From NCBI GenBank assembly GCA_963796105.1, contig CAWCKJ010000004.1, positions 416,001 to 480,000 of the forward strand: a stretch of 64,000 bases of DNA, given 5' to 3'. The notes beneath the pieces are model-generated. The model was not told the DNA's origin and ran no database searches. It worked only from the letters and a program-made list of their open reading frames with translations. This stretch comes from a candidate division FCPU426 bacterium (GTDB lineage Bacteria > Oederibacteriota > Muellerivitia > Muellerivitales > Muellerivitaceae). A program made the position numbers and the translations under genes. Every line of letters begins with the position of its first letter. The first letter of the stretch is position 1. Below are positions 1 to 64,000 of the stretch, piece after piece.

Positions 1-1170
1 CGAGGCGGCTCTCTCCAATTTATGGAGGCCATATTTTCTCTTGATGGAATCCACGCTTTTAAAAAGGGCTTCTTTTTTCAAGTTGTTCATCTCAGGAAAA
101 AGCCAGTCCCCTCCCCCGCTTTCTTTCTCCAGTTTGGAAAGGGTCACTCCCAACAAACGGATCTTCCTTTTCCCGGTTCCGCATTCCTGGAATAGGCCGT
201 AAGCGGCCTTCATGACCTCCGCGTCATCGTCGGTGGCGGGAAAGCTCCTGGCCCGGGTCAGGGTCTGGAAATCGTCGTAGCGGAGCTTGAGCGTCACGGT
301 GCGGGCCTTTTTGCCCAGGCGCCTGAGGCGGTAACAGCTTTTTTCGGAAAGCCAAGCCAGGGTTCGCCGCAGGGTATCCGGGTCATTCGTGTCCTTCTCG
401 AACGTAGTCTCGTTTCCGACGCTTTTAGCTGTGTGGAAAGTCTCCACTTGGGAGTCGTCGATGCCCCTGGCCGCGTTGTAAAGCCATTCCCCCGCCGAGG
501 GCCCGAGGGCCTTATCCAGCCGGTCCATGGGAATCGACAGGATATCCCCGATCTTCTCGATTCGCATGGCCTTGAGGCGGGGAAGGGTTTTATCACCGAC
601 ACCGTGGAGCCTCTCGATGGGGAGGGCCCCCAGGAACTTTTGCTCCTCCCCGTCCGGCACAAGGATGATTCCCGTCTTGGAGCCCGAGGAGGGCTTGACC
701 GTCTTCCCCGCGATCTTGGCCACGTATTTGTTGCTGGCGAAAGCCACAGTGCAGTGAAGGCCCGTCCTGGAAAGGATGCTTTCCTTGACCTTACGGGCCA
801 TGGCCTCCAGGTCGTTCCCGTAAAGGGCCTCGCATCCCGTGAAGTCGAGGTAAAACTCGTCGATGGAGGCGTACTCCACCACCGGCGCGAGGCGTTTCAG
901 GAGCGCGTAAACTTTTCGGGAATATTTCGAGTAGAGCTTATGCTTCCCCCGCACGAACATGGCTTGGGGGCAGAGTTTCCCCGCGGTTAAAAGAGGCATG
1001 CCGGACTTGATCCCGAACTTGCGGGCCTCGTAGGAGGCCGAGGCCACGACCCCTCTTTCCCCCTTGTTCCCCCCGACGATAACGGGTTTCCCGTTCAAGG
1101 ACGGGTCCACCAGCCTCTCGCAGGACACGAAAAAGGAGTCCATATCCACATGGGCGATAATGCGTCTCAT
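1..1170 (-). CDS. dinB: DNA polymerase IV (Y family), 3' end runs off the window
   Basis: Manual translation from ATG at 1170 (not in the ORF track): MRRIIAHVDMDSFF..., SASYEARKFGIKSGMP, EYASIDEFYLD, ASNKYVAKIA. These are DinB motifs and no stop was seen in the segments translated. Confidence 0.93.
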   Translation of the reverse strand, partial: MRRIIAHVDMDSFFVSCERLVDPSLNGKPVIVGGNKGERGVVASASYEARKFGIKSGMPLLTAGKLCPQAMFVRGKHKLYSKYSRKVYALLKRLAPVVEYASIDEFYLDFTGCEALYGNDLEAMARKVKESILSRTGLHCTVAFASNKYVAKIAGKTVKPSSGSKTGIILVPDGEEQKFLGALPIERLHGVGDKTLPRLKAMRIEKIGDILSIPMDRLDKALGPSAGEWLYNAARGIDDSQVETFHTAKSVGNETTFEKDTNDPDTLRRTLAWLSEKSCYRLRRLGKKARTVTLKLRYDDFQTLTRARSFPATDDDAEVMKAAYGLFQECGTGKRKIRLLGVTLSKLEKESGGGDWLFPEMNNLKKEALFKSVDSIKRKYGLHKLERAAS

Positions 1171-1321
1171 AGCATACGCTAGTATACTTGGATGTAGGCA
1201 TCAATCAACTTTGATGTTTTTGATTAATATTCTGAGCTGTCACCGCGTTTGTGGAGCCCATCCCGAGAGAAGTGAGGGATCACGATTCCATTCTGCGGTG
1301 AGCTGTGTCTCTGAGTCCCTG

Positions 1322-1396
1322 TACCGATTTCCAATAATTAATAAATGTTAATCGTCACTATACCGATATCTTTAAATGTTTATATGAAAGTCGGCA
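1322..1396 (-). repeat. double-hairpin MITE-like element, copy 1
   Basis: TACCGAT...AGTCGGCA, flanked by TG on both sides, inside a CTCTGAGTCCCTG|TGGTGA repeat. Confidence 0.8.
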
Positions 1397-1417
1397 TGTG
1401 GTGAGTTTAAGGTTTTT

Positions 1418-1927
1418 TTACCCTTTTTTAAAAGTCAGCTTGATGCCCCCGCTGTTTTGGGAGGGGGTTCCCCCCGCGGCTTTGAACCGTTGGGCCATAC
1501 GGGCATCTTCCTCGATCCTCTTGGCCTCCAAGGCTTGGAGCCTCTCGAAGTCCTTTTTGTTGATGGCCGCGAAGTGAACCTCTCCCCTGAATAGGACCCT
1601 CTTCAACTCCATGAAAGACTCGACCTTCTTTATTTTCGACAAAACCCGGAAGGTAGTGCGGTGCTTGGCCGCGAACATCTCGATTTCAATGATTTCATTT
1701 TTGGAAAAAATGCTGTCACCCGTCAGGTGAAGGTCCCCGTAGGAGGAGTTCTTGTTGAGCACGTAATACAAATCCGCATTAGGCAGGTCGAACCCGCCGG
1801 ATTTCCAGGATTTTTTTCTCGGGGTCTTCTTGGGCTTCACTCGTTGGTATTTCACTTCCACCATCGACTGCATCATGCCCTTGCCGTATTTTTCAAGCCA
1901 ACCTGACTTCTGGGCCATCTTTCTCAT
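1418..1927 (-). CDS. hypothetical protein, possibly a degenerate PilZ-like domain
   Basis: 169-aa ORF. NSSYGD resembles the PilZ D/NxSxxG motif and is followed by a beta-rich pattern, but there is no RxxxR. Confidence 0.55.
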   Translation of the reverse strand: MRKMAQKSGWLEKYGKGMMQSMVEVKYQRVKPKKTPRKKSWKSGGFDLPNADLYYVLNKNSSYGDLHLTGDSIFSKNEIIEIEMFAAKHRTTFRVLSKIKKVESFMELKRVLFRGEVHFAAINKKDFERLQALEAKRIEEDARMAQRFKAAGGTPSQNSGGIKLTFKKG

Positions 1928-2025
1928 TCCTTATCGTGGGTTCCTAGCAAGCGCTTTAAAAGATACCACAAATGGAAAATTCACCGCCAGTAGGCTGCTG
2001 AAAAAAGGGGCCGCCGGGGCCTCTT

Positions 2026-2652
2026 TCAGGAAAACGCCTTCGAGAGGCTCGGTAAAACGTTGGTTCGGTTGAGTTCGCGCGCCGTAAGACCCCGGGACTC
2101 CCATTCCACCAGGCGTTTCTGGTGCTCTTGCATAATGGGGCGTATCGAGCTTTCGGCGAAAACAGCCTTGAGGTGGAGGGATAAGGAACCTTCCGGGGGC
2201 CGGTTGGCCCCGGTCAGGAGCCGGGCTGCCCCATCCTGGGAACAGGCTGTCAGGAGGAATGAATTGCCTGTAAAGGAATAGATTTCCAAATTGGGAATAA
2301 TCACCTTCCCGCCTTCCTTGCCTTCCACCCAGTTGACCAGGAGCAAGACGGATTTCTTGTCCGGGGAGATGAAGGTCCTGGCCCAGAAGAAGTTCAGGGC
2401 CGGATAGGAATAGTCCCCCATCAGGGAAAAGCCTTCCTCTTTCAACTTATCCGTGACTTCCGCCTGCCAGGGCGGGGTCAGGGCCTGCACCATTCCCTCC
2501 GGAGCCGGCACCAGGACCACGGAAACTTTGGGCATCCCCTCGTAACCTTGGGGCGGAGACGTCCTCTTTTTCCGCCAGGGTATTTCGGTCACGAGGATAT
2601 AGCCGATGACGATGCCGATGAGAATGAGAAGTATGCTTCCGCCCAGCCCCAT
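2026..2652 (-). CDS. hypothetical membrane-anchored protein
   Basis: 208-aa ORF with an N-terminal hydrophobic helix and AAAGGA upstream. Confidence 0.7.
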   Translation of the reverse strand: MGLGGSILLILIGIVIGYILVTEIPWRKKRTSPPQGYEGMPKVSVVLVPAPEGMVQALTPPWQAEVTDKLKEEGFSLMGDYSYPALNFFWARTFISPDKKSVLLLVNWVEGKEGGKVIIPNLEIYSFTGNSFLLTACSQDGAARLLTGANRPPEGSLSLHLKAVFAESSIRPIMQEHQKRLVEWESRGLTARELNRTNVLPSLSKAFS

Positions 2653-2681
2653 GAAATTCCTTTTCTAAATTATGATTGATA

Positions 2682-2735
2682 TGTCATTGCGACGAATGTT
2701 CGCCGAATAGGCGAACGACAATGAGGAAGCAACCC
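2682..2735. repeat. REP-like palindrome (TGTCATTGCGA...GAAGCAACCC), empty site
   Basis: Matches the sequence flanking element copy 8 at 49540-49671 once the insert is removed. Confidence 0.7.
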
Positions 2736-2784
2736 AAGTATTAATAAGCCTTATTTAATGCCTTAATCAATTGAGCTTTCATTG

Positions 2785-2862
2785 CGCCGGTTTTCGTTAT
2801 TAAACAATTAATTGTAATCGATACGATACCAGCCTCACTATCGGCTTTATGGAAGGCTGGCA
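2785..2862 (-). repeat. double-hairpin MITE-like element, copy 2 (degenerate)
   Basis: CGCCGG...GATACGATACCAGCC...GGCTGGCA inside TTCATTG|CGAACCGCGAAT. The empty site is at 60881-60900. The right duplication is mutated. Confidence 0.72.
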
Positions 2863-2875
2863 AACGAACCGCGAA

Positions 2876-3556
2876 TTATGCCATAGGCTTGAAGTGGTTG
2901 GCGCTTAAACCCGCCGCGTAATCCTTGGCGAGAACCTCGAAATTTTTGAGTATTTTCGCCCGGTCATAACCCAAAACCACGTGGCCCAGCATGCAGGTGG
3001 AAAAAGTCAACATGTTGATGGCGTAGGCGCTGATCGGCAGGTTGACTTCGGGTCTGATCATTCCGCGCCGTTGAAACTCTGCCAAACGGTCCAATAAAAT
3101 TTTATTGGACCCGGCTGTTAACCTGTTGATGTTTTCCATGAGTTTCGGGTCAACCAGGGCCCTGTAAATGATCACTTTGAAAAAACTCCTGTGCTTTACG
3201 AACAAATCGAGCCGGAAAGAACAGTAATTCAGGATTTCGCGCAAAAAAGAATCCCCTCCGGGATATTGGGCCCGGAACCCGCCGGCCAGTTCCTTTTCGT
3301 AAAAAGAATCGATGAGTGACCGCAAGAGGCCTTCCTTGCTTTTGAAGTACCGGTGGATGAGGGATTCGTTGACGCCTGATTCCCTGGCGATGAGCCTGGT
3401 GGTCGCGGCGTCGTAACCGTACTTGGAAAATACTCTCAGGGCCGCGTCCAAAAGGGTTTGGATTGTGTTTTTCCTGGATCTTTTCCTGAAGGCTGGTTCC
3501 TGGCTTCTCGAAAGCGTTTTTTTGGGGGGCGCTCCGGCCCTTTTCGTCCTCGGCAT
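2876..3556 (-). CDS. TetR/AcrR family transcriptional regulator
   Basis: LLDAALRVFSKYGYDAATTRLIARESGVNESLIHRYFKSKEGL is a TetR HTH. Confidence 0.92.
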   Translation of the reverse strand: MPRTKRAGAPPKKTLSRSQEPAFRKRSRKNTIQTLLDAALRVFSKYGYDAATTRLIARESGVNESLIHRYFKSKEGLLRSLIDSFYEKELAGGFRAQYPGGDSFLREILNYCSFRLDLFVKHRSFFKVIIYRALVDPKLMENINRLTAGSNKILLDRLAEFQRRGMIRPEVNLPISAYAINMLTFSTCMLGHVVLGYDRAKILKNFEVLAKDYAAGLSANHFKPMA

Positions 3557-3771
3557 AGATAGACTCCTTTTGTAAATACCGGCGGGGTTTTATACGAATC
3601 CATTTTAGCGTACCTGAAAATATTTCGGTAAGCAGTTATTAACTTGACCTATTCGCGGCTTGCGGTATCTTTTACTAAGTAAGTAAACGATTACATACCG
3701 GCCGCCAGGGATTCGGGTTATTGGCCGATGAAAACCCGAATGGGCGAAATATTAAAAAAAGGATTATAGGA

Positions 3772-3996
3772 ATGAAAAAATCCGACCAGCAAACCATTGA
3801 GACATTCGGGGCGAACGTCCGCAAAATCCGCAAAATGAAGGGTTGGTCCCAGATAAATTTGGGCGATAAAGCGGATTTGGCCGGCAATTTCATCGGTTTC
3901 GTGGAACGCGGTGAAAGAAGCATCACGCTTAAAAATATCGTAAAAATACAAAAGGCCTTGGGCTGCGCTATCAACAAACTCTTCGTGGGGCTTTAA
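3772..3996 (+). CDS. XRE-family HTH regulator
   Basis: FGANVRKIRKMKGWSQINLGDKADL...VERGERSITLKNI; a TTGACC-N17-TATCTT promoter-like sequence lies at ~3644-3672. Confidence 0.88.
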   Translation: MKKSDQQTIETFGANVRKIRKMKGWSQINLGDKADLAGNFIGFVERGERSITLKNIVKIQKALGCAINKLFVGL

Positions 3997-4095
3997 AACA
4001 AAGCCTATTCAGGGTGGGCCTGATCGCGGGGAGAACACGTCACTCAGTGATGAATCACGACTGGTATCCGGATTGGAACGGATTTAGGGGATTTT

Positions 4096-4299
4096 ATGGA
4101 TTGCCGTGAAATTCATCAAAATTACGGTTCTTACCTTCAAAGCAAACTCTCCGCCGCTCAAATGGAATTCATTGACCAGCATATTTTAGATTGTCCCGAT
4201 TGCTTCCTGTTTTGCAAGGAATACCGGGAATCTTTTTTGGCGAAAGTGCTCCAACCCGGGGATTATTGGGTTCATGCCAAAGAAGCTGAAAGCAAATAA
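4096..4299 (+). CDS. small zf-HC2 (anti-sigma-type zinc finger) protein
   Basis: MDC...YL...LS...HILDCPDC (HxxxCxxC). Confidence 0.75.
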   Translation: MDCREIHQNYGSYLQSKLSAAQMEFIDQHILDCPDCFLFCKEYRESFLAKVLQPGDYWVHAKEAESK

Positions 4300-4455
4300 A
4301 GATTGAGCGGTTTGTCGCGTCCCGGAGTGGAATTTTCGTTCTTCCGGGCCATCCGGGAACATCGGCGTCCCTGGAAGTTTGCCACTTGGGAACCTACAGA
4401 TATCAACTTACCGCTTCCCTTCTAACTTGCCAAGTTGTCCGAAAACATCCTAAAC

Positions 4456-4692
4456 CTACTTTCTCATCGATTTAGGTTCTTTTCTAGGATCGAAATAAGT
4501 CTTCCCGTCCTTTGCCATTTGCCACGTTGTCATTACCAGGTTCATTACAAGAGGCAAAGTGTCCTCGTCCATCTTGTTGACCCGGATTTTATTGTGGCGG
4601 CGAAGGGCCCTGTTGGCTAATCGCTTATCCCATTTCTCGGAATCCGCGCAGCATATTCCGCGTATTGATGTATGCCGTCTGGAGCGGCTCAT
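4456..4692 (-). CDS. small basic hypothetical protein
   Basis: MSRSRR...SEKWDKRLANRALRR...MRK with AAGGGGA upstream. Confidence 0.65.
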   Translation of the reverse strand: MSRSRRHTSIRGICCADSEKWDKRLANRALRRHNKIRVNKMDEDTLPLVMNLVMTTWQMAKDGKTYFDPRKEPKSMRK

Positions 4693-4826
4693 TTCCCTTT
4701 ACCTCGATTTCCTTTATTTAGGCAAAGCCGGAAAATGTACCGCTGTTTTCCCTTTCTGTAAAGTCACCCCGCTCGCGAGCTTGGTTTTTTGATAAGATAA
4801 CGCTATAAATAAGGAAGAGGTCATTC

Positions 4827-5711
4827 TTGTTATACCGCAGAAAAATCTTATTATCTTTATTACAGGCTTTAGACCGCAGAATCGATTCCGTCAGCTTTCA
4901 AAAGATCCTTTTTCTCCTAACCGAAAGACAACGTTCCAAAAGTTTTGATTTTATTCCCTACCGTTTTGGTTGTTATTCCTTTCAAGCGAATGCGGAATTA
5001 AAAGTCTTAGAACGTCATGGCTTTTTGAAAGACATGAATAATGTCTGGAAAATGGTTAGTGGGGAAAATTGGATAGAGCAATTGGAGGATACCGACAAAT
5101 CAAGCCTTCTGGCCGTCGTACATGAGTTCGGAAGCTGGACTAAAGATAAATTAATTTATTGGACCTATTCGCAACATCCTTACTATTCAATTAATAGCGA
5201 AATCGCACGCGAATACTTAAATGACCATGAAATGATTTTTAGGGAAACAGCCCGCCCGAATCCCCATGGAACGGTTTTATTCACAACTGGATATGAGGGG
5301 ATATCCCTGGAAAGTTATTTAAATCGCTTGATAAACGAAGGGGTGAAATTACTTTGCGATGTCCGCAAAAATCCGATAAGCATGAAATATGGCTTCTCCC
5401 GCAAAACTTTGGAAAAAACCTGTGATGGTGTTCACATCAAATATAAACATATCCCAGAATTGGGAATCGATGGAGAGATGAGAAAGAACCTCCTTTCTAA
5501 AGATGACTATGACCGTTTATTTGGGATGTATGACCAAGAAATACTTCCCTCGGCTACGAAACAACAGGAAGAAGTCTTGGAATTGCTTAAATCTTATGGG
5601 CGGATTGCTTTGACTTGCTTTGAAGCCAATCCACGCTTTTGCCACCGTTCGCATTTGGCCGCGGCAATTGAAAGCCGGTCAAAAAACAAGTTCGAGGTTC
5701 GCCACCTTTAA
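4827..5711 (+). CDS. DUF488 family protein with an extra N-terminal helical (wHTH/SocA-like) domain
   Basis: C-terminal TTGYEG, LCDVRKNPISMKYGFS, HIPELG, LTCFE..CHR motifs; N-terminal FQKILFLL...FIPYRFGCYS. Confidence 0.85.
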   Translation: MLYRRKILLSLLQALDRRIDSVSFQKILFLLTERQRSKSFDFIPYRFGCYSFQANAELKVLERHGFLKDMNNVWKMVSGENWIEQLEDTDKSSLLAVVHEFGSWTKDKLIYWTYSQHPYYSINSEIAREYLNDHEMIFRETARPNPHGTVLFTTGYEGISLESYLNRLINEGVKLLCDVRKNPISMKYGFSRKTLEKTCDGVHIKYKHIPELGIDGEMRKNLLSKDDYDRLFGMYDQEILPSATKQQEEVLELLKSYGRIALTCFEANPRFCHRSHLAAAIESRSKNKFEVRHL

Positions 5712-7069
5712 TGATTCGCAAGCGAATATTAATTACCGTCAAAACCTACCCTGTTTTATCCGCGAAATACCAAGAGCTGGTTTGTACCGCTGGTTTCCTT
5801 GAAGATGGAAGTTGGATTCGCATATATCCCGTTCCTTTCCGAAAAATCGATATCGAAAAACAATATCAAAAATACCATTGGATATCTGCGGATATCGAGA
5901 AAAGTCAAAAAGACGATAGGCCTGAAAGTTTTCGTATAGTTGACCTAAATACCCTCGAAGTGCAAGAAGAGGTCCCGACCGATAAAGATGGCGTTTGGGA
6001 AGCCCGGCGTAGATTAGTATTGAAAAATATCCAAACTTCTAAAAAAGCAATCATTGATGGAGCCCATGCGAATAAATTTTCTCTCGTGGTTTTTAAACCA
6101 AAAAGATTCATAAAATTCCAATGGGAACCCGAGGAAGACCGGGATTGGGACCCGGACAAAATAGCCGCCTTGGAAGACGTTCGAAAACAACTAGATATTT
6201 TCACGGGTCTTCAAGATCCGTTTAAAGTCGTTAAGAAAATTCCTTATAAGTTTTTTTACGAATTTGAGGATGAAGCCGGTGAAAAAAGCCGTTTGATGAT
6301 TGAGGATTGGGAAATCGGGGCTTTATATTGGAATTGTTTTAAAACTACTAAGGATGAAAATGCAACGTGTGAGTTAGTAAAAAAGAAATATTGGGATGAT
6401 TTTGTTTTAACGAAAGATATTCACTTGTTCCTTGGAACAACTAAGGAATATCATTTCAAAAAAGCGCCGAATCCCTATTTGGTTGTTGGAGTTTTTCCGC
6501 AAAACCCAAAGTGCAAGGAAATCTTTTCGGAAATTAAAATGGAAAATAATTATAATCTTGAATGCCCGATATGTGGAAATACTTATTATTTGAGTATCTC
6601 TTCTTTTCCTGAATGTTCTTTTTGTATTTCGGATCGAATGACCAATTTTGGTTTGACTGAAGAACACCAAAAAGAAAATCCAAATAAATCTTATATTTCT
6701 GCAGGCCTGAGTCCACAAGCAATTTTTGAATACATGGCCAGTGGTAATGTTGATTCAGTTTATTACTCGCAGGAACACAATAGCTACAATGCCGTGTGTA
6801 ATAAACCACTTGGGTTGATCCCAGGTTCCGGTTTGACGGGGGATATTCCTGAGGCCCGAGAGTCCGCTGTTCTTTATGATTTGGAAGGAAAAAGCGAGAA
6901 GGGTCCACATTTTGCTTTTTACGATCAAGAAGGGATTTCTAATCAAGTAGAAGAAGGAAAGTGGCTACCTATCCCACTTTGTAAAAAGTGCAGGATTTTC
7001 CGAGCTAAGTATGATTCCGATAAATGTATTCAATGTTTAAACGAAGAGATGGATAATATTTTCCAATAA
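5711..7069 (+). CDS. DUF488-partner protein, apparently fused by a frameshift to a Cys-rich downstream ORF (ATG at 6539)
   Basis: TVKTYP...ELVCTAG...WIRIYPVPFR...IEDWEIG...LFLGT. It overlaps the DUF488 stop (TAATG). The distal part has CPIC, CSFC, CKKC and CIQC. Confidence 0.75.
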   Translation: MIRKRILITVKTYPVLSAKYQELVCTAGFLEDGSWIRIYPVPFRKIDIEKQYQKYHWISADIEKSQKDDRPESFRIVDLNTLEVQEEVPTDKDGVWEARRRLVLKNIQTSKKAIIDGAHANKFSLVVFKPKRFIKFQWEPEEDRDWDPDKIAALEDVRKQLDIFTGLQDPFKVVKKIPYKFFYEFEDEAGEKSRLMIEDWEIGALYWNCFKTTKDENATCELVKKKYWDDFVLTKDIHLFLGTTKEYHFKKAPNPYLVVGVFPQNPKCKEIFSEIKMENNYNLECPICGNTYYLSISSFPECSFCISDRMTNFGLTEEHQKENPNKSYISAGLSPQAIFEYMASGNVDSVYYSQEHNSYNAVCNKPLGLIPGSGLTGDIPEARESAVLYDLEGKSEKGPHFAFYDQEGISNQVEEGKWLPIPLCKKCRIFRAKYDSDKCIQCLNEEMDNIFQ

Positions 7070-7256
7070 GTCTATCAGTTGGAAAAAGCCTTCCCCCTGG
7101 CTTGAGGTCACATACCGAGAAATGAGTAGTTATGCCCACTTCATAGGGTAGTTGGCCCCTGCCTCTTAGCTTACAGCCAAGAGGGCCATCTTTTTCTTTT
7201 GGGCAGCCATGGAAAGCTCCTTTTTCACTGAAAACCAAATTTACCATAGGGACACA

Positions 7257-7330
7257 TACCGCTATTTATAAAACTAGTAATGAATGCGGCATAGTACCGA
7301 TCTCGATAATCCTTTTATGGAAGATCGGCA
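7257..7330 (+). repeat. double-hairpin MITE-like element, copy 3
   Basis: CA|TACCGC...GATCGGCA|CA inside an AGGGACACA|GAGACCCAG repeat. Confidence 0.85.
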
Positions 7331-7436
7331 CAGAGACCCAGCTTTCCGGCGGAAATGTGGGCGGGAAACCAGGCCCGGGCCTTGGAGATATCCAGGAGGG
7401 GGAATAAGGAAAAGCCCGCCCTAAAAGACAGGTACC

Positions 7437-8630
7437 TCACCCTAATAATTGAGTTGGATTGGACTGGAAAAAATCCGCTAGATCCATACCGCCGGTCCCA
7501 ATACTTAACACTTTTGCCTTGGGGTTCTTCTTGAGGAAAGCCTCCAGCCCCGCGCCCGGGACGCTCTTGCCGGTTTTCACTTCCAAGGCCCAAGTTCTTG
7601 CCGCGGTCCTCACCACGAAATCCACTTCCTTGTCACGGTCCCGCCAATAAAACACCTCCCCGAACGACCGGTTCAAGTGGTTCAAAAGGTGGGCTCCCGC
7701 CGCGTTTTCCACCAATCGGCCCCAGGCCTTCCCATCCTGCTTGGCCTGGGCAAATGACATGGCCCGGTGGGCCGAGACCAGGGCGTTATTCCAAAGAATA
7801 AGCTTGGGACTGCTGCCCCTCTTGGCAGCCTTCCCGCTTCGATAGGACTCCAAGCCGCTGACGATATAAGCGCTCTCCAATAGTTTCAAGTAATGGGCCA
7901 AGGTGGTGGTATTTCCCGCGTCCTGCAGCTGCCCGAGCATTTTGTTGTAGGAGAATATCTGGGCGGGATAGCCCGCCGCCAATCCGAAAAGGTGCCTCAA
8001 CAAGGCGGGCTTTGCCACCGTTTGAAGCTGGAGTACGTCCCGCGACAAAACCGTTTCCACCAGGGAATCGGTGACATAGCGTTTCCAATCCTCCTCTTTA
8101 TCCCGGAATTGGGCGGAACCCGGGTATCCCCCGAAAAAGATCCATTCCTCCAGGTTCCAGCCGAAAGCCTCCTTCATTTCCGCGTAATCCCAATGGCCGC
8201 AACGGTATTGGAAGAACCGACCGGCGAGGCTATCCGTCAGCCCTTTTTGGACCAGTAACGCTGATGAACCCAGCAGCAAAACACGGAGGCCCTTTTGCTC
8301 GTGCAATTCCCTGTCCCAAAGGAGTTTGACGGTCTCGCTCCAGCCCCGTACCTTTTGGATTTCATCCAAAACAAGGAGGACTCTTTTGTCGGGTCCGCAC
8401 TTGGCCAGGGCCAAGTCCCACTGGGAATGGACCCATTCCGGTCCGGGAGGGAGGGGCGCGTCCGCCGCCGCGAAGACCGTTTCACCCTTCCACTTGCCGG
8501 CGATTTGCCTGGCGGCGGTAGTCTTTCCCGTCTGGCGGGGGCCTGTTAAGACATGGAGCACCCTGGTTCTACCTTCCAGGGCCGCCAGGATTTCCTTGAC
8601 GACGGGACGCTCGTAATGGGCATCTTTCAC
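7437..8630 (-). CDS. AAA_14 + DUF4143 ATP-binding protein
   Basis: Walker A GPRQTGKT, Walker B LVLDEIQ, LLGSS, SLAGR, GGYP, and C-terminal YWR...EVDFV...EVK. Confidence 0.92.
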   Translation of the reverse strand: MKDAHYERPVVKEILAALEGRTRVLHVLTGPRQTGKTTAARQIAGKWKGETVFAAADAPLPPGPEWVHSQWDLALAKCGPDKRVLLVLDEIQKVRGWSETVKLLWDRELHEQKGLRVLLLGSSALLVQKGLTDSLAGRFFQYRCGHWDYAEMKEAFGWNLEEWIFFGGYPGSAQFRDKEEDWKRYVTDSLVETVLSRDVLQLQTVAKPALLRHLFGLAAGYPAQIFSYNKMLGQLQDAGNTTTLAHYLKLLESAYIVSGLESYRSGKAAKRGSSPKLILWNNALVSAHRAMSFAQAKQDGKAWGRLVENAAGAHLLNHLNRSFGEVFYWRDRDKEVDFVVRTAARTWALEVKTGKSVPGAGLEAFLKKNPKAKVLSIGTGGMDLADFFQSNPTQLLG

Positions 8631-8674
8631 GAAAGCAACCTTAACTGCCCTCTCGCGAAGGCAAAGGGGAATTA

Positions 8675-8722
8675 CAAAATACTCAATCGTTGAGTATTTT
8701 TACTCATTCATTGAGTATTTTG
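8675..8722. promoter_or_regulatory. tandem palindromic operator-like sites upstream of the AAA ATPase
   Basis: AAAATACTCAA-TCG-TTGAGTATTTT (perfect inverted repeat) followed by TACTCATTCATTGAGTA. Confidence 0.65.
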
Positions 8723-8789
8723 CAAGCCTTTTCCACACATCGTTTCGGGAAATGTGGGCGGGAAAACCATAATTCACCACAGGGACACA

Positions 8790-8863
8790 TACCGCTATTT
8801 ATAAAACTGATAATGAATGCGGCATAGTACCGATCTCAATAATCCTTTTATGGAGGATCGGCA
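8790..8863 (+). repeat. double-hairpin MITE-like element, copy 4
   Basis: Near-identical to copy 3 including flanks (~7243-7350 vs ~8776-8884); CA duplication. Confidence 0.85.
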
Positions 8864-9048
8864 CAGAGACCCAGCTTTCCGGCAGAATATTCCCGCTTCC
8901 CGACAGGGTTTCCGGCGCATGTTCCTAGGCCCAACAAAATCGAGGTGTTAACAGTCACCCCAAGTGTTAACACCTGAAAAATTGCGGTGTTAACAGCAGG
9001 TGTTAACACCCTAATATCGCCGGAAATGTGGGCGGGTTATCCTCCCTT

Positions 9049-9177
9049 GCCGGTAGGTGTCACCAGGTTATCTCGGCTTTCCGGCGAAAATGCCGGTAGC
9101 TGTCACCAGGTTATCCCGGCTTACCGACGGAAATACCGGTGGGTGTCACCAGGTTATCCTGGCTTACCGACGGAAAT
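9049..9177 (+). repeat. 43-bp tandem repeat x3
   Basis: Unit (g/a)CCGGT.G.TGTCACCAGGTTATC..GGCTT.CCG.CG.AAAT. Confidence 0.85.
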
Positions 9178-9511
9178 GTGGGCGGTTTATCCTCATGTTC
9201 CCGGAGCCGGATTGTGCCACTTCGGGGCGATTGTGCCAAACCGGTAAAAAATCTGTCACTGGCCAGCCACTTTAACCCCCCTGGCCGCCTACTTTGCCCC
9301 CCCTCTTTTGGGCACTTCGAGGGGTGCCTGTTTCGGGGACTTCGACCCCTGCCTTGCGGGGCCTCTTTTTTAGATTAATTTAGACCCATCAAACTCCTTT
9401 CACAAGATGCGTTTTGCTTCCCCAACATTGGATGATACGAAGTCCCGCGCAAATCCCGTAACCAATAGGCGCAAGATTGCACGAATAAGACAGCATCGAA
9501 CGATGGGTTTC

Positions 9512-10291
9512 TCATAGTTTTGCCTCTTTTTCCCTGCTGTGTTCTTTTTTCATTTCTTCGCGCATGGAACGGGTCCGAAAGGAAGGGCCCTGAATGACGA
9601 CGGCAGTGGCATGGTGGACCAGGCGGTCCATGGCAGCCGAGGCTAGGAGGGCGTCGCCGAAAAGCTCCGGCCACTCCCGCAGACTGCGGTTGGTGGTAAA
9701 AATCAAGGAGCCCTTTTCATAACGCTCACAGATGATGTCGTAAAAATCCTCGGCGACCTTGGTGTCGAAGGGCTTGAGACCCCAGTCGTCCAGGATCAAG
9801 AGGTCGGGTTTCAGGAAGGATGCGAATCGGTTTTCCCAGGTACCGTCCCCGCGCGAGGCCGCTAATCGTTGGGCCGCATGCGAGGTCTTGATAAAGAGTA
9901 CCTCATAACCCTTGCGGCAGACTTCATGGGCCAAAGCGCAGGCCAAATGGGTTTTGCCCACACCTGAGGGACCGATGAAAAATAGGTTCTCTTTTCGCTC
10001 CACGAAAGAACAAGTACCCAAATCCAGGATTTGTTGCCGGTTGATGGCCGGGTTGAAGGCGAAATCGAACCCCGTTAGAGTCATATGGGTTGAGAAGCCC
10101 GCCTTTTTCAGCCTTCTTTGGAGTTGGCCCACTTGGCGGCGCTCCAGCTCATCCAACAGCAACTGGCCCAGGAAATCCATATAACCGATCTGGGATTCAA
10201 TGGCCTGCTGGTTTCGGATTTCCAGCGTCTCCAACATACCTGCGAGTTTTAACCTTCTCAGGTGCGGCTCCAACTGATGTTTATTTTCCAT
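9512..10291 (-). CDS. istB: IS21 helper ATPase IstB
   Basis: GPSGVGKTHLA, LLILDDWG, TTN, DRLVHH, GPSFR; GAGGAGG RBS before ATG 10291. Confidence 0.95.
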   Translation of the reverse strand: MENKHQLEPHLRRLKLAGMLETLEIRNQQAIESQIGYMDFLGQLLLDELERRQVGQLQRRLKKAGFSTHMTLTGFDFAFNPAINRQQILDLGTCSFVERKENLFFIGPSGVGKTHLACALAHEVCRKGYEVLFIKTSHAAQRLAASRGDGTWENRFASFLKPDLLILDDWGLKPFDTKVAEDFYDIICERYEKGSLIFTTNRSLREWPELFGDALLASAAMDRLVHHATAVVIQGPSFRTRSMREEMKKEHSREKEAKL

Positions 10292-10304
10292 ATATGCTTC
10301 CTCC

Positions 10305-11861
10305 TCAATTTTTATCCAGAGCCAAGGCACGGAGGAAATCCTCCGCGGGCCGGGCGAAATCGAAAGACGACTGGGGTTTGAGTGAAGGATCCGACGGCGG
10401 GTCCAACGGGTTTTGATCGAGGTTCTTTTGAAGGATGTTTTTGATGGATTGGTACGTGTAGTTTCCGAAATGGAGGGCCCTTAGACAGGCTGCCTCCAGA
10501 CGGGAAGGCAGGTACTTTTCCCTCAAGCGCAGAATGCCCTGGGCTTTGCGCAGATGGTCCAGGGGGTGGGAGTGTTCCAGCAGGAGTTGGATTAATTGAT
10601 GGGTATTAGGTCCAATGGCCTGGGCCTGTTTGAGGCACCATTGTGGGGTTCGTTCCAAGAAGACCGCTTTTTCAGGGGGATAGTGGCCCGGGTTGGTGCG
10701 CCAGGTTCCCTTGCGTGTGGCCTTGGCGTGGGAAGCCACGCATTCGTGTTTGAGAAATATATCAACGGTGGTGTCGGTTAATTGGGCCAGTAGTTTTTGG
10801 CCCCGAAGACGGTAGGGAGCCGAGTAATAGGAACCTTCCACGACTACGTGGCAATCGGGGTGCAGAGTGGCTTCTTTGAAGAAAGTTGGATGGTAAGCCG
10901 CGGTAGGCAGGGGCAAAAGGGCCTTCTGTTCCACGCTCTGGAAGACGGCCAAGGGTTGAAGCCGGGTGGTGCCATGATCCCGTAAACCTGCCTTGTTCAT
11001 CACCCAATCGCGGAGTTGATGGTTGGCATCGGTGCGGCCCTGGAAGGAACGACCCTTGAAGAAGGAATTACGGACATAGGGCACGCCGCGTTCAACTTTA
11101 CCCTTGTGGCGTGGAGTGGCGACGCGGCAAGGGGAGATGATGAAGCCGTAATGGTTGGCGCATTCCACGTAGGTACGGTTGGCCAAGGGATCATAGAGGG
11201 CCGCCTTGACGATGGCGCTTTTCAGGTTATCGATTACGATTTTTTTAGGGACTGAATTGAAGAACTCGAAAGCCCGGCGGTGGCAGGCGATCCAGGTTCT
11301 CACGTCCTGTGCGAATACAATCTCGGCGTACATATGCCGGGAATGGGAAAGGGTCATCACGAAAACCCAGGCCTTGGCTTGCTTGCCACGCGTCTCGTCC
11401 CACAAGCGGCCCAAAAGCCCGAAATCCACTTGGGCCTCCTCGCCGGGCGCAACCTCCAGCCTCACGTAGGCGGGTTTCTCATTGCGAAAAGGCTCCGTAT
11501 ACCTCTTCAGGGTCGAGTAACTCCCCTTCCACCCGTGCCGCTCTTGAAGCATCTCCTGGATGCGAATCAAGGTGAAATCTTCCTTCAACCATTCTTGGAT
11601 GATTCCCTTGAGGGCCTCCAAGGCATGAGCGGGAACGGGCGTGGATTTTTCGCCGTCTTCCCAAGCCTTCGCCAAATCCTTTTCCAGGGGAAGTTCCCCT
11701 TGGAGAAAGCCATGTTCTTTCGCCCAACGCACGTATTGCTTGACCGTGTGCTTATTGCATCCCAGGGCCCGGGCAGTGGGTTTGAACCCGCCCAAGGCCT
11801 GGTAAGTCCTCAAAATCTCACGAATAGTCGCCATGTCGCTCTGCCTCCCTTGTCGGGTCAT
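10305..11861 (-). CDS. istA: IS21 transposase IstA
   Basis: N-terminal HTH, PGEEAQVDFG, IVIDNLKS, KGKVER (DDE), YSAPY. Confidence 0.95.
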   Translation of the reverse strand: MTRQGRQSDMATIREILRTYQALGGFKPTARALGCNKHTVKQYVRWAKEHGFLQGELPLEKDLAKAWEDGEKSTPVPAHALEALKGIIQEWLKEDFTLIRIQEMLQERHGWKGSYSTLKRYTEPFRNEKPAYVRLEVAPGEEAQVDFGLLGRLWDETRGKQAKAWVFVMTLSHSRHMYAEIVFAQDVRTWIACHRRAFEFFNSVPKKIVIDNLKSAIVKAALYDPLANRTYVECANHYGFIISPCRVATPRHKGKVERGVPYVRNSFFKGRSFQGRTDANHQLRDWVMNKAGLRDHGTTRLQPLAVFQSVEQKALLPLPTAAYHPTFFKEATLHPDCHVVVEGSYYSAPYRLRGQKLLAQLTDTTVDIFLKHECVASHAKATRKGTWRTNPGHYPPEKAVFLERTPQWCLKQAQAIGPNTHQLIQLLLEHSHPLDHLRKAQGILRLREKYLPSRLEAACLRALHFGNYTYQSIKNILQKNLDQNPLDPPSDPSLKPQSSFDFARPAEDFLRALALDKN

Positions 11862-12316
11862 GCCGTTCTCCTCACATGAAGTGAAAAAAGAAAGGAATGA
11901 CGGTTAGAGAGGCCCTTGGCAAGGGGGTCAAAGTCGGTGGCCAGACAGGGGGTCAAAGTGACTGGCCAGAGGTGGGGTCAAAGTGCTTGGCCAGCTAGGG
12001 GGTTAAAGCTCGCGGCCAATGACAAAAATCGGCATGTCACCGAGTGGCACAATGGCACAATCGGTTGGCACAATCAAAAACGGTTGTTAAAAACACCAAT
12101 AAAACCACAGTTTTATCTGACACCGGGTTATTGGCGCCCATTATCTTGGCGCCAACACACCCAAATCACATGCTTCGCCTTGTAGGCTCAGCATAGGGGT
12201 ATCCTGGCCGATTATGCCACTTTTTGGGGATTGTGCCACTTCGGGGCGATTGTGCCAAACCGTCAAATCCCGAAACCTGCGGGCAGGAATGTGGGCGGTT
12301 TATCTCCCTACCGACG

Positions 12317-12638
12317 GAAACTCGAGAATCTTGGAACTCTGGAACTCACCTGGAACCACCAAAATTCGAGAATCTTGGAACCTTGGAACTCTGGAACTCA
12401 CCTGGAACCACCGAAATTCGAGAATCTTGGAACCTTGGAACTCTGGAACTCGCCTGGAACCACCGAAACTCGAGAATCTTGGAACCTTGGAACTCTGGAA
12501 CTCGCCTGGAACCACCGAATTTCGAGAATCTTGGAACCTTGGAACTCTGGAACTCGCCTGGAACCACCGAAACTCGAGAATCTTGAAACCTTGGAACTTT
12601 GGAACTCGCCTGGAACCACCGAAACTCGAGAATCTTGG
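12317..12638 (+). repeat. 52-bp tandem repeat, ~6.2 units
   Basis: Unit GAAACTCGAGAATCTTGGAACCTTGGAACTCTGGAACTCGCCTGGAACCACC starting at 12361, 12413, 12465, 12517 and 12569, with partial units at both ends. Confidence 0.95.
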
Positions 12639-12750
12639 TGCCGCCTCATGACCATAGACATCTAGCCCAAAAAACCGCCATGTCCTTAGTTCCCCGGCCC
12701 CAAAGTCGCCGGAAAACCTCAATAATTCAAAATTCCCGTTTTTGGGGCTA

Positions 12751-13290
12751 TCACACCCGGTATATAGCCCTGGTTTCCTCCGCCGTAAAACCGATGCGTT
12801 TTTTGTGTTTCTCGGGGACTTTCATCAGCTCCCTTATGGCGTCAAATACCGCCAGGAATTGGGCATCGTGGGAATTGAACTTTTTTTCCAATTCTTCCAA
12901 TCGCTTGGCAAAATCCTTGTTTGAAGCCAATATCTCCCTCAGACGGGCAAAAGCCCTCATAATCTCGATATTTACCCTAATCGCTCTTTTACTTCGAAGC
13001 ACGCTGGAAAGCATGGCAACGCCTTGTTCAGTAAAGGCATATGGAGTGGCTCGACGCGCCCCGCCCCAACTTGAAATTCCAATTTGGAATTTCAAGTTTT
13101 CTGCCTCTTTTTGGTTCAATTGAAACATGAAATCCGATGGAAATCGGTCGAGATTTCTTTTGACGGCTTTATTAAGGTTAAATGTCGTAACCCCATAAAG
13201 TTCAGCCAAATCATGCGATAACATTATTTTCCGGCCACGAATAAAGAATATTTTTTGTTCAACATAACTTTGCGAAATTATCTCACTCAT
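12751..13290 (-). CDS. ORF6N domain-containing DNA-binding protein
   Basis: IRGRKIML..DLAELYGV...NKAVKRNLDRFPSDFMFQL...PYAFTEQGVAMLSSVLRS..AI.VNIEIMRAF. Confidence 0.93.
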   Translation of the reverse strand: MSEIISQSYVEQKIFFIRGRKIMLSHDLAELYGVTTFNLNKAVKRNLDRFPSDFMFQLNQKEAENLKFQIGISSWGGARRATPYAFTEQGVAMLSSVLRSKRAIRVNIEIMRAFARLREILASNKDFAKRLEELEKKFNSHDAQFLAVFDAIRELMKVPEKHKKRIGFTAEETRAIYRV

Positions 13291-13796
13291 ACTTTCTCCT
13301 TAATCATAGCGACAGCAAATCGGGACCGGTAACCCTGTTTAAGGTCACAAATTACGTCCTTAAAAAAGACTCTTTAATCCCAACTTGAAGTCGAAATTTG
13401 CGGCTTCAAGTTATTGAACTAACCCTTTTCGGCCAAGTCGCCTGAAAACCGGGTCTGAAGATTGCGTCTAACGGGCCTTCGCGCAAAGAATCTTGAAACC
13501 GTGGTTTGATTTCCGCTTGTTAGGAAATCCTCAATAATTCAAAATTTAAAATTCAAAACTCAAAATTGTCGCTCAAAGAGCGCATCGGATTCGTGGGTAT
13601 TTTAAATGTTGGATTTATTAGGCATCCACAAGAAAAGAGCTTCTGGTGGGAAAAAGTTTCACTAGGCTTATTTTCAGCCCAAAAAGGCGACCAGGGCCTA
13701 TTGGGGAAAAAAGCTGATGGAGGTTCTGCGAAAAATGGGTGCCTTTGGTTTCAGTTAAAAATGACATATCTTCTGACGCTCGCGGCCCTGGCCGCC

Positions 13797-14456
13797 TTAG
13801 TACCCCTTTTTTCTTCTTCCCCCAAAACCCAATGGATACCAATCCTTCTTCTTCGGCCTCAAGGGCTTTAACCATTTCGCGGCGGGTGAATTCGGCCCGG
13901 CCGCGTATGCCCTGTATCTCCTCAAGGTACGGTAATTCAATCCCATTCTTTTACTGGTTTTTTTTATATCCTCTCCCCGGCGGCTAAACCAAAATACGAA
14001 ATGGGACCTTATTGCCTTACGTGTCATTCCCATTAACCAAAGATTGGCCAAGGCTTTGTTTTCCGCCCTTGAGAATTTAGGGGCTTTGATGACCCGGTGG
14101 TAGAACCGGAAAACCCGCTCGCTAAAAGAATCCGTTTTTTCCGCCGAGTTTATCTGAAGCCAAATCTTCCTGAGTTTGTAAGTGGACGATTTTTTCGCCT
14201 TATGCTTGAAAATATTAATAAGTGTGTTTCGGTGAAGGCCGAGAGTGCTTGAAAGGCTGAATACGTTGCCATTGACGTAGGCTAACCAGGTTATGAAGAA
14301 ATGGTTTTCCAAGTCATTGGGGAGTAATCCCCTGTTCCAAAGGGAGCCCAGTGCTTTAAGGCCCTGGATGTGGCTGCGTCTGGAATCGGCTGATTTCAGG
14401 ATAGACGGATCGACTTGGTGAAAGATTGATTTATTGCTTCCCTTTATAAGTTTCAT
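13797..14456 (-). CDS. basic protein with two Fis-like HTH repeats
   Basis: GNVFSLSSTLGLHRNTL and GEDIKKTSKRMGLNYRTL, each preceded by KAL..LW..G. Confidence 0.65.
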   Translation of the reverse strand: MKLIKGSNKSIFHQVDPSILKSADSRRSHIQGLKALGSLWNRGLLPNDLENHFFITWLAYVNGNVFSLSSTLGLHRNTLINIFKHKAKKSSTYKLRKIWLQINSAEKTDSFSERVFRFYHRVIKAPKFSRAENKALANLWLMGMTRKAIRSHFVFWFSRRGEDIKKTSKRMGLNYRTLRRYRAYAAGPNSPAAKWLKPLRPKKKDWYPLGFGGRRKKGY

Positions 14457-14523
14457 ATACCACCCCGTTACTTATTGGACTACCAAAACGGAAAAGATAA
14501 TTATAAATGATATAATCCCCGAC

Positions 14524-14588
14524 AAGACGGCCTAATCCAATTCGCGAAATAGGCTGATTGGGGTTTCGGGGAAAAATAGGGGTAGATG
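14524..14588 (+). repeat. direct repeat, left of the hemerythrin-qNor-katG block
   Basis: GGCCTAATCCAATTCGCGAAATAGGCTGATT is identical at 14529-14559 and 20010-20040. Confidence 0.85.
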
Positions 14589-14649
14589 GGTAGAAGGTTT
14601 GAACCGGACAGGAAACTGCGCTAATTCACCTTAAGACAGTTTCCATTCC

Positions 14650-15099
14650 TTAAACCAACGGGGAAACGGAAAGAGGGCGGAGAATTTCTTCCACGGTTCT
14701 CGCGTCGGATTCATTGAAAATCCCCTCGATTCGCGCGAAAAACAAATCCTCCTCGAAGCGGATGTGAAGGACGAGGGTTTCGGAAAACCGAAGCAGGTTT
14801 TCTGCCGTATTTTGGGATAGGAGGGATTCCAGGAACCGGTGTTCCCTCCTGATCCTTCCCGCGTCCGGGTCGTCTTTCCCAAACCTTGCCTCAAACAGCC
14901 CCAATATCCTTTCCTCATCCCAGAAATGCCGGCGAAGTTCGTCGTCGAATAACCCTCGGACCTCAGCAGACAGTTCCCCAAGGGTTTTATCCTTGTTTTC
15001 AACTCCCGGGCCAGAAAGTCCTTCCCTTATTTTCTTGGCGGCCATCAAGGCCCGGTGATGGGATTGGCTCAGGGGCCAAAGATATTTCTCGCGCTTCAT
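14650..15099 (-). CDS. hemerythrin (HHE) domain protein
   Basis: SHH, HFWDEE, EH and HIRFEE metal-ligand pattern; directly downstream of qNor. Confidence 0.85.
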   Translation of the reverse strand: MKREKYLWPLSQSHHRALMAAKKIREGLSGPGVENKDKTLGELSAEVRGLFDDELRRHFWDEERILGLFEARFGKDDPDAGRIRREHRFLESLLSQNTAENLLRFSETLVLHIRFEEDLFFARIEGIFNESDARTVEEILRPLSVSPLV

Positions 15100-15108
15100 G
15101 GTTCACCC

Positions 15109-17364
15109 TCATTTGGCATCGGCCTTTTTCAGGTGGAACATCGATATGGCCGTGAAATAAAGCAATGGTAGTACGCCCCCCGCGGTGAAAACCAGGTCTC
15201 CCGCCACCCTGGCCCAAGTCAGGCCCTGGACGATGGGCTGGTTCCAAAACTCAACGCTTCGCGCGAACCAATAGCCCCGGGTGTAGCTTTGAACCATTTC
15301 CAGTATCCCTACCGGGAATATATCCAGCATCAGCATCATCATGAGCCCGATCTGGAGCGACCAGAAGGAAACCCTCAGGATGCGGTTCGACCAGAACTCC
15401 GGCTTGACCAGGAACCGCAGGACGAACACCAGCGCGGCGATGGCCAAATTGCCGTAAACGCCCATGAGGGCCGCGTGGCCGTGGTTGGGCGTCAGGTAGG
15501 TGGCGTGCTCGTAGTAGCTCACGATGGGCAGGTTGATCAGGAAGCCGAATACGCCCGCCCCCAGGAAATTCCAGAATCCCACCGCGATGAGGAACATGAC
15601 CGCCCAGTAATGGGCGAAGAACCCGTCCGATTCCTTGGTTCCAGCCTCCCCCCTCCTGAGCTTGGCGAAATCGTAGGCTTCCAGGGTCAAAAGCAGGAGC
15701 GGCACCACTTCCATTGCGGAGAAAAAAGCGCCGAGGGCCAGGTTGATGGCGGGCTGGGCCGTCCAGTAATAGTGGTGGCCCGTCCCGATCATGCCGGAGC
15801 CCAAATAGAGGAGGATGTCCAGGTAAACCACGCGGATCGCGGTCTTGGTGGTGACGAGCCCCAGGATGACGAAGAAGTAAGCCACCACGATGGTGGTGAA
15901 AAGCTCGAAGAAGCCCTCCACCCAAAGATGGACCACCCACCAGCGCCAAAAGTCGGCCACCGCGAAATTGGTCCGGGGGGTGTAAAGCATGCCGAAGGAA
16001 AACATGAGGGGTATCGCGAGGATGGCGTAAACCAAAAGGTAAGGGAGGCTTCCCCAATCCTGCCCCTTCAGCCTTCCCCAAACCGCCCTCACCACCAGCA
16101 CCGCCCAAATGCCCATTCCAGCCGTCAGGAGCGCCTGCCAGAACCGGCCCAGTTCCAGGTATTCCCAGCCCTGGTGCCCGAACCAGAACCAATATTTCCC
16201 AAGCTGGGCCTTGATGCCCAGGTACTCGCCCACGATGGAGCCAACCGCCACCAGCACCACCGCCCCGAAAAGCACGTTCACCCAGAAGGCCTGGTGCTTG
16301 GGTTCCTTCCCCCCGATGAATGGGGCGATGAAGAGGCCAGCGGCAAGCCAGGCTGTGGCGATCCAGAAGATGGCAAGCTGGAGGTGCCAGCTCCGGGTGA
16401 TGGTAGTGGGCAGGATGTCGCGGATGTCGATGCCGTAAAAACCCGTGGCCTCCACGAAATAGTGCGCCGTGAAAACGCCCATCAAGGTCTGGAAGGCGAA
16501 CAAGGCCGCGACGATGAGGAAATATTTGTAGGTGGCCAATTGGCTGGGAGTGATGGTGAAATTTTTCAAAGGCAGGCTTTTCCGGATGGAGGGTTCATCC
16601 CCTCCCCAACCCAAGTAATCGAAGCGGCCGAAAAACATCAAGACCAGCGCGATGCCTCCCAATAGGGAGATGAGAGACAGGGCGCTCCAAAGAAACACCG
16701 CCTTTGTGGGCCTATTGCCCGCGGCGTCCTCGGGGGGCCAGTTGTTGGTATAGCTGTAGGCTTTGCCGGGCCTCGCGGCGGAGGCGGCCCACGCGGTCCA
16801 GGCGAAGAATTCAGTCAGCTTTTGGACCTCCTCCCTGCTCTTGATGTAATTCCTCGGGAGGGTGTGGTCCGCCCCCGAATTGATGAACATGTCCTCATAT
16901 ACATCCATCAGGGCCGGAAGGGCCTGGGCCTGTTCCTGGGTAAAGACCAGGTTTTTCGCGGAGGCATCATAGCGGTTGGTTTTGATGTCGGAAACCACTT
17001 CCTGGTCGATCTGGGCTTTCTGGTTCGCGGGAAGGATGGAATAAGCCTGCTTGAATTCGGCCTGGGATTTGCTTTCCCGCTGGAGCCAAGCGGAGCGGTG
17101 GAGGTAGTCGTCCGTGAAATCCGGACCACGGTAGGCGCCGTGCCCGAAAACCGAGCCGTAATCCATCAGCCCATAGCGCTGGAATACCGCTTGTCCCGAA
17201 AGGATGTCCTCCCCGGTGAAAAGGACATTTCCGGAGGGATCAGTGACTTTGTCCGGGATGGGCGGGGCGTACTCATAAGTATTGTGCCCCATGAACATGA
17301 GTACCGTGAAACCGATCATCAGGACTAAGATCGCGCCATGCCGCCAAGCTTTTGATATTTCCAT
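15109..17364 (-). CDS. norB: quinol-dependent nitric oxide reductase (qNor)
   Basis: GSVFGHGAY, YTNNWP, WWVVHLWVEGFFE, GTGHH, HGHAALMGVYG; 751 aa. Confidence 0.95.
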   Translation of the reverse strand: MEISKAWRHGAILVLMIGFTVLMFMGHNTYEYAPPIPDKVTDPSGNVLFTGEDILSGQAVFQRYGLMDYGSVFGHGAYRGPDFTDDYLHRSAWLQRESKSQAEFKQAYSILPANQKAQIDQEVVSDIKTNRYDASAKNLVFTQEQAQALPALMDVYEDMFINSGADHTLPRNYIKSREEVQKLTEFFAWTAWAASAARPGKAYSYTNNWPPEDAAGNRPTKAVFLWSALSLISLLGGIALVLMFFGRFDYLGWGGDEPSIRKSLPLKNFTITPSQLATYKYFLIVAALFAFQTLMGVFTAHYFVEATGFYGIDIRDILPTTITRSWHLQLAIFWIATAWLAAGLFIAPFIGGKEPKHQAFWVNVLFGAVVLVAVGSIVGEYLGIKAQLGKYWFWFGHQGWEYLELGRFWQALLTAGMGIWAVLVVRAVWGRLKGQDWGSLPYLLVYAILAIPLMFSFGMLYTPRTNFAVADFWRWWVVHLWVEGFFELFTTIVVAYFFVILGLVTTKTAIRVVYLDILLYLGSGMIGTGHHYYWTAQPAINLALGAFFSAMEVVPLLLLTLEAYDFAKLRRGEAGTKESDGFFAHYWAVMFLIAVGFWNFLGAGVFGFLINLPIVSYYEHATYLTPNHGHAALMGVYGNLAIAALVFVLRFLVKPEFWSNRILRVSFWSLQIGLMMMLMLDIFPVGILEMVQSYTRGYWFARSVEFWNQPIVQGLTWARVAGDLVFTAGGVLPLLYFTAISMFHLKKADAK

Positions 17365-17427
17365 TGATAACCCCCTGTAAATAGTTTTTTACTAAGGATG
17401 ATTCTACTTTTCGCCCCCGTGCCCGAT

Positions 17428-17441
17428 ATGACTTTAGTCAC
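17428..17441. promoter_or_regulatory. ATGAC-N4-GTCAC palindrome upstream of qNor
   Basis: Centred ~41 bp before a predicted start site (TAGAAT -10 at 17401-17406, minus strand); the same motif lies before katG. Confidence 0.55.
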
Positions 17442-17586
17442 GGCCAATATACAGCGGTTCTATATTTACACCTGAAAAGTATTGTCCCTAGGCGGCCAAG
17501 CAAAAAAAGGCCTTTTGGAAGGAAAAAGTTTCATCATTCTTAATTTTCAGGCAATCTATTCCGCCCTGGACTGGTTACAGAAACAC

Positions 17587-17621
17587 AAAAAGCCCTTGCC
17601 CCAAGAAAGGGCAAGGGCTTT
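17587..17621 (-). terminator. intrinsic terminator after katG
   Basis: AAAAAGCCCTTGCCC-CAAGAAA-GGGCAAGGGCTTT hairpin. Confidence 0.8.
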
Positions 17622-17642
17622 AAGTTTTCTCAAAAGCCTGAA

Positions 17643-19844
<2,202 letters not shown>

Positions 19845-19911
19845 TCACTCCTTGAAGATAAAAATAACCTAATCGCTGAACGAGAATAGGTTAAAAATGG
19901 GTATGAAAGGC

Positions 19912-19925
19912 ATGACAATCGTCAT
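19912..19925. promoter_or_regulatory. ATGAC-N4-GTCAT palindrome upstream of katG
   Basis: CATGACAATCGTCATG, ~70 bp before the start codon. Confidence 0.5.
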
Positions 19926-20004
19926 GTTAATAAGTCATGAATAGCTGGAAAAGAGCCTAAATTGAACTACTTAACCCGCTGGAAGGTTTTATGCCTTAGA
20001 ACAA

Positions 20005-20069
20005 AAGATGGCCTAATCCAATTCGCGAAATAGGCTGATTTGGATTTTTATGAAAAACATCGGTAGATG
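20005..20069 (+). repeat. direct repeat, right of the hemerythrin-qNor-katG block
   Basis: Collinear with 14524-14588 at a constant offset of 5481. Confidence 0.85.
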
Positions 20070-20320
20070 TTTTTGGGAACTACTCAGGCATTTCTAGTCT
20101 TTAATAATGGAACTTTTGTAATCATTATTATCAAATTCATGGACTTTTTCTTGGGGTTGGTTTGCCTGGTTGAGGCGGTATAAAAAAACCCAAATGGCGA
20201 TCAACCCAAGGCTGGCGGTTACAAACCCGATAATACAGGCCATTTGAATCCCCGTTTGATGGACGTTGTCGAAATAACCATTCACCAGCCAGGTGACCAA
20301 AAAAATCCAAGCGACAGTCA

Positions 20321-21308
20321 AATGCCTCTCCAAACGGTACCTGTTGAAATAAAGGAATACAGGAGTATACTCATTGTTGGAGGGGCAAATTATGAACTAC
20401 CAACGGATGAAGGGGATTGAGATTTTCAAGGAAATCGATACAGAAGAAAAGGCACGTCAATGGGTGTGGAAGAGCCGTTTTGCCGGAAAAGACTTTGTTT
20501 GCCCACAATGTGAAGGAGAAAGTTTCTGGCAACACAAAAACCGCCCCGAAGTGCGGGAATGTGACTATTGTCGAAAGCAAATACGGCTTCGAGCCGGAAC
20601 GATCTTCCGGAAATCCAAGATCCCAATCTTAACCTGGTTGAGGATGATTGGATTGGTGATGCAAGGGAAAAGGGGCATTTCAGCCCTGGAACTTCAGCGG
20701 CAATTGGGAATGCCCTCCTACGATACCGTTTGGAGGATGTTGCATAAGATTCGGGAAAGTCTTCGACAAAGGGATGAAAATTACCAACTCAAGGAAATCA
20801 TTGAGTTGGATGGGGCTGTATTCGGCAAGAGAGAAAAGGAAAACCAGGCTGAAGTGCTGGTGGCGGTTGAAAGCAAAGAATGGATAGATGAGAAAGGGCG
20901 CAAAAAAGAGAAAGCGGGTTTTGCAAAGATAAAGGTGACCGCAGAAACCAAGTGGGAAGCCCAAGCATTCGTCGATCAAGCAATCCAGAAAGGCGCCATG
21001 ATAAACACGGATGCCAGTCCCAGCTTGAGAAACTTGGAAAACGTGGATGTGGAGTACCAGGTAACAGCCAATGACCCAGTGGTGTTAAATCACTGGTTAC
21101 CTTGGGTCCACCGATTCATTTCCAACGCCAAGGCTTGGATCCTAGGAACCCATCATGGAGTCAACGTGAAATATCTGCCTGGATACTTGAGCGAATATAC
21201 TTATCGGTTCAATCGTCGCCATGACCCAGATTCCTTATTTCACCGGGCCTTAACCGCTTGCGCTTTGGCAAAACCCATTACTGCGCAAGCGTTGTTCGGA
21301 TAGGCATG
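20321..21308 (+). mobile_element. IS1595-family insertion sequence
   Basis: Inverted repeats ATGCCTCTCCAAAC / ATGCCTATCCGAAC; 8-bp target duplication GACAGTCA (20313-20320, 21309-21316). Confidence 0.92.
20392..21303 (+). CDS. IS1595 (ISXO2-like) transposase
   Basis: Zinc ribbon CPQC..CDYC, GISALELQRQL, IELD, NTD, GTHHGV, YLSEYTYRFNRR. Confidence 0.93.
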   Translation: MNYQRMKGIEIFKEIDTEEKARQWVWKSRFAGKDFVCPQCEGESFWQHKNRPEVRECDYCRKQIRLRAGTIFRKSKIPILTWLRMIGLVMQGKRGISALELQRQLGMPSYDTVWRMLHKIRESLRQRDENYQLKEIIELDGAVFGKREKENQAEVLVAVESKEWIDEKGRKKEKAGFAKIKVTAETKWEAQAFVDQAIQKGAMINTDASPSLRNLENVDVEYQVTANDPVVLNHWLPWVHRFISNAKAWILGTHHGVNVKYLPGYLSEYTYRFNRRHDPDSLFHRALTACALAKPITAQALFG

Positions 21309-21892
21309 GACAGTCACGAAAGCCCCATATTGCCACCATCTCCACAATTTCAATATATTGGCCAGGTCCTCCTTGATCACGGCTTCCCTCCCGGGATATT
21401 CCCTGGTTTTCGGGTTCCCATGATAGGCCGGAGAATCATCCTCGACTGCTTCCAGGTCAGGCTTTTCCCTAGGCTTGGCCTCGCTTTTCTCGACCGATAA
21501 GTCTTTCAAAAATTTCGCCAGGACGGTTTTCCGCTTCTCGATGTCGTCAGCGCCGCCGCCCAATTCCCCCCAAACCTTCAGGTCCGCGCCCGACTCAATA
21601 ATCCCTTTGACCTTGAGCAATATTTCCGGTTCCAGCGCCTTGCATTCCCACTGGGCCTTGGCCAGGGCAAACCAGAAATTGTCCAAATCGTCCGGATTAT
21701 CCATCAAGTCCTGGTTCTCGGCCTTGAGTTCCGGGGTAATTTCGGCGGCTGAAAGCCCTTGGTTATAGAGATCGAAAAATTCATCGTAAACATCCATGAA
21801 AGTGTCGTTCTCGTCTATTTCCGTTCCCCATGCGCCCATTGTCATTTCCTTTCAATCTTCTTCGTTCACCATCCCTGCCGATCACTATGGAG

Positions 21893-22887
21893 CTATTGGC
21901 TCCCTGCGGTTGACAACTCCTTTGAGTCACTTGACCATCTTTTTTTAAGGTTTTTGATGGCTTTTTTGGCTGGTTCAAAACCAAGATCTGCGGCCTTCTT
22001 ATACCACTTTATGGTTTCCTGAAAATCCTGGGAGACGCCATTTCCTTTTTCATACAAATTACCAATATTGTATTCAGCAACCGCGTTACCTTGGTTAGCA
22101 GCCTTTTGATACCACTTCATGGCTTCCTGATAATTACGGGAGACTCCATAACCGTGCACATAAAAAATACCAATATTGCATTCAGAATATGCATCCCCTT
22201 GTTCAGCTCCCTTTCGGTACCATTTTATTGCTTCTTTGTAATCCTGGCTTACTCCATCCCGGCAAAATCTTGGGAAGCCGCCTTTTGAAACCACATCATT
22301 GCTTCTTGGTAATCTTGAGTCACACCGTAACCTTGTTCATACAAACAACCAATAAAATATTCAGCGGCAGGATCCCGTTTCGTAGCGGCTTTTTGATACC
22401 ATTTCATTGCTTCATGATAATTTTTGGTTACGCCCTGTCCATTTTGGTAAAGAAAACCAATCGATTTTTCAGCAAGAAGATTTCCATGTTTAGCGGCCTT
22501 TTGATACCATTTCATAGCCATATTAAAATCTTGTGCCACGCCTTTCCCTTGGGAATATAAAATACCAATATTACATTCAGACCTTGCGTCACCTTTTTCA
22601 GCCGCTTTTTGCCACCACTTCATGGCTTCACGGCAATCTTGTGGCACCCCTTGTCCCTCGCAATACAGGCTGGCAATATCGGATTCTGCACTGGCGTTTC
22701 CCTTTGCGGCCGCTTTTCGTAACAACTCCATGGCTTTGGAATAATCCCCAGCTTCATACGCTACCGAAGAGCTTTTAATTTCTTCATCTCCCGGATTGGA
22801 TTGCGAGTATAGAAAAAAGGGACAACAAACTGAAAAACCGATTATGGCGACTAATACTTGTATGCCATTGATAAATATATTATTCAT
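21893..22887 (-). pseudogene. secreted Sel1-repeat protein broken by an internal frameshifting deletion near 22260
   Basis: G.GV.QD..EA..WY.KAA repeats in two ORFs (22249-22887 and 21893-22294); one repeat lacks its middle at the junction. Confidence 0.8.
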
Positions 22888-23056
22888 TATTTATACCTTT
22901 CGTTTTTTCGTCCAACTCGCCTCCCCATAGTGGACAAGCTTAAAGCCATTCCATTTGAATTTGAAGAAAAAGGGCAAAAAACAAAAGCGTATGAATTGGT
23001 TAGAAGGGTTTTGTGGGGAATAAAAGAAACTTTTAATTGAATTTTTTCTCGAAGGG

Positions 23057-23186
23057 AACTTTCGTCCCGCCGCACAAGGCGGCGCCGAATCCTGGGGTTC
23101 GAACCCTTCCTTTTCAATCAATAAACCCCAGCCACCCTATAAGGGGATCTGGGGTTTAATGGCGGAGAGAGGCTCAGAACGAAAGA
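23057..23186 (-). repeat. tRNA-Ser 3'-end/terminator/hairpin unit, copy A
   Basis: Homologous to 24082-24210 and 24246-24360. Confidence 0.9.
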
Positions 23187-23230
23187 CAAGGGACGACCCT
23201 CCGGAATGCCTAGTTCTCCGCTCCCAACGG

Positions 23231-23635
23231 CTACAACGAATTTAAGAATTGGGCCGTACTTTGAATCAATATACCTCGGGTCTTACGGGGCTTATTCATG
23301 TGGGGGCCAAAATCCTTCAAGTCCCCTGTTAGCAAATGGGTGGCGCGCGCATGGACCGCCGAGAGGAATATGGGTTTGTCCTTGTTGGGGAGATGGATAG
23401 GACAATTTTCCTCTGTAATAGTAGGAATGGTTTCAACCCAACGGGAAAGGGTTCTTAAGTTGGGCAAAGCAACAGGTCTTTTGAGGGTAAGGTTTCTTTC
23501 GGCTTCCAACCAAGCCCAATCACAAGTGATGAAAACCCAGCCTGCTTCCCGGCCGGTTTGAATTAGGACATGATGGGAACTTCGAGGATCATAAGCGGCG
23601 GAGAAAAGAACGTTCGCGTCGAGGAAAATCCTCAT
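23231..23635 (-). CDS. PIN-domain toxin (VapC-like)
   Basis: IFLDANVLFSA...EAERNL...KD.PI...LLTGDLKDF. Confidence 0.88.
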   Translation of the reverse strand: MRIFLDANVLFSAAYDPRSSHHVLIQTGREAGWVFITCDWAWLEAERNLTLKRPVALPNLRTLSRWVETIPTITEENCPIHLPNKDKPIFLSAVHARATHLLTGDLKDFGPHMNKPRKTRGILIQSTAQFLNSL

Positions 23636-23889
23636 TTCTTATGACTGAGTATCTTTTTGCGAAGGGAGGCCGTTGCCTCCCGCGTCAAGCGGCCCTCTTT
23701 TTTCCAGCGGGCGATTTGTTCATTTGAATACAATTCAATTTCAAATGGTTTCAAAAGCAAATTATTTCCGTGTTCTTTCACTACAAAGGCACAGCCTGTT
23801 TTTGTTCCCAATTGCCGTTTAAAAGACGCGGGCAACGATAGTACACCGCCTTGAAGAACGGCTATGGATCCTGAAGATTTTTGGTTCAT
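23632..23889 (-). CDS. AbrB/MazE-type antitoxin
   Basis: GVLSLPASFKRQLG...LLLKP; ATGA overlap with the PIN gene. Confidence 0.75.
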   Translation of the reverse strand: MNQKSSGSIAVLQGGVLSLPASFKRQLGTKTGCAFVVKEHGNNLLLKPFEIELYSNEQIARWKKEGRLTREATASLRKKILSHKK

Positions 23890-24081
23890 GGTTGTAACTC
23901 CCCGTCCTGACTATCGTTGATACCCTGCGATGCGAAAGGCTGGCTTCCTGAATAATTATACAATACACAATTCCAATAAAGAAACCGAGCATTCAGGAAA
24001 CTTTTTCATAAGGAATGCCTTCCCCCCGGCAAGTCTGCGCTCTAGGCAATCGGCAACATTTAACTAAATTTTTTTGAAGGA

Positions 24082-24210
24082 AACTTTCGTCCCGCCGCCA
24101 AAGGCGGCGCCGAACCCTGGGGTTCGAAACCTTCCTTTTCAATCAATAAACCCCAGCCACCCTATAAGGGGAGCTGGGGTTTATTGGCGGAGAGAGCGCT
24201 CAGAACGAAA
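24082..24210 (-). repeat. tRNA-Ser 3'-end/terminator/hairpin unit, copy B
   Basis: Homologous to copies A and C. Confidence 0.9.
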
Positions 24211-24309
24211 AGAACATTTATCTAAATTTTATTCTCAATGGTTATTTTCGTCCCGCCGCCTTCGGCGGCGCCGAACCCAGGGGGTTCGAATCCTTCCTTT
24301 TCAATCAAT

Positions 24310-24344
24310 AAACCCCAGCCCCCCCATAAGGGGAGCTGGGGTTT
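24310..24344 (-). terminator. terminator-like hairpin after tRNA-Ser
   Basis: AAACCCCAGC...GCTGGGGTTT immediately after the CCA end. Confidence 0.75.
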
Positions 24345-24346
24345 AT

Positions 24347-24436
24347 TGGCGGAGAGAGAGGGATTCGAACCCCCGTTACGCTTTCGCGTAAAGCTGATTT
24401 CGAGTCAGCCGCATTCGACCACTCTGCCATCTCTCC
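24347..24436 (-). tRNA. tRNA-Ser (CGA)
   Basis: GGAGAGATGGCAGAGTGGTCGAATGCGGCTGACTCGAAATCAGC...GGGGGTTCGAATCCCTCTCTCTCCGCCA; 90 nt with a long variable arm. Confidence 0.97.
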
Positions 24437-24483
24437 GGTCATTCCAAAACCCTTTGCTGGAAAGGGATTTACAACTTTTTCCT

Positions 24484-25585
24484 TTACGCCTGGGCCTGCT
24501 GGTTTGTGCCCGGTGTCATAACCGTGTCAATCAAACCCGCCATCCGGCCCAAAGCGACCTTCCGGTCCTCACGGTCCACCCGGTCATAGCGCCTAAAGAC
24601 CGCGTAGGTCTTATGGCCCGAAATGGACATGATCACCGTATCACTGACCCCGGCCTTACGGTAGTTCGTCACCGCGCAATGCCTCAAGTCGTGGAACCTG
24701 AAATCCTCGATTCCCGCCTTCCGGCACGCCGCTCGCAAAGCCGTTCCTGGGGTCCCTAACACGCTTGCCTAGGTAGAAAAAAACGTAAGGGCTTCCCAAG
24801 ATCCTGGGTATCCGTTGAAAGAGGGCTATCAGCTTTTCGTTCAACGGTATTTCCCGCTTTTCCTGTGTCTTGGTGTCGGCGGCTTCTAGGGTGATGACCC
24901 CGTTTTTGAGGTCCACCTGATCCCACCGCAAGCCCAGGATTTCCCCCCGCCTCATCGCAGTCCAATACGCCAGTTCCACTATATCCCGCAAATGAGGGCG
25001 ACAGCAGCCTAGCAAAGCTTGGTACTCCCCGGCGCTCAAAGTCCTGTTCCTGGAATGTTCCTTAAAGTGTTGAATCCCCGCAATCGGATTGCGGTCCAAC
25101 TGCCTGTTCAAAACCGCCCGGCTCACGATGGTTTTGAGGCAGGCAACGTCCCGGTTGAGGGTCGCGTCCTTTAAGGCCTTGCCCTGCTTAATCAGGCTTC
25201 CCTGTTGCCGCCTTTGAAGAAGGTAGGCGTCCACCAGGTCCACCGTTAAGCTCTGCAAGGGCCGGTTTCCAAAGAAGGCTTTCAGCCTCACCACTATCTG
25301 GGCGTCGTTCCTAAAAGTTTTTTTCCGGGCCTTTGAATAGGCAAGGAAGGAATCCGCCGCTTCCAGGAATGTGGTTTGGGGCTTGTCGCTGTCAAAATAC
25401 TTTTGCTCAACGATAGCCTGCATTTTTTGGGCTAGTACCCTTTTAGCTTGGGCCGCTGGAATCTGTCCCAAACGGACCCTCTTGCGCTTCCTCAACCCTC
25501 CTTCCCGGATGAAATAATCCAAAAAATACCCCTTGTCGTCCTTGCGGAGATGTTGGGGCAATCCATAGACATTAGGCTTGCTCAT
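24484..25585 (-). pseudogene. tyrosine integrase, frameshifted near 24733
   Basis: TAMRRGEILGL in ORF 24656-25585; FHDLRH, ISGHKT and RRY lie in another frame (24484-24762). Confidence 0.88.
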
Positions 25586-25836
25586 ATCTGCCTCCTAATG
25601 TCCCCACCAGCAAGAGTCATTGTATCAACGACACCCGCCAAATGTGGACTGGGTTTTTGAAAAACTTGAAGGAACACCGAATACCAAACCCTGGGGTGTT
25701 TGCCCACTTTCGCAAAGGGAAGGACGCCGGTTTGCCGCCAGTAACGGACGGTATTGACGGAAACCAGCGCCATCTCGGCCACTTCCTCGTCCGTCATTAA
25801 ATGGTTCCTCCGTTCTATATTCCTGCGTTCTTCCAT
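25582..25836 (-). CDS. excisionase-like HTH protein
   Basis: LMTDEEVAEMALVSVNTVRYWRQTG.LP..KVG; overlaps the integrase start. Confidence 0.85.
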   Translation of the reverse strand: MEERRNIERRNHLMTDEEVAEMALVSVNTVRYWRQTGVLPFAKVGKHPRVWYSVFLQVFQKPSPHLAGVVDTMTLAGGDIRRQI

Positions 25837-26222
25837 TGATTACCTCCTCAAGTCTAAAGATTGAAAATAATGGACCTGAAAGGTCCTACCTTCGGGGAAA
25901 GGTGTGGAAAACCCCGCTCTATAAACCTGTCCATTCTTTTTGGACAGGTTCCTGGGGGGTTTTCCACGGTTTTGTAGTTGCCGTTGACTTTGACTTTCGC
26001 TGTATCTGTATTCTTTTATTCTTATATCTTTTGCCTCTACGCCCGCGCTTTTAGGGGTGAGTCTGTCTAAGAGGCCAGACCCCACTATCGAATTCCAGCA
26101 CTCATGTAATGATGCTGGGAGAGTGGGGTCTGGCGTCGCAAGACAAGCGAACCCCTGCCTTTTGCGGGCGTTTCTTTTGTTTTTTGGGTAAAGCTGTTTT
26201 ACCCTCCGCTGGAAATTCCGAT

Positions 26223-27116
26223 TCATGCTTCCACCCCTTCCGGCTTTGCCTTTTCTATGGCCTGGGGGATTTTGAGGATGGGGTCTTTCACGAAGGGAAG
26301 GTATTCGCCTTCCAAATTGACCCAAGGGACCCTGATAAAAGGCAGGGTGGCCGCCTTCCCGAAAAAGGAAAAGCCCCAAAGGTCCTTCTGCCGGGGATCA
26401 CCCTTGAGGTAAGTAGCCAAGCCTCCCAAGAGCCTTACGGCCTGTTCCTTGTCCCGGCTTACCACCAGCCGCAAGGCCTGGGGAAAGTCCCGGTCCAGGT
26501 TTAGGATCATGGCCGCAATCTGTTGCCGGTTGTAGGGGCTATGTTCGTATTCCAGGACAAAAGCGTAGGGTTGGCCTTCCAGAGTGGCTCTGAAATAGCC
26601 GTCCGGGGTGCGCTGGTTCAGCCGCCTTAGCTTGGTCCCGGCCAGCTCCCAGCCCCGGCCTTCCTCCAAGGCCTTCTTCCAGGACATCTTCAGGCCGCAC
26701 CGCATTTCGTAGTCCGAAAGCCAGGTTAAGCCCTCCCAGGCAGGGTCCGCCTCGAAATGGATTCTCATTTCTAACAGGCGGCGGTCATGCTCCCTCTCAA
26801 AGGTGTTGATATGGGGGGAGCGGACTTCCACCGAAATGAGGATTCGGGCAAGCCCGGATAGCTGGCGCAAGGCGGGCCGGGATAAGTAGTAATAGGTGTC
26901 CTCGTTGGGGAGATTTTGGATCTTCAGCAGAAGACCTTTTTCTTCCAGGCTTCGAAGCCGCAAATAGGCGGTCTTGTAGGATTGGGATGGGTGGAATTTC
27001 TTGTGGAAAAGCTTGGTGGTGATGAACTTGTTGGAATGGATATAAGCCAGGGTAGTCACATCAACGGGGTCTATTTCCAAGGATGGCTTGGTTAGGGTTT
27101 TGATGTCTTCAGGCAT
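26223..27116 (-). CDS. replication-relaxation family relaxase
   Basis: N-terminal wHTH (RLRSLEEKGLL), EHD, and PDGYF...LEYE nuclease-like motif; coupled to the T4CP gene. Confidence 0.78.
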   Translation of the reverse strand: MPEDIKTLTKPSLEIDPVDVTTLAYIHSNKFITTKLFHKKFHPSQSYKTAYLRLRSLEEKGLLLKIQNLPNEDTYYYLSRPALRQLSGLARILISVEVRSPHINTFEREHDRRLLEMRIHFEADPAWEGLTWLSDYEMRCGLKMSWKKALEEGRGWELAGTKLRRLNQRTPDGYFRATLEGQPYAFVLEYEHSPYNRQQIAAMILNLDRDFPQALRLVVSRDKEQAVRLLGGLATYLKGDPRQKDLWGFSFFGKAATLPFIRVPWVNLEGEYLPFVKDPILKIPQAIEKAKPEGVEA

Positions 27117-28884
27117 TGTCGTCTCCCATCCGGTTTCCAATCTTTACCGGTTCCTTTTTGGCTTCCTCGGGAGTAATGAGCAGGGAGCTTTCCTTCTTCC
27201 TTTCACGGTACTGCCTGGGGCCAAGAACAATTTCAGGGTTGAAGCCCACCGGGGCTGTAGTAGCACTACCCAAATCGCTTTGGAAAACAAAGACTCCGCC
27301 ATTCGCCACGACCTTGACGATGGCTTGGCCGGTCCTGAGTTCCTTGATCCTGTTGGGGTGGAACCGGAACTTTTCCGTGATGGGGACGCTGTAACCGGCC
27401 ATCGTGTGGTCCGCCAAATAGGAAGTCACCCTGGCTTCCCGGTCCAGCTCGGTCCCGAATTGCCGGGCGAAAGATTCCGCCGTATCCGGGTCGTTCACCC
27501 TCAAAATGATCTTGTTGCTGGTGGTGTTCATCACCTGTTCCTGGAACTCCGGGGAAACGCCCCTCAAATCCCCTAGGGACTGGTGCGCCAGGAAGAGGTT
27601 CACCTGGGCTTCCCGGCATTTGTTGATGAAGTCGATGAACCGGGGATAGGCCAGGTTGTAGAACTCGTCCAGGAAGACCCGGAAGGGGTTCTCCGGCGTC
27701 ACCCGGTACCGGTCCGCCACCTGCTCGGATAGGTCCATCATGGCGAGGATGGAGAGGGCCTTGGCGTCCTGGGGGTAACGGGCGAAATTCGGGGAGAAGA
27801 GAAAGACTTGGCCGTTCGCAACCACATCCGCCATGCGGATATTCGGCTTGCGGGTGTTCAAGAGGTAGGCCCATTCGCTGTTACAGAACCGTTGGAGCCT
27901 GTTGACGAGTCCCGCCAACTCCATCCGGCGTTCCTTGGGGGACTTGCCCATCCACTGGTCCCGGAAATAGGAAGCATAGGGGGTGTTGGGATATTTCGAG
28001 CAGAAGGAACCGATGGTCTTGAAGGTATCGGCTTCCTGGGTGGCATAAAGCACGTCCTCGAATATCAGGGTTTCGATCTCTTCTTTCAAAAGACCGACGA
28101 GGTTCCGTATAACGGCTTCGGCCAATAACGAGTAATAGGGCTCGCCGCTTATGGCGTCGTGATAAAGGGCCGTGTAAGCCATGTTGGCGATGGCGTCCGG
28201 GTTGTTCCCGTAAAGGGGGTTGTAGCCGCCGGAGCGGATGAGATCGATCAAGCTGAAATGGCGGAGAGTGCGGCCTGCTTGGCTGACGTAATAGGCAACA
28301 TCTTGAAGCATGTTGCCTTTTACGTCGCTGATGAAACACCCCAAACCCTGCTTAATGGTCTGCTCGATAAAGGGCATGATGACGTAATGGGTCTTTCCGG
28401 TGCCTGTACCGCCAATTATTTGCACGTTCTCGTGGAGGGAAGAGGTTGGGAAGCCCCTCCCTCTCTTGGGAGCGATGAGTAAGGGATACTTGCCGTAATC
28501 CACATGTCTTTTCTTGACGGATTTGAAGAAAAAGCCCGCCATGGCTCCGGCGGTCAATAGGGCCGCCAAGACGAAGTAAAACCGGTTGTAATGCTCGGTG
28601 AAAGGGTCCAGCAGGGAAACGGCCATGGAAGCGGAGGCCAAAAGCTTGGTGCCGATGAAGATGTCCTTATCGTCACGGAACCAAAGAAGAAGGCCATATG
28701 GGATGATGAAGATCAATACCCATTGGCCCAGGAAGTGGTGGTTATAAATATCCGGGTCCGGGAAGGTGCCGTCTAGGTTCCCGAATCCAATAAAAGGCCA
28801 TATAAAATTGATGGCTATGAATATAAAGGGAAGAGAAACTACCAACATAATGACTTGATTGAAACTGCTCTTCGATTCGTCCAT
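27109..28884 (-). CDS. type IV coupling protein (TraD/VirD4-like)
   Basis: N-terminal TM helices, GGTGTGKT, DVKG, YNPL, FLDEF, AHQSLGDL. Confidence 0.9.
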   Translation of the reverse strand: MDESKSSFNQVIMLVVSLPFIFIAINFIWPFIGFGNLDGTFPDPDIYNHHFLGQWVLIFIIPYGLLLWFRDDKDIFIGTKLLASASMAVSLLDPFTEHYNRFYFVLAALLTAGAMAGFFFKSVKKRHVDYGKYPLLIAPKRGRGFPTSSLHENVQIIGGTGTGKTHYVIMPFIEQTIKQGLGCFISDVKGNMLQDVAYYVSQAGRTLRHFSLIDLIRSGGYNPLYGNNPDAIANMAYTALYHDAISGEPYYSLLAEAVIRNLVGLLKEEIETLIFEDVLYATQEADTFKTIGSFCSKYPNTPYASYFRDQWMGKSPKERRMELAGLVNRLQRFCNSEWAYLLNTRKPNIRMADVVANGQVFLFSPNFARYPQDAKALSILAMMDLSEQVADRYRVTPENPFRVFLDEFYNLAYPRFIDFINKCREAQVNLFLAHQSLGDLRGVSPEFQEQVMNTTSNKIILRVNDPDTAESFARQFGTELDREARVTSYLADHTMAGYSVPITEKFRFHPNRIKELRTGQAIVKVVANGGVFVFQSDLGSATTAPVGFNPEIVLGPRQYRERKKESSLLITPEEAKKEPVKIGNRMGDDNA

Positions 28885-28943
28885 TCCACACCTGGTTTTC
28901 CGGAAACCGCCCTACTCACAACCCCCGGCGGTTTCCCGCCGGG

Positions 28944-29144
28944 TTATGGTTTAGGCGGCCTCCAATCTGTTTCACGGCGCTTTTTCATGTATTGGGCCTC
29001 AATGGCCCGTTGGATCAAATCGGTCCTGGTTCGGCCTGACCGCTTTTGCTCCTTCTCAAGAGCCTCAACTAAATCCGGAAAGAGCCGAATGATGACCCGG
29101 ATTCCACCTTTGGGTTGAGGCCCGCGTTTTCTCTTTGTGTTCAT
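28944..29144 (-). CDS. ribbon-helix-helix protein
   Basis: VIIRLFPDLVEALE....GRTRTDLIQRAI; heads the mob operon. Confidence 0.78.
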   Translation of the reverse strand: MNTKRKRGPQPKGGIRVIIRLFPDLVEALEKEQKRSGRTRTDLIQRAIEAQYMKKRRETDWRPPKP

Positions 29145-29760
29145 GAATTTCTTCCTTCCTTTGTTTGGACGTTTACTAAAATCAAAAGTTACGAGACATC
29201 TAATAATATTAATTATGATATCAGAGATAACGATTTAAGACAATTCGTTTTCAGGTGTATAAGGGAAATCTAGAAAAACCTTTATATCAAGGTTGAGGAT
29301 TTTTTTATGCGATACTTTGATTTTTAAACCGCATCATGACACGACAAAAAACAAGGTGGAGAAAGTAGGGCAATTCATATTTTGGGGCATTGCGTAAAAG
29401 TTGAAAACCTTCGTGCCGTTTTTTACCGCGAAGCGCCAAAAATACTGCACTTTTTAAAATCAACACGGATTGTTGTTTAACGTAAAAAGCCTTTGAAAAT
29501 ACCTTATGGCGTTCATGCAACGAAATAATTTGGGCAAAAAGTATAAAAAATTAAAAAAATGGAAATACGTTCAGTGAATAATTTACTCGGCGTTATTTAG
29601 CGATGGTATACTTTACTTGTTATCCGCCACACCAACCTTTCTTTAATCCATCCAATTTTGAATCCGGAAAACATTTAAAACATTTTGGAATCAATAATGC
29701 TTTTTCTCACTTCCTCTTAGGCTTTGCCAGAGGGTTTGTGAATCAAAAAGGAGTTGGTTT

Positions 29761-30156
29761 ATGAAAAGTTTAAATTTTGAAAAAGTTGTTTTGTTTTCTT
29801 TGGCGTTTTTCTTGATTATCACGAAGAGCCAATCCACGCCTTTGGCCTCAAGCCTGACGGTTAAAGAAGTCATTGTGCCGGGGGAAATCATCGTTCGGTT
29901 CAAGCACGGTACCTCGAGGACCCACTCTGAAGGACTTTTGAACCGCCTAGGCAAAAGAGGAAACTTGAATTTTTCTGCATCTCGACCCTTGGTTTCGGAC
30001 GTTTACAAGGTTGAGCTTCAGAACGGGTATGGGGTTTTACACGCCATTATGGAATGCAGAAAAGACCCAAACGTTCTTTTTGCACAGCCGAATTATCGTT
30101 ATTACGCGCTAGGTTGTCCTTTGCCCACAGACCAATATTACAGTTCCCCCTATAAT
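29761..30156 (+). pseudogene. N-terminal prodomain of an S8-type protease, truncated by IS1380
   Basis: Signal peptide, VPGEIIVRFK, DPNVLFAQPNY, PTDQYY; no catalytic domain follows the IS. Confidence 0.72.
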
Positions 30157-31860
30157 CCCGGATTTCCCAGATGGAATTTCCTTTCGAGTATAATAAGACA
30201 ACGTTTGGCCATATAAACAAAGGTTTTTCTTCGTGTTGGGGAACATGAGAGGGGGAAATGCAATGGGTGAAGGCGGAAAAGACGCTCTTCGGGTGGTTTT
30301 TGATCCTGGCCTCAAGTTGGAGTTCCATGGTGCGAAGGTCACTTCCGATGGCGGGTTGATTCCCTATCGCGAACTCGACGAAGCTTTTGGTTTGACTGAC
30401 AGAACAGAAAACATCCTTTGGGATCGGCGGACCGGTAAGAATACGCAACACACGATGACGGCGCTTCTTCGCCAGTCGGTATTCAGCCGCTTGGCCGGTT
30501 ATGAGGATACCAACGACGCAGAACGCCTGAGTGTCGATCCTGCGATGCGGCATGTGATCGGAGGACGGGCCAAGGAAAAACAAGCTGCCTCCACCAGCCA
30601 GATGGGACGTTTCGAGACGGAAGTTCTCACCCAGTCGAAGAACCAGACCGGTCTGATTGACCTATCGGGCCAATGGATTGATGGTGTCCATGAAAAAAAG
30701 CCCATCCAGCAGATTATTCTCGACATGGACAGCTCCGTGAGTGAAACCTACGGGGACCAAGAAGGTTCCTTGTACAACGGTTACTTCGGCTGTACCTGTT
30801 ACCATCCCCTGTTTTGCTTCAACCAGTTCGGCGATTTGGAACGGGCTATGTTGCGCAACGGCAATGTGGCCAGTGCCCACGAATGGCGTTCGGTTCTTGA
30901 ACCGGTAGTTGCCCGCTACCGGGGTCTTTCCATCAGCCGGTTTTTCCGGGGTGACGCGGCTTTCGCCCGTCAGGAACTATACGAATACCTAGAAGGCGAA
31001 GGATATCTTTACGCGATCCGCCAACCTGCCAATGCCATACTCCAACGGGAAATCGAGCCATTTTTAACCCGTCCCGTGGGCCGCCCCTCCCACAAGCCGG
31101 TTGTCCGGTTTCACAGCTTCCAATACCAAGCCGTCAGCTGGGACAAACCCCGCCGCGTGGTGGCGAAGATTGAGCATCACAACGGCGAACTTTTCCCGAG
31201 GGTGGGTTTCATCGTAACGAACATGCGACGACCGGCACCCCAGGTGGTGAAATTCTACAACGGAAGAGGCACGGCTGAGCAGTGGATCAAAGAGGGAAAG
31301 TATGCGATGAAGTGGACAAGACTAAGCTGCCACGACTTCGCGGACAACCAAGTGCGCTTACAACTATTCGCCCTGGCCTACAATCTGGGCAACTTCCTGC
31401 GCCGACTGGCACTGCCAGAACTGGTGAAACATTGGTCGCTAACGACCTTGAGGGAAAAACTCATCAAGATCGGGGCTAATGTCATCCGTCATTCGCGGTA
31501 CGTTATTTTCCAGATGGCGGAGGTGATGGTTTCCCGACGCCTGTTTGCTGAAATCCTCAATCGGATACGGCTACTGGCAATGGTAAGGCCGCGAGCGCCA
31601 GTACTGCGATAACCGCAGGAACACTTCATGGCTTCAACCGGATCAACCATCGTGGGATAGGTGTGCGTTCACAACGAGAATTGGCTTTCTGGAAGGTCAT
31701 TTTCAACTTTTTTGGGGCACAGAAACCCTTTTTTGGGCTCATTTCGCTGGCCTTGGGCCAGAAAATTCCGGATACGGGTGGAAGAAGCGGGGGGGGGGAA
31801 TATAATGAGAAACAAATTACCCGGCAATGTTTTCAGAGAAGGTCATCTGGGAAATTCCGG
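30157..31860 (+). mobile_element. IS1380-family insertion sequence
   Basis: Inverted repeats CCCGGATTTCCCAGATG / CATCTGGGAAATTCCGG; no clear target duplication. Confidence 0.88.
30263..31612 (+). CDS. IS1380 transposase
   Basis: TSDGGL, GYEDTND, LDMDSS, RGDAAF, YNGRGTAEQWIKEGK. Confidence 0.93.
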   Translation: MGEGGKDALRVVFDPGLKLEFHGAKVTSDGGLIPYRELDEAFGLTDRTENILWDRRTGKNTQHTMTALLRQSVFSRLAGYEDTNDAERLSVDPAMRHVIGGRAKEKQAASTSQMGRFETEVLTQSKNQTGLIDLSGQWIDGVHEKKPIQQIILDMDSSVSETYGDQEGSLYNGYFGCTCYHPLFCFNQFGDLERAMLRNGNVASAHEWRSVLEPVVARYRGLSISRFFRGDAAFARQELYEYLEGEGYLYAIRQPANAILQREIEPFLTRPVGRPSHKPVVRFHSFQYQAVSWDKPRRVVAKIEHHNGELFPRVGFIVTNMRRPAPQVVKFYNGRGTAEQWIKEGKYAMKWTRLSCHDFADNQVRLQLFALAYNLGNFLRRLALPELVKHWSLTTLREKLIKIGANVIRHSRYVIFQMAEVMVSRRLFAEILNRIRLLAMVRPRAPVLR

Positions 31861-32008
31861 TTAACTATTTTAAAATTTAACGTTAAGGGTAGTGTTTTTA
31901 CTTAGATTTAAACGCTTTATGATGGACATATAAGGCCTTTTTTATTACCCTACATCCCTGGCAAAACTAACCTTTTGCCGAAAAATTCAAAAATATCTTG
32001 GAGGATAC

Positions 32009-33568
32009 ATGAAGACGAAAAAATTCTTTTTGATCATGCCATTGATTCTTCTGATGGCGGCTTGGGTGATCGGGCAAGGGTGCGGTTCCAAATCCAACCC
32101 TACTACTCCCCCGCCCGCCAATACCAATACACCAACACTCACATCAACAAAAACGCTGACACCTGTTCCCACTAATACTTCAACATCGACGCACACGTTG
32201 ACGATGACGTCGACGGTAACGAACACGTCAACGGATACTCCTACGATTACGGTTGTGGTGAATACGGATACGCCGACAATGACCCCGACCAATACGGTTC
32301 CGGTCAATACGGCCACGCCGACAAATACCCCGACTTCCACCAATACAGCCTGCTCGGGTGTGACTTACGTAGCAACTTATACCTTTGACACTGATATACA
32401 ATGTTGGGCGATTGGGACGGGCCCTGCTGGGGCGGCCCTTTCGACATCCACGACAACCACCCATAATTCATCGGCAGGTTCCTTGCAAGTCAGTTTACCC
32501 GCTCTATCGAGCAAATTGGATGTGGGCGCGAATTATAACTGGCCCTGGGTCGTTGTCCCAAGCTTAAGCGGCAGCATCGCGGTGACCTACAGCGCGTATG
32601 TCTGGGTTGATCCGAGCCTCGTATCAGGTACTGGCTCGAACAACCAGATTTGGATGCAGTCGGTAGGCTGGGGAACCTGGAGTTCCATTAGCTATACGAC
32701 CAGTGTCATCACTGGCCAGTGGGTTTCCTTTGGCGGAGCGGTCACGATTGGCTCTGGTGTGCCGGGCACTCCGGTCACTATTAACAATGTCGGGTATGAA
32801 TTGGTTCCGGGAAGCACGGCCACGGCAGGGAATGTTTATATTGACGATGTTTCCCTAACATTTGCTGATATGCCGGTTCCAACTGCCACGAACACCCCAA
32901 CGGAAACTCTTACTCCCATTCCAAGTGCTCCTACGAATACGCCGACCGAAACACCAACTTCTACTGCGACTTGCTCTTGGGTTTCCACCAACCCCAATCT
33001 GATCGACGACATGGAGGCTAACGATTCAGCGGAAATGCCCCATGCGGTGCTTCCGCTTAACCAGTGCCGGAACGGGAACTGGTGGGACAGCAATGATGGG
33101 ACAGGTGGTGGAACCATGAATTTCCAGATTGCATCCGGCGGAGTTGGGGAAAATTGCACCGGAACCAGCAATTACGCGATGGAGTGCACCGTAAATGCCG
33201 GGTTCACCAATTGGGGTGATAATTTCGGTTTAACCCTGACGAATCCCCAGGCCCCCTACGATGCCAGCCTGTTTACCGGTGTTCAGTTCTGCATAAAAGA
33301 TACAACTGGCAACTTGAGTTCTAGTAATTTTAACTTTGCCATAGCGGATTTGAATTCGGTAAATAATGGCCAAGGTGAACACGCGGTAGCAGCTAATGTA
33401 TCGTCTTCGTGGCAACAAGACCAAGTGACACTTGCCGCCATTGCCGCGTCGAGCAATACCTGGGGCAACGCCACTGTCTTTCAGTCGAGCGCAATTGAGA
33501 TGTTGAAGTGGGAGCCTCCGAAGTCCACTGCTTATGATATTTGGGTCGATAACGTAGAATTCTATTGA
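32009..33568 (+). CDS. Thr/Pro-rich lipoprotein with two probable carbohydrate-binding beta-sandwich domains
   Basis: Signal peptide ending GQGC; PT linkers; domains ending YIDDV and WVDNVEF; LIDDME...YDASLFTGVQF resembles CBM11. Confidence 0.7.
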   Translation: MKTKKFFLIMPLILLMAAWVIGQGCGSKSNPTTPPPANTNTPTLTSTKTLTPVPTNTSTSTHTLTMTSTVTNTSTDTPTITVVVNTDTPTMTPTNTVPVNTATPTNTPTSTNTACSGVTYVATYTFDTDIQCWAIGTGPAGAALSTSTTTTHNSSAGSLQVSLPALSSKLDVGANYNWPWVVVPSLSGSIAVTYSAYVWVDPSLVSGTGSNNQIWMQSVGWGTWSSISYTTSVITGQWVSFGGAVTIGSGVPGTPVTINNVGYELVPGSTATAGNVYIDDVSLTFADMPVPTATNTPTETLTPIPSAPTNTPTETPTSTATCSWVSTNPNLIDDMEANDSAEMPHAVLPLNQCRNGNWWDSNDGTGGGTMNFQIASGGVGENCTGTSNYAMECTVNAGFTNWGDNFGLTLTNPQAPYDASLFTGVQFCIKDTTGNLSSSNFNFAIADLNSVNNGQGEHAVAANVSSSWQQDQVTLAAIAASSNTWGNATVFQSSAIEMLKWEPPKSTAYDIWVDNVEFY

Positions 33569-33591
33569 AATTGTAACCACGTTTTGGTTTG

Positions 33592-33628
33592 AAAGCGGCC
33601 CGCCCCAAAGGCGGGCCGCTTTTTTTTT
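33592..33628 (+). terminator. intrinsic terminator
   Basis: AAAGCGGCCCGCC-CCAAA-GGCGGGCCGC-T9. Confidence 0.88.
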
Positions 33629-34411
33629 GCCCGAATAAACTTTTATTTTCTTCGCACCCGACACTTTTTCGATTAAAAGCAGTTGAAATCGAGCCAAGGT
33701 TTATCGAAGCATTTAAAAATTTGGGTGAGATTTATAAGAATATCGGCCAAACAGAAAAATCAACCGATGCTTTCCAAAAAGCAAGTTCACTAGAACCTTG
33801 GTTAAAGAAGATTTTAGGAATTTTCTAATGTTCAACCACCGAATCGTGAGAGATCTAAATTGCGCCGTGGATAACCCATCCTAATCGGCGGTTGAAATTC
33901 ACGGCCACTTTCACGTATCCCATGCTTAACATCTGTAAGAGTTTTCCATTATCCATTGGGCCGCAACATTTTGTTGAATTTGGTCATTTAGAAGTTTGGG
34001 ATTTTAGGCCTGGGGATGAAATTAGTTTAAAAAACCAAGATTTTAAACCGTTGATTACAAAAGTGCCTTGATCGCTGCTTTCCACCTAAAAAAGTTTTCT
34101 AAAAGCCAGATTCTTTTTTGAATTGCGTAAAAAATGGGGCCAGGTTTTGAATACGGCATTTAGAATAAAAGTGTAAATCCGTTACCGTATTCCAGGGGGA
34201 AGACTTTCTCCCCAAAGAAATTCTTTTTGCGGCTTGTCTAAAATTCGATTATCATTTGTTTGGGACTGGGAATACCTGGTCAGCGGACGGCGTTGGAAAC
34301 GGCGCTGTCCGTTTATTTTATCTACCTAAATTTTTCCCTAGTTTAAATAAAAAAGACCCCCGGAATTACCGAGAGCCCCTTTGTCATAACTTTTTAGGTT
34401 TGGGTGGCGCT

Positions 34412-34672
34412 TCAGGGTTTTTTTATCAAACCCTGGAAAAAACTATTCACGCAATCAACGCTTAATTGAAAAAGTTCCGCCATGTGTTTAACGGGATTGC
34501 GTTGAATCTGCGGGTCATGCTCTTTTTTCGAGCCCCTTGGCAAGGCGTATGTTTTCCCGTCGTAGAAAACCAAATTACTATGGGTGCTTTCCCTATAAGT
34601 GGCTTTTCCACCGGCGCACTTCTTCAGCATCTCGAATACTTCGCTTAGCCTAACCTGGCCTTTTGGACCCAA
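34412..34672 (-). CDS. HicA-like toxin (divergent)
   Basis: 86 aa from TTG; alpha-beta-beta-beta-alpha pattern with STH at the HicA GSH position; follows the HicB-like gene. Confidence 0.5.
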   Translation of the reverse strand: MGPKGQVRLSEVFEMLKKCAGGKATYRESTHSNLVFYDGKTYALPRGSKKEHDPQIQRNPVKHMAELFQLSVDCVNSFFQGLIKKP

Positions 34673-34674
34673 TA

Positions 34675-35175
34675 TCAGGCCGCCGAGGCGTATATGTATT
34701 CGGGATTGTCCTGCGGGGAAGGCGACCAATTCTTTTGGGCATCCAACTGGACGCAAGCGACGACCCTTGCGGGCGCATCATCGGTGATTTTATCCAGGCT
34801 TGAAAATGCGCCGTCCGGTTTCAAAGCGCCGGACCGAATGGCGTTCCGGGTTTCCTTCCAAATTGCCGCTTGGGCCTTGTTTTCTTCCGTAACGAAATTG
34901 TTCACTGACTTTTGAAAGTCGGCGAAGTTACCGGCATTTACGGCCAAATCCTCCAAGACGCCCCGGAAGAACTCCCGGAAATTCAGGTACGCTTCCTGGG
35001 GGGTGGCGCCCTCTTGGGCGATTCCACCGGGACTCACGCCGTATAACCACCATTCGCTATTCTCGTCCTCTTTTTCTTCAGCCATGAGGACGCGGCCTTC
35101 GATTTGAACACCGGCCAAAAAACCGGGACCGGCAATCAAGTCTTTGAATTTGAAAATCAATGGATAAGCGTCCAT
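34675..35175 (-). CDS. HicB-like antitoxin (divergent)
   Basis: PGGIAQEGATPQEAYLNFRE matches the HicB G.T.EEA..N..E motif. Confidence 0.6.
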   Translation of the reverse strand: MDAYPLIFKFKDLIAGPGFLAGVQIEGRVLMAEEKEDENSEWWLYGVSPGGIAQEGATPQEAYLNFREFFRGVLEDLAVNAGNFADFQKSVNNFVTEENKAQAAIWKETRNAIRSGALKPDGAFSSLDKITDDAPARVVACVQLDAQKNWSPSPQDNPEYIYASAA

Positions 35176-35789
35176 AAGGGCTCCTGCTCTTTACGTTCCT
35201 AACGTCAAAATTAGCAACTTCTTCACTGGATGTCCACAGGTAAGGGAAATAAGGGGGTAACGATAGTCAAGTGCTTGTGCCAAGTCAATGCTTTTATCCA
35301 AGCCCTTGTTTCAATGGGTTTCAACCCCCAATGGAAAGGGAACTGTGCGATTTAGCGTCTGGATATTAACCCTTAGATTTTTAGGACTCGAATGACACGG
35401 TTATGACAATTAGGGGTATTTACTTTTTCCCTGAAAATTCAGCAGATTTTTTGAGCACTGGATAAAAAGTCCGGTGCGTAACGCCAAAAGAGGAATTTTC
35501 CCGTGTCATAACCGTGTCATTCATGACCATGATTTACGATTATTGACCGTCGCCAACTATCACCAACCGTCACCAACAAAAAAGGCCTCTGCCTGCCCTG
35601 GTTCCTAAAACCATTGCAGACAAAGGCCCGTTAAACGCTGATGGGGACGATGAATTTTAAAAGTTTTTTAGCCGGAAAGTCTGGAAACCATCGAGGTCGA
35701 TTTCGAGTCAGCCGCATTCGACCACTCTGCCATCTCTCCGAAACGTCCACTCTGCCATCTCGCCGGAACTCAACCAAGGAAGAAGCGGT

Positions 35790-35819
35790 ATTGTAGAAGA
35801 TAAAGCGAGATTTGGACAA
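35790..35819 (-). promoter_or_regulatory. probable native tRNA-Ser promoter
   Basis: TTGTCC-N18-TACAAT on the minus strand, just upstream of the displaced tRNA 5' fragments. Confidence 0.6.
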
Positions 35820-36031
35820 GATTCGGCCTGAATTTGCTCAAATAATCACATCATTGCCGTCCAAATGAAACAAAAACCAAGGAACAAAGATAAATTAAAT
35901 CAGTAGTTTTTAATTCTAAAAAGCGTTAAGCAAAACCAAGTCATTTGCCACGGATTCAGGGGATGCACTCGGATAGAACACAGAAAAGAGGCTTTAAACT
36001 TATGTTTTTAAAATCCCATGTATCCCATGCA

Positions 36032-36108
36032 TGCCAGCCCTCCCATAAGGCTATTCAAGGGGGCTGGTATCGTAGCAATCTCCATATAAGTTTTATGGCA
36101 GATTGGCA
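36032..36108 (+). repeat. double-hairpin MITE-like element, copy 5
   Basis: CA|TGCCAGCC...AGATTGGCA|CA inside ATCCCATGCA|TCTGTGGC; empty analogue at 42298-42328. Confidence 0.85.
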
Positions 36109-36267
36109 CATCTGTGGCCAAAGTCTATTTTTGGAAAGTTGTGCTTCAAAACCCGTGTTTATTTGCGCCCATCAACATCAAAAGCGTTCTTTCGGTTCAT
36201 CTTCCATTTGCTATCATATAGCGGCCCCGGATTTATACGGGGAACCCCAATATTTGAGGTGAAAGCT

Positions 36268-36912
36268 ATGAAAAGAGTGCACATTTCCCAGATTAGGCGG
36301 AAATATTCCACCACCGGTTTGGTGGAAAAAGACGCTCCCCGGAATCCCCTGGTCCTTTTTGACCGGTGGTTCAAGGAAGCCTTGCAAGCCAATATCCTGG
36401 ACGTGAACGCCATGACCCTCGCCACCGTCTCCCCCCAGGGTAAGCCCAAAGTCCGGGCCATTCTCTTGAAGGGATTTGATAGTCGGGGTTTCGTTTTTTA
36501 CACCAATTACGAAAGCGACAAGGCACGGGACCTGGTCAAACATTCCCAGGTGAGCATGCTCTTCTTCTGGCCCCTCTTGAAACGGCAGGTCCGCGTTGAC
36601 GGCAGGGCCCAAAAAGTCCCGGCCAAGGAATCCGACCAATACTTTAAAATTCGGCCCCGCGACAGCCAGATAGGGGTCTGGGCTTCCCGCCAGAGCCGGG
36701 TGATCCCCGGCAGGGAGATTCTGGAAAAAAGCATGAGGCTCCTGGAAAGGAAATTCAGGAACAAACCCGTGCCCCGTCCCCCCCATTGGGGCGGCTACCG
36801 CGTGATTCCGGAAACATTCGAATTCTGGAAGGGCCGGCCCCACCGCCTGCACGACCGGATCCGCTACAACCTCCTGAAGGGAAAATGGAAAATAGACAGG
36901 CTCTCCCCCTGA
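36268..36912 (+). CDS. pdxH: pyridoxamine 5'-phosphate oxidase, copy 1
   Basis: NAMTLAT, LLKG, FYTNYES.K, RQVRVDG, WAS.QS, RPPHWGGY, EFWKGR..RLHDR. Confidence 0.95.
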   Translation: MKRVHISQIRRKYSTTGLVEKDAPRNPLVLFDRWFKEALQANILDVNAMTLATVSPQGKPKVRAILLKGFDSRGFVFYTNYESDKARDLVKHSQVSMLFFWPLLKRQVRVDGRAQKVPAKESDQYFKIRPRDSQIGVWASRQSRVIPGREILEKSMRLLERKFRNKPVPRPPHWGGYRVIPETFEFWKGRPHRLHDRIRYNLLKGKWKIDRLSP

Positions 36913-36913
36913 A

Positions 36914-37717
36914 ATGAAGGCGATCCCCAGGCAACCCAAGGGGCATCAGGCCCCTTCCCCCCCCGATCCCCAGGCCGTCTCCCAAATGAGGCGGGAATAC
37001 AACCCGTCGGCCCAAAACAGCTGGGGAAACCCCATGAAGGCCGTCCGGTTTTACAAATACTGGTTCCAGCAGGTCCTTCGGGTCATTTCGGTCATGAAGC
37101 ACGAGTACAACACCAGGGGCCTCACCGAGAAATCCGCTTCCGCCGATCCCTTCGAACTGTTCCGGATTTGGTTCGAGGAGGCTGTGCGTTCCAAGGTGCT
37201 GGACCCCAACGCCATGACGCTGGGCACCCTCGGGAAAAATTCCAGCCCGGCCCTTCGGACGGTGCTCCTGAAGGGTTTCGATCCCTCGGGTTTCGTTTTC
37301 TACACGAACTACGAGAGCCAAAAGGGGAGGGAAATCGACCGTAAGGGCTCGGCCTGCCTCCTTTTTTATTGGCCCACCCTGGTGAGGCAGGTTCGCATCG
37401 ACGGCAGGGTCCAAAAGGTCTCGGCGGCGGAATCGGACGAGTATTTCCAGAGCAGGCCCAGGGGAAGCCAACTTTCCGCTTGGGCCTCCAGGCAAAGCAG
37501 GAGCGTCCCTGGAAGGGAAACCCTGGAGAAGCAAATGGCGGCCTTTGAGAGGAAATTCAAGGGAAAACCCGTGCCAAGGCCTCCCCATTGGGGGGGGTAC
37601 CGCCTTGTCCCTCATCGCTTTGAGTTTTGGAACGGCCGTCCCAACCGCCTCCACGACCGTTTGTGTTACACGAAAAGTTCTTCCGGCAAGTGGTTTCGGG
37701 AACGGCTTTCGCCGTAA
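36914..37717 (+). CDS. pdxH: pyridoxamine 5'-phosphate oxidase, copy 2, with a duplicated N-terminal segment
   Basis: Same motif set; the start is uncertain (36914 or ~37093). Confidence 0.9.
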   Translation: MKAIPRQPKGHQAPSPPDPQAVSQMRREYNPSAQNSWGNPMKAVRFYKYWFQQVLRVISVMKHEYNTRGLTEKSASADPFELFRIWFEEAVRSKVLDPNAMTLGTLGKNSSPALRTVLLKGFDPSGFVFYTNYESQKGREIDRKGSACLLFYWPTLVRQVRIDGRVQKVSAAESDEYFQSRPRGSQLSAWASRQSRSVPGRETLEKQMAAFERKFKGKPVPRPPHWGGYRLVPHRFEFWNGRPNRLHDRLCYTKSSSGKWFRERLSP

Positions 37718-37864
37718 AATCTGATCAGTAACTTTTAAAGAACGCAAACAAAATTGTTTCTTTAAACTGTGGGGAATCGCACCGAAGTAAGTTGTTGTTA
37801 GGTTTACGCCATTAAAGAATTGATGTTTCACCCGATTGTTCCCTTGTGGTTCTGAAAGAACCTG

Positions 37865-37938
37865 TGCCGATCTTATATGAAAAACATAATGAGATCGGTA
37901 CGATACCAGCCTCATTGAAGTTCTATTGAAGGCTGGCA
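37865..37938 (-). repeat. double-hairpin MITE-like element, copy 6
   Basis: TG|TGCCGATC...GGCTGGCA|TG inside GTGGTTCTGAAAGAACCTG|TGGTG; empty analogue at 46625-46650. Confidence 0.88.
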
Positions 37939-37968
37939 TGTGGTGAAACTTGATTTTAGTTAGAAATT

Positions 37969-39380
37969 CACTGCTGTCCTAGATAAACCTATTTGTCTTT
38001 GAACCTCCCAGGAAAACAAGCGATTTAGGACAGGCTCGTGAATTTTCTGGGATAAGCCCCCCTCTTTCGTCCTGATGCTGTCCAAATTAAGAATGTATTA
38101 ATTCCATCTGCTTTTCCAAGGGTTCCAGTCTCGCCACTAGGAACGGTGCATCCAACCAGGCCCACAAATCACGATAGGTCAACAGGTTCATCCGTAGCAT
38201 GGCAGCCAAGTGGGATAAACTCCAGGCGATCCGGCTCTTCAATTGAAGGAACTTCAACAGTAGCATGGCAATCAATGCTGTCCAAATCTGCGTCTGAACG
38301 GCATTCTCAGTGGTACCCACAAAAGTTTTTACCCGGAGGTTCTGCTTGAGAGCCTTGAAAAACAACTCGATCTGCCAACGTTCCTTGTAAATGGCACCCA
38401 CCGTCGAGGCGGCAAAACCCATGTGGTTGGTCAGGAACACCAACTCCCGCTTCTGGTCTTCGTCCCATACCACCACCCGTCGCATCTCTTTAGGGTAGGC
38501 TTCATGTGACCGAAACGTCGTCAACCGTATCACCTGGTCCTTCAGGACGTTGCCCGTTTTCGGAACCGTCAGGCTTTTCACCACCTCGTAGGCCATGTTG
38601 ATCTTGGCCCGGGTCACCCACCACACGCCTTGGAATGTCCATCGGGCCAGAAGAAAGAAATCCACATACCCCCGATCCATCACCACGATTGAATCCACTG
38701 GAAAATCGAGCTTTTGGGCCACCTTCACGTCATGCGTGCCTCCCTCCGTTACGAGTCCCCAGCAGGGCAAGTACCCCTGATGGTCCAGCAGAAGATGGAG
38801 TTTGATGGCCCCTTTGGTTCTACGGAATTTCGCCCAGTCGAACACTGACAAACAAAGGTCGATGGTGCTGGAATCCAGGCTATAAAGAGGATTTTTAAAC
38901 CTGAATTTTCTTTTTGAGGTGGCCGCCAACAACTGGCACTTCGATAATAAATGGTAAAAAAGCTTTTGTTGAACCCGCCAAGAACGCTTGGTGTTGGCAT
39001 AGGCCAAGGTGGATTTAGTGGGAGCTTTGCAAAGACCCAAGTGGGTCAATTTCCCAAGGGCCGTACTGAGGCCGCCACAGATTTCCCTCAAGGAATGGGC
39101 TGCTCCCATCTGGCAGAAAAGCATGGAAACAAACTGATCCCAGCAACTGAATCCCTTGGAGTGCTTTTCGGCTTCAATCTCTCGCACGATTCGCTCAAAA
39201 GCGGTTCGGTCTACGAGTTTCAACACTTGGGCAAATAGACTGGTTGGTGGTACCATAAAAAAGCGCCTCCGTATGTTTGAAGTAGCGACGGCTGGTAACC
39301 GTTGCTTTGGGCTGTCATCAAACCCAATTCTACTTCAATCGGAGGCGTCTTTTTTTAGGCCTTTATTTAGGACAAGAGTG
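37969..39380 (-). mobile_element. IS4-family insertion sequence
   Basis: Inverted repeats CACTGCTGTCCTAGATAA / CACTCTTGTCCTAAATAA; 9-bp target duplication TTAGAAATT (37960-37968, 39381-39389). Confidence 0.9.
38087..39256 (-). CDS. IS4 transposase (DUF4372 + DDE)
   Basis: LDSSTI, KLHL, MDRGY, YKERWQIELFFKALKQ (YREK). Confidence 0.95.
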   Translation of the reverse strand: MVPPTSLFAQVLKLVDRTAFERIVREIEAEKHSKGFSCWDQFVSMLFCQMGAAHSLREICGGLSTALGKLTHLGLCKAPTKSTLAYANTKRSWRVQQKLFYHLLSKCQLLAATSKRKFRFKNPLYSLDSSTIDLCLSVFDWAKFRRTKGAIKLHLLLDHQGYLPCWGLVTEGGTHDVKVAQKLDFPVDSIVVMDRGYVDFFLLARWTFQGVWWVTRAKINMAYEVVKSLTVPKTGNVLKDQVIRLTTFRSHEAYPKEMRRVVVWDEDQKRELVFLTNHMGFAASTVGAIYKERWQIELFFKALKQNLRVKTFVGTTENAVQTQIWTALIAMLLLKFLQLKSRIAWSLSHLAAMLRMNLLTYRDLWAWLDAPFLVARLEPLEKQMELIHS

Positions 39381-39423
39381 TTAGAAATTCTAATGTTAGT
39401 CATGAGTCTGAATTAGGAAGCCA

Positions 39424-41994
39424 ATGGAACAGTCTCAAACCAGAACCAAGGTCATGCAAACCCTGGGGATCCTCCTTCCCCTGCTCCTCTTTTACGCCGC
39501 CCTCTGGGTCCTGCGCCGGGAAATCCGGGCCAGCCACTACCAGGAAGTCCTTCAATACCTCAAGCAGATTCCCGACCGGAGTTTCCTCCTGGCGTTCCTG
39601 GCCTCCTTGGGAAGCTACCTGGCCCTGACCTTTTATGACGCGTTGGGTCTCAAGCACATTGGAAAAAAACTCTCCTATGCCCGCACCGCCGTGACTTCCT
39701 TCATCGCTTATTCCTTCAGCCACAACATCGGCGCTTCCCTCCTGACGGGGGGCAGCGTGCGCTACAGGCTTTATTCCGCCTGGGGCCTGAACGCGGAGGA
39801 AACCGCCAATGTCCTCCTGGTTTGCGGCATGACTTTCTGGGCGGGATTCATGACCATGGGGGCCGTCTTCTTTTTCCTCCAGCCCCCCGACCTGCCCCCG
39901 AATATCCATTTGCCGTTCAACTCAGTCTTCTCCGCCGGCGTCTTCTGCCTGGCCGTGATCTCCTTCTACCTGCTCATGTGCGCCCTTTTCAAGAAAACCA
40001 TCAGGATTTGGAAATGGTCCTTCCCCACCCCTTCCCTGGGAATCGCCCTGGGCCAGATGGCGGCGGGATGCATGGATTGGACCTGCTCCGGCCTGGCCCT
40101 GTTCCTCCTCCTGCCTGCCTCCTCCGTGTCTTTTCCCTCCTTCATGGCGATTTATTTGCTGGCCCAATTCGTCGGCTTCGCCAGCCAAGTGCCGGGCGGC
40201 CTGGGAATCCTGGAAACCATCATTGTGATACTTCTTTCCCCCGTTCTTCACGCGCCTGACATCTTGGGAGCCATGCTGGCCTTCCGGCTGGTTTATTACC
40301 TCATTCCATTCGTCCTGGGCTTGACGCTCTTCTCCGGAAACGAGATCATCCGCAATAAGCAGGGTTTCAAGCGCGCCCTGCAGATCCTCAACCGCTGGGC
40401 CCCCGATTTCGCGCCCCACGTCTTTTCCGTCCTCTTGTTCCTTTGCGGGGCCCTGGTCCTTTACTCGAACGCCTCCCCGGAGTCCCCCCGTCAGATGGCC
40501 TGGCTCTCGGAATACCTCCCTCTTCCCTTCCTGGAATCCTCCCACTTCCTGGTGGGCCTCGTGGGGGCCCTCTTGATGGTGGCGGCCCGCGGCCTCCAGC
40601 AGAAACTGGAAGGGGCCTACACTCTTTCCCTGATTCTCCTGGGCGCCGGCCTCCTTGGATGCCTCTTCAAGGGCTTCGATTACCAGGAGGCCCTCGTCCT
40701 GCTCATCCTCTTCGGGCTCCTGCTTCCGACCCGGGCCTATTTCCCGAGAAAATCATCCCTCATCCAGCAGCGTTATCCCCCCCTCTGGGTGGCTGCGGTC
40801 CTATTCGTCTGGCTGGGCTGTATCTGGGTGGGAGTCTTTAATTACCGCTACATCGAGGACTACTCCAGCGACCTTTGGACCACCTTCGCCTTGGACGAGG
40901 ACGCCGCGAGGTTCCTGAGATCCAACCTGGGCACGGTGATGACCCTTCTTATATTTTCCCTGGTGGCCCTGTTCTCCCCCTCCCAGCCGGAAACGGAATT
41001 CCCGAACCCTTCCGATCTTTCCAAAACCCTGGGTCCCATCGGGAAATCCCGGCGTTCCTATCCGCACCTGGCCCTCCTCGGGGACAAGGCCCTTCTCTTC
41101 AATAAAAAAGGGGATTCTTTCCTGATGTACGCCATCGAGGGAAAATGCTGGACCGCCTTGGGCGACCCGGTGGGCGGCGCGAAAGAGGGGGAGGAACTGA
41201 CCCAAAAGTTCCGCGAGCTTTGCCGGAGGAAAAAAGCCTGGGCCCTCTTTTACCTGGTGGATAAGGACCATTTCCAGTTCTACCTGGACATGGGCATGAC
41301 GGTCCTGAAAATCGGCGAGGAAGCCAGGGTATCCTTGGATAAATACGACCCCGACACCTCCCTTCCCCCCGACTTGAGGGAAACCCGGCAAAGACTGGCG
41401 GGGAACGAGGACTATTCCTTCGAGGTCCTGGAACAGGGATCGGATAAAGTTCCCTGGGAGGAACTGAAAGCCGTGTCCGAGAGCTGGCTGAGCCGCAACA
41501 AGACCCGCGAGAAGGGTTTTTCCATGGGATTCTTCCAGAAGGAATACCTGGAGAAATTTCCACTGGCCCTCCTCCGGGAAGAGGGCCGGGTGACGGCCTT
41601 CGCCAACCTCCTGCCTGCCAATGGAAAGGTTGAGATAGCGGTGGATTTGCTGAGGTCTTCCTCGGATGCCGGCCCGGTCTTGGAGGATTACCTACTCACG
41701 GAAACCATGGTTTGGGCCAAGGAGAAGGGATACCGCTGGTTCAACCTGGGGACGGCCTCCTTGATCGACCTGGAGGAAAGCCCCCTGGCCCCCTTCAAAG
41801 CCCAGATGACCGGCATGTTCTCCCCTCACGTGGAAGGGCCGGCCATGGGCGACATCCGCAAGGGAATGGGGCGGTTCAGCCCTGAATGGGTCCCCAAGTA
41901 CCTGGCGACCTCCAGCAACCTGCCCCTGTCCGTGGCCTTCGCCAATATCCATTCCTTGATCGCCCGCGGCAACCGGATCCGTTTAAAAAAATAA
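39424..41994 (+). CDS. mprF: bifunctional aminoacyl-phosphatidylglycerol flippase/synthase
   Basis: 856 aa, multi-TM N-terminus (GGSVRYRLY, VPGGLG, LESSH); C-terminal ALGDPVG, EKGFSMG, FNLG. Confidence 0.9.
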   Translation: MEQSQTRTKVMQTLGILLPLLLFYAALWVLRREIRASHYQEVLQYLKQIPDRSFLLAFLASLGSYLALTFYDALGLKHIGKKLSYARTAVTSFIAYSFSHNIGASLLTGGSVRYRLYSAWGLNAEETANVLLVCGMTFWAGFMTMGAVFFFLQPPDLPPNIHLPFNSVFSAGVFCLAVISFYLLMCALFKKTIRIWKWSFPTPSLGIALGQMAAGCMDWTCSGLALFLLLPASSVSFPSFMAIYLLAQFVGFASQVPGGLGILETIIVILLSPVLHAPDILGAMLAFRLVYYLIPFVLGLTLFSGNEIIRNKQGFKRALQILNRWAPDFAPHVFSVLLFLCGALVLYSNASPESPRQMAWLSEYLPLPFLESSHFLVGLVGALLMVAARGLQQKLEGAYTLSLILLGAGLLGCLFKGFDYQEALVLLILFGLLLPTRAYFPRKSSLIQQRYPPLWVAAVLFVWLGCIWVGVFNYRYIEDYSSDLWTTFALDEDAARFLRSNLGTVMTLLIFSLVALFSPSQPETEFPNPSDLSKTLGPIGKSRRSYPHLALLGDKALLFNKKGDSFLMYAIEGKCWTALGDPVGGAKEGEELTQKFRELCRRKKAWALFYLVDKDHFQFYLDMGMTVLKIGEEARVSLDKYDPDTSLPPDLRETRQRLAGNEDYSFEVLEQGSDKVPWEELKAVSESWLSRNKTREKGFSMGFFQKEYLEKFPLALLREEGRVTAFANLLPANGKVEIAVDLLRSSSDAGPVLEDYLLTETMVWAKEKGYRWFNLGTASLIDLEESPLAPFKAQMTGMFSPHVEGPAMGDIRKGMGRFSPEWVPKYLATSSNLPLSVAFANIHSLIARGNRIRLKK

Positions 41995-42145
41995 AAGCCG
42001 TCCTAATTAAACAAAAGTCCAGTCATTTGCCATGGATTCAGGGGATGCAGGGGATAAAAAATGAAAAATGTAAATTTTTCAATTCAAAAAGGTTTCAGAT
42101 CATGACAAGAGCAATGCTCTTGCGCCCAATTGGGCGTTGTGGTCA

Positions 42146-42219
42146 TGCCAGCCTTCCGTAAAGCTTTTAATGTGGCTGGCATGGTACCGATCTCTTTATA
42201 TTTTTATGGATGATCGGTA
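42146..42219 (+). repeat. double-hairpin MITE-like element, copy 7
   Basis: CA|TGCCAGCC...GATCGGTA|CA. Confidence 0.85.
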
Positions 42220-42378
42220 CAAGTCTGAGGACCGTGGAAAAATTCATTTTTCCATCGGCCGTTAGCTGGACCATAGAACATGATCGAAATGCGCTTTAAA
42301 TCCCATGAATCCCATGTATCCGTGGCTAGAGAGTGTTTTAGATAGGTGTATAAACAAATATCACAAATCGGAATTCCC

Positions 42379-43041
42379 ATGAAAACCCCTCAGAATCAAA
42401 ATCGAACCAACCAAAATATTTTTAATTGGATTTCCCTACAGCGTCACCCTCAAACGGTCCTTGTTTTATTTCTTTTCATTCTCCTGGCGGGGTTCTTTTC
42501 CGGCTGTGCCCCAAGCCGGTATGAGTTGGGCGAGACGGAAGAGGCGGCATCGCCCGATGAGGCCATCCACAACGCGGAGGAGTTCCTCAGGACCCGCCCC
42601 AACTGGAAGGTGGATTGTTCCCACTTCGTGCTGGCTTGCTACCATTCCAGGAGCATGAACGCCTTCCTGAACCGGCGCAAATACCACCATAATTTGGTGT
42701 ACGACTTGAATTATTTCCTGACCCAGCGAAAGACCCGGCGCAAGAGGGCCGCGGATATCCAGCCTGGCGACATCCTCATATTCAACAAGACCTATGACAT
42801 CAACCATGACGGGCGGATCGATGACAGGGACACTTTCACCCACACGGGGATCGTGGAGAATTTTCAGGACCGGGTGGTGACCTATATCGACGCATCGGAA
42901 TCCCGGAAACCCCCTCGCCTTCACCGGAGGCGTTTCAGCTTTTGGGGCGACAAATACAATGAAACCGTGGCCAGGGACCCCGCCACCGGCAGGAAAATCC
43001 ACGCCAGGGAAACTTTTTTCGCGGCTTATGGCCCGCCTTGA
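42379..43041 (+). CDS. NlpC/P60- or CHAP-like lipoprotein
   Basis: Lipobox FSGC, DCSHFV, PGDILIF, HTGIV. Confidence 0.75.
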   Translation: MKTPQNQNRTNQNIFNWISLQRHPQTVLVLFLFILLAGFFSGCAPSRYELGETEEAASPDEAIHNAEEFLRTRPNWKVDCSHFVLACYHSRSMNAFLNRRKYHHNLVYDLNYFLTQRKTRRKRAADIQPGDILIFNKTYDINHDGRIDDRDTFTHTGIVENFQDRVVTYIDASESRKPPRLHRRRFSFWGDKYNETVARDPATGRKIHARETFFAAYGPP

Positions 43042-43049
43042 GGAATGAA

Positions 43050-43511
43050 ATGCTCCACGTCGTGCTGATCGAGCCGGAAATCCCATGGAATACCGGAAAC
43101 ATTGGCCGCACCTGCCTGGGGGCGGGCGCCCAACTGCATTTGGTGGGCCGGTTGGGATTTCACCTGGACAACAAGGAAGTCGAGCGGGCGGGGTTGGATT
43201 ATTGGGACAAGGTCCCCCTCCACCGGCACACGACCTGGGAGGATTTCCTCAAGTCCATGCCTCCCCAGGCTCCCCTCTTTTTCTTTTCCACAAAAGGAAC
43301 GAAGACTTTCTGGGAGGCGGATTTTTCGAAAGGTGGATACCTGATTTTCGGGAAGGAAACCGCGGGATTCCCGAAGAGATTCTATGAGGACTACAAGAAA
43401 AAGCTGTACCGCATCCCCCAGAAAGACGAGTCCATCCGAAGCTTGAACCTATCCACCTCGGTGGGAATCGTCCTTTATGAGGCCCTCCGTCAAACCCACT
43501 CCCCGCGGTAA
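43050..43511 (+). CDS. trmL: tRNA (cytidine34-2'-O)-methyltransferase
   Basis: PEIPWNTGNIGRTC, RAGLDYW, FGKETAG, RSLNLS. Confidence 0.95.
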   Translation: MLHVVLIEPEIPWNTGNIGRTCLGAGAQLHLVGRLGFHLDNKEVERAGLDYWDKVPLHRHTTWEDFLKSMPPQAPLFFFSTKGTKTFWEADFSKGGYLIFGKETAGFPKRFYEDYKKKLYRIPQKDESIRSLNLSTSVGIVLYEALRQTHSPR

Positions 43512-43540
43512 AGAAAAGCTTTTTTCCGCCGATTTCAACG

Positions 43541-44068
43541 CTATTGGTTCGCGGCGCTGGGAATGGCTTTCCAGGCAACCTGGGCTTTGGGTGACAAGGA
43601 GTCCATATGCTTGAGGAAGAGCGTCAGCTTCCAGACCTGGTCATCCGTCAAGGTCTTGCTGAATCCCGGCATGCCGGTCAAACGAATGCCGTGCTTGACC
43701 TTCCAGAATGTAACTCCCTCCGGGTCGTCTTCAACCCCGTCACTCGCCAGCTGGGGCGCCTTTTGGTATAGGCCCAAGGCGATATTGGATGGCTTTCCAT
43801 CGGAAGAACCGTGGCAGACGGCGCAGTTGACGGCGTAGAGCTTGATCCCCTCGATCAGGTTCGGCTCGTTATATTCGACCGGATAAGGCCCCTTGGGCGC
43901 CTCCCGTTGGATGGCGGCGTGGAGGGATTTCCGGGCCATCCATTTTTCCAGAGCCGGCGGCTTCCCGTCGGCGTTGGCCGGCATGGAACCAGAAGCTATA
44001 AAGAAGTATGCCCCCAGGACCCCGCAAAGCAGGGTGATGAGTATTCCAACGATTATTCCTTTTCCCAT
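43541..44068 (-). CDS. membrane-anchored monoheme cytochrome c
   Basis: CAVCH; KHGIRLTGMP. Confidence 0.88.
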   Translation of the reverse strand: MGKGIIVGILITLLCGVLGAYFFIASGSMPANADGKPPALEKWMARKSLHAAIQREAPKGPYPVEYNEPNLIEGIKLYAVNCAVCHGSSDGKPSNIALGLYQKAPQLASDGVEDDPEGVTFWKVKHGIRLTGMPGFSKTLTDDQVWKLTLFLKHMDSLSPKAQVAWKAIPSAANQ

Positions 44069-44116
44069 GTATGCCTCCCCTTCGCGGACAACTTGCGTAA
44101 CGATTTTTCAAAAGAA

Positions 44117-44419
44117 TTAAACAGCCTGATAAACTCGGACTTCTTTCTTCAAGCGGGATGCCAGGTGATCGGATTCCTGGTCCAGCTCATAATCCATTTG
44201 CAGACCAAGCCAAAATTGGGGGGACATATTGAAATATTTGCCCAAGCGCAGTGCCGTATCGGCGGTGATCCCCCTTTTACCTTGGACAATCTCATTGATC
44301 CGGCGGGGGGGAACCCCTAAATCCTGGCCTAACTTATTTTGGCTGATTCCCATTGTTTTGAGAAACTCTTCCTGGAGAACCTCGCCCGGATGAAGCGGCG
44401 GTATTTTCGATTCTTTCAT
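44117..44419 (-). CDS. higA: HigA antitoxin
   Basis: HPGEVLQEEFL...RINEIVQGKRGITADTALRL...FWLGLQ. Confidence 0.95.
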   Translation of the reverse strand: MKESKIPPLHPGEVLQEEFLKTMGISQNKLGQDLGVPPRRINEIVQGKRGITADTALRLGKYFNMSPQFWLGLQMDYELDQESDHLASRLKKEVRVYQAV

Positions 44420-44428
44420 TTTTGCCTC

Positions 44429-44710
44429 CTAGTGATAATCCACAATCTCAACGTTATGGGCGTGCATATTCCGCCGCTCAAAGCAAACCCGCCATTGGTC
44501 ATTAATCCGAATACTATGTTGCCCTCGCCGGCTGCCATGCAAAGCCTCTAACCTGTTCGCGGGGGGAACCCTCAAATCGTTTAAGGTGACAGCCCTGTTT
44601 AACATGCGGAGCTTCCGGAAAGCAACCTTTTGAATGTCATGAGGCAGCCGATGTGAAAAAGTCCGGTTAAATATCAGTTCGGCCTCTTTACCCTTGAAAT
44701 TCCGGATCAT
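44429..44710 (-). CDS. higB: HigB toxin
   Basis: DLRVPPANRLEAL.G.R.GQHSIRINDQWRVCF...VEIVDYH. Confidence 0.95.
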   Translation of the reverse strand: MIRNFKGKEAELIFNRTFSHRLPHDIQKVAFRKLRMLNRAVTLNDLRVPPANRLEALHGSRRGQHSIRINDQWRVCFERRNMHAHNVEIVDYH

Positions 44711-44718
44711 GTCATGAG

Positions 44719-44745
44719 GGTATAACGGGATGCGTTATACGTCAA
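44719..44745 (-). promoter_or_regulatory. higBA promoter with an overlapping operator palindrome
   Basis: GTATAACG-N5-CGTTATAC next to a TTGACG -35 hexamer. Confidence 0.7.
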
Positions 44746-44874
44746 GGGGGGGGTGTATATGGTTTTCGGCCTGCGATTGGCATGGGATTTCGGGGAAACC
44801 TAAGGTTAAATTTTATATCCCGTCAGATCCCTCTCTAAATATTGAGCTCAGCCTATAACCATGTTTTCCTGGAA

Positions 44875-46458
44875 TTAGTGTGCTTCTAAAGGGCCCGGGG
44901 GTTTTGCCGGTCGGTGCAGGAAAAAGGTCGGGATCAGGGTCAGGCTGAAGGCAATCGCCATCACCCACATCATGAAGTCAAAGCTCACCACGAAGGTTTG
45001 TTTCTGCACCCGGAAGTAGGCCTCCTTCGCCAGGAGGCTGTTGGCGCTGAACATCCCCAGCTCATTGGATAGCTTGTAACCCATGGCCTTGGCGCTGGAA
45101 ACCCACTGGGTGTAATTCATGTTCAGGGGGCTGATGAATGGCACCAGGTGCGAGTAAACCCTGTCCTGGGACTGCTTGAACATGGTGGAAAAAGCCGCGA
45201 TGCCCACGCTTCCGCCGATCTGGCGGGCGAGGTTCATGATGCCGGCCGCCTGGCCCAGGTTGGGCCCGGTGAAGCCCCCCAGCACGACCGCGTTGATGGG
45301 AACGAAGAGGCTCGACATGCCCGCCCCCCGGATCATCAGGGGCCAGAAAAGGTTCCAATAGGTGGATTGGGAGGAGAAGTGGGCGATCATGTATAGCGCG
45401 ATCTCCGAGCAGGAAAGCCCGTAGAAAATGAACAGCCTGGGGTCGCGTTTCTGGATCCGCATTCCGATGACGGGCATCATCAACCCCGACAGGATGGCGC
45501 TGGGCATGAAAAGGTTCCCTGTCTGGGTGGCGTTCATGCTCAGCATGAACTGGGCGAAAATGGGGACGAAGAAGATCAGCGCGTAAAGCATCCCACCGAC
45601 TGAGGCCATGAGGAAAGTGCCGCTGACCAGAGTGATGCTCTTGAAAAGCCTCAGGTCCACGATGGGGTGCTCCACCTGCAGTTCCCACCAGAGGAATGCC
45701 GGCAGGGTGATCGCGGCGATCCCGCCCGTCAAAAGGATGGTACCGGAGGAAAACCAGTCATCCGCCTCTCCCCGTTCCAGCATGAATTGGAGGCATCCGA
45801 CCCCCGCCACCAGCAGGGCCAGGCCGATGAAATCCACCGGGGCGTTTCTCAGGCGGTTATGGTGTTCCTCGTGGTGCTGTTCCACCTTGTAATCCGGCAC
45901 GTAGAGCGCGGCCAGGAACGCCGCCAAGAGGCCCAAGGGCAGATTGATGTTGAAGATGGCCCGCCATCCGAAATGGTCCGTCAGGAATCCCCCCAAGGGG
46001 GGCCCCAGGGTCGGCCCGATGATGACCACCATCCCGTAGAGCGCGCTTCCCAGCCCCGATCGGCCGGGAAAAGCTTCCTGGATGAGCGCCTGGGATGTGG
46101 GAAGCAATGCCCCTCCCGCCAAACCCTGGATGACCCTGAACGCGATCAAAGTGTGGAGGTTGGGGGCCAACCCGCAGGCCACCGAGGCGGCCACGAAGGA
46201 TAGGATGCAGGTGATGTAATACAAGCGGCGGCCGAACCGGACTCCCAGCCAGCCCGAGATGGGAAGGACGATGGCGTTGGAGATGATGTAGCCCGTCACC
46301 ACCCATCCGATCTCATCAAGTGTGGCTCCCAGGTTCCCCATCATGGTGGGAATAGCCACGTTGACGATGGAGGTATCGATGATCTCCAGCATGGAGGCCA
46401 GGCCGGCCGTCACCACCATGAGAACCGCGGCTTTGGATATTCCTTTTTCTGGTGTCAT
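44875..46458 (-). CDS. DHA2-family MFS efflux transporter (EmrB-like)
   Basis: DTSIVNVA, WVVTGY, GPTLGP..GG, RQIGGS.G. Confidence 0.93.
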   Translation of the reverse strand: MTPEKGISKAAVLMVVTAGLASMLEIIDTSIVNVAIPTMMGNLGATLDEIGWVVTGYIISNAIVLPISGWLGVRFGRRLYYITCILSFVAASVACGLAPNLHTLIAFRVIQGLAGGALLPTSQALIQEAFPGRSGLGSALYGMVVIIGPTLGPPLGGFLTDHFGWRAIFNINLPLGLLAAFLAALYVPDYKVEQHHEEHHNRLRNAPVDFIGLALLVAGVGCLQFMLERGEADDWFSSGTILLTGGIAAITLPAFLWWELQVEHPIVDLRLFKSITLVSGTFLMASVGGMLYALIFFVPIFAQFMLSMNATQTGNLFMPSAILSGLMMPVIGMRIQKRDPRLFIFYGLSCSEIALYMIAHFSSQSTYWNLFWPLMIRGAGMSSLFVPINAVVLGGFTGPNLGQAAGIMNLARQIGGSVGIAAFSTMFKQSQDRVYSHLVPFISPLNMNYTQWVSSAKAMGYKLSNELGMFSANSLLAKEAYFRVQKQTFVVSFDFMMWVMAIAFSLTLIPTFFLHRPAKPPGPLEAH

Positions 46459-46674
46459 GGAAATTGATCCTTATAGTCCGCCGGGGGAATTAACCGTGAT
46501 TTCGGCCCGGGTTTAAGAAATGTAACTTCTTGCAAAACTAAAGCCCAACCCAATTGGTCCTTCTCACGGCATAGGAACCCAGTTTAAATCCTCTGAAAAT
46601 TGAGGTTTTTTTCCTACTGTGCCCCTGTGGTTCCAAAAGAACCTGTGGTGGGTTTGGATTTTTATTTGTTACTT

Positions 46675-47529
46675 TTAATTGACCCGGACATCCACGATCG
46701 CGGACAAGCCTGCCGCCATGCGGTCGATATCCTCGGCGCTCAAATTCTCGAGCTTGATCTTGACCGGAATCCTCTGGACCACCTTGGTGAAGTTGCCGGT
46801 GGAGTTATCCGGCGGAAGCAGGGTGAAGGTGGAGCCCGTGGCGGACCCGATGGAATCAATCACTCCCTGGTATTTTTTCCCGCTGATGGCGTCCACATCG
46901 ACTTCCACTTTCTGCCCGATCTTGACGCGGGAAAGCTGGGTTTCCTTGAAGTTGGCGGTCACCCATCTTTCCTGGGCGCTCACAAACCCGAACAGGGCCT
47001 GTCCGGGAGGGATTACCATGCCCGGCTCCACGGCTTTCTTGGCGATGGCCCCGTCCTCAGGCGCGGTGATCTGGGTGTAGCCCAGGTTCAGCTTGGCCTG
47101 GTCGGCCTTGAATTGGTCGGCCTTCAAGCGTGACTGCAGGTTCCGATAACGGGCGAAAGCCGCGTCATACTGCTGTTTGGAAACAGCCGCTTCCTGATAG
47201 AGTTTTGTGACCCTGTCGTAGTCGAGCGTGGCCTGCTCCAGGTCAGCCTGGATGGAGGCTTCGTCCGCCACCGCCTGGTTGTAGGCCGTGGTGTAGTCCC
47301 GGTCGTCGATCTGGGCCAAAAGCTGGCCCGCCTTGACCTTGTCGTTCTCATCCACCAGGACCTTGCTGATAGTCCCCCCGATGCGGGCTGAAAGCATCAG
47401 TGAATGCGCCTGGACATAGGCGTCATCCGTGGATTCCCACAAATAAGCCCTGACGATAAAAACCGCCGCCAATACCGCCGCGAGAATAACCGCTCCCCTA
47501 ATGAAGAAACTTTTTCTTCCGTTACTCAT
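46675..47529 (-). CDS. HlyD/EmrA periplasmic adaptor
   Basis: STDDAYV, ANFKETQ, LLPPDNSTGNFTKVVQRIPV. Confidence 0.93.
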   Translation of the reverse strand: MSNGRKSFFIRGAVILAAVLAAVFIVRAYLWESTDDAYVQAHSLMLSARIGGTISKVLVDENDKVKAGQLLAQIDDRDYTTAYNQAVADEASIQADLEQATLDYDRVTKLYQEAAVSKQQYDAAFARYRNLQSRLKADQFKADQAKLNLGYTQITAPEDGAIAKKAVEPGMVIPPGQALFGFVSAQERWVTANFKETQLSRVKIGQKVEVDVDAISGKKYQGVIDSIGSATGSTFTLLPPDNSTGNFTKVVQRIPVKIKLENLSAEDIDRMAAGLSAIVDVRVN

Positions 47530-48883
47530 GACCTATTCTCCTCCCCACCGCCATTTCCAAATTAATCAACGCTTCCATGGCGGAGACTTGGGCTTGTACG
47601 ACGCCCGAGGAAGCGCGGAATTGGTCCAGCTCTGCGTCCAGCACGTCCGTGGTCGTGCGGGTACCCGCCTTGAAGCCCAGCGTCGCGAGACGAACGCTTT
47701 CCTTGGCCTTGTCCACGTCGGTCAATTTGGACTGGTATATGGATACGTTAGAAACCAACCGGCGCTTCCAGAGGTCGAAACTATAGGGGGCATCCAGTTG
47801 GGAGGCTTCCAATTCATCCTTCGCTTCCTTCGCCTTCTCGCTGGCTTCATTGGCCTTCGCCACCGACAATCCCCCGTCCAAGATGTCCCAATTGGCGGTC
47901 GCCCCTACGAAATAACTATTGTTAAAGTTTCCGGTGTTGGAAATAGCGGGCGGGTTCAAGGATGTATAATCCTGGGCGTCGTACCATTGGCACTCGCCAA
48001 TGAGGGAAACGCGGGGAAACCAAAAGGAATTCGCGGCCGCGCTCTGGTCCAAGGCCGCTTTCGCTTGCAGTTCCTTGGCCTTGAGGTCCGGGCGGTTCTT
48101 GTAATCCACTGTTTCAGCGTCCTTAAGGAGCATGTCCGCGTCCAGGACCGGAAGGTCCCCCACCAGGGGCCGGTCATCCTTCTTATAGCCCATGGCGCGG
48201 GCCAGGTTCTCCCTCGTCAGGACGACGTTGTCATGGGCGGAAATCTGGTCGGATTTGGCTTCCGAAAGTTGGACCTCCACCCTGAGGACGTCGTATTTGG
48301 TGGCCTGTCCGTTCTCCAATTGGTCGTTGACGATGCGAAGGTGGTCTTCCAAGGTTTTAACGTTCTGGTCCGCCATGTCGGAAATTTTCTTGGCGGCCAG
48401 GGCCTGCGCGAAACCCAGGCGTAAATGCTCCCTCAATTGGAACTCGGACCAATCGGAAAGGATCTTCGCCGCCTCATGCCGGTTGTTGGCGGCGTTGAGG
48501 CTATGGATATTCCTCAATCCGTCGAAAAGATCGTATTGGGCGTCCAAGGTCAGGGTGGCGACCGGGAAATTCTCAACGAAAGGGATCAAGTTGGGGCCTG
48601 AAAAGGCGATCATTTCTTCCCCATATTTTTCGCTCATGAAATATTTTCCGTCGATGGAAACATGCGGCAGGAATCCCTGAGAGAGAGCCTCGAACTGGCC
48701 CCAGGAGGCTTCCCGCTCCGCTGCTTGGGATTCGTGGTAAAGGGGGGAACGTTCCACCGCTTCTTTTTGGGCCTCCTCCAAGGTCAAGGTTTGTCCCGGG
48801 GGCGCCGTTTCTTCCTGCGAGAAAGCCTGTCCCGCCAAAGCCGTCATCAAGGCTGAAATCAATAAAAGATTCAGGTATCTCAT
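47522..48883 (-). CDS. TolC-family outer membrane protein
   Basis: Signal peptide from ATG 48883 (overlaps the marR stop); LTLEEA, G.AT..DVL and GTRTTTDVLDA repeats. Confidence 0.9.
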   Translation of the reverse strand: MRYLNLLLISALMTALAGQAFSQEETAPPGQTLTLEEAQKEAVERSPLYHESQAAEREASWGQFEALSQGFLPHVSIDGKYFMSEKYGEEMIAFSGPNLIPFVENFPVATLTLDAQYDLFDGLRNIHSLNAANNRHEAAKILSDWSEFQLREHLRLGFAQALAAKKISDMADQNVKTLEDHLRIVNDQLENGQATKYDVLRVEVQLSEAKSDQISAHDNVVLTRENLARAMGYKKDDRPLVGDLPVLDADMLLKDAETVDYKNRPDLKAKELQAKAALDQSAAANSFWFPRVSLIGECQWYDAQDYTSLNPPAISNTGNFNNSYFVGATANWDILDGGLSVAKANEASEKAKEAKDELEASQLDAPYSFDLWKRRLVSNVSIYQSKLTDVDKAKESVRLATLGFKAGTRTTTDVLDAELDQFRASSGVVQAQVSAMEALINLEMAVGRRIGHE

Positions 48884-49395
48884 GAAATTTTTTCCTTCCC
48901 CGCTACCGCGTGGGTGTAATGGGTCATCACTAATTTTTTCATCAGCTGGAGAAGTTTTTTTTGCTCCTCGGCGGACAAAACCGAAAGGAACTTCTCCTGG
49001 ACTCCCTGGGCCAGGTGCCTGGCTTTCTGGAGTGTTTTCCTCCCCTTTTCCGTCAAGGCCACCGAGTGGGACCTGCGGTCCGTCGGGTGCTCCCGGCGCT
49101 CCACCAATCCCAATTTCTCCAGGTGGTCGATCATGTCCACCATCGTGGTCCTGTCGATATGGACGAGCTTTCCGATCTCCTGCTGGCAGATCAGGCCCTT
49201 GTCCTGGAGGCTCTGGAGGATCCCCAGGTGCTTCCCCAGCAACCCCATGGGTCCCAGATCCCTCGCCTGTAATTCCTGGAGCTTTTGGGAAGCCCTCCCC
49301 ATCAAGAAACCCATCTGGTCCAAGAGGGTCTCGGAAAAGCCGCACCCCCCAGGCTGGGTCTCAAGCTTGTTTTCTTTCGCGGTTTTAACAGTCAT
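48880..49395 (-). CDS. MarR family regulator
   Basis: IDHLEKLGLVERREHPTDRRS..V.LTEKG. Confidence 0.93.
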   Translation of the reverse strand: MTVKTAKENKLETQPGGCGFSETLLDQMGFLMGRASQKLQELQARDLGPMGLLGKHLGILQSLQDKGLICQQEIGKLVHIDRTTMVDMIDHLEKLGLVERREHPTDRRSHSVALTEKGRKTLQKARHLAQGVQEKFLSVLSAEEQKKLLQLMKKLVMTHYTHAVAGKEKIS

Positions 49396-49420
49396 TTAAT
49401 TGATAACTCTTTTCATCAGT

Positions 49421-49453
49421 ATTCGGATAGTCAGTAATACTGATTATCCGGAT
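49421..49453. promoter_or_regulatory. MarR operator-like palindrome
   Basis: ATTCGGATAGTCAGTA-A-TACTGATTATCCGGAT just upstream of marR. Confidence 0.7.
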
Positions 49454-49547
49454 GCGAGTCAAGACCCCCTTTGTATTTTTCGGGACAAAAAACACCCTGG
49501 CAGGTAATACAGTTGAATTAATCATGGAAAAATTAGACCTGTCATTG

Positions 49548-49623
49548 TGCCGATCAACCTAAAAAAAATTTTTAGAGATCGGTACGATACCGACCTCTTT
49601 AACAGTTTTATGGAAGGTCGGCA
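49548..49623 (-). repeat. double-hairpin MITE-like element, copy 8
   Basis: TG|TGCCGATC...GGTCGGCA|TG inside GTCATTG|CGAGGAATG; empty analogue at 2682-2735. Confidence 0.88.
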
Positions 49624-49763
49624 TGCGAGGAATGCCCCGCGAATAGCGGGGCGACAATGACGAAGCAACCCCAGTTTAAATAAAGCATTTCTCCCCTATT
49701 TGCCTTTTGAATTGACGGGATAAAATTCTTGACCGGATTCCCCTGGCCGTTTAGTCTCTTTCC

Positions 49764-51437
49764 ATGCCGAACGCTCCCGAAAATGCCGCGGCTTTCCCGC
49801 CCTCCCGTTCGAGGGTGAAACCGAACGCGCCCTCCCTCCCTTGGTTTACCCGGGGGGACTTGGACGGCTTCTTCGGCCTTTTCATCGACAATCTCCTCCA
49901 GCTCATGCTGGTCATGGGCCTCTGCAAGGCCTTTTGCGGGCTTCCCGCTGATTTCATCGCGGGCCATATCCTTCCCGGCGCCGCCATTTCCATCCTATTG
50001 GGAAACCTTTTTTACGCCTGGCAGGCCCGCCGTTTGGCCATCGCCACCGGCCGTCCCGACGTGACCGCGCTACCCTTCGGCATCAACACCCCCAGCCTGA
50101 TCGCCTTCATCTTCCTGATCATGGCGCCCATCTACCAGGAAACGCACGACTCCCACCTGGCCTGGCAGGCCGGCCTCTTCGCTTGTTTCCTGAACGGGGT
50201 CATGGAATTCGCAGGCGCCTTCGTGGGGGACTGGCTCAGGCGAAACACGCCGCGCGCCGCCCTGCTTTGCGCCCTGGCCGGCATCGCCATCACCTTCATC
50301 GCAATGGGTTTCGTCTTCCAGATCTTCGCCTCCCCCCTCGTGGGACTCCTACCCATGATGCTGATCCTTCTTTCCTATTCCTCGAGGATCAAATGGCCCT
50401 TTTCCATCCCCGGGGGTTTCCTGGCGGTCCTGTTGGGAACCCTCCTGGCCTGGGCCTTCCACGCCATCATCGGGATTCCCCTGAATATTTCCTCCGACCC
50501 GATCCAATGGTCCTTCTACCCGCCCCAGCCAGTCCCCAACGACCTCTTCGCGCTTCTTGCGAGCCCCCTGGGCTGGAAATACCTGGCGGTCATTTTCCCG
50601 ATGGGTCTCTTTAACGTCATCGGGTCCCTGCAGAACCTGGAGAGCGCCGAGGCCGCGGGCGACCGGTACCAGACCAAGTCCTCCCTCATGACCAACGGCG
50701 TGGCCACCCTGGCGGCGGCCCTCCTGGGAAGCGCCTTTCCCACCACAATTTATATCGGCCATCCCGGGTGGAAGGCCATGGGCGCCAGGCACGGTTATTC
50801 CATCCTGAACGGGGTCATCATCACCCTGCTTTGCCTTTTCGGGGGCATCAGCCTGTTCCTCAAGGTGATCCCCCAGGAATGCATCCTGGGAATCCTTCTT
50901 TGGGTGGCCATCATCATCACCGCCCAGGCCTTCCAGGAAATCCCCAAGGACCACGCCCTGGCGGTGGCTTTCGGCCTGATTCCCGCCTTCGCGGCGTTCG
51001 TCCTTCAGATCGTGATCGAGCCCACCCTGGCCATCTCGGGGTCCTCGCTTTTCGCGGCCGCGGACAAGTTCGGGAGCATGCTTTACATCCGGGGAGTCAT
51101 CTTCCTCAGCCAGGGGTTCCTGCTGACCTCCATGATTTTCGCGGCCATCATGGTTTACATGATCGAGAGGAAATTCCTGAAGGCCAGCGAATGGACCTTC
51201 GCGGCTTCCATATTGTCTTTCATAGGACTAATCCACGCCTACCGCCTGACCGAAACGGGCCTCCAGAACAAATTCGGTTTCACCGCCGCCCCGGAGTTCG
51301 GCATCCTGTACCTGCTGGTGGCGGGAATCCTGTTGATCCTCCACTACAAGCAAAAATCGGACACGAAACCCTCCCGCCGGCAGAAAGCCAAAAAAGCCGA
51401 GCCAGAGTCCCCCAAAAGATCCGTCAGTTACCTTTAA
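49764..51437 (+). CDS. NCS2-family (xanthine/uracil-type) permease
   Basis: GDLDGFFGL..DN, TALPFGINTP, ESAEAAGD.Y, YIGHPGWK; many TM helices. Confidence 0.85.
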   Translation: MPNAPENAAAFPPSRSRVKPNAPSLPWFTRGDLDGFFGLFIDNLLQLMLVMGLCKAFCGLPADFIAGHILPGAAISILLGNLFYAWQARRLAIATGRPDVTALPFGINTPSLIAFIFLIMAPIYQETHDSHLAWQAGLFACFLNGVMEFAGAFVGDWLRRNTPRAALLCALAGIAITFIAMGFVFQIFASPLVGLLPMMLILLSYSSRIKWPFSIPGGFLAVLLGTLLAWAFHAIIGIPLNISSDPIQWSFYPPQPVPNDLFALLASPLGWKYLAVIFPMGLFNVIGSLQNLESAEAAGDRYQTKSSLMTNGVATLAAALLGSAFPTTIYIGHPGWKAMGARHGYSILNGVIITLLCLFGGISLFLKVIPQECILGILLWVAIIITAQAFQEIPKDHALAVAFGLIPAFAAFVLQIVIEPTLAISGSSLFAAADKFGSMLYIRGVIFLSQGFLLTSMIFAAIMVYMIERKFLKASEWTFAASILSFIGLIHAYRLTETGLQNKFGFTAAPEFGILYLLVAGILLILHYKQKSDTKPSRRQKAKKAEPESPKRSVSYL

Positions 51438-51474
51438 TGCTTTTAGACCCGGGATTTATCCACGAGGCGAGCGA

Positions 51475-53577
51475 GTGTTAACCCCTCATCCCCTTTCCGC
51501 CGGATACGGCCATAACCGCTTCCTTTACTTACTTTATTTTTTAGTTTTCAATCTCACCCTTTCCTGCCTCAGCCTAAGCTCGTCCTCCCAATTGATCCTG
51601 GCTTTGATTGGATTGGGCTTTCCATTTTGGGTGGCCTTGAAAACTCCGGCCTTGCCCAGTGCTGAACCTCTTTTCGCCGGGGAATCACAAACGAAAATAC
51701 CCAAATGGGCGATCCTGGCGGTCTTGGCCGCGGCTGTGGTCCTGCGTTTCATCGGGCTCCAATCCATTCCAGGATGGCCCAACCTCGACGAGGGATGGAT
51801 CGGGACATTGGCCCTGGAATTAAGCCGTCATTGGCAATGGAAATTCTTTTTCACTTTCGGCCAAAGCCCCCCCTTGACGGTTTGGCTGGTGGCTATCCTG
51901 TTTCGTCTCGGAATGAATCCGTTTCTTTCCCTTTGGCTTCCCGCGGCTTTGGTTTCGGCATTGACGCTTCTAGCGGGATATTGGGCCGCCAAGCGCTTCC
52001 TCCCGGGGATCCCCGCCTTCATCTTCACCTGCCTGATGGGCTTTTCCTATTGGCCCCTCCTGATGGGGAGGGTCTGTCACCAGGGAATTTCCATCCCTCT
52101 CTTTGAATTCCTTTGCCTTTTGGCCCTCAGGCCCTTCCTAGGTTCAGAGTATCCGTCCAACGGCGGCTCGAAGGCTTTTCTCCTGGGTTTATTAGCCGGT
52201 CTGGGTTCCATAAGCTTCACACCCTGGCTGGTCGTAAGTCTTCTTATCATCTCGGTCTTTTGGTTCCTTCCCGGAAAGGGGAGGACAAACCAACCCGGAA
52301 ATTTCTTCCGGTTCTTGACTGGATTGCTTTTAGGTTTTATCCCATTTCTCCTGGGCGTCTATTCACAGGGCTTTGGGAGTCATATTTCCTCCGTCGCGGC
52401 CTGGAGCGGCTGGTTTCCCTGGAAACACCAGGGCGCCACCCTTTGGCGTTATTTCACCTGCCTTTTCTGGGTAACCGACCCCGAGGACGCCTATACCCCG
52501 GTTCGCTGGGGCTTTCTGAATCCCATTCTGGGAGCATTTTTTTGGGTGGGATTGTTGGAGCTTGTTTCCAACCGTTCCAGGACCTGGGTGAAATGGTTTT
52601 TGGTTTCCATCCCCATCCTGATACTTCCAGGTATTCTCTCCATGAATGTGGAGGCTTTTCGGATCGTTCAGGTTCTTCCGCCACTTCTTTTCATCACGGC
52701 TCTTGGCATACATTCCTCGCTCGCGCCCCTTCTTCCTGGAAAGAAAGGCGCTGTCTTGGCCGGGGTCCTTCTTCTTTCAACCTCAATCGATCTCTATAAC
52801 TTGGTCCAGCCCCTCGCGGATTACAGGCAACATCCCGGGGATTTCGGCCGTCCCGTGAAATCAGCGGAAAGATTCGAGACTTACCAGCTCTTCGCGTCCG
52901 CGAGCCAAGATAAAGGCCCGGGCCTGGTCTTCACTGATTTCGACCCAAATTCGTACAATGATCCCACCCTTTCAGTGGCAGTCTACCCCTTCAACGCGGC
53001 TCGGAATTCAAGCTTGAACCCCCTTCAAGCGCGTTGGGCCGGCGTTTTTGTGAACGTCCATTTTCTCCCTTTCCTGAAAATACGGTTTCCCGAAGGCCGA
53101 TGGGAATGGGTCGGAAAGGGCATCCCGTCCCCCGACGGAGGCTACCTGGCGGGAGTGATCCCGGTCACGGATGAAAATCGGGCGCTCTTCCTTCGTTGGC
53201 TGTCCGCTCACGATGCCTTTCAAAAAGCCGACCTGGAAAGGTATTTTCAGGAAAGGGAAAATTTCGACTCCCTCCTGGGCGCACTCCGGGAGGCCGCCCC
53301 AGCCGTCTCGGGGGATCGTTTCCTGGAATCGGTCTATTGGAGAAAGACCGCGGCTTTTGACTATGGAAAGCTGGACCTGAATTCCCATCTGCGGGCCTAC
53401 CAGCAGGCGGCCCTCAAGGGCTACCCTACAGCCGATCTCTTCTATAACTGGGGCCAGTTATTTTTGACCCTAGGGAACCTGCCCGAGGCCAAGAAAGCCT
53501 TCGAATGGGCTGTCCGGGCGCCCCTGGATCTGACCCCGGCCAAGGAAGCGCTGAAGGCTTTAAATAGCCGGCCTTAG
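51475..53577 (+). CDS. GT-C (family 39-like) membrane glycosyltransferase with a C-terminal TPR
   Basis: LRF...DEG after the N-terminal TMs, PPL, multi-TM; YNWG...G...EA TPR at the end. Confidence 0.6.
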   Translation: MLTPHPLSAGYGHNRFLYLLYFLVFNLTLSCLSLSSSSQLILALIGLGFPFWVALKTPALPSAEPLFAGESQTKIPKWAILAVLAAAVVLRFIGLQSIPGWPNLDEGWIGTLALELSRHWQWKFFFTFGQSPPLTVWLVAILFRLGMNPFLSLWLPAALVSALTLLAGYWAAKRFLPGIPAFIFTCLMGFSYWPLLMGRVCHQGISIPLFEFLCLLALRPFLGSEYPSNGGSKAFLLGLLAGLGSISFTPWLVVSLLIISVFWFLPGKGRTNQPGNFFRFLTGLLLGFIPFLLGVYSQGFGSHISSVAAWSGWFPWKHQGATLWRYFTCLFWVTDPEDAYTPVRWGFLNPILGAFFWVGLLELVSNRSRTWVKWFLVSIPILILPGILSMNVEAFRIVQVLPPLLFITALGIHSSLAPLLPGKKGAVLAGVLLLSTSIDLYNLVQPLADYRQHPGDFGRPVKSAERFETYQLFASASQDKGPGLVFTDFDPNSYNDPTLSVAVYPFNAARNSSLNPLQARWAGVFVNVHFLPFLKIRFPEGRWEWVGKGIPSPDGGYLAGVIPVTDENRALFLRWLSAHDAFQKADLERYFQERENFDSLLGALREAAPAVSGDRFLESVYWRKTAAFDYGKLDLNSHLRAYQQAALKGYPTADLFYNWGQLFLTLGNLPEAKKAFEWAVRAPLDLTPAKEALKALNSRP

Positions 53578-53692
53578 CCACATCCCCCCATCTCTGGCCT
53601 CTGATGGGCAAGGTTCAAGCCCTCAAACGGTTGGTGAAATCAGAAAGAAATCCGGTTATCATGCCCCCTCAATTTCCCCAAGCGAGGATCAA

Positions 53693-54496
53693 GTGAGTTT
53701 TTTTAAATTTCTCCTGTTGGTCTTGTTCTTGTTTCCCATTTCAACCTTCGGGGACGAGGCTGAAAACGCTGCGGCCTCCGCCGCCGGACCCACGGATGTC
53801 GGCGCCATCCCGGAGTCGGCCTTCCATTGGAAGAAATCCTGCACCACTGAGGGGATCAACCTTTACTGGAGCAGGGTGGAAAACAGCCCCATCATCGCCT
53901 TCAAGGGCGACGGGATCGTGGATTCGCCCATCGAGAAGGTGGCCTCGGTCATGATTGACACCCACCGCGGGACGGAGTGGGTGGACAGTCTCCTCGAATC
54001 CCGCGTGATTCGGTCCATATCACCCACTGAGTTCATCGAGTATGACCACGTGGGCACCCCCTTCATCATGTCCAACCGGGATTTCGTCTCCCATGTTTTT
54101 GTCGAGGCGGATCCCAGGACGCGCCGGATGGTGGTGAAATTCCTCCCGGCGGAGGACCCCCTTGTGCCTCCCCTCAAAAAATACGTGAGGGGCGTGATGA
54201 CCTGCGTTTACAAGCTGGTTCCCATGACCTATTCGGACGAGACCTACGTGGAAGCCGAGATTCACTGCGATCCCAAGGGAGGGGTGCCGAAGTGGCTGGT
54301 CAATTGGTTCCAGGAAGGCTGGCCCGAGACCACATTCATGAACTTGCGCAAACAAATGCTGAAGCCCAACCAGATCGTCCTGCCCGTCGTGGAGGAATTA
54401 TTGAAAGCCCCTCCGGTAACCCTGGTCCAATCCGCCAAAACCCGGCCGCTCCGGCCCTTGACGCGCCGCGCCGCCAGCGCCACCGTTAACAACTGA
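53693..54496 (+). CDS. START-domain protein
   Basis: Signal peptide; RDFV; DPKGGVPKWLVN. Confidence 0.85.
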   Translation: MSFFKFLLLVLFLFPISTFGDEAENAAASAAGPTDVGAIPESAFHWKKSCTTEGINLYWSRVENSPIIAFKGDGIVDSPIEKVASVMIDTHRGTEWVDSLLESRVIRSISPTEFIEYDHVGTPFIMSNRDFVSHVFVEADPRTRRMVVKFLPAEDPLVPPLKKYVRGVMTCVYKLVPMTYSDETYVEAEIHCDPKGGVPKWLVNWFQEGWPETTFMNLRKQMLKPNQIVLPVVEELLKAPPVTLVQSAKTRPLRPLTRRAASATVNN

Positions 54497-54537
54497 ACGG
54501 TGTGTTGGTTTAAACAATTACGAAGCGGCGCCTTTTG

Positions 54538-56439
54538 TCACTGGGAAACGCCCACTTCCTTGATCGGCAGTTTCAAAGTGAACATCGCCCCCCGTGGCGA
54601 AACCCCCTCCGCCTGGATCTCTCCCCCGTAGCTCCGGGCCACTTTCTGGCAAACGGATAGGCCCAGGCCCGACCCGCCTTGCTTGGTGGTAAAAAAGGGC
54701 TCGAAGATCCGGCCCTTCACGTCCTCCGGAATGCCGGGGCCGTCATCCATCACCCTGAAGTTGAACCAACCCTCCGCTTTCCCGCATCCAAGCGTCAGCG
54801 ACCCTTCCTCCCCCATCGCCTGGAAGGCGTTCAAGATCAGGTTCACCAAAACCTGCTGGATACGGTGCTGGTTGACGTTCAAGGAAAGCATCCCCTTCTC
54901 GAATTCCCAATTGATCATAAACTTGGCGTTTTTGGGTCCGAATTGAACCTGGGCCAATCTCAGCGAGGCGTTGAAAAGATCCATGGCGTCCAGGACGCTT
55001 TTTTCCTCCATGGATTTGTCCCTGGTGTAGTCCAGGGTGTCGTTCACCAATTCCTTCAGCCTCTGGGTTTGTTCCAGGATGTTCCTCAGCTGCTCCTCCG
55101 CTTCCGGCATACCCTGGAGCTTTTGCATCAGGTATTGGGTGGAAAGGGATATTCCCGAAAGGGGGTTACGGATCTCATGGGCCATTCCCGCCGCCATTTC
55201 CCCGATGGTTCCGAGCCGCTCGTACTTGAGGAGCGCCTGTTCGGCTTTTTTCCGGTCGGTCAAGTCCCGTAACAACGCCACGGCCATCGGCTGGCCCTCG
55301 AACTGGATGGAAAAACTCAGGACCTCCACCGGGACCTGCTCCCTGTTCTTGCGGATGATCCTTCTCTCCGCGGGAGGGGCGTACCGGTCCCCCCTCGCCA
55401 GTTTCTGGACACGATCAATCACGGGTTCCCGGAATTCGGGGGGAATCAATATAAAGGGGGATCGTCCCAGCAGTTCCTCCTCTTTCTCAAACCCTGTCAG
55501 GCACAGGAAAGCCGGGTTGACGTAGTATATCTTGTCGAGGGAATGCACCATGATGGCGTCCGGGGAGAACTCGATCAAGTTGCGGAAATTTTCCTCCGAC
55601 CGTTTCAGGGCCTTTTCCGACGCCCTCTTTTCAGTGACGTCCCTTCCGTTCACGACAATGCCGGCCACCGAGGGATCATGAAGCAGATTGGTGACCGACA
55701 TCTCAAACAATCCGAAGGTCCCGTCCTTTTTTCGCACGTGTAATTCAGTGTTGATAGGCACCCCCGGTTGTGCCATGGTCCTGGACATCACCTCATGGGC
55801 CAGGGGCACTTCCGATTCGGGATGGTTGTTATAGGTGGTTCCACCACGCTCGCCCGGTTTGAAACCCAATATCCTTTCCAGGGAAGGGCTTTCGTATATT
55901 CTTTTTCCATCCTTATCCAGAATGGAGAATTGCTCATAGGCGTTTTCAACCAGCGCCCGGAATTTACGCTCCGATCTTTCCAAGGCCTCCTCGGCCGACC
56001 GCCTTTCGGTCATGTCCCGGAAATTCAGGATGATTCCCTTCATGATGGGATTCTTCAAGTGGTTGGTGGCCAAGGCCTCAATGGTGCGCCACTCGCCGTT
56101 GTTGTGCTTGATCCGCATTTGGGCGGAGACGGTGGCTCCCGGTTTATTGATCAAATCCTCGAATGACTTTCGGACGCGGGGTAAATCCTCCGGGTGGATG
56201 ATCTCAAAAAAGGACCGGCCCAACCGGTCCTGGATCCGGCGCCCCAGGATTTTCTCGTAGGAGGGGCTGATATAAGTGGACTTTCCGGATTGGTCAATCA
56301 AAGCGATGGCGTCTTGGGAATTCTCAATGAGGCTTCGGAATTTATCCTCGGAGAGCCTCAGACTTTTCTTTGGCTTTGGGTCCGATACGGTTTTTCGGGA
56401 ATGGATCTTTGATTTTTTTGATTTTTTCCTAATTTTCAT
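54538..56439 (-). CDS. PAS-domain sensor histidine kinase
   Basis: Three PAS domains; AHEIRNPL, NLILNA, DDGPG, FEPFFTTK, GSGLGL. Confidence 0.95.
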   Translation of the reverse strand: MKIRKKSKKSKIHSRKTVSDPKPKKSLRLSEDKFRSLIENSQDAIALIDQSGKSTYISPSYEKILGRRIQDRLGRSFFEIIHPEDLPRVRKSFEDLINKPGATVSAQMRIKHNNGEWRTIEALATNHLKNPIMKGIILNFRDMTERRSAEEALERSERKFRALVENAYEQFSILDKDGKRIYESPSLERILGFKPGERGGTTYNNHPESEVPLAHEVMSRTMAQPGVPINTELHVRKKDGTFGLFEMSVTNLLHDPSVAGIVVNGRDVTEKRASEKALKRSEENFRNLIEFSPDAIMVHSLDKIYYVNPAFLCLTGFEKEEELLGRSPFILIPPEFREPVIDRVQKLARGDRYAPPAERRIIRKNREQVPVEVLSFSIQFEGQPMAVALLRDLTDRKKAEQALLKYERLGTIGEMAAGMAHEIRNPLSGISLSTQYLMQKLQGMPEAEEQLRNILEQTQRLKELVNDTLDYTRDKSMEEKSVLDAMDLFNASLRLAQVQFGPKNAKFMINWEFEKGMLSLNVNQHRIQQVLVNLILNAFQAMGEEGSLTLGCGKAEGWFNFRVMDDGPGIPEDVKGRIFEPFFTTKQGGSGLGLSVCQKVARSYGGEIQAEGVSPRGAMFTLKLPIKEVGVSQ

Positions 56440-56618
56440 GGTCCATCCTTACCGTAGCGGAGCCAAGGAATGATGGGAAAAAGTGGGTTTTTAAACAAAA
56501 AAATAATTTTGCCATGTTTGTGATACCCAGAAGGAAAATATACTCAGCAAATATTGATAGTATATCTCTTATATCTCAGGGTCAATGAAGGACTTGGGAT
56601 TTCAGGAATCTAAGTGGT

Positions 56619-57095
56619 TTAATTGTCCTTGGGAATGACGCTGATCTGGCCGTTTTCCTCCAGCACCGCGAAGCGAACTTTTTCTACTTCCCCCACTCCG
56701 CTTCGCCGCAAAGCCCCTTGGAGGTCCTCCAGGGTGATTCTTTCCTTTTCCAGCCGTTGATGCAGGATCTTTCCGTTATGAACCAGCAGGGTAGGCCCCC
56801 CCTCCAGCAGGCGCCTCGCGGGTTTGAAACGGTAGGAGACTTCCACCACGATGTAATTCAAGAAGAGGATGGCCACGGCCCCGATCAGGCCCCCGCCGAG
56901 CGAGTTGTCGTTTCCGATGACCGCGTTCTGGACGACGTTGGAGATGATGAGAAGCACCACCAGGTCGAAAGGCGTCAACTGCCCCACCTGCCTTTTTCCG
57001 CTGAACCGGAAGGCTATCAGAAGGAACAGATAAACGACGAAGGACCGCAGTATTTTTTCCCAGATGGGAATGTCCGGAATCCATAAATGTCCCAT
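56619..57095 (-). CDS. DUF421 (YetF-like) membrane protein
   Basis: GKRQVGQLTPFDLV...LEENGQISV. Confidence 0.92.
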   Translation of the reverse strand: MGHLWIPDIPIWEKILRSFVVYLFLLIAFRFSGKRQVGQLTPFDLVVLLIISNVVQNAVIGNDNSLGGGLIGAVAILFLNYIVVEVSYRFKPARRLLEGGPTLLVHNGKILHQRLEKERITLEDLQGALRRSGVGEVEKVRFAVLEENGQISVIPKDN

Positions 57096-57144
57096 GAACC
57101 CTCCAAGAATCCTTCAGCACCTGTTAGTGCTTGAAACCCAATCC

Positions 57145-57531
57145 TCATCCCAGGGTGGCATCGGCCTCGATTTCCACCAGCATCTCGGCGTCGATCAGCC
57201 TCCCCACTTCCACGATGGTCGTGGCGGGGCGGATGTCCTTGAAAAACTCCCCATGGGCCTTGCCGTATTTTTCCCATTCATTGATTCGGGTCACGAACAT
57301 GCGGGTTCGCACCACGTGCTTCAGCGTCGCCCCGGCCTTTTGCAGGGCCGTCTCGATATTTTTCAGCGCCTGGGTCGTCTGGACATAGGGATCGCCGGGA
57401 CCCACGACCTTCCCGTCTGGGCCTGTGGCGGTCGTGCCTGAGACATGGATCTCGTTGCCCACCTTCACAGCGCGGGAATAACCCAGGATCGGCTCCCATT
57501 TGGAGCCTGTGCTGATATTTTCACGCGTCAT
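57145..57531 (-). CDS. RidA family protein
   Basis: GYSRAV, VSGTT, VVRTR, RPA, VEIEA. Confidence 0.92.
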
Positions 57532-57753
57532 GACACTCTCCTAGATTGAATTTAAAGTCTCTATTAAAACCGCAGACCATGCACAGTGGCGATTTCCACC
57601 ACACAGTTAGACGTTTTAAATCCTTTGATTATGGAGCTTTCCCATTCTGTGTCTCTGTGCGCCTCCGAAGGAGGCCTGTGGTGAAAGCCTTTTTGTTAGA
57701 AGTGCTTATTTAACACAACGCTGAAAAACAAAAAGGCGGGCACGGCTTATGAT

Positions 57754-58257
57754 TTATTTTTTCCGATCTAATATTTCCTTCACTTTTTCCTCGTCCATGA
57801 CCATGTACATCTCATAGCGGTGCAGGTTGGGGCCGTAATAATTCTGGGTAATGCGGTAGGTGACGAATCCCATTCTAACGAAAAACTCCACGCTGTTTTG
57901 GCTGGCGTCCAGGCGCACCACCTTCACCTTCGGGTCCCCCGCCAGGATGGAGAGGCGGTACTTGAGGAGAATCTCGTCCAGGTTCTGCCCGTGGAATTCC
58001 CGGTGGACCATTCCCCAGCAAAGGGTGGCGGACCCTCCGTCATCCCCCAAGCCGTAGCCCCCGCAGGCCGTGATTTTCCCGGCCCCATCCTCCACCACGT
58101 AAAAATTCTTAGGCTTCCCGTCCAAATACCCGATGAATTTTTCCCTCTCATCGGGAACGAAAAACTTCGGGGCGTTTCCATCGAAAATTTCGAGGCAGGG
58201 TTCTTTATCGGAAACCTGGTAGGGCCTGGGGCTGCCCTTATCCTCGAATGAAATCAT
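57754..58257 (-). CDS. GNAT family acetyltransferase
   Basis: ACGG, WGMVH...G, FFVRMGF. Confidence 0.82.
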   Translation of the reverse strand: MISFEDKGSPRPYQVSDKEPCLEIFDGNAPKFFVPDEREKFIGYLDGKPKNFYVVEDGAGKITACGGYGLGDDGGSATLCWGMVHREFHGQNLDEILLKYRLSILAGDPKVKVVRLDASQNSVEFFVRMGFVTYRITQNYYGPNLHRYEMYMVMDEEKVKEILDRKK

Positions 58258-58342
58258 GGTGGCTCCGTGAATCGCTTCCCGTCAAGAGCGCACTCGCGCT
58301 CGGACTGAAAAGAAAAATTGGATTATTCCGGCTCAAAGAATC

Positions 58343-58660
58343 TTAGGCTGCCCCGGTCTTGCGCGGGGCGTTCACCTGCTTCTGGAAATTAGCAGGAGCC
58401 TGGGGCCTGAGCGGCCCCCCTTTTTCATGCTTGTGGTGGTCGTGGGGATGGTCATGGCCCGCGTGGTCATGGCCCTCTTCTTTTTCCTCCGCCTTCGCCT
58501 TGGCGGCCGCGTCGGCGTTGGTCTTGGACAAGGCCCCGCTTTGCTCCTTCTCGTCCGCCTCGAGGTGGCATTTCTTGTATTTCTTGCCGGACCCGCAAGG
58601 GCAGGGCTCGTTCCGGCCCGTTTTTAATCTTTGTAGGTAATCCCCTTCCGCCATAACCAT
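58343..58660 (-). CDS. SEC-C motif protein with a His-rich tail
   Basis: [31 protein letters not shown]. Confidence 0.85.
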
Positions 58661-58861
58661 TCTCCTTGAGTGATTCTTGAATTACGCGCCTCATTATACC
58701 GGAATAACCGGCAAGAAGTTAGAAACACCGGGCGAAGTTCGGCCATCCCCTTGATCCTCAAATTCCTCCCTTGGGCCTTTCCTTCGGGAAGCCTTCCGCC
58801 TAATATGTACGCCTAAAAACCAGCCCCTGACTGGGGCCCAATATTTCCCGGGGAGAACCAG

Positions 58862-60871
58862 ATGCCCAGGCCTTTCGACCCAGCCGACCAACTTGCCATT
58901 AACGCCATCAGGATGCTGGCCGTGGACGCCACGCGCAAGGCCAATTCGGGCCATCCCGGCATGCCCATGGGCATGGCCCCAGCCGCCCATGTCCTTTGGA
59001 GCCGCCATTTAAGCCATAATCCCTCGAACCCCCATTGGGAAAACCGGGACCGTTTCGTGCTTTCAGCCGGCCATGGCTCCATGCTCCTCTATTCTCTCCT
59101 GCACCTGCACGGCTATAACCTTTCCCTGGAGGACCTGAAAAATTTCAGGCAATGGGGCAGTAAGACCCCCGGCCATCCCGAGGTGGGCCACACCGAGGGT
59201 GTGGAAACCACCACCGGACCCCTGGGTCAGGGCATCGCCACGGCTGTCGGTATGGCCATAGCCGAGAGGGCGTTGGCCGCGCGGTTCGGAAACGACCTGG
59301 TGGACCACAGGACCTGGGTCATCGCCTCCGACGGCGACTTGATGGAGGGGGTTTCCCATGAGTCCTGTTCCCTGGTAGGCCACCTGAAGCTTTCCCGCCT
59401 GAAAGTCATTTACGACGACAACCACATTTCCATCGAAGGCGATACCAACCTGGCCTACAGCGAGGACGCCCTGAAGCGTTTCGAGTCCTATGGATGGCAC
59501 ACCCTGAGGGTGACGGATGGCAACGACCTGGAGGCGCTGGATAGGGCCATGGCCGAGGCCGAGGCGGAAACCAAGCGCCCCACCTTGATCGCGGTGCGCA
59601 CCCATATCGGTTACGGAAGCCCCCTGCAGGACAACCCCAAGGTCCATGGTTCCGCCATGCCTCCCGAGGACATCAAGAAAACGAAGGAATTTTTCAAGTG
59701 GCCCCAAGAGCCGACTTTTTATATTCCCGAAGAGGCGAAGAAGCGCTGCATGGAATCTGTGGAAAAAGGAAAGAAAGCCGAGGCGGAATGGAACGCCCGC
59801 AGGGACTCTTTCGCCAAGGCCCAACCAGCCCCCTTTCAACTTTACCAGGCGGCTCTTCACAAGGATTTGCCTGCGGATTTGACGAAAAAACTTCCGACCT
59901 TCCCTCCCGACACGAAGGGTATCGCCACCAGAACCGCCTCCGGCAAGGTCATCAATTTCCTCGCCAAGGAAATCCCCTTCCTGTTGGGTGGATCGGCCGA
60001 CTTGGCAGGTTCCAATGACACGCTCATTGACGGGGGCGGGGATTTCGAGGCCGACCAGTACCAGGGCCGTATATTCCATTTCGGGGTGCGCGAGCACGCC
60101 ATGGCCGCGGCCATGAACGGGATGGCCCTGCACGGGGGGGTCATACCCTTCGGCGGAACCTTTATGATGTTCAACGACTATATGAAACCCGCCTTCCGGC
60201 TGGCTCACTTGATGGGAGTCCAATCCATTTTCATTTTCACCCACGATTCCATCGGGCAGGGCGAGGACGGTCCGACCCATCAGCCGGTGGAGACTTTAGC
60301 CTCCATGAGGTCCACCCCCAATTCCTGCGTCATCCGGCCGGCCGATGCCAGCGAAGTACCGTTTGCCTGGCTCGTGGCTCTCGAGAGGAAGAACGCCCCC
60401 ACGACCCTGGTCTTTACCCGCCAGGCTGTTCCCACTTTTGACCGGGCCAGCCTTGGCCCAGCCTCAGGCCTATTGAAAGGGGTTTATATCCTGTCGGAAG
60501 CGAAGGGTGGAAAACCCCAGGTCGTTTTGATTGGAACCGGGTCCGAGGTTCAGCTATGCCTGAAGGCCCAGGAAATGCTGGCAACGGAAGGAATCCAAGC
60601 CCGTGTGGTCAGCGCCCCCTCCCTGGAATTGTTCGCCTCCCAGCCAGCTTCCTACCAGGACGAGGTTCTTCCCCCAACTCTTAAAGCCCGTGTCGTTGTG
60701 GAAGCGGCCGTATCCTTTGGCTGGCACCGTTGGGCCGGACCTCATGGTAAGTTCGTAACCCTGGACCGCTTCGGGGCCAGCGCCCCAGGCCCCATTGCCA
60801 TGAAAAACCTGGGTTTCACCCCAGAAAAAGTCGTCGCCTTCGCCAAGGAAAGCCTTAATTCCTTGAAATAA
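58862..60871 (+). CDS. tkt: transketolase
   Basis: [30 protein letters not shown]. Confidence 0.98.
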
Positions 60872-61596
60872 ACTCAAAGTTGTCATTGCGAACCGCGAAT
60901 TTTGCGGGGTGCTTGAAGCGCGTTGGCCCTTTGGGCCAAGCGTGGTTGGCCGTAGGCCAACTACAACCCCAGTTTGAATAATCCCGTTCATTGGTGTCAT
61001 CTACCAACAGGGGTGCTAACCCATTAAACGGAACTGGGATAACCCGTTAAACGGAAGATAACCCGCCCACATTCTTGGGAACATCCGTCGGTAAAGGTGA
61101 TGAGGCCGCCCAAAAGTACGAGGAGGTCCTACTCCTGAATCCAGATGAATTTTTATACTCGGAATACGCGAGGGAACGCATCAAAAGAATTGGTTTTATC
61201 ACTCCCAAAAAAAAGGTTGGCGCAACTCCTATACCTACTATTGGCATCGATAAATGGCGTAAGTTTTTGGAATTTTCCTCACGATGGTGAATCACTAAAA
61301 GCCATGAGGCTTAGGACACCTTTGAACAAGACCGGCTTTACTCGATGATTTAATCGGGGTATTTTAAGCAAATAAAATTTGCATATTTATCGTGTAATTC
61401 GGGCTGAGTCTGCTATTCTTGTTGGGTCTAATCGCTTGTGCTTCATCGATTTAGCCATAAATCGAGTTTTGTTTTATTTGCCTCTGAAATTACTTTCATT
61501 GGAAGTTTTCACACCGGACTAATCAAATATCAATAAACCATGAGCAGCCAAATCCCAAAAAGCTGAACAACATTAAAGGAAAGGATTGTATTTTTT

Positions 61597-62850
61597 ATGG
61601 ATATTACGGAACTGAAGCAGAAAAATATCGTCGAGTTGACGGAAGTTGCCAGGGGGTTGAAGATCGAGGCCGCCGGCGCCATGAAAAAACAGGATTTGAT
61701 ATTCAAAATCCTGGAAACCCAAGGAAACGGGGTCATCAACGCCGAGGGGGTCCTGGAAATCCTTCCTGACGGTTTCGGCTTCTTAAGGTCGGTCAACTAC
61801 AGTTACCTGCCGGGTCCTGATGACATATACGTCGCCTCATCCCAGATCCGAAGGTTCAATTTAAGAACCGGCGACACAGTCGCCGGCCAAATCCGCCCGC
61901 CCAGGGAAGGCGAAAGATATTTCGCGATCTTGAAAGTTGAGAGCGTCAATTTCGAACCCCCTGAGGCCATTCAGAAAAAAGTCCTGTTCGACAACCTCAC
62001 CCCCATTTACCCCGACAAACGGATTTGGCTGGAAACAACCCAGGAAGACCTTTCCATGAGGATCATGGATCTCCTGATTCCCCTGGGAAAGGGCCAGAGG
62101 GGATTGATCGTGTCACCCCCTCGCGCCGGAAAAACCATCTTGCTTCAGAAAATAGCTAACAGCATTACCAAGAACCATCCCGAGGTCGTTTTGATCGTTC
62201 TTTTAATCGATGAGCGTCCTGAGGAAGTCACGGATATGCAGCGCTCCGTCAAGGGAGAGGTTGTCTCGTCCACTTTCGATGAACCGCCGGAGCGCCATGT
62301 CGCGGTCGCGGAAATCATCATTGAGAAAGCCAAAAGGCTGGTGGAGCATAAAAAGGACGTGGTAATTCTCCTGGACTCCATCACCCGCCTGGGCCGGGCC
62401 TATAACACGATCGTCCCCCCCTCCGGGAAAATTTTATCAGGTGGCGTGGATTCCAACGCCCTCCAACGGCCAAAGCGTTTCTTCGGGGCCGCCCGGGGCA
62501 TGGAAGAAGGCGGCAGTTTGACCATTATCGCCACCGCCCTCATCGACACGGGAAGCCGGATGGATGAGGTGATTTTTGAGGAATTCAAGGGCACGGGCAA
62601 CATGGAAATCATCCTGGACCGGAAACTCGCGGACCGGCGTGTTTTCCCGGCTTTTGACATAACCCGGTCCGGAACTCGACGGGAGGAACTCCTTTTAACC
62701 GAGGAGGAACTAAACAAAATTTGGATTTTGCGGAAAATTCTAAGCCCAAATAACCCTGTCGAGGCGATGGAATTCCTCTTGGATAAAATGAGGCGGACGA
62801 AAACCAACAAGGCCTTTTTGGAATCAATGAAGGGGAACGTGGAGCTTTAA
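61597..62850 (+). CDS. rho: transcription termination factor Rho
   Basis: [34 protein letters not shown]. Confidence 0.99.
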
Positions 62851-62968
62851 ACCGCGGGTCAGTTCCGGCATTGAATATATTTTTCTAGCGCGGCCCTCTT
62901 TTCCAATGGATTAAAATGGTTTATTAATATTGCTTTGAAATTGTGTCTTTGTTAAGAAATAACCCTCC

Positions 62969-63544
62969 ATGATCACAACCACCCACATCCTGTTGAACAC
63001 GGCTATCCTGGGCCGCAAGAAGAACCCCGAGCGGAATTGGGCCTTGATCCTGGGCTCCTTCATTCCCGATTCGCCCATGATTTTTTATTTCATCGTTCTT
63101 TTCTTCAACCAATGGCGCTTCGCCGGCACGGGAAAAAACGCCCTCTCCGAGTTCCACTACCGTTTGCTTTGGGTGGATTGGGCCCATTCCCTCCCCCTGG
63201 CCGCAGGGGGAATGCTTCTTTGCTTGTTGCTGAAATACCGGAAAGCCGTCTATGTTTTCGCGGCCATGGCCCTGCATGACCTGGAAGACCTACCAGTTCA
63301 CGCGGATTTCGTCCACCGCCATTTCCTTCCCTTGAGCAACTGGCGTTTTTTCAGCCCCATTTCCTTTTGGGACCCGAACCATTACGGCAATTACTTCGCC
63401 CCCTTCGAGTGGTTCCTCGTTCTTCTTTCAACCATCCTGCTTTGGCGAAGAGGTCTCAAGCCTCCGGCGCAGGTGGCCTTGATCCTCATCTGCGTATTTC
63501 ACGGGCTCTGGCTGCTTTACTCCTACGCAGGATTGCGCTGGTAA
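62969..63544 (+). CDS. membrane protein, possible metal-dependent hydrolase
   Basis: TH, GS..PD, HS, LH...D...H pattern with TM helices. Confidence 0.6.
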   Translation: MITTTHILLNTAILGRKKNPERNWALILGSFIPDSPMIFYFIVLFFNQWRFAGTGKNALSEFHYRLLWVDWAHSLPLAAGGMLLCLLLKYRKAVYVFAAMALHDLEDLPVHADFVHRHFLPLSNWRFFSPISFWDPNHYGNYFAPFEWFLVLLSTILLWRRGLKPPAQVALILICVFHGLWLLYSYAGLRW

Positions 63545-63574
63545 AACTTCCAACCAAAACCTAATTCCACCACA

Positions 63575-63648
63575 TGCCAGCCTTCAATAAAACTTTTAAT
63601 GGGGCTGGTATTGTACCGATCTCAATATCACTTAATGGGAGATCGGCA
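63575..63648 (+). repeat. double-hairpin MITE-like element, copy 9
   Basis: CA|TGCCAGCC...GGCTGGTA-TTG-TACCGATC...GATCGGCA|CA inside CACCACA|GGGACACA. Confidence 0.88.
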
Positions 63649-63869
63649 CAGGGACACAAAGACACCGCTAAAAATTTTTAAGAGATTGTCCCTATCGGCC
63701 AAAAAACGCCTTTGGGCCGCCACTTGGCCGGGGCCTAAAACCAGCCGGTCACTGGCTCTTCATTTGAAGGACGGAGCTCTGTGACCCTGTGGAAAAAAAT
63801 TTGTTAAATGCTAAAAATAATAAGCTGGGTCCCTGGGTCTCTGAGGTGAGATTGGGTTTGTGGGAGCTT

Positions 63870-64000
63870 CTAGTCTTTTTTGCGGAGTAAAGAGGACGAC
63901 TCGTTATCCAAGGCGAACAGCAGTTTACCGTCCGTGGGGCGAAGGTACTGAACAGGGTATTTCGGCGGGTCCGAGGGTCCTTCCAACGCGTTCTTTAATA
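63870..64000 (-). CDS. pgl: C-terminus of a probable 6-phosphogluconolactonase (partial)
   Basis: Manual translation LKNALEGPSDPPKYPVQYLRPTDGKLLFALDNESSSLLRKKD* resembles Pgl C-termini. Confidence 0.6.
   Translation of the reverse strand, partial: LKNALEGPSDPPKYPVQYLRPTDGKLLFALDNESSSLLRKKD

Follow-up and report, generated by a model that had tools for sequence, protein, structure and literature searches.

We found that a short, gene-less repeat of a candidate division FCPU426 bacterium carries, between its two hairpins, a 3-nt linker that is the reverse complement of the dinucleotide core duplicated at its outer ends plus one free middle base. This match is a new finding, and the sequence-only reading of the same DNA had overlooked it. 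Because the linker is complementary to the core and has an extra middle base, the excised strand would close as a dumbbell with one bulge. We lean slightly toward a model in which the element moves as a single-stranded DNA circle through a trans-acting strand transferase encoded elsewhere.

The window, a stretch of 64,000 nucleotides, holds nine copies of 74 to 78 nt at the positions and in the orientations first described; a tenth was not found in it. Copy 1 (1322..1396, minus strand) consists of a 36-nt hairpin, the linker TAG, and a second 36-nt hairpin, with a CA core on both sides. It lies in a CCACAGGG-type (GxxExxY-end) repeat whose rebuilt site has 9 uninterrupted look-alikes in the genome. 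Copy 2 (2785..2862, minus strand), in a GTCATTGCG-type repeat, has the linker TCG and a degenerate second stem and failed the two-stem parse. Copies 3 (7257..7330) and 4 (8790..8863), both on the plus strand, have the layout 35 + TAG + 36 with CA on both sides; copy 3 sits in a GxxExxY-end repeat with 21 empty look-alikes, and copy 4 has 40. The two are 92% identical across 124 nt, and since this likeness extends into the host, the copying of copy 4 took in its host as well. Copy 5 (36032..36108, plus strand; 38 + TCG + 36) lies in a host of the form ATCCCATG..GTGG with 31 empty look-alikes, copy 6 (37865..37938, minus strand; 35 + TCG + 36) in a CCACAGGT-type host with 12, copy 7 (42146..42219, plus strand; 36 + TGG + 35) in a host with 4, copy 8 (49548..49623, minus strand; 36 + TCG + 37) in a GTCATTGCG-type host with 4, and copy 9 (63575..63648, plus strand; 36 + TTG + 35) in a CCACAGGG-type host with 6; all five have CA on both sides. 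Elsewhere in the genome, a gene with a GIY-YIG motif is flanked by the GTCATTGCG-type repeat that hosts copy 8. Four uninterrupted host sites that had been reported are likewise present, all on the plus strand: 2682..2735 (the kind split by copy 8), 42298..42329 (copy 5; a TA-core variant, not CA), 46617..46652 (copy 6), and 60881..60901 (the start of the kind split by copy 2). The stem variants among the nine copies match their first description, and 88% of 160 stem cells pair, compared to 18 to 43% when partners are slid by 1 to 3 columns.

In the source genome (G000) the family comprises about 190 to 205 loci. In a scan, 187 loci passed E<1e-5 and 205 passed E<0.01, with 0 in the reversed genome, and a structure-only scan gave 108 matches versus 0 and 2 in shuffles. 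Since the reversed genome and the shuffles were near-empty, the family is not a product of chance. Carriers make up 28 of the 31 genomes of the bacterial family (the source genome and 27 of the 30 others); outside the bacterial family, 0 of 68 genomes had it. The junction pattern gave 0 matches in viral contigs and 5 in genome contigs, no full element among the latter, and copy 9 matched nothing among plasmids and phages. Eleven arrays were recorded, with a single core at 30 of the 31 junctions listed. In the open literature we found no description of a matching element.

The element is made of two hairpins of about 36 nt (35 to 38 nt) with 8-bp stems, and the four hairpin arms have a common consensus. 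The loops are 18 to 22 nt long and do not vary freely, as had been claimed; loop positions adjoining the stems are conserved. Across 219 unique copies, stem positions 5 to 8 were Watson-Crick paired in 89 to 98%, with mutual information (MI) of 0.24 to 1.15, while end-to-end pairing at the same positions reached 10 to 49%, with MI of at most 0.17. Double-sided stem changes in 64 diverse copies numbered 81 cells versus 20 in shuffles, and 0 of 500 shuffles reached 81. With covariation inside the hairpins and none between the outer ends, the element is not a MITE of the terminal-inverted-repeat (TIR) type. The within-hairpin covariation supports the earlier proposal of a nonautonomous mobile element read by its structure, and it implies that the element would fold as a single strand with unpaired bases. 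When six sampled copies were folded as DNA circles, the dumbbell was the minimum-energy fold on both strands in not all of them.

Position 2 of the stems holds a conserved mismatch, G-T in hairpin 1 and A-C in hairpin 2. These mismatches swap on the other strand, and copies are not enriched between convergent genes (20 of 143 versus 280 of 1,890), which together fit DNA and not RNA. We give almost no weight to a structured RNA module acting as a terminator, a processing signal, or a retro-mobile circular RNA. The double hairpin is stable, the element has been kept long at tRNA 3' ends across genera, and 52 copies versus 34 are co-oriented with flanking genes. However, an A-C mismatch cannot turn into G-U on the same strand as a G-T mismatch, reverse transcriptase (RT) was not found in any of the five high-copy genomes, and an Rfam search of the window returned tRNA only, the element matching no Rfam family.

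The 2-nt core was present on both sides in 131 of 143 parsed copies, so the short flanking duplication seen in the window holds genome-wide. That it is always CA in the element's own orientation was true of 8 of the 9 window copies (copy 2, flanked by TT and CA, is the exception) but not of the whole genome, where CG and TA cores occur. The rebuilt empty site kept one core in 98 of 106 cases, both cores in 8, and no core in 2. By type, 178 of 219 copies were CA/TNG/CA, 10 were CG/CNG/CG, 8 were TA/TNA/TA, and 23 were other, in counts where the copies are not independent of one another. In a further test, copies were chosen by their linker alone. The core rule held in 18 of the 24 that had both stems: a CNG linker went with a left CG in 10 of 13 and a TNA linker with a left TA in 8 of 11, compared to 3 and 2 of 193 copies with TNG. 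Among these copies is a TA/TNA subfamily that three other genomes carry in a new host, and the rule was seen in at least eight host contexts. Exceptions are 6 of the 24 linker-chosen copies, locus L080 (CG/TNG/CG), and locus L037 (a CA core with a CAG linker).

A rather unlikely account of this match is that a double-strand transposase makes an ordinary 2-bp target duplication and that hairpin-templated repair later aligned both the stems and the linker with the core, with no circle and no guide role. Even in the linear form, linker bases 1 and 3, which lie directly against the stems, would pair with the core bases on the inner side, L080 looks like an intermediate, and the consensus shared by the four arms could bind a dimeric protein. 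Such repair would nevertheless have left the position-2 mismatches uncorrected in about 9 of 10 copies though neighboring positions covary. The termini are without covariation, and no autonomous IS with the element's ends occurs in the source genome among the multi-copy repeats listed.

Precise filled and empty paralogues exist (L279 versus L084), as do examples of the same host holding one versus two elements (L073 and L090 versus L072 and L085). Orthologous filled and empty sites, which the sequence-only reading had proposed as a check, yielded no clean pair: 25 of 64 copies in the relative G001 have synteny, mostly with host and element jointly missing. The syntenic G001 sites of copies 5, 6, 7, and 8 are without element and without host.

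In the single-strand model that we lean toward, the two hairpins would stack on exposed single-stranded DNA and the enzyme would exchange one strand at the two cores. The released 76-nt circle would close with a single bulged base facing the joint; the element would stay on the other strand, and replication would then raise copy number. Any target with the matching dinucleotide would admit the circle. Another copy's end could be such a target, giving arrays, and so could position 70-71 in certain tRNA genes. Insertions that enter mobile repeats, for the most part GxxExxY nuclease-unit ends, would be multiplied along with the host. For the enzyme, we predict a phosphotyrosine-type transferase, either HUH or a tyrosine recombinase. 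Neither a circle nor an excision event was seen; coverage of the stretch by three DNA contig sets was thin. Single-stranded circles with site choice by base pairing have a precedent in IS200/IS605 (PMC6006769, PMC8266576) and in integron cassettes (10.1101/2022.09.11.507474).

Copies lay inside other repeats in 98 of 106 cases, compared to 89 of 200 and 69 of 250 control CA sites; counted per host class, the figure was 20 of 25. The earlier view that the targets are palindromic REPs survives as far as enrichment in other repeats goes but not as to palindromes, as 76 of 106 solo-copy hosts are GxxExxY-type short direct-repeat ends of nuclease units. Some other hosts are tRNA 3' ends. We found no common fold among the rebuilt targets, which, weighted by host class, have little in common beyond the core, and palindrome targeting as first worded is not supported. 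The hosts fall into 23 classes in one genome and about 50 overall.

Because no cluster at 90% identity spans more than one host class, much of the enrichment in repeats may be hitchhiking with hosts. The nearest neighbor was in the same host class in 66 of 99 cases versus 17 expected. It is improbable that copies are passengers throughout, with a few old insertions later spread only by duplication of host plus element and by tandem slippage. The confined clusters, the nearest-neighbor count, and the G001 sites that lack host and element alike would fit such spread. The number of host classes stands against it, as do the 13 to 23 element clusters inside each of the two largest hosts, the entry of a single host at several positions and in both orientations, and heterologous tandems.

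The prominence of nuclease-unit ends also raises the possibility, which we consider quite unlikely, that a GxxExxY protein of the PD-(D/E)XK type cuts junction-like DNA in the end repeats and in the double hairpin, with host repair and ligase joining the products. Besides the 76 of 106 hosts, the repeats flank GxxExxY genes in inverted orientation at 12 of the 12 loci listed, the gene at C4:589026 has filled repeats on both sides, and the gene is found in 21 of 24 other family genomes. However, the GxxExxY count does not track element copy number (rho 0.08), and the noncarriers G012 and G017 as well as genomes outside the family also have the gene. Entry into other hosts and tRNA ends is equally precise. 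The predicted fold resembles PD-(D/E)XK nucleases weakly, with nothing at E<=0.001 and with Cas4 and lambda exonuclease ranking above Hjc.

As the first reading had noted for the window, there is no evident cognate transposase: none was found beside any copy or within a loop. The presence of IS110, serine recombinase, Y1, integron integrase, and RT genes does not track the element, in searches of MAGs, where multi-copy genes can be lost and “not found” differs from absent. In the source genome, 16 Y1 matches had their own ends, including 5 within 2.5 kb of a copy. No Y1 genes recurred next to copies in other genomes, and a tnpA-REP gene flanked by cognate repeats was not found. No Y1 gene turned up in 7 of 24 family genomes, among which three have 29 to 38 copies of the element, and Y1 gene number does not follow copy number (rho 0.29, p 0.15). 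As parents we rejected long Y1 (TIRYT-like) ISs, which have their own ends, and the local IS200, whose ends are unrelated. Integron integrase scored above the TIGR02249 cutoff in 0 of 41 genomes. A gene-bearing version was found neither among 226 junction matches in the source genome nor in 120 distinct matches from metagenomes that kept hairpin 2 whole, a requirement that a gene inside hairpin 2 would escape. A long-range scan of the source genome gave none that was convincing; its 44 far matches (shuffle, 8) resembled chance coding matches. No solo hairpin adjoined a candidate enzyme, and recurrent neighbor genes included no enzyme type except Y1 ISs.

A single Xer-like recombinase (C3:368879-369841) is present order-wide (23 of 24 family genomes and G025), scoring below all NCBIfam cutoffs. 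We set it aside as the cognate enzyme since it is also found in noncarriers and has its own dif-like site; it stays a candidate by elimination only. The outer arms of its dif-like site resemble the element stem in some genomes, but the likeness fails in others. GC skew along the genome is irregular.

It is highly improbable that the element is a MITE of the IS110/IS1111 or serine-recombinase type that uses a 2-bp core to move as a double-stranded circle. The 2-nt core at both ends, the tandems, and the residence in REPs are as in MITEPpu9 (PMC12288879), and the circle joint would present inverted arms around 2 bp. Against this, 3 of 25 family genomes yielded IS110 and 9 of 25 yielded resolvase-type genes, and G016, G011, and G023 yielded neither; the ends of the local IS110, rejected as a parent, are unrelated to the element; and the targets share little beyond the core. 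Covariation inside hairpins is unexpected for duplex DNA, and a 76-bp duplex circle would be very small.

Still more speculatively than the single-stranded circle itself, the element could be a minimal mobile DNA of a new class: a single-stranded dumbbell of 76 nt that makes its own dinucleotide choice through two inner bases, uses a host-encoded enzyme instead of a transposase, and rides nuclease-unit ends. We regard this as possible but doubtful. If the dumbbell reading is true, a two-base swap would retarget the element, and if the enzyme is host-encoded, few mobile DNAs that set their own target choice would be smaller. The family records its own reaction in exact ends, a one-core empty site, and target and inner bases that covary naturally. 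A search for the enzyme could thereby start from a 76-nt oligonucleotide as substrate, a defined reaction product, and a specificity swap that is already built in. The family also draws attention to the GxxExxY end repeats, on which the open literature says little, as mobile units with passengers. The way in which small palindromic repeats spread in bacteria has yet to be settled, as has been said of REPs (PMC8266576).

Like REPs, REPINs, and BIMEs, the element occurs between genes in many copies, as hairpin doublets that lack genes, have a conserved mismatch in the stem, and form tandem arrays. Known REP forms include tail-to-tail dimers and also REP dimers inserted within other palindromes, a precedent for lying inside other repeats, and in one TnpA-REP (RAYT) group base pairing sets dinucleotide cleavage (PMC3733652; PMC8266576). 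Unlike them, the element lacks, in its consensus and columns, a GTAG (GGAG/GTGG) or CGTC tag at the hairpin foot, and its 35- to 38-nt hairpins with 8-bp stems do not fit the REP rule of a 2- to 5-nt loop on a 7- to 20-bp stem (PMC6006769). Its core is on both sides and is matched by a split linker, and no tnpA-REP gene is flanked by copies.

With TIR-type MITEs such as RUP, ERIC, and Correia (PMC3733652), the element shares its size, a 2-nt flanking duplication, and a 4-nt terminal inverted match. Unlike these, it covaries within each half and not between termini, is without covarying terminal inverted repeats of 15 to 30 bp, and has a core that is mostly nonpalindromic and oriented. IMEX, which exploit Xer/dif, insert at dif through a folded site that rebuilds dif; the TATAA-N6-TTATA of the dif-like site is missing from the element joint, and the element's targets are not dif. 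MITEPpu9/ISPpu9 of the IS110 family is similarly gene-less, has a 2-nt core at both ends, occurs in tandems and inside REPs, and forms minicircles (PMC12288879). As in an IS110/IS1111 MITE, one core remains in the element's empty site and between tandem units. Unlike MITEPpu9, the element has no parent IS with the same ends, measures 75 nt, and has a core that varies with an internal base pair. Unlike the single extended target of an IS110 bridge RNA, its roughly 50 host classes are unrelated.

Integron cassettes also have a folded single-strand site with unpaired bases, exchange of one strand, circles, arrays, and, with attC/attG insertion, a wide genomic landscape (10.1101/2022.09.11.507474; see also PMC5027507 and PMC3458562). 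The element differs in having its crossover at the center of a symmetric dumbbell, no cargo, and no integron integrase. The attC boxes have the consensus GTTRRRY/RYYYAAC, and the element consensus is without GTT/AAC boxes. In IS200/IS605, the guide is a tetranucleotide 5' of each hairpin foot, whereas the element would pair through 2 nt that lie between the hairpins with one base separating them; its hairpins adjoin the cut sites, and its targets strongly conserve only the 2-nt core. The gene-less derivatives of IS200/IS605 are named PATEs. Like IS200/IS605 and these derivatives, the element has a hairpin at each end, a predicted single-stranded DNA circle, and a site choice by DNA-DNA pairing (PMC6006769).

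The nine double-hairpin copies of the sequence-only reading were all recovered where they had been placed, 74-78 nt long, with five on the plus and four on the minus strand, and no tenth copy was found elsewhere in the 64-kb window. CA stood on both sides of eight, as claimed; copy 2 is flanked by TT and CA. Searching with a profile from genome copies, we detected 187 loci in the genome under study (G000) at E<1e-5 and 205 at E<0.01, the latter including a few halves of split copies, while the reversed genome gave zero matches. Using a covariance model of 64 diverse copies (≤47 candidates scored per genome), we located the element in 27 of 30 other Muellerivitaceae genomes and in 0 of 68 genomes from other families of the phylum; G008, G012, and G017 (85, 93, and 97% complete) gave no match. 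The pattern recurs in ~140 metagenome stretches. Among 120 distinct metagenome matches, the first hairpin was parsable in 115, of which 110 had CA on the left. Several genera have in common an insertion that lies upstream of an ftsE-like gene (loci L014, L019, L166, L171, L206, and L215), implying that some of the copies are ancient and were retained vertically.

Each copy consists of a 2-nt core, hairpin 1 (mostly 36 nt), a 3-nt linker, hairpin 2 (mostly 35-36 nt), and the core again. Across 219 unique copies from G000 and relatives, stem positions 3-8 were 89-100% Watson-Crick, and the proposed stem covariation was evident at positions 5-8. Position 2 is a conserved nonpair, G-T in hairpin 1 (189 copies) and A-C in hairpin 2 (165 copies). 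Two-sided changes filled 81 cells in 64 copies versus 20 in shuffles, a figure inflated by kinship among the sequences. Pairing of outer ends or inner arms at positions 5-8 reached just 9-49% of the 219. Since pairing and covariation lie within each hairpin and not between outer ends, we ruled out a TIR element; each half probably folds on itself. That these stems serve an RNA module is very improbable. Loops had been described as free in sequence and nearly fixed in length; their centers do vary, but motifs are kept beside the stems and length varies too. Other small repeats sometimes interrupt the loops or the central junction. A second element, ~60 nt long and ending on one side in a short hairpin, sits in the central junction of several copies (G000 contig positions C2:103367-103510, C2:154221, C2:161023, C2:164619, C4:769514, and C6:269454), apparently inserted at a duplicated TA. 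The structure scan also matched an ORF at C14:51000-51250, on a contig that looks mobile, in which a 20-nt palindromic-like motif recurs with differing spacers; this is not the element.

Of the 205 loci, 171 were parsed, 143 with both stems, and 131 of the 143 carry the same dinucleotide on both sides. With tandem members dropped, the site rebuilt with one core had an uninterrupted look-alike in G000 (22 nt, ≤3 mismatches) in 98 of 106 cases; keeping both cores gave 8 and removing both gave 2. A single core was likewise present at 30 of 31 listed junctions in 11 tandem arrays, some of these junctions joining unlike units. Precise filled and empty paralogues occur in the related genome G001 (L279 versus L084), as do one versus two elements in the same host, the repeat or gene split by the element. 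The G001 region syntenic to the window lacks copies 5-8 and their hosts. Among 64 copies checked in G001, synteny held for 25, and the corresponding G000 interval contained an element for 3; comparing G000 with G001 (~80% gene identity) yielded no orthologous filled/empty pair with an intact empty host. The window also holds an integrated element at a tRNA-Ser (24350-35740; a 42-nt copy of the tRNA end at 35699) that encloses a split tyrosine integrase, a TraD-like coupling protein, and an IS1380-type transposase; the tRNA-Ser is intact at the matching G001 place. An IS21 (istA/istB; 9048-12689) lies between 43-nt, 25-nt, and 52-nt tandem repeat arrays, and two tandem pyridoxamine 5'-phosphate oxidase genes occupy 36103-37717.

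The proposed enrichment inside other repeats held (98/106, versus 69/250 random intergenic CA sites and 89/200 CA sites near copies; by host class, 20/25, p 3e-4 versus the nearer control). The element is a small nonautonomous mobile DNA, as the earlier reading had it, and has an unusual self-matching core; its targeting of palindromic repeats was not supported, as rebuilt targets share little beyond the core and no common fold. In class-weighted targets (50 classes, 243 sites), strong conservation was confined to the core, and positions -2, +2, and +3 showed weaker biases. Our motif list assigns 76 of 106 hosts to short direct-repeat units of the type flanking, in inverted orientation, nuclease-like GxxExxY genes (PF13366), which profile searches found in 22 of 25 family genomes (G000 included). 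Cutting by this nuclease of the hosts is an unlikely account. Other hosts flank a GIY-YIG-motif gene, and one is presumably linked to DUF559 genes. GxxExxY genes with inverted flanking units lie at C4:1488805-1489206, C4:589026-589328, and L281-L292; gene-less copies number in the dozens (76, 45, and 46 empty ones for three motifs), and the units resemble the termini of a mobile unit not yet described.

Copies also occupy position 70-71 of three G000 tRNA genes, where the left end of the element restores the tRNA 3' end. Longer variants and arrays, common to several genera and each restoring the tRNA end, are seen at the 3' ends of tRNA-Arg(tcg), tRNA-Arg(acg), and tRNA-Leu(cag) (C8:2073-2454, C4:1278239-1278679, and C2:4045; L030, L037, L253, L259, and L277). 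The nearest neighbor of a copy was in the same host class in 66 of 99 cases versus 17 expected, no cluster at 90% spanned two hosts, and the two largest hosts hold 13-23 element clusters each. Our reading is that insertion took place repeatedly and that the copies then multiplied along with their hosts, with active repeat targeting a candidate only; that the element is solely a passenger is improbable.

A parser blind to core and linker gave core/linker/core combinations of CA/TNG/CA in 178 of the 219 copies, CG/CNG/CG in 10, TA/TNA/TA in 8, and others in 23, some of them misparses. We then took the linker alone, searching 31 family genomes for CNG or TNA central junctions and afterwards reading the flanks. 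In a subset of all matches (60 loci and 20 further regions), both stems were present in 24 of 80. CNG copies had CG on the left in 10 of 13 (both sides in 8), and TNA copies had TA on the left in 8 of 11 (both sides in 7); among TNG copies, by contrast, left CG and left TA occurred in 3 and 2 of 193. Because a handful of the 24 had been counted among the 219 and many are related, contexts count for more than copies. CG contexts comprise two previously seen repeat hosts, a further one at C2:101674, a new host in L336, tRNA-Leu(cag), and, in four genera, tRNA-Arg(acg); TA contexts comprise the ATCCCATG host, C16:8083, and a new host in G019, G023, and G024. Exceptions are three CA/TNA/CA, two CG/CNG/AG, L257, L080, and L037. 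Linker base 1 complements the core base preceding hairpin 1, and base 3 complements that following hairpin 2; no such constraint applies to the middle base (A 94, C 82, T 35, G 8). This pairing suggests that a strand closed at the core would fold into a dumbbell whose joint faces a single unpaired base, and folding returned a dumbbell for most, not all, of six sampled copies.

We lean, by a modest measure, toward mobility as a single-stranded dumbbell circle; anatomy, the one-core rule, and the match of linker to core are observed, whereas the circle, its enzyme, and a guide role for the linker are inferred. The circle would be excised and then inserted by one strand exchange at the core, a predicted phosphotyrosine-type transferase would act in trans, and replication would restore the duplex; hybrid copies would fit exchange before, inside, or after the core alike. 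Duplex transposition with hairpin-templated repair afterwards is a much less probable route to the same matched core and linker.

As in the window, no cognate enzyme was found in G000 or in family profiles. The same profile searches of 25 genomes found IS110 in 3 and resolvase in 9, and an IS110/serine MITE is quite improbable. An IS110 end abuts the GGGGTCAG motif that starts TIRs of long Y1 (HUH-type transposase) elements (L279 and L084, both in G001), so IS110 may target these TIRs. Integron integrase was above cutoff in 0 of 41 genomes and RT was found in 0 of 5. Y1 genes occur in 18 of 25. In G000, the Y1 ISs carry ends of their own; these ISs match the TIRYT description in the available text of PMC3733652 and PMC6006769. 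A Y1 enzyme is still a candidate, because fragmented MAGs lose multicopy genes. Long Y1 transposases (312-317 aa) within TIRs are multicopy and near identical (C2:159139-160092 and 13 other loci) and thus apparently active. A single Xer-like recombinase, preceded by a palindromic dif-like site, occurs in G025 as well as in 24 of 25 genomes of the family, noncarriers included. It is order-wide (C3:368879-369841; L047-L070), with a TATAA-N6-TTATA site just upstream (~369915-369945) whose outer arms vary among genomes yet remain palindromic; canonical XerC/XerD-like matches look weak in the family. No gene-bearing version emerged from G000 junction matches, a long-range scan, or metagenome matches, and no recurrent neighbor gene was found beside copies. 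It is conceivable, though doubtful, that two linker bases set the target and that the enzyme is host encoded; if true, this would be a new class.

The literature searched held no description of the element, and repeat catalogues in supplements could hold the family. For comparison, we used attC boxes, a feature of integron cassettes, together with features of IMEX, the Xer/dif-exploiting elements; gene-less IS200/IS605 derivatives are named PATE. Judged by the available text of these sources, the element works most like IS200/IS605 ends (PMC6006769) or an empty integron cassette (10.1101/2022.09.11.507474; PMC5027507, PMC3458562), and in its genome behavior resembles the IS110-type MITEPpu9 (PMC12288879) and REP doublets (PMC3733652, PMC8266576). 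It departs from each of these four on a defining test.
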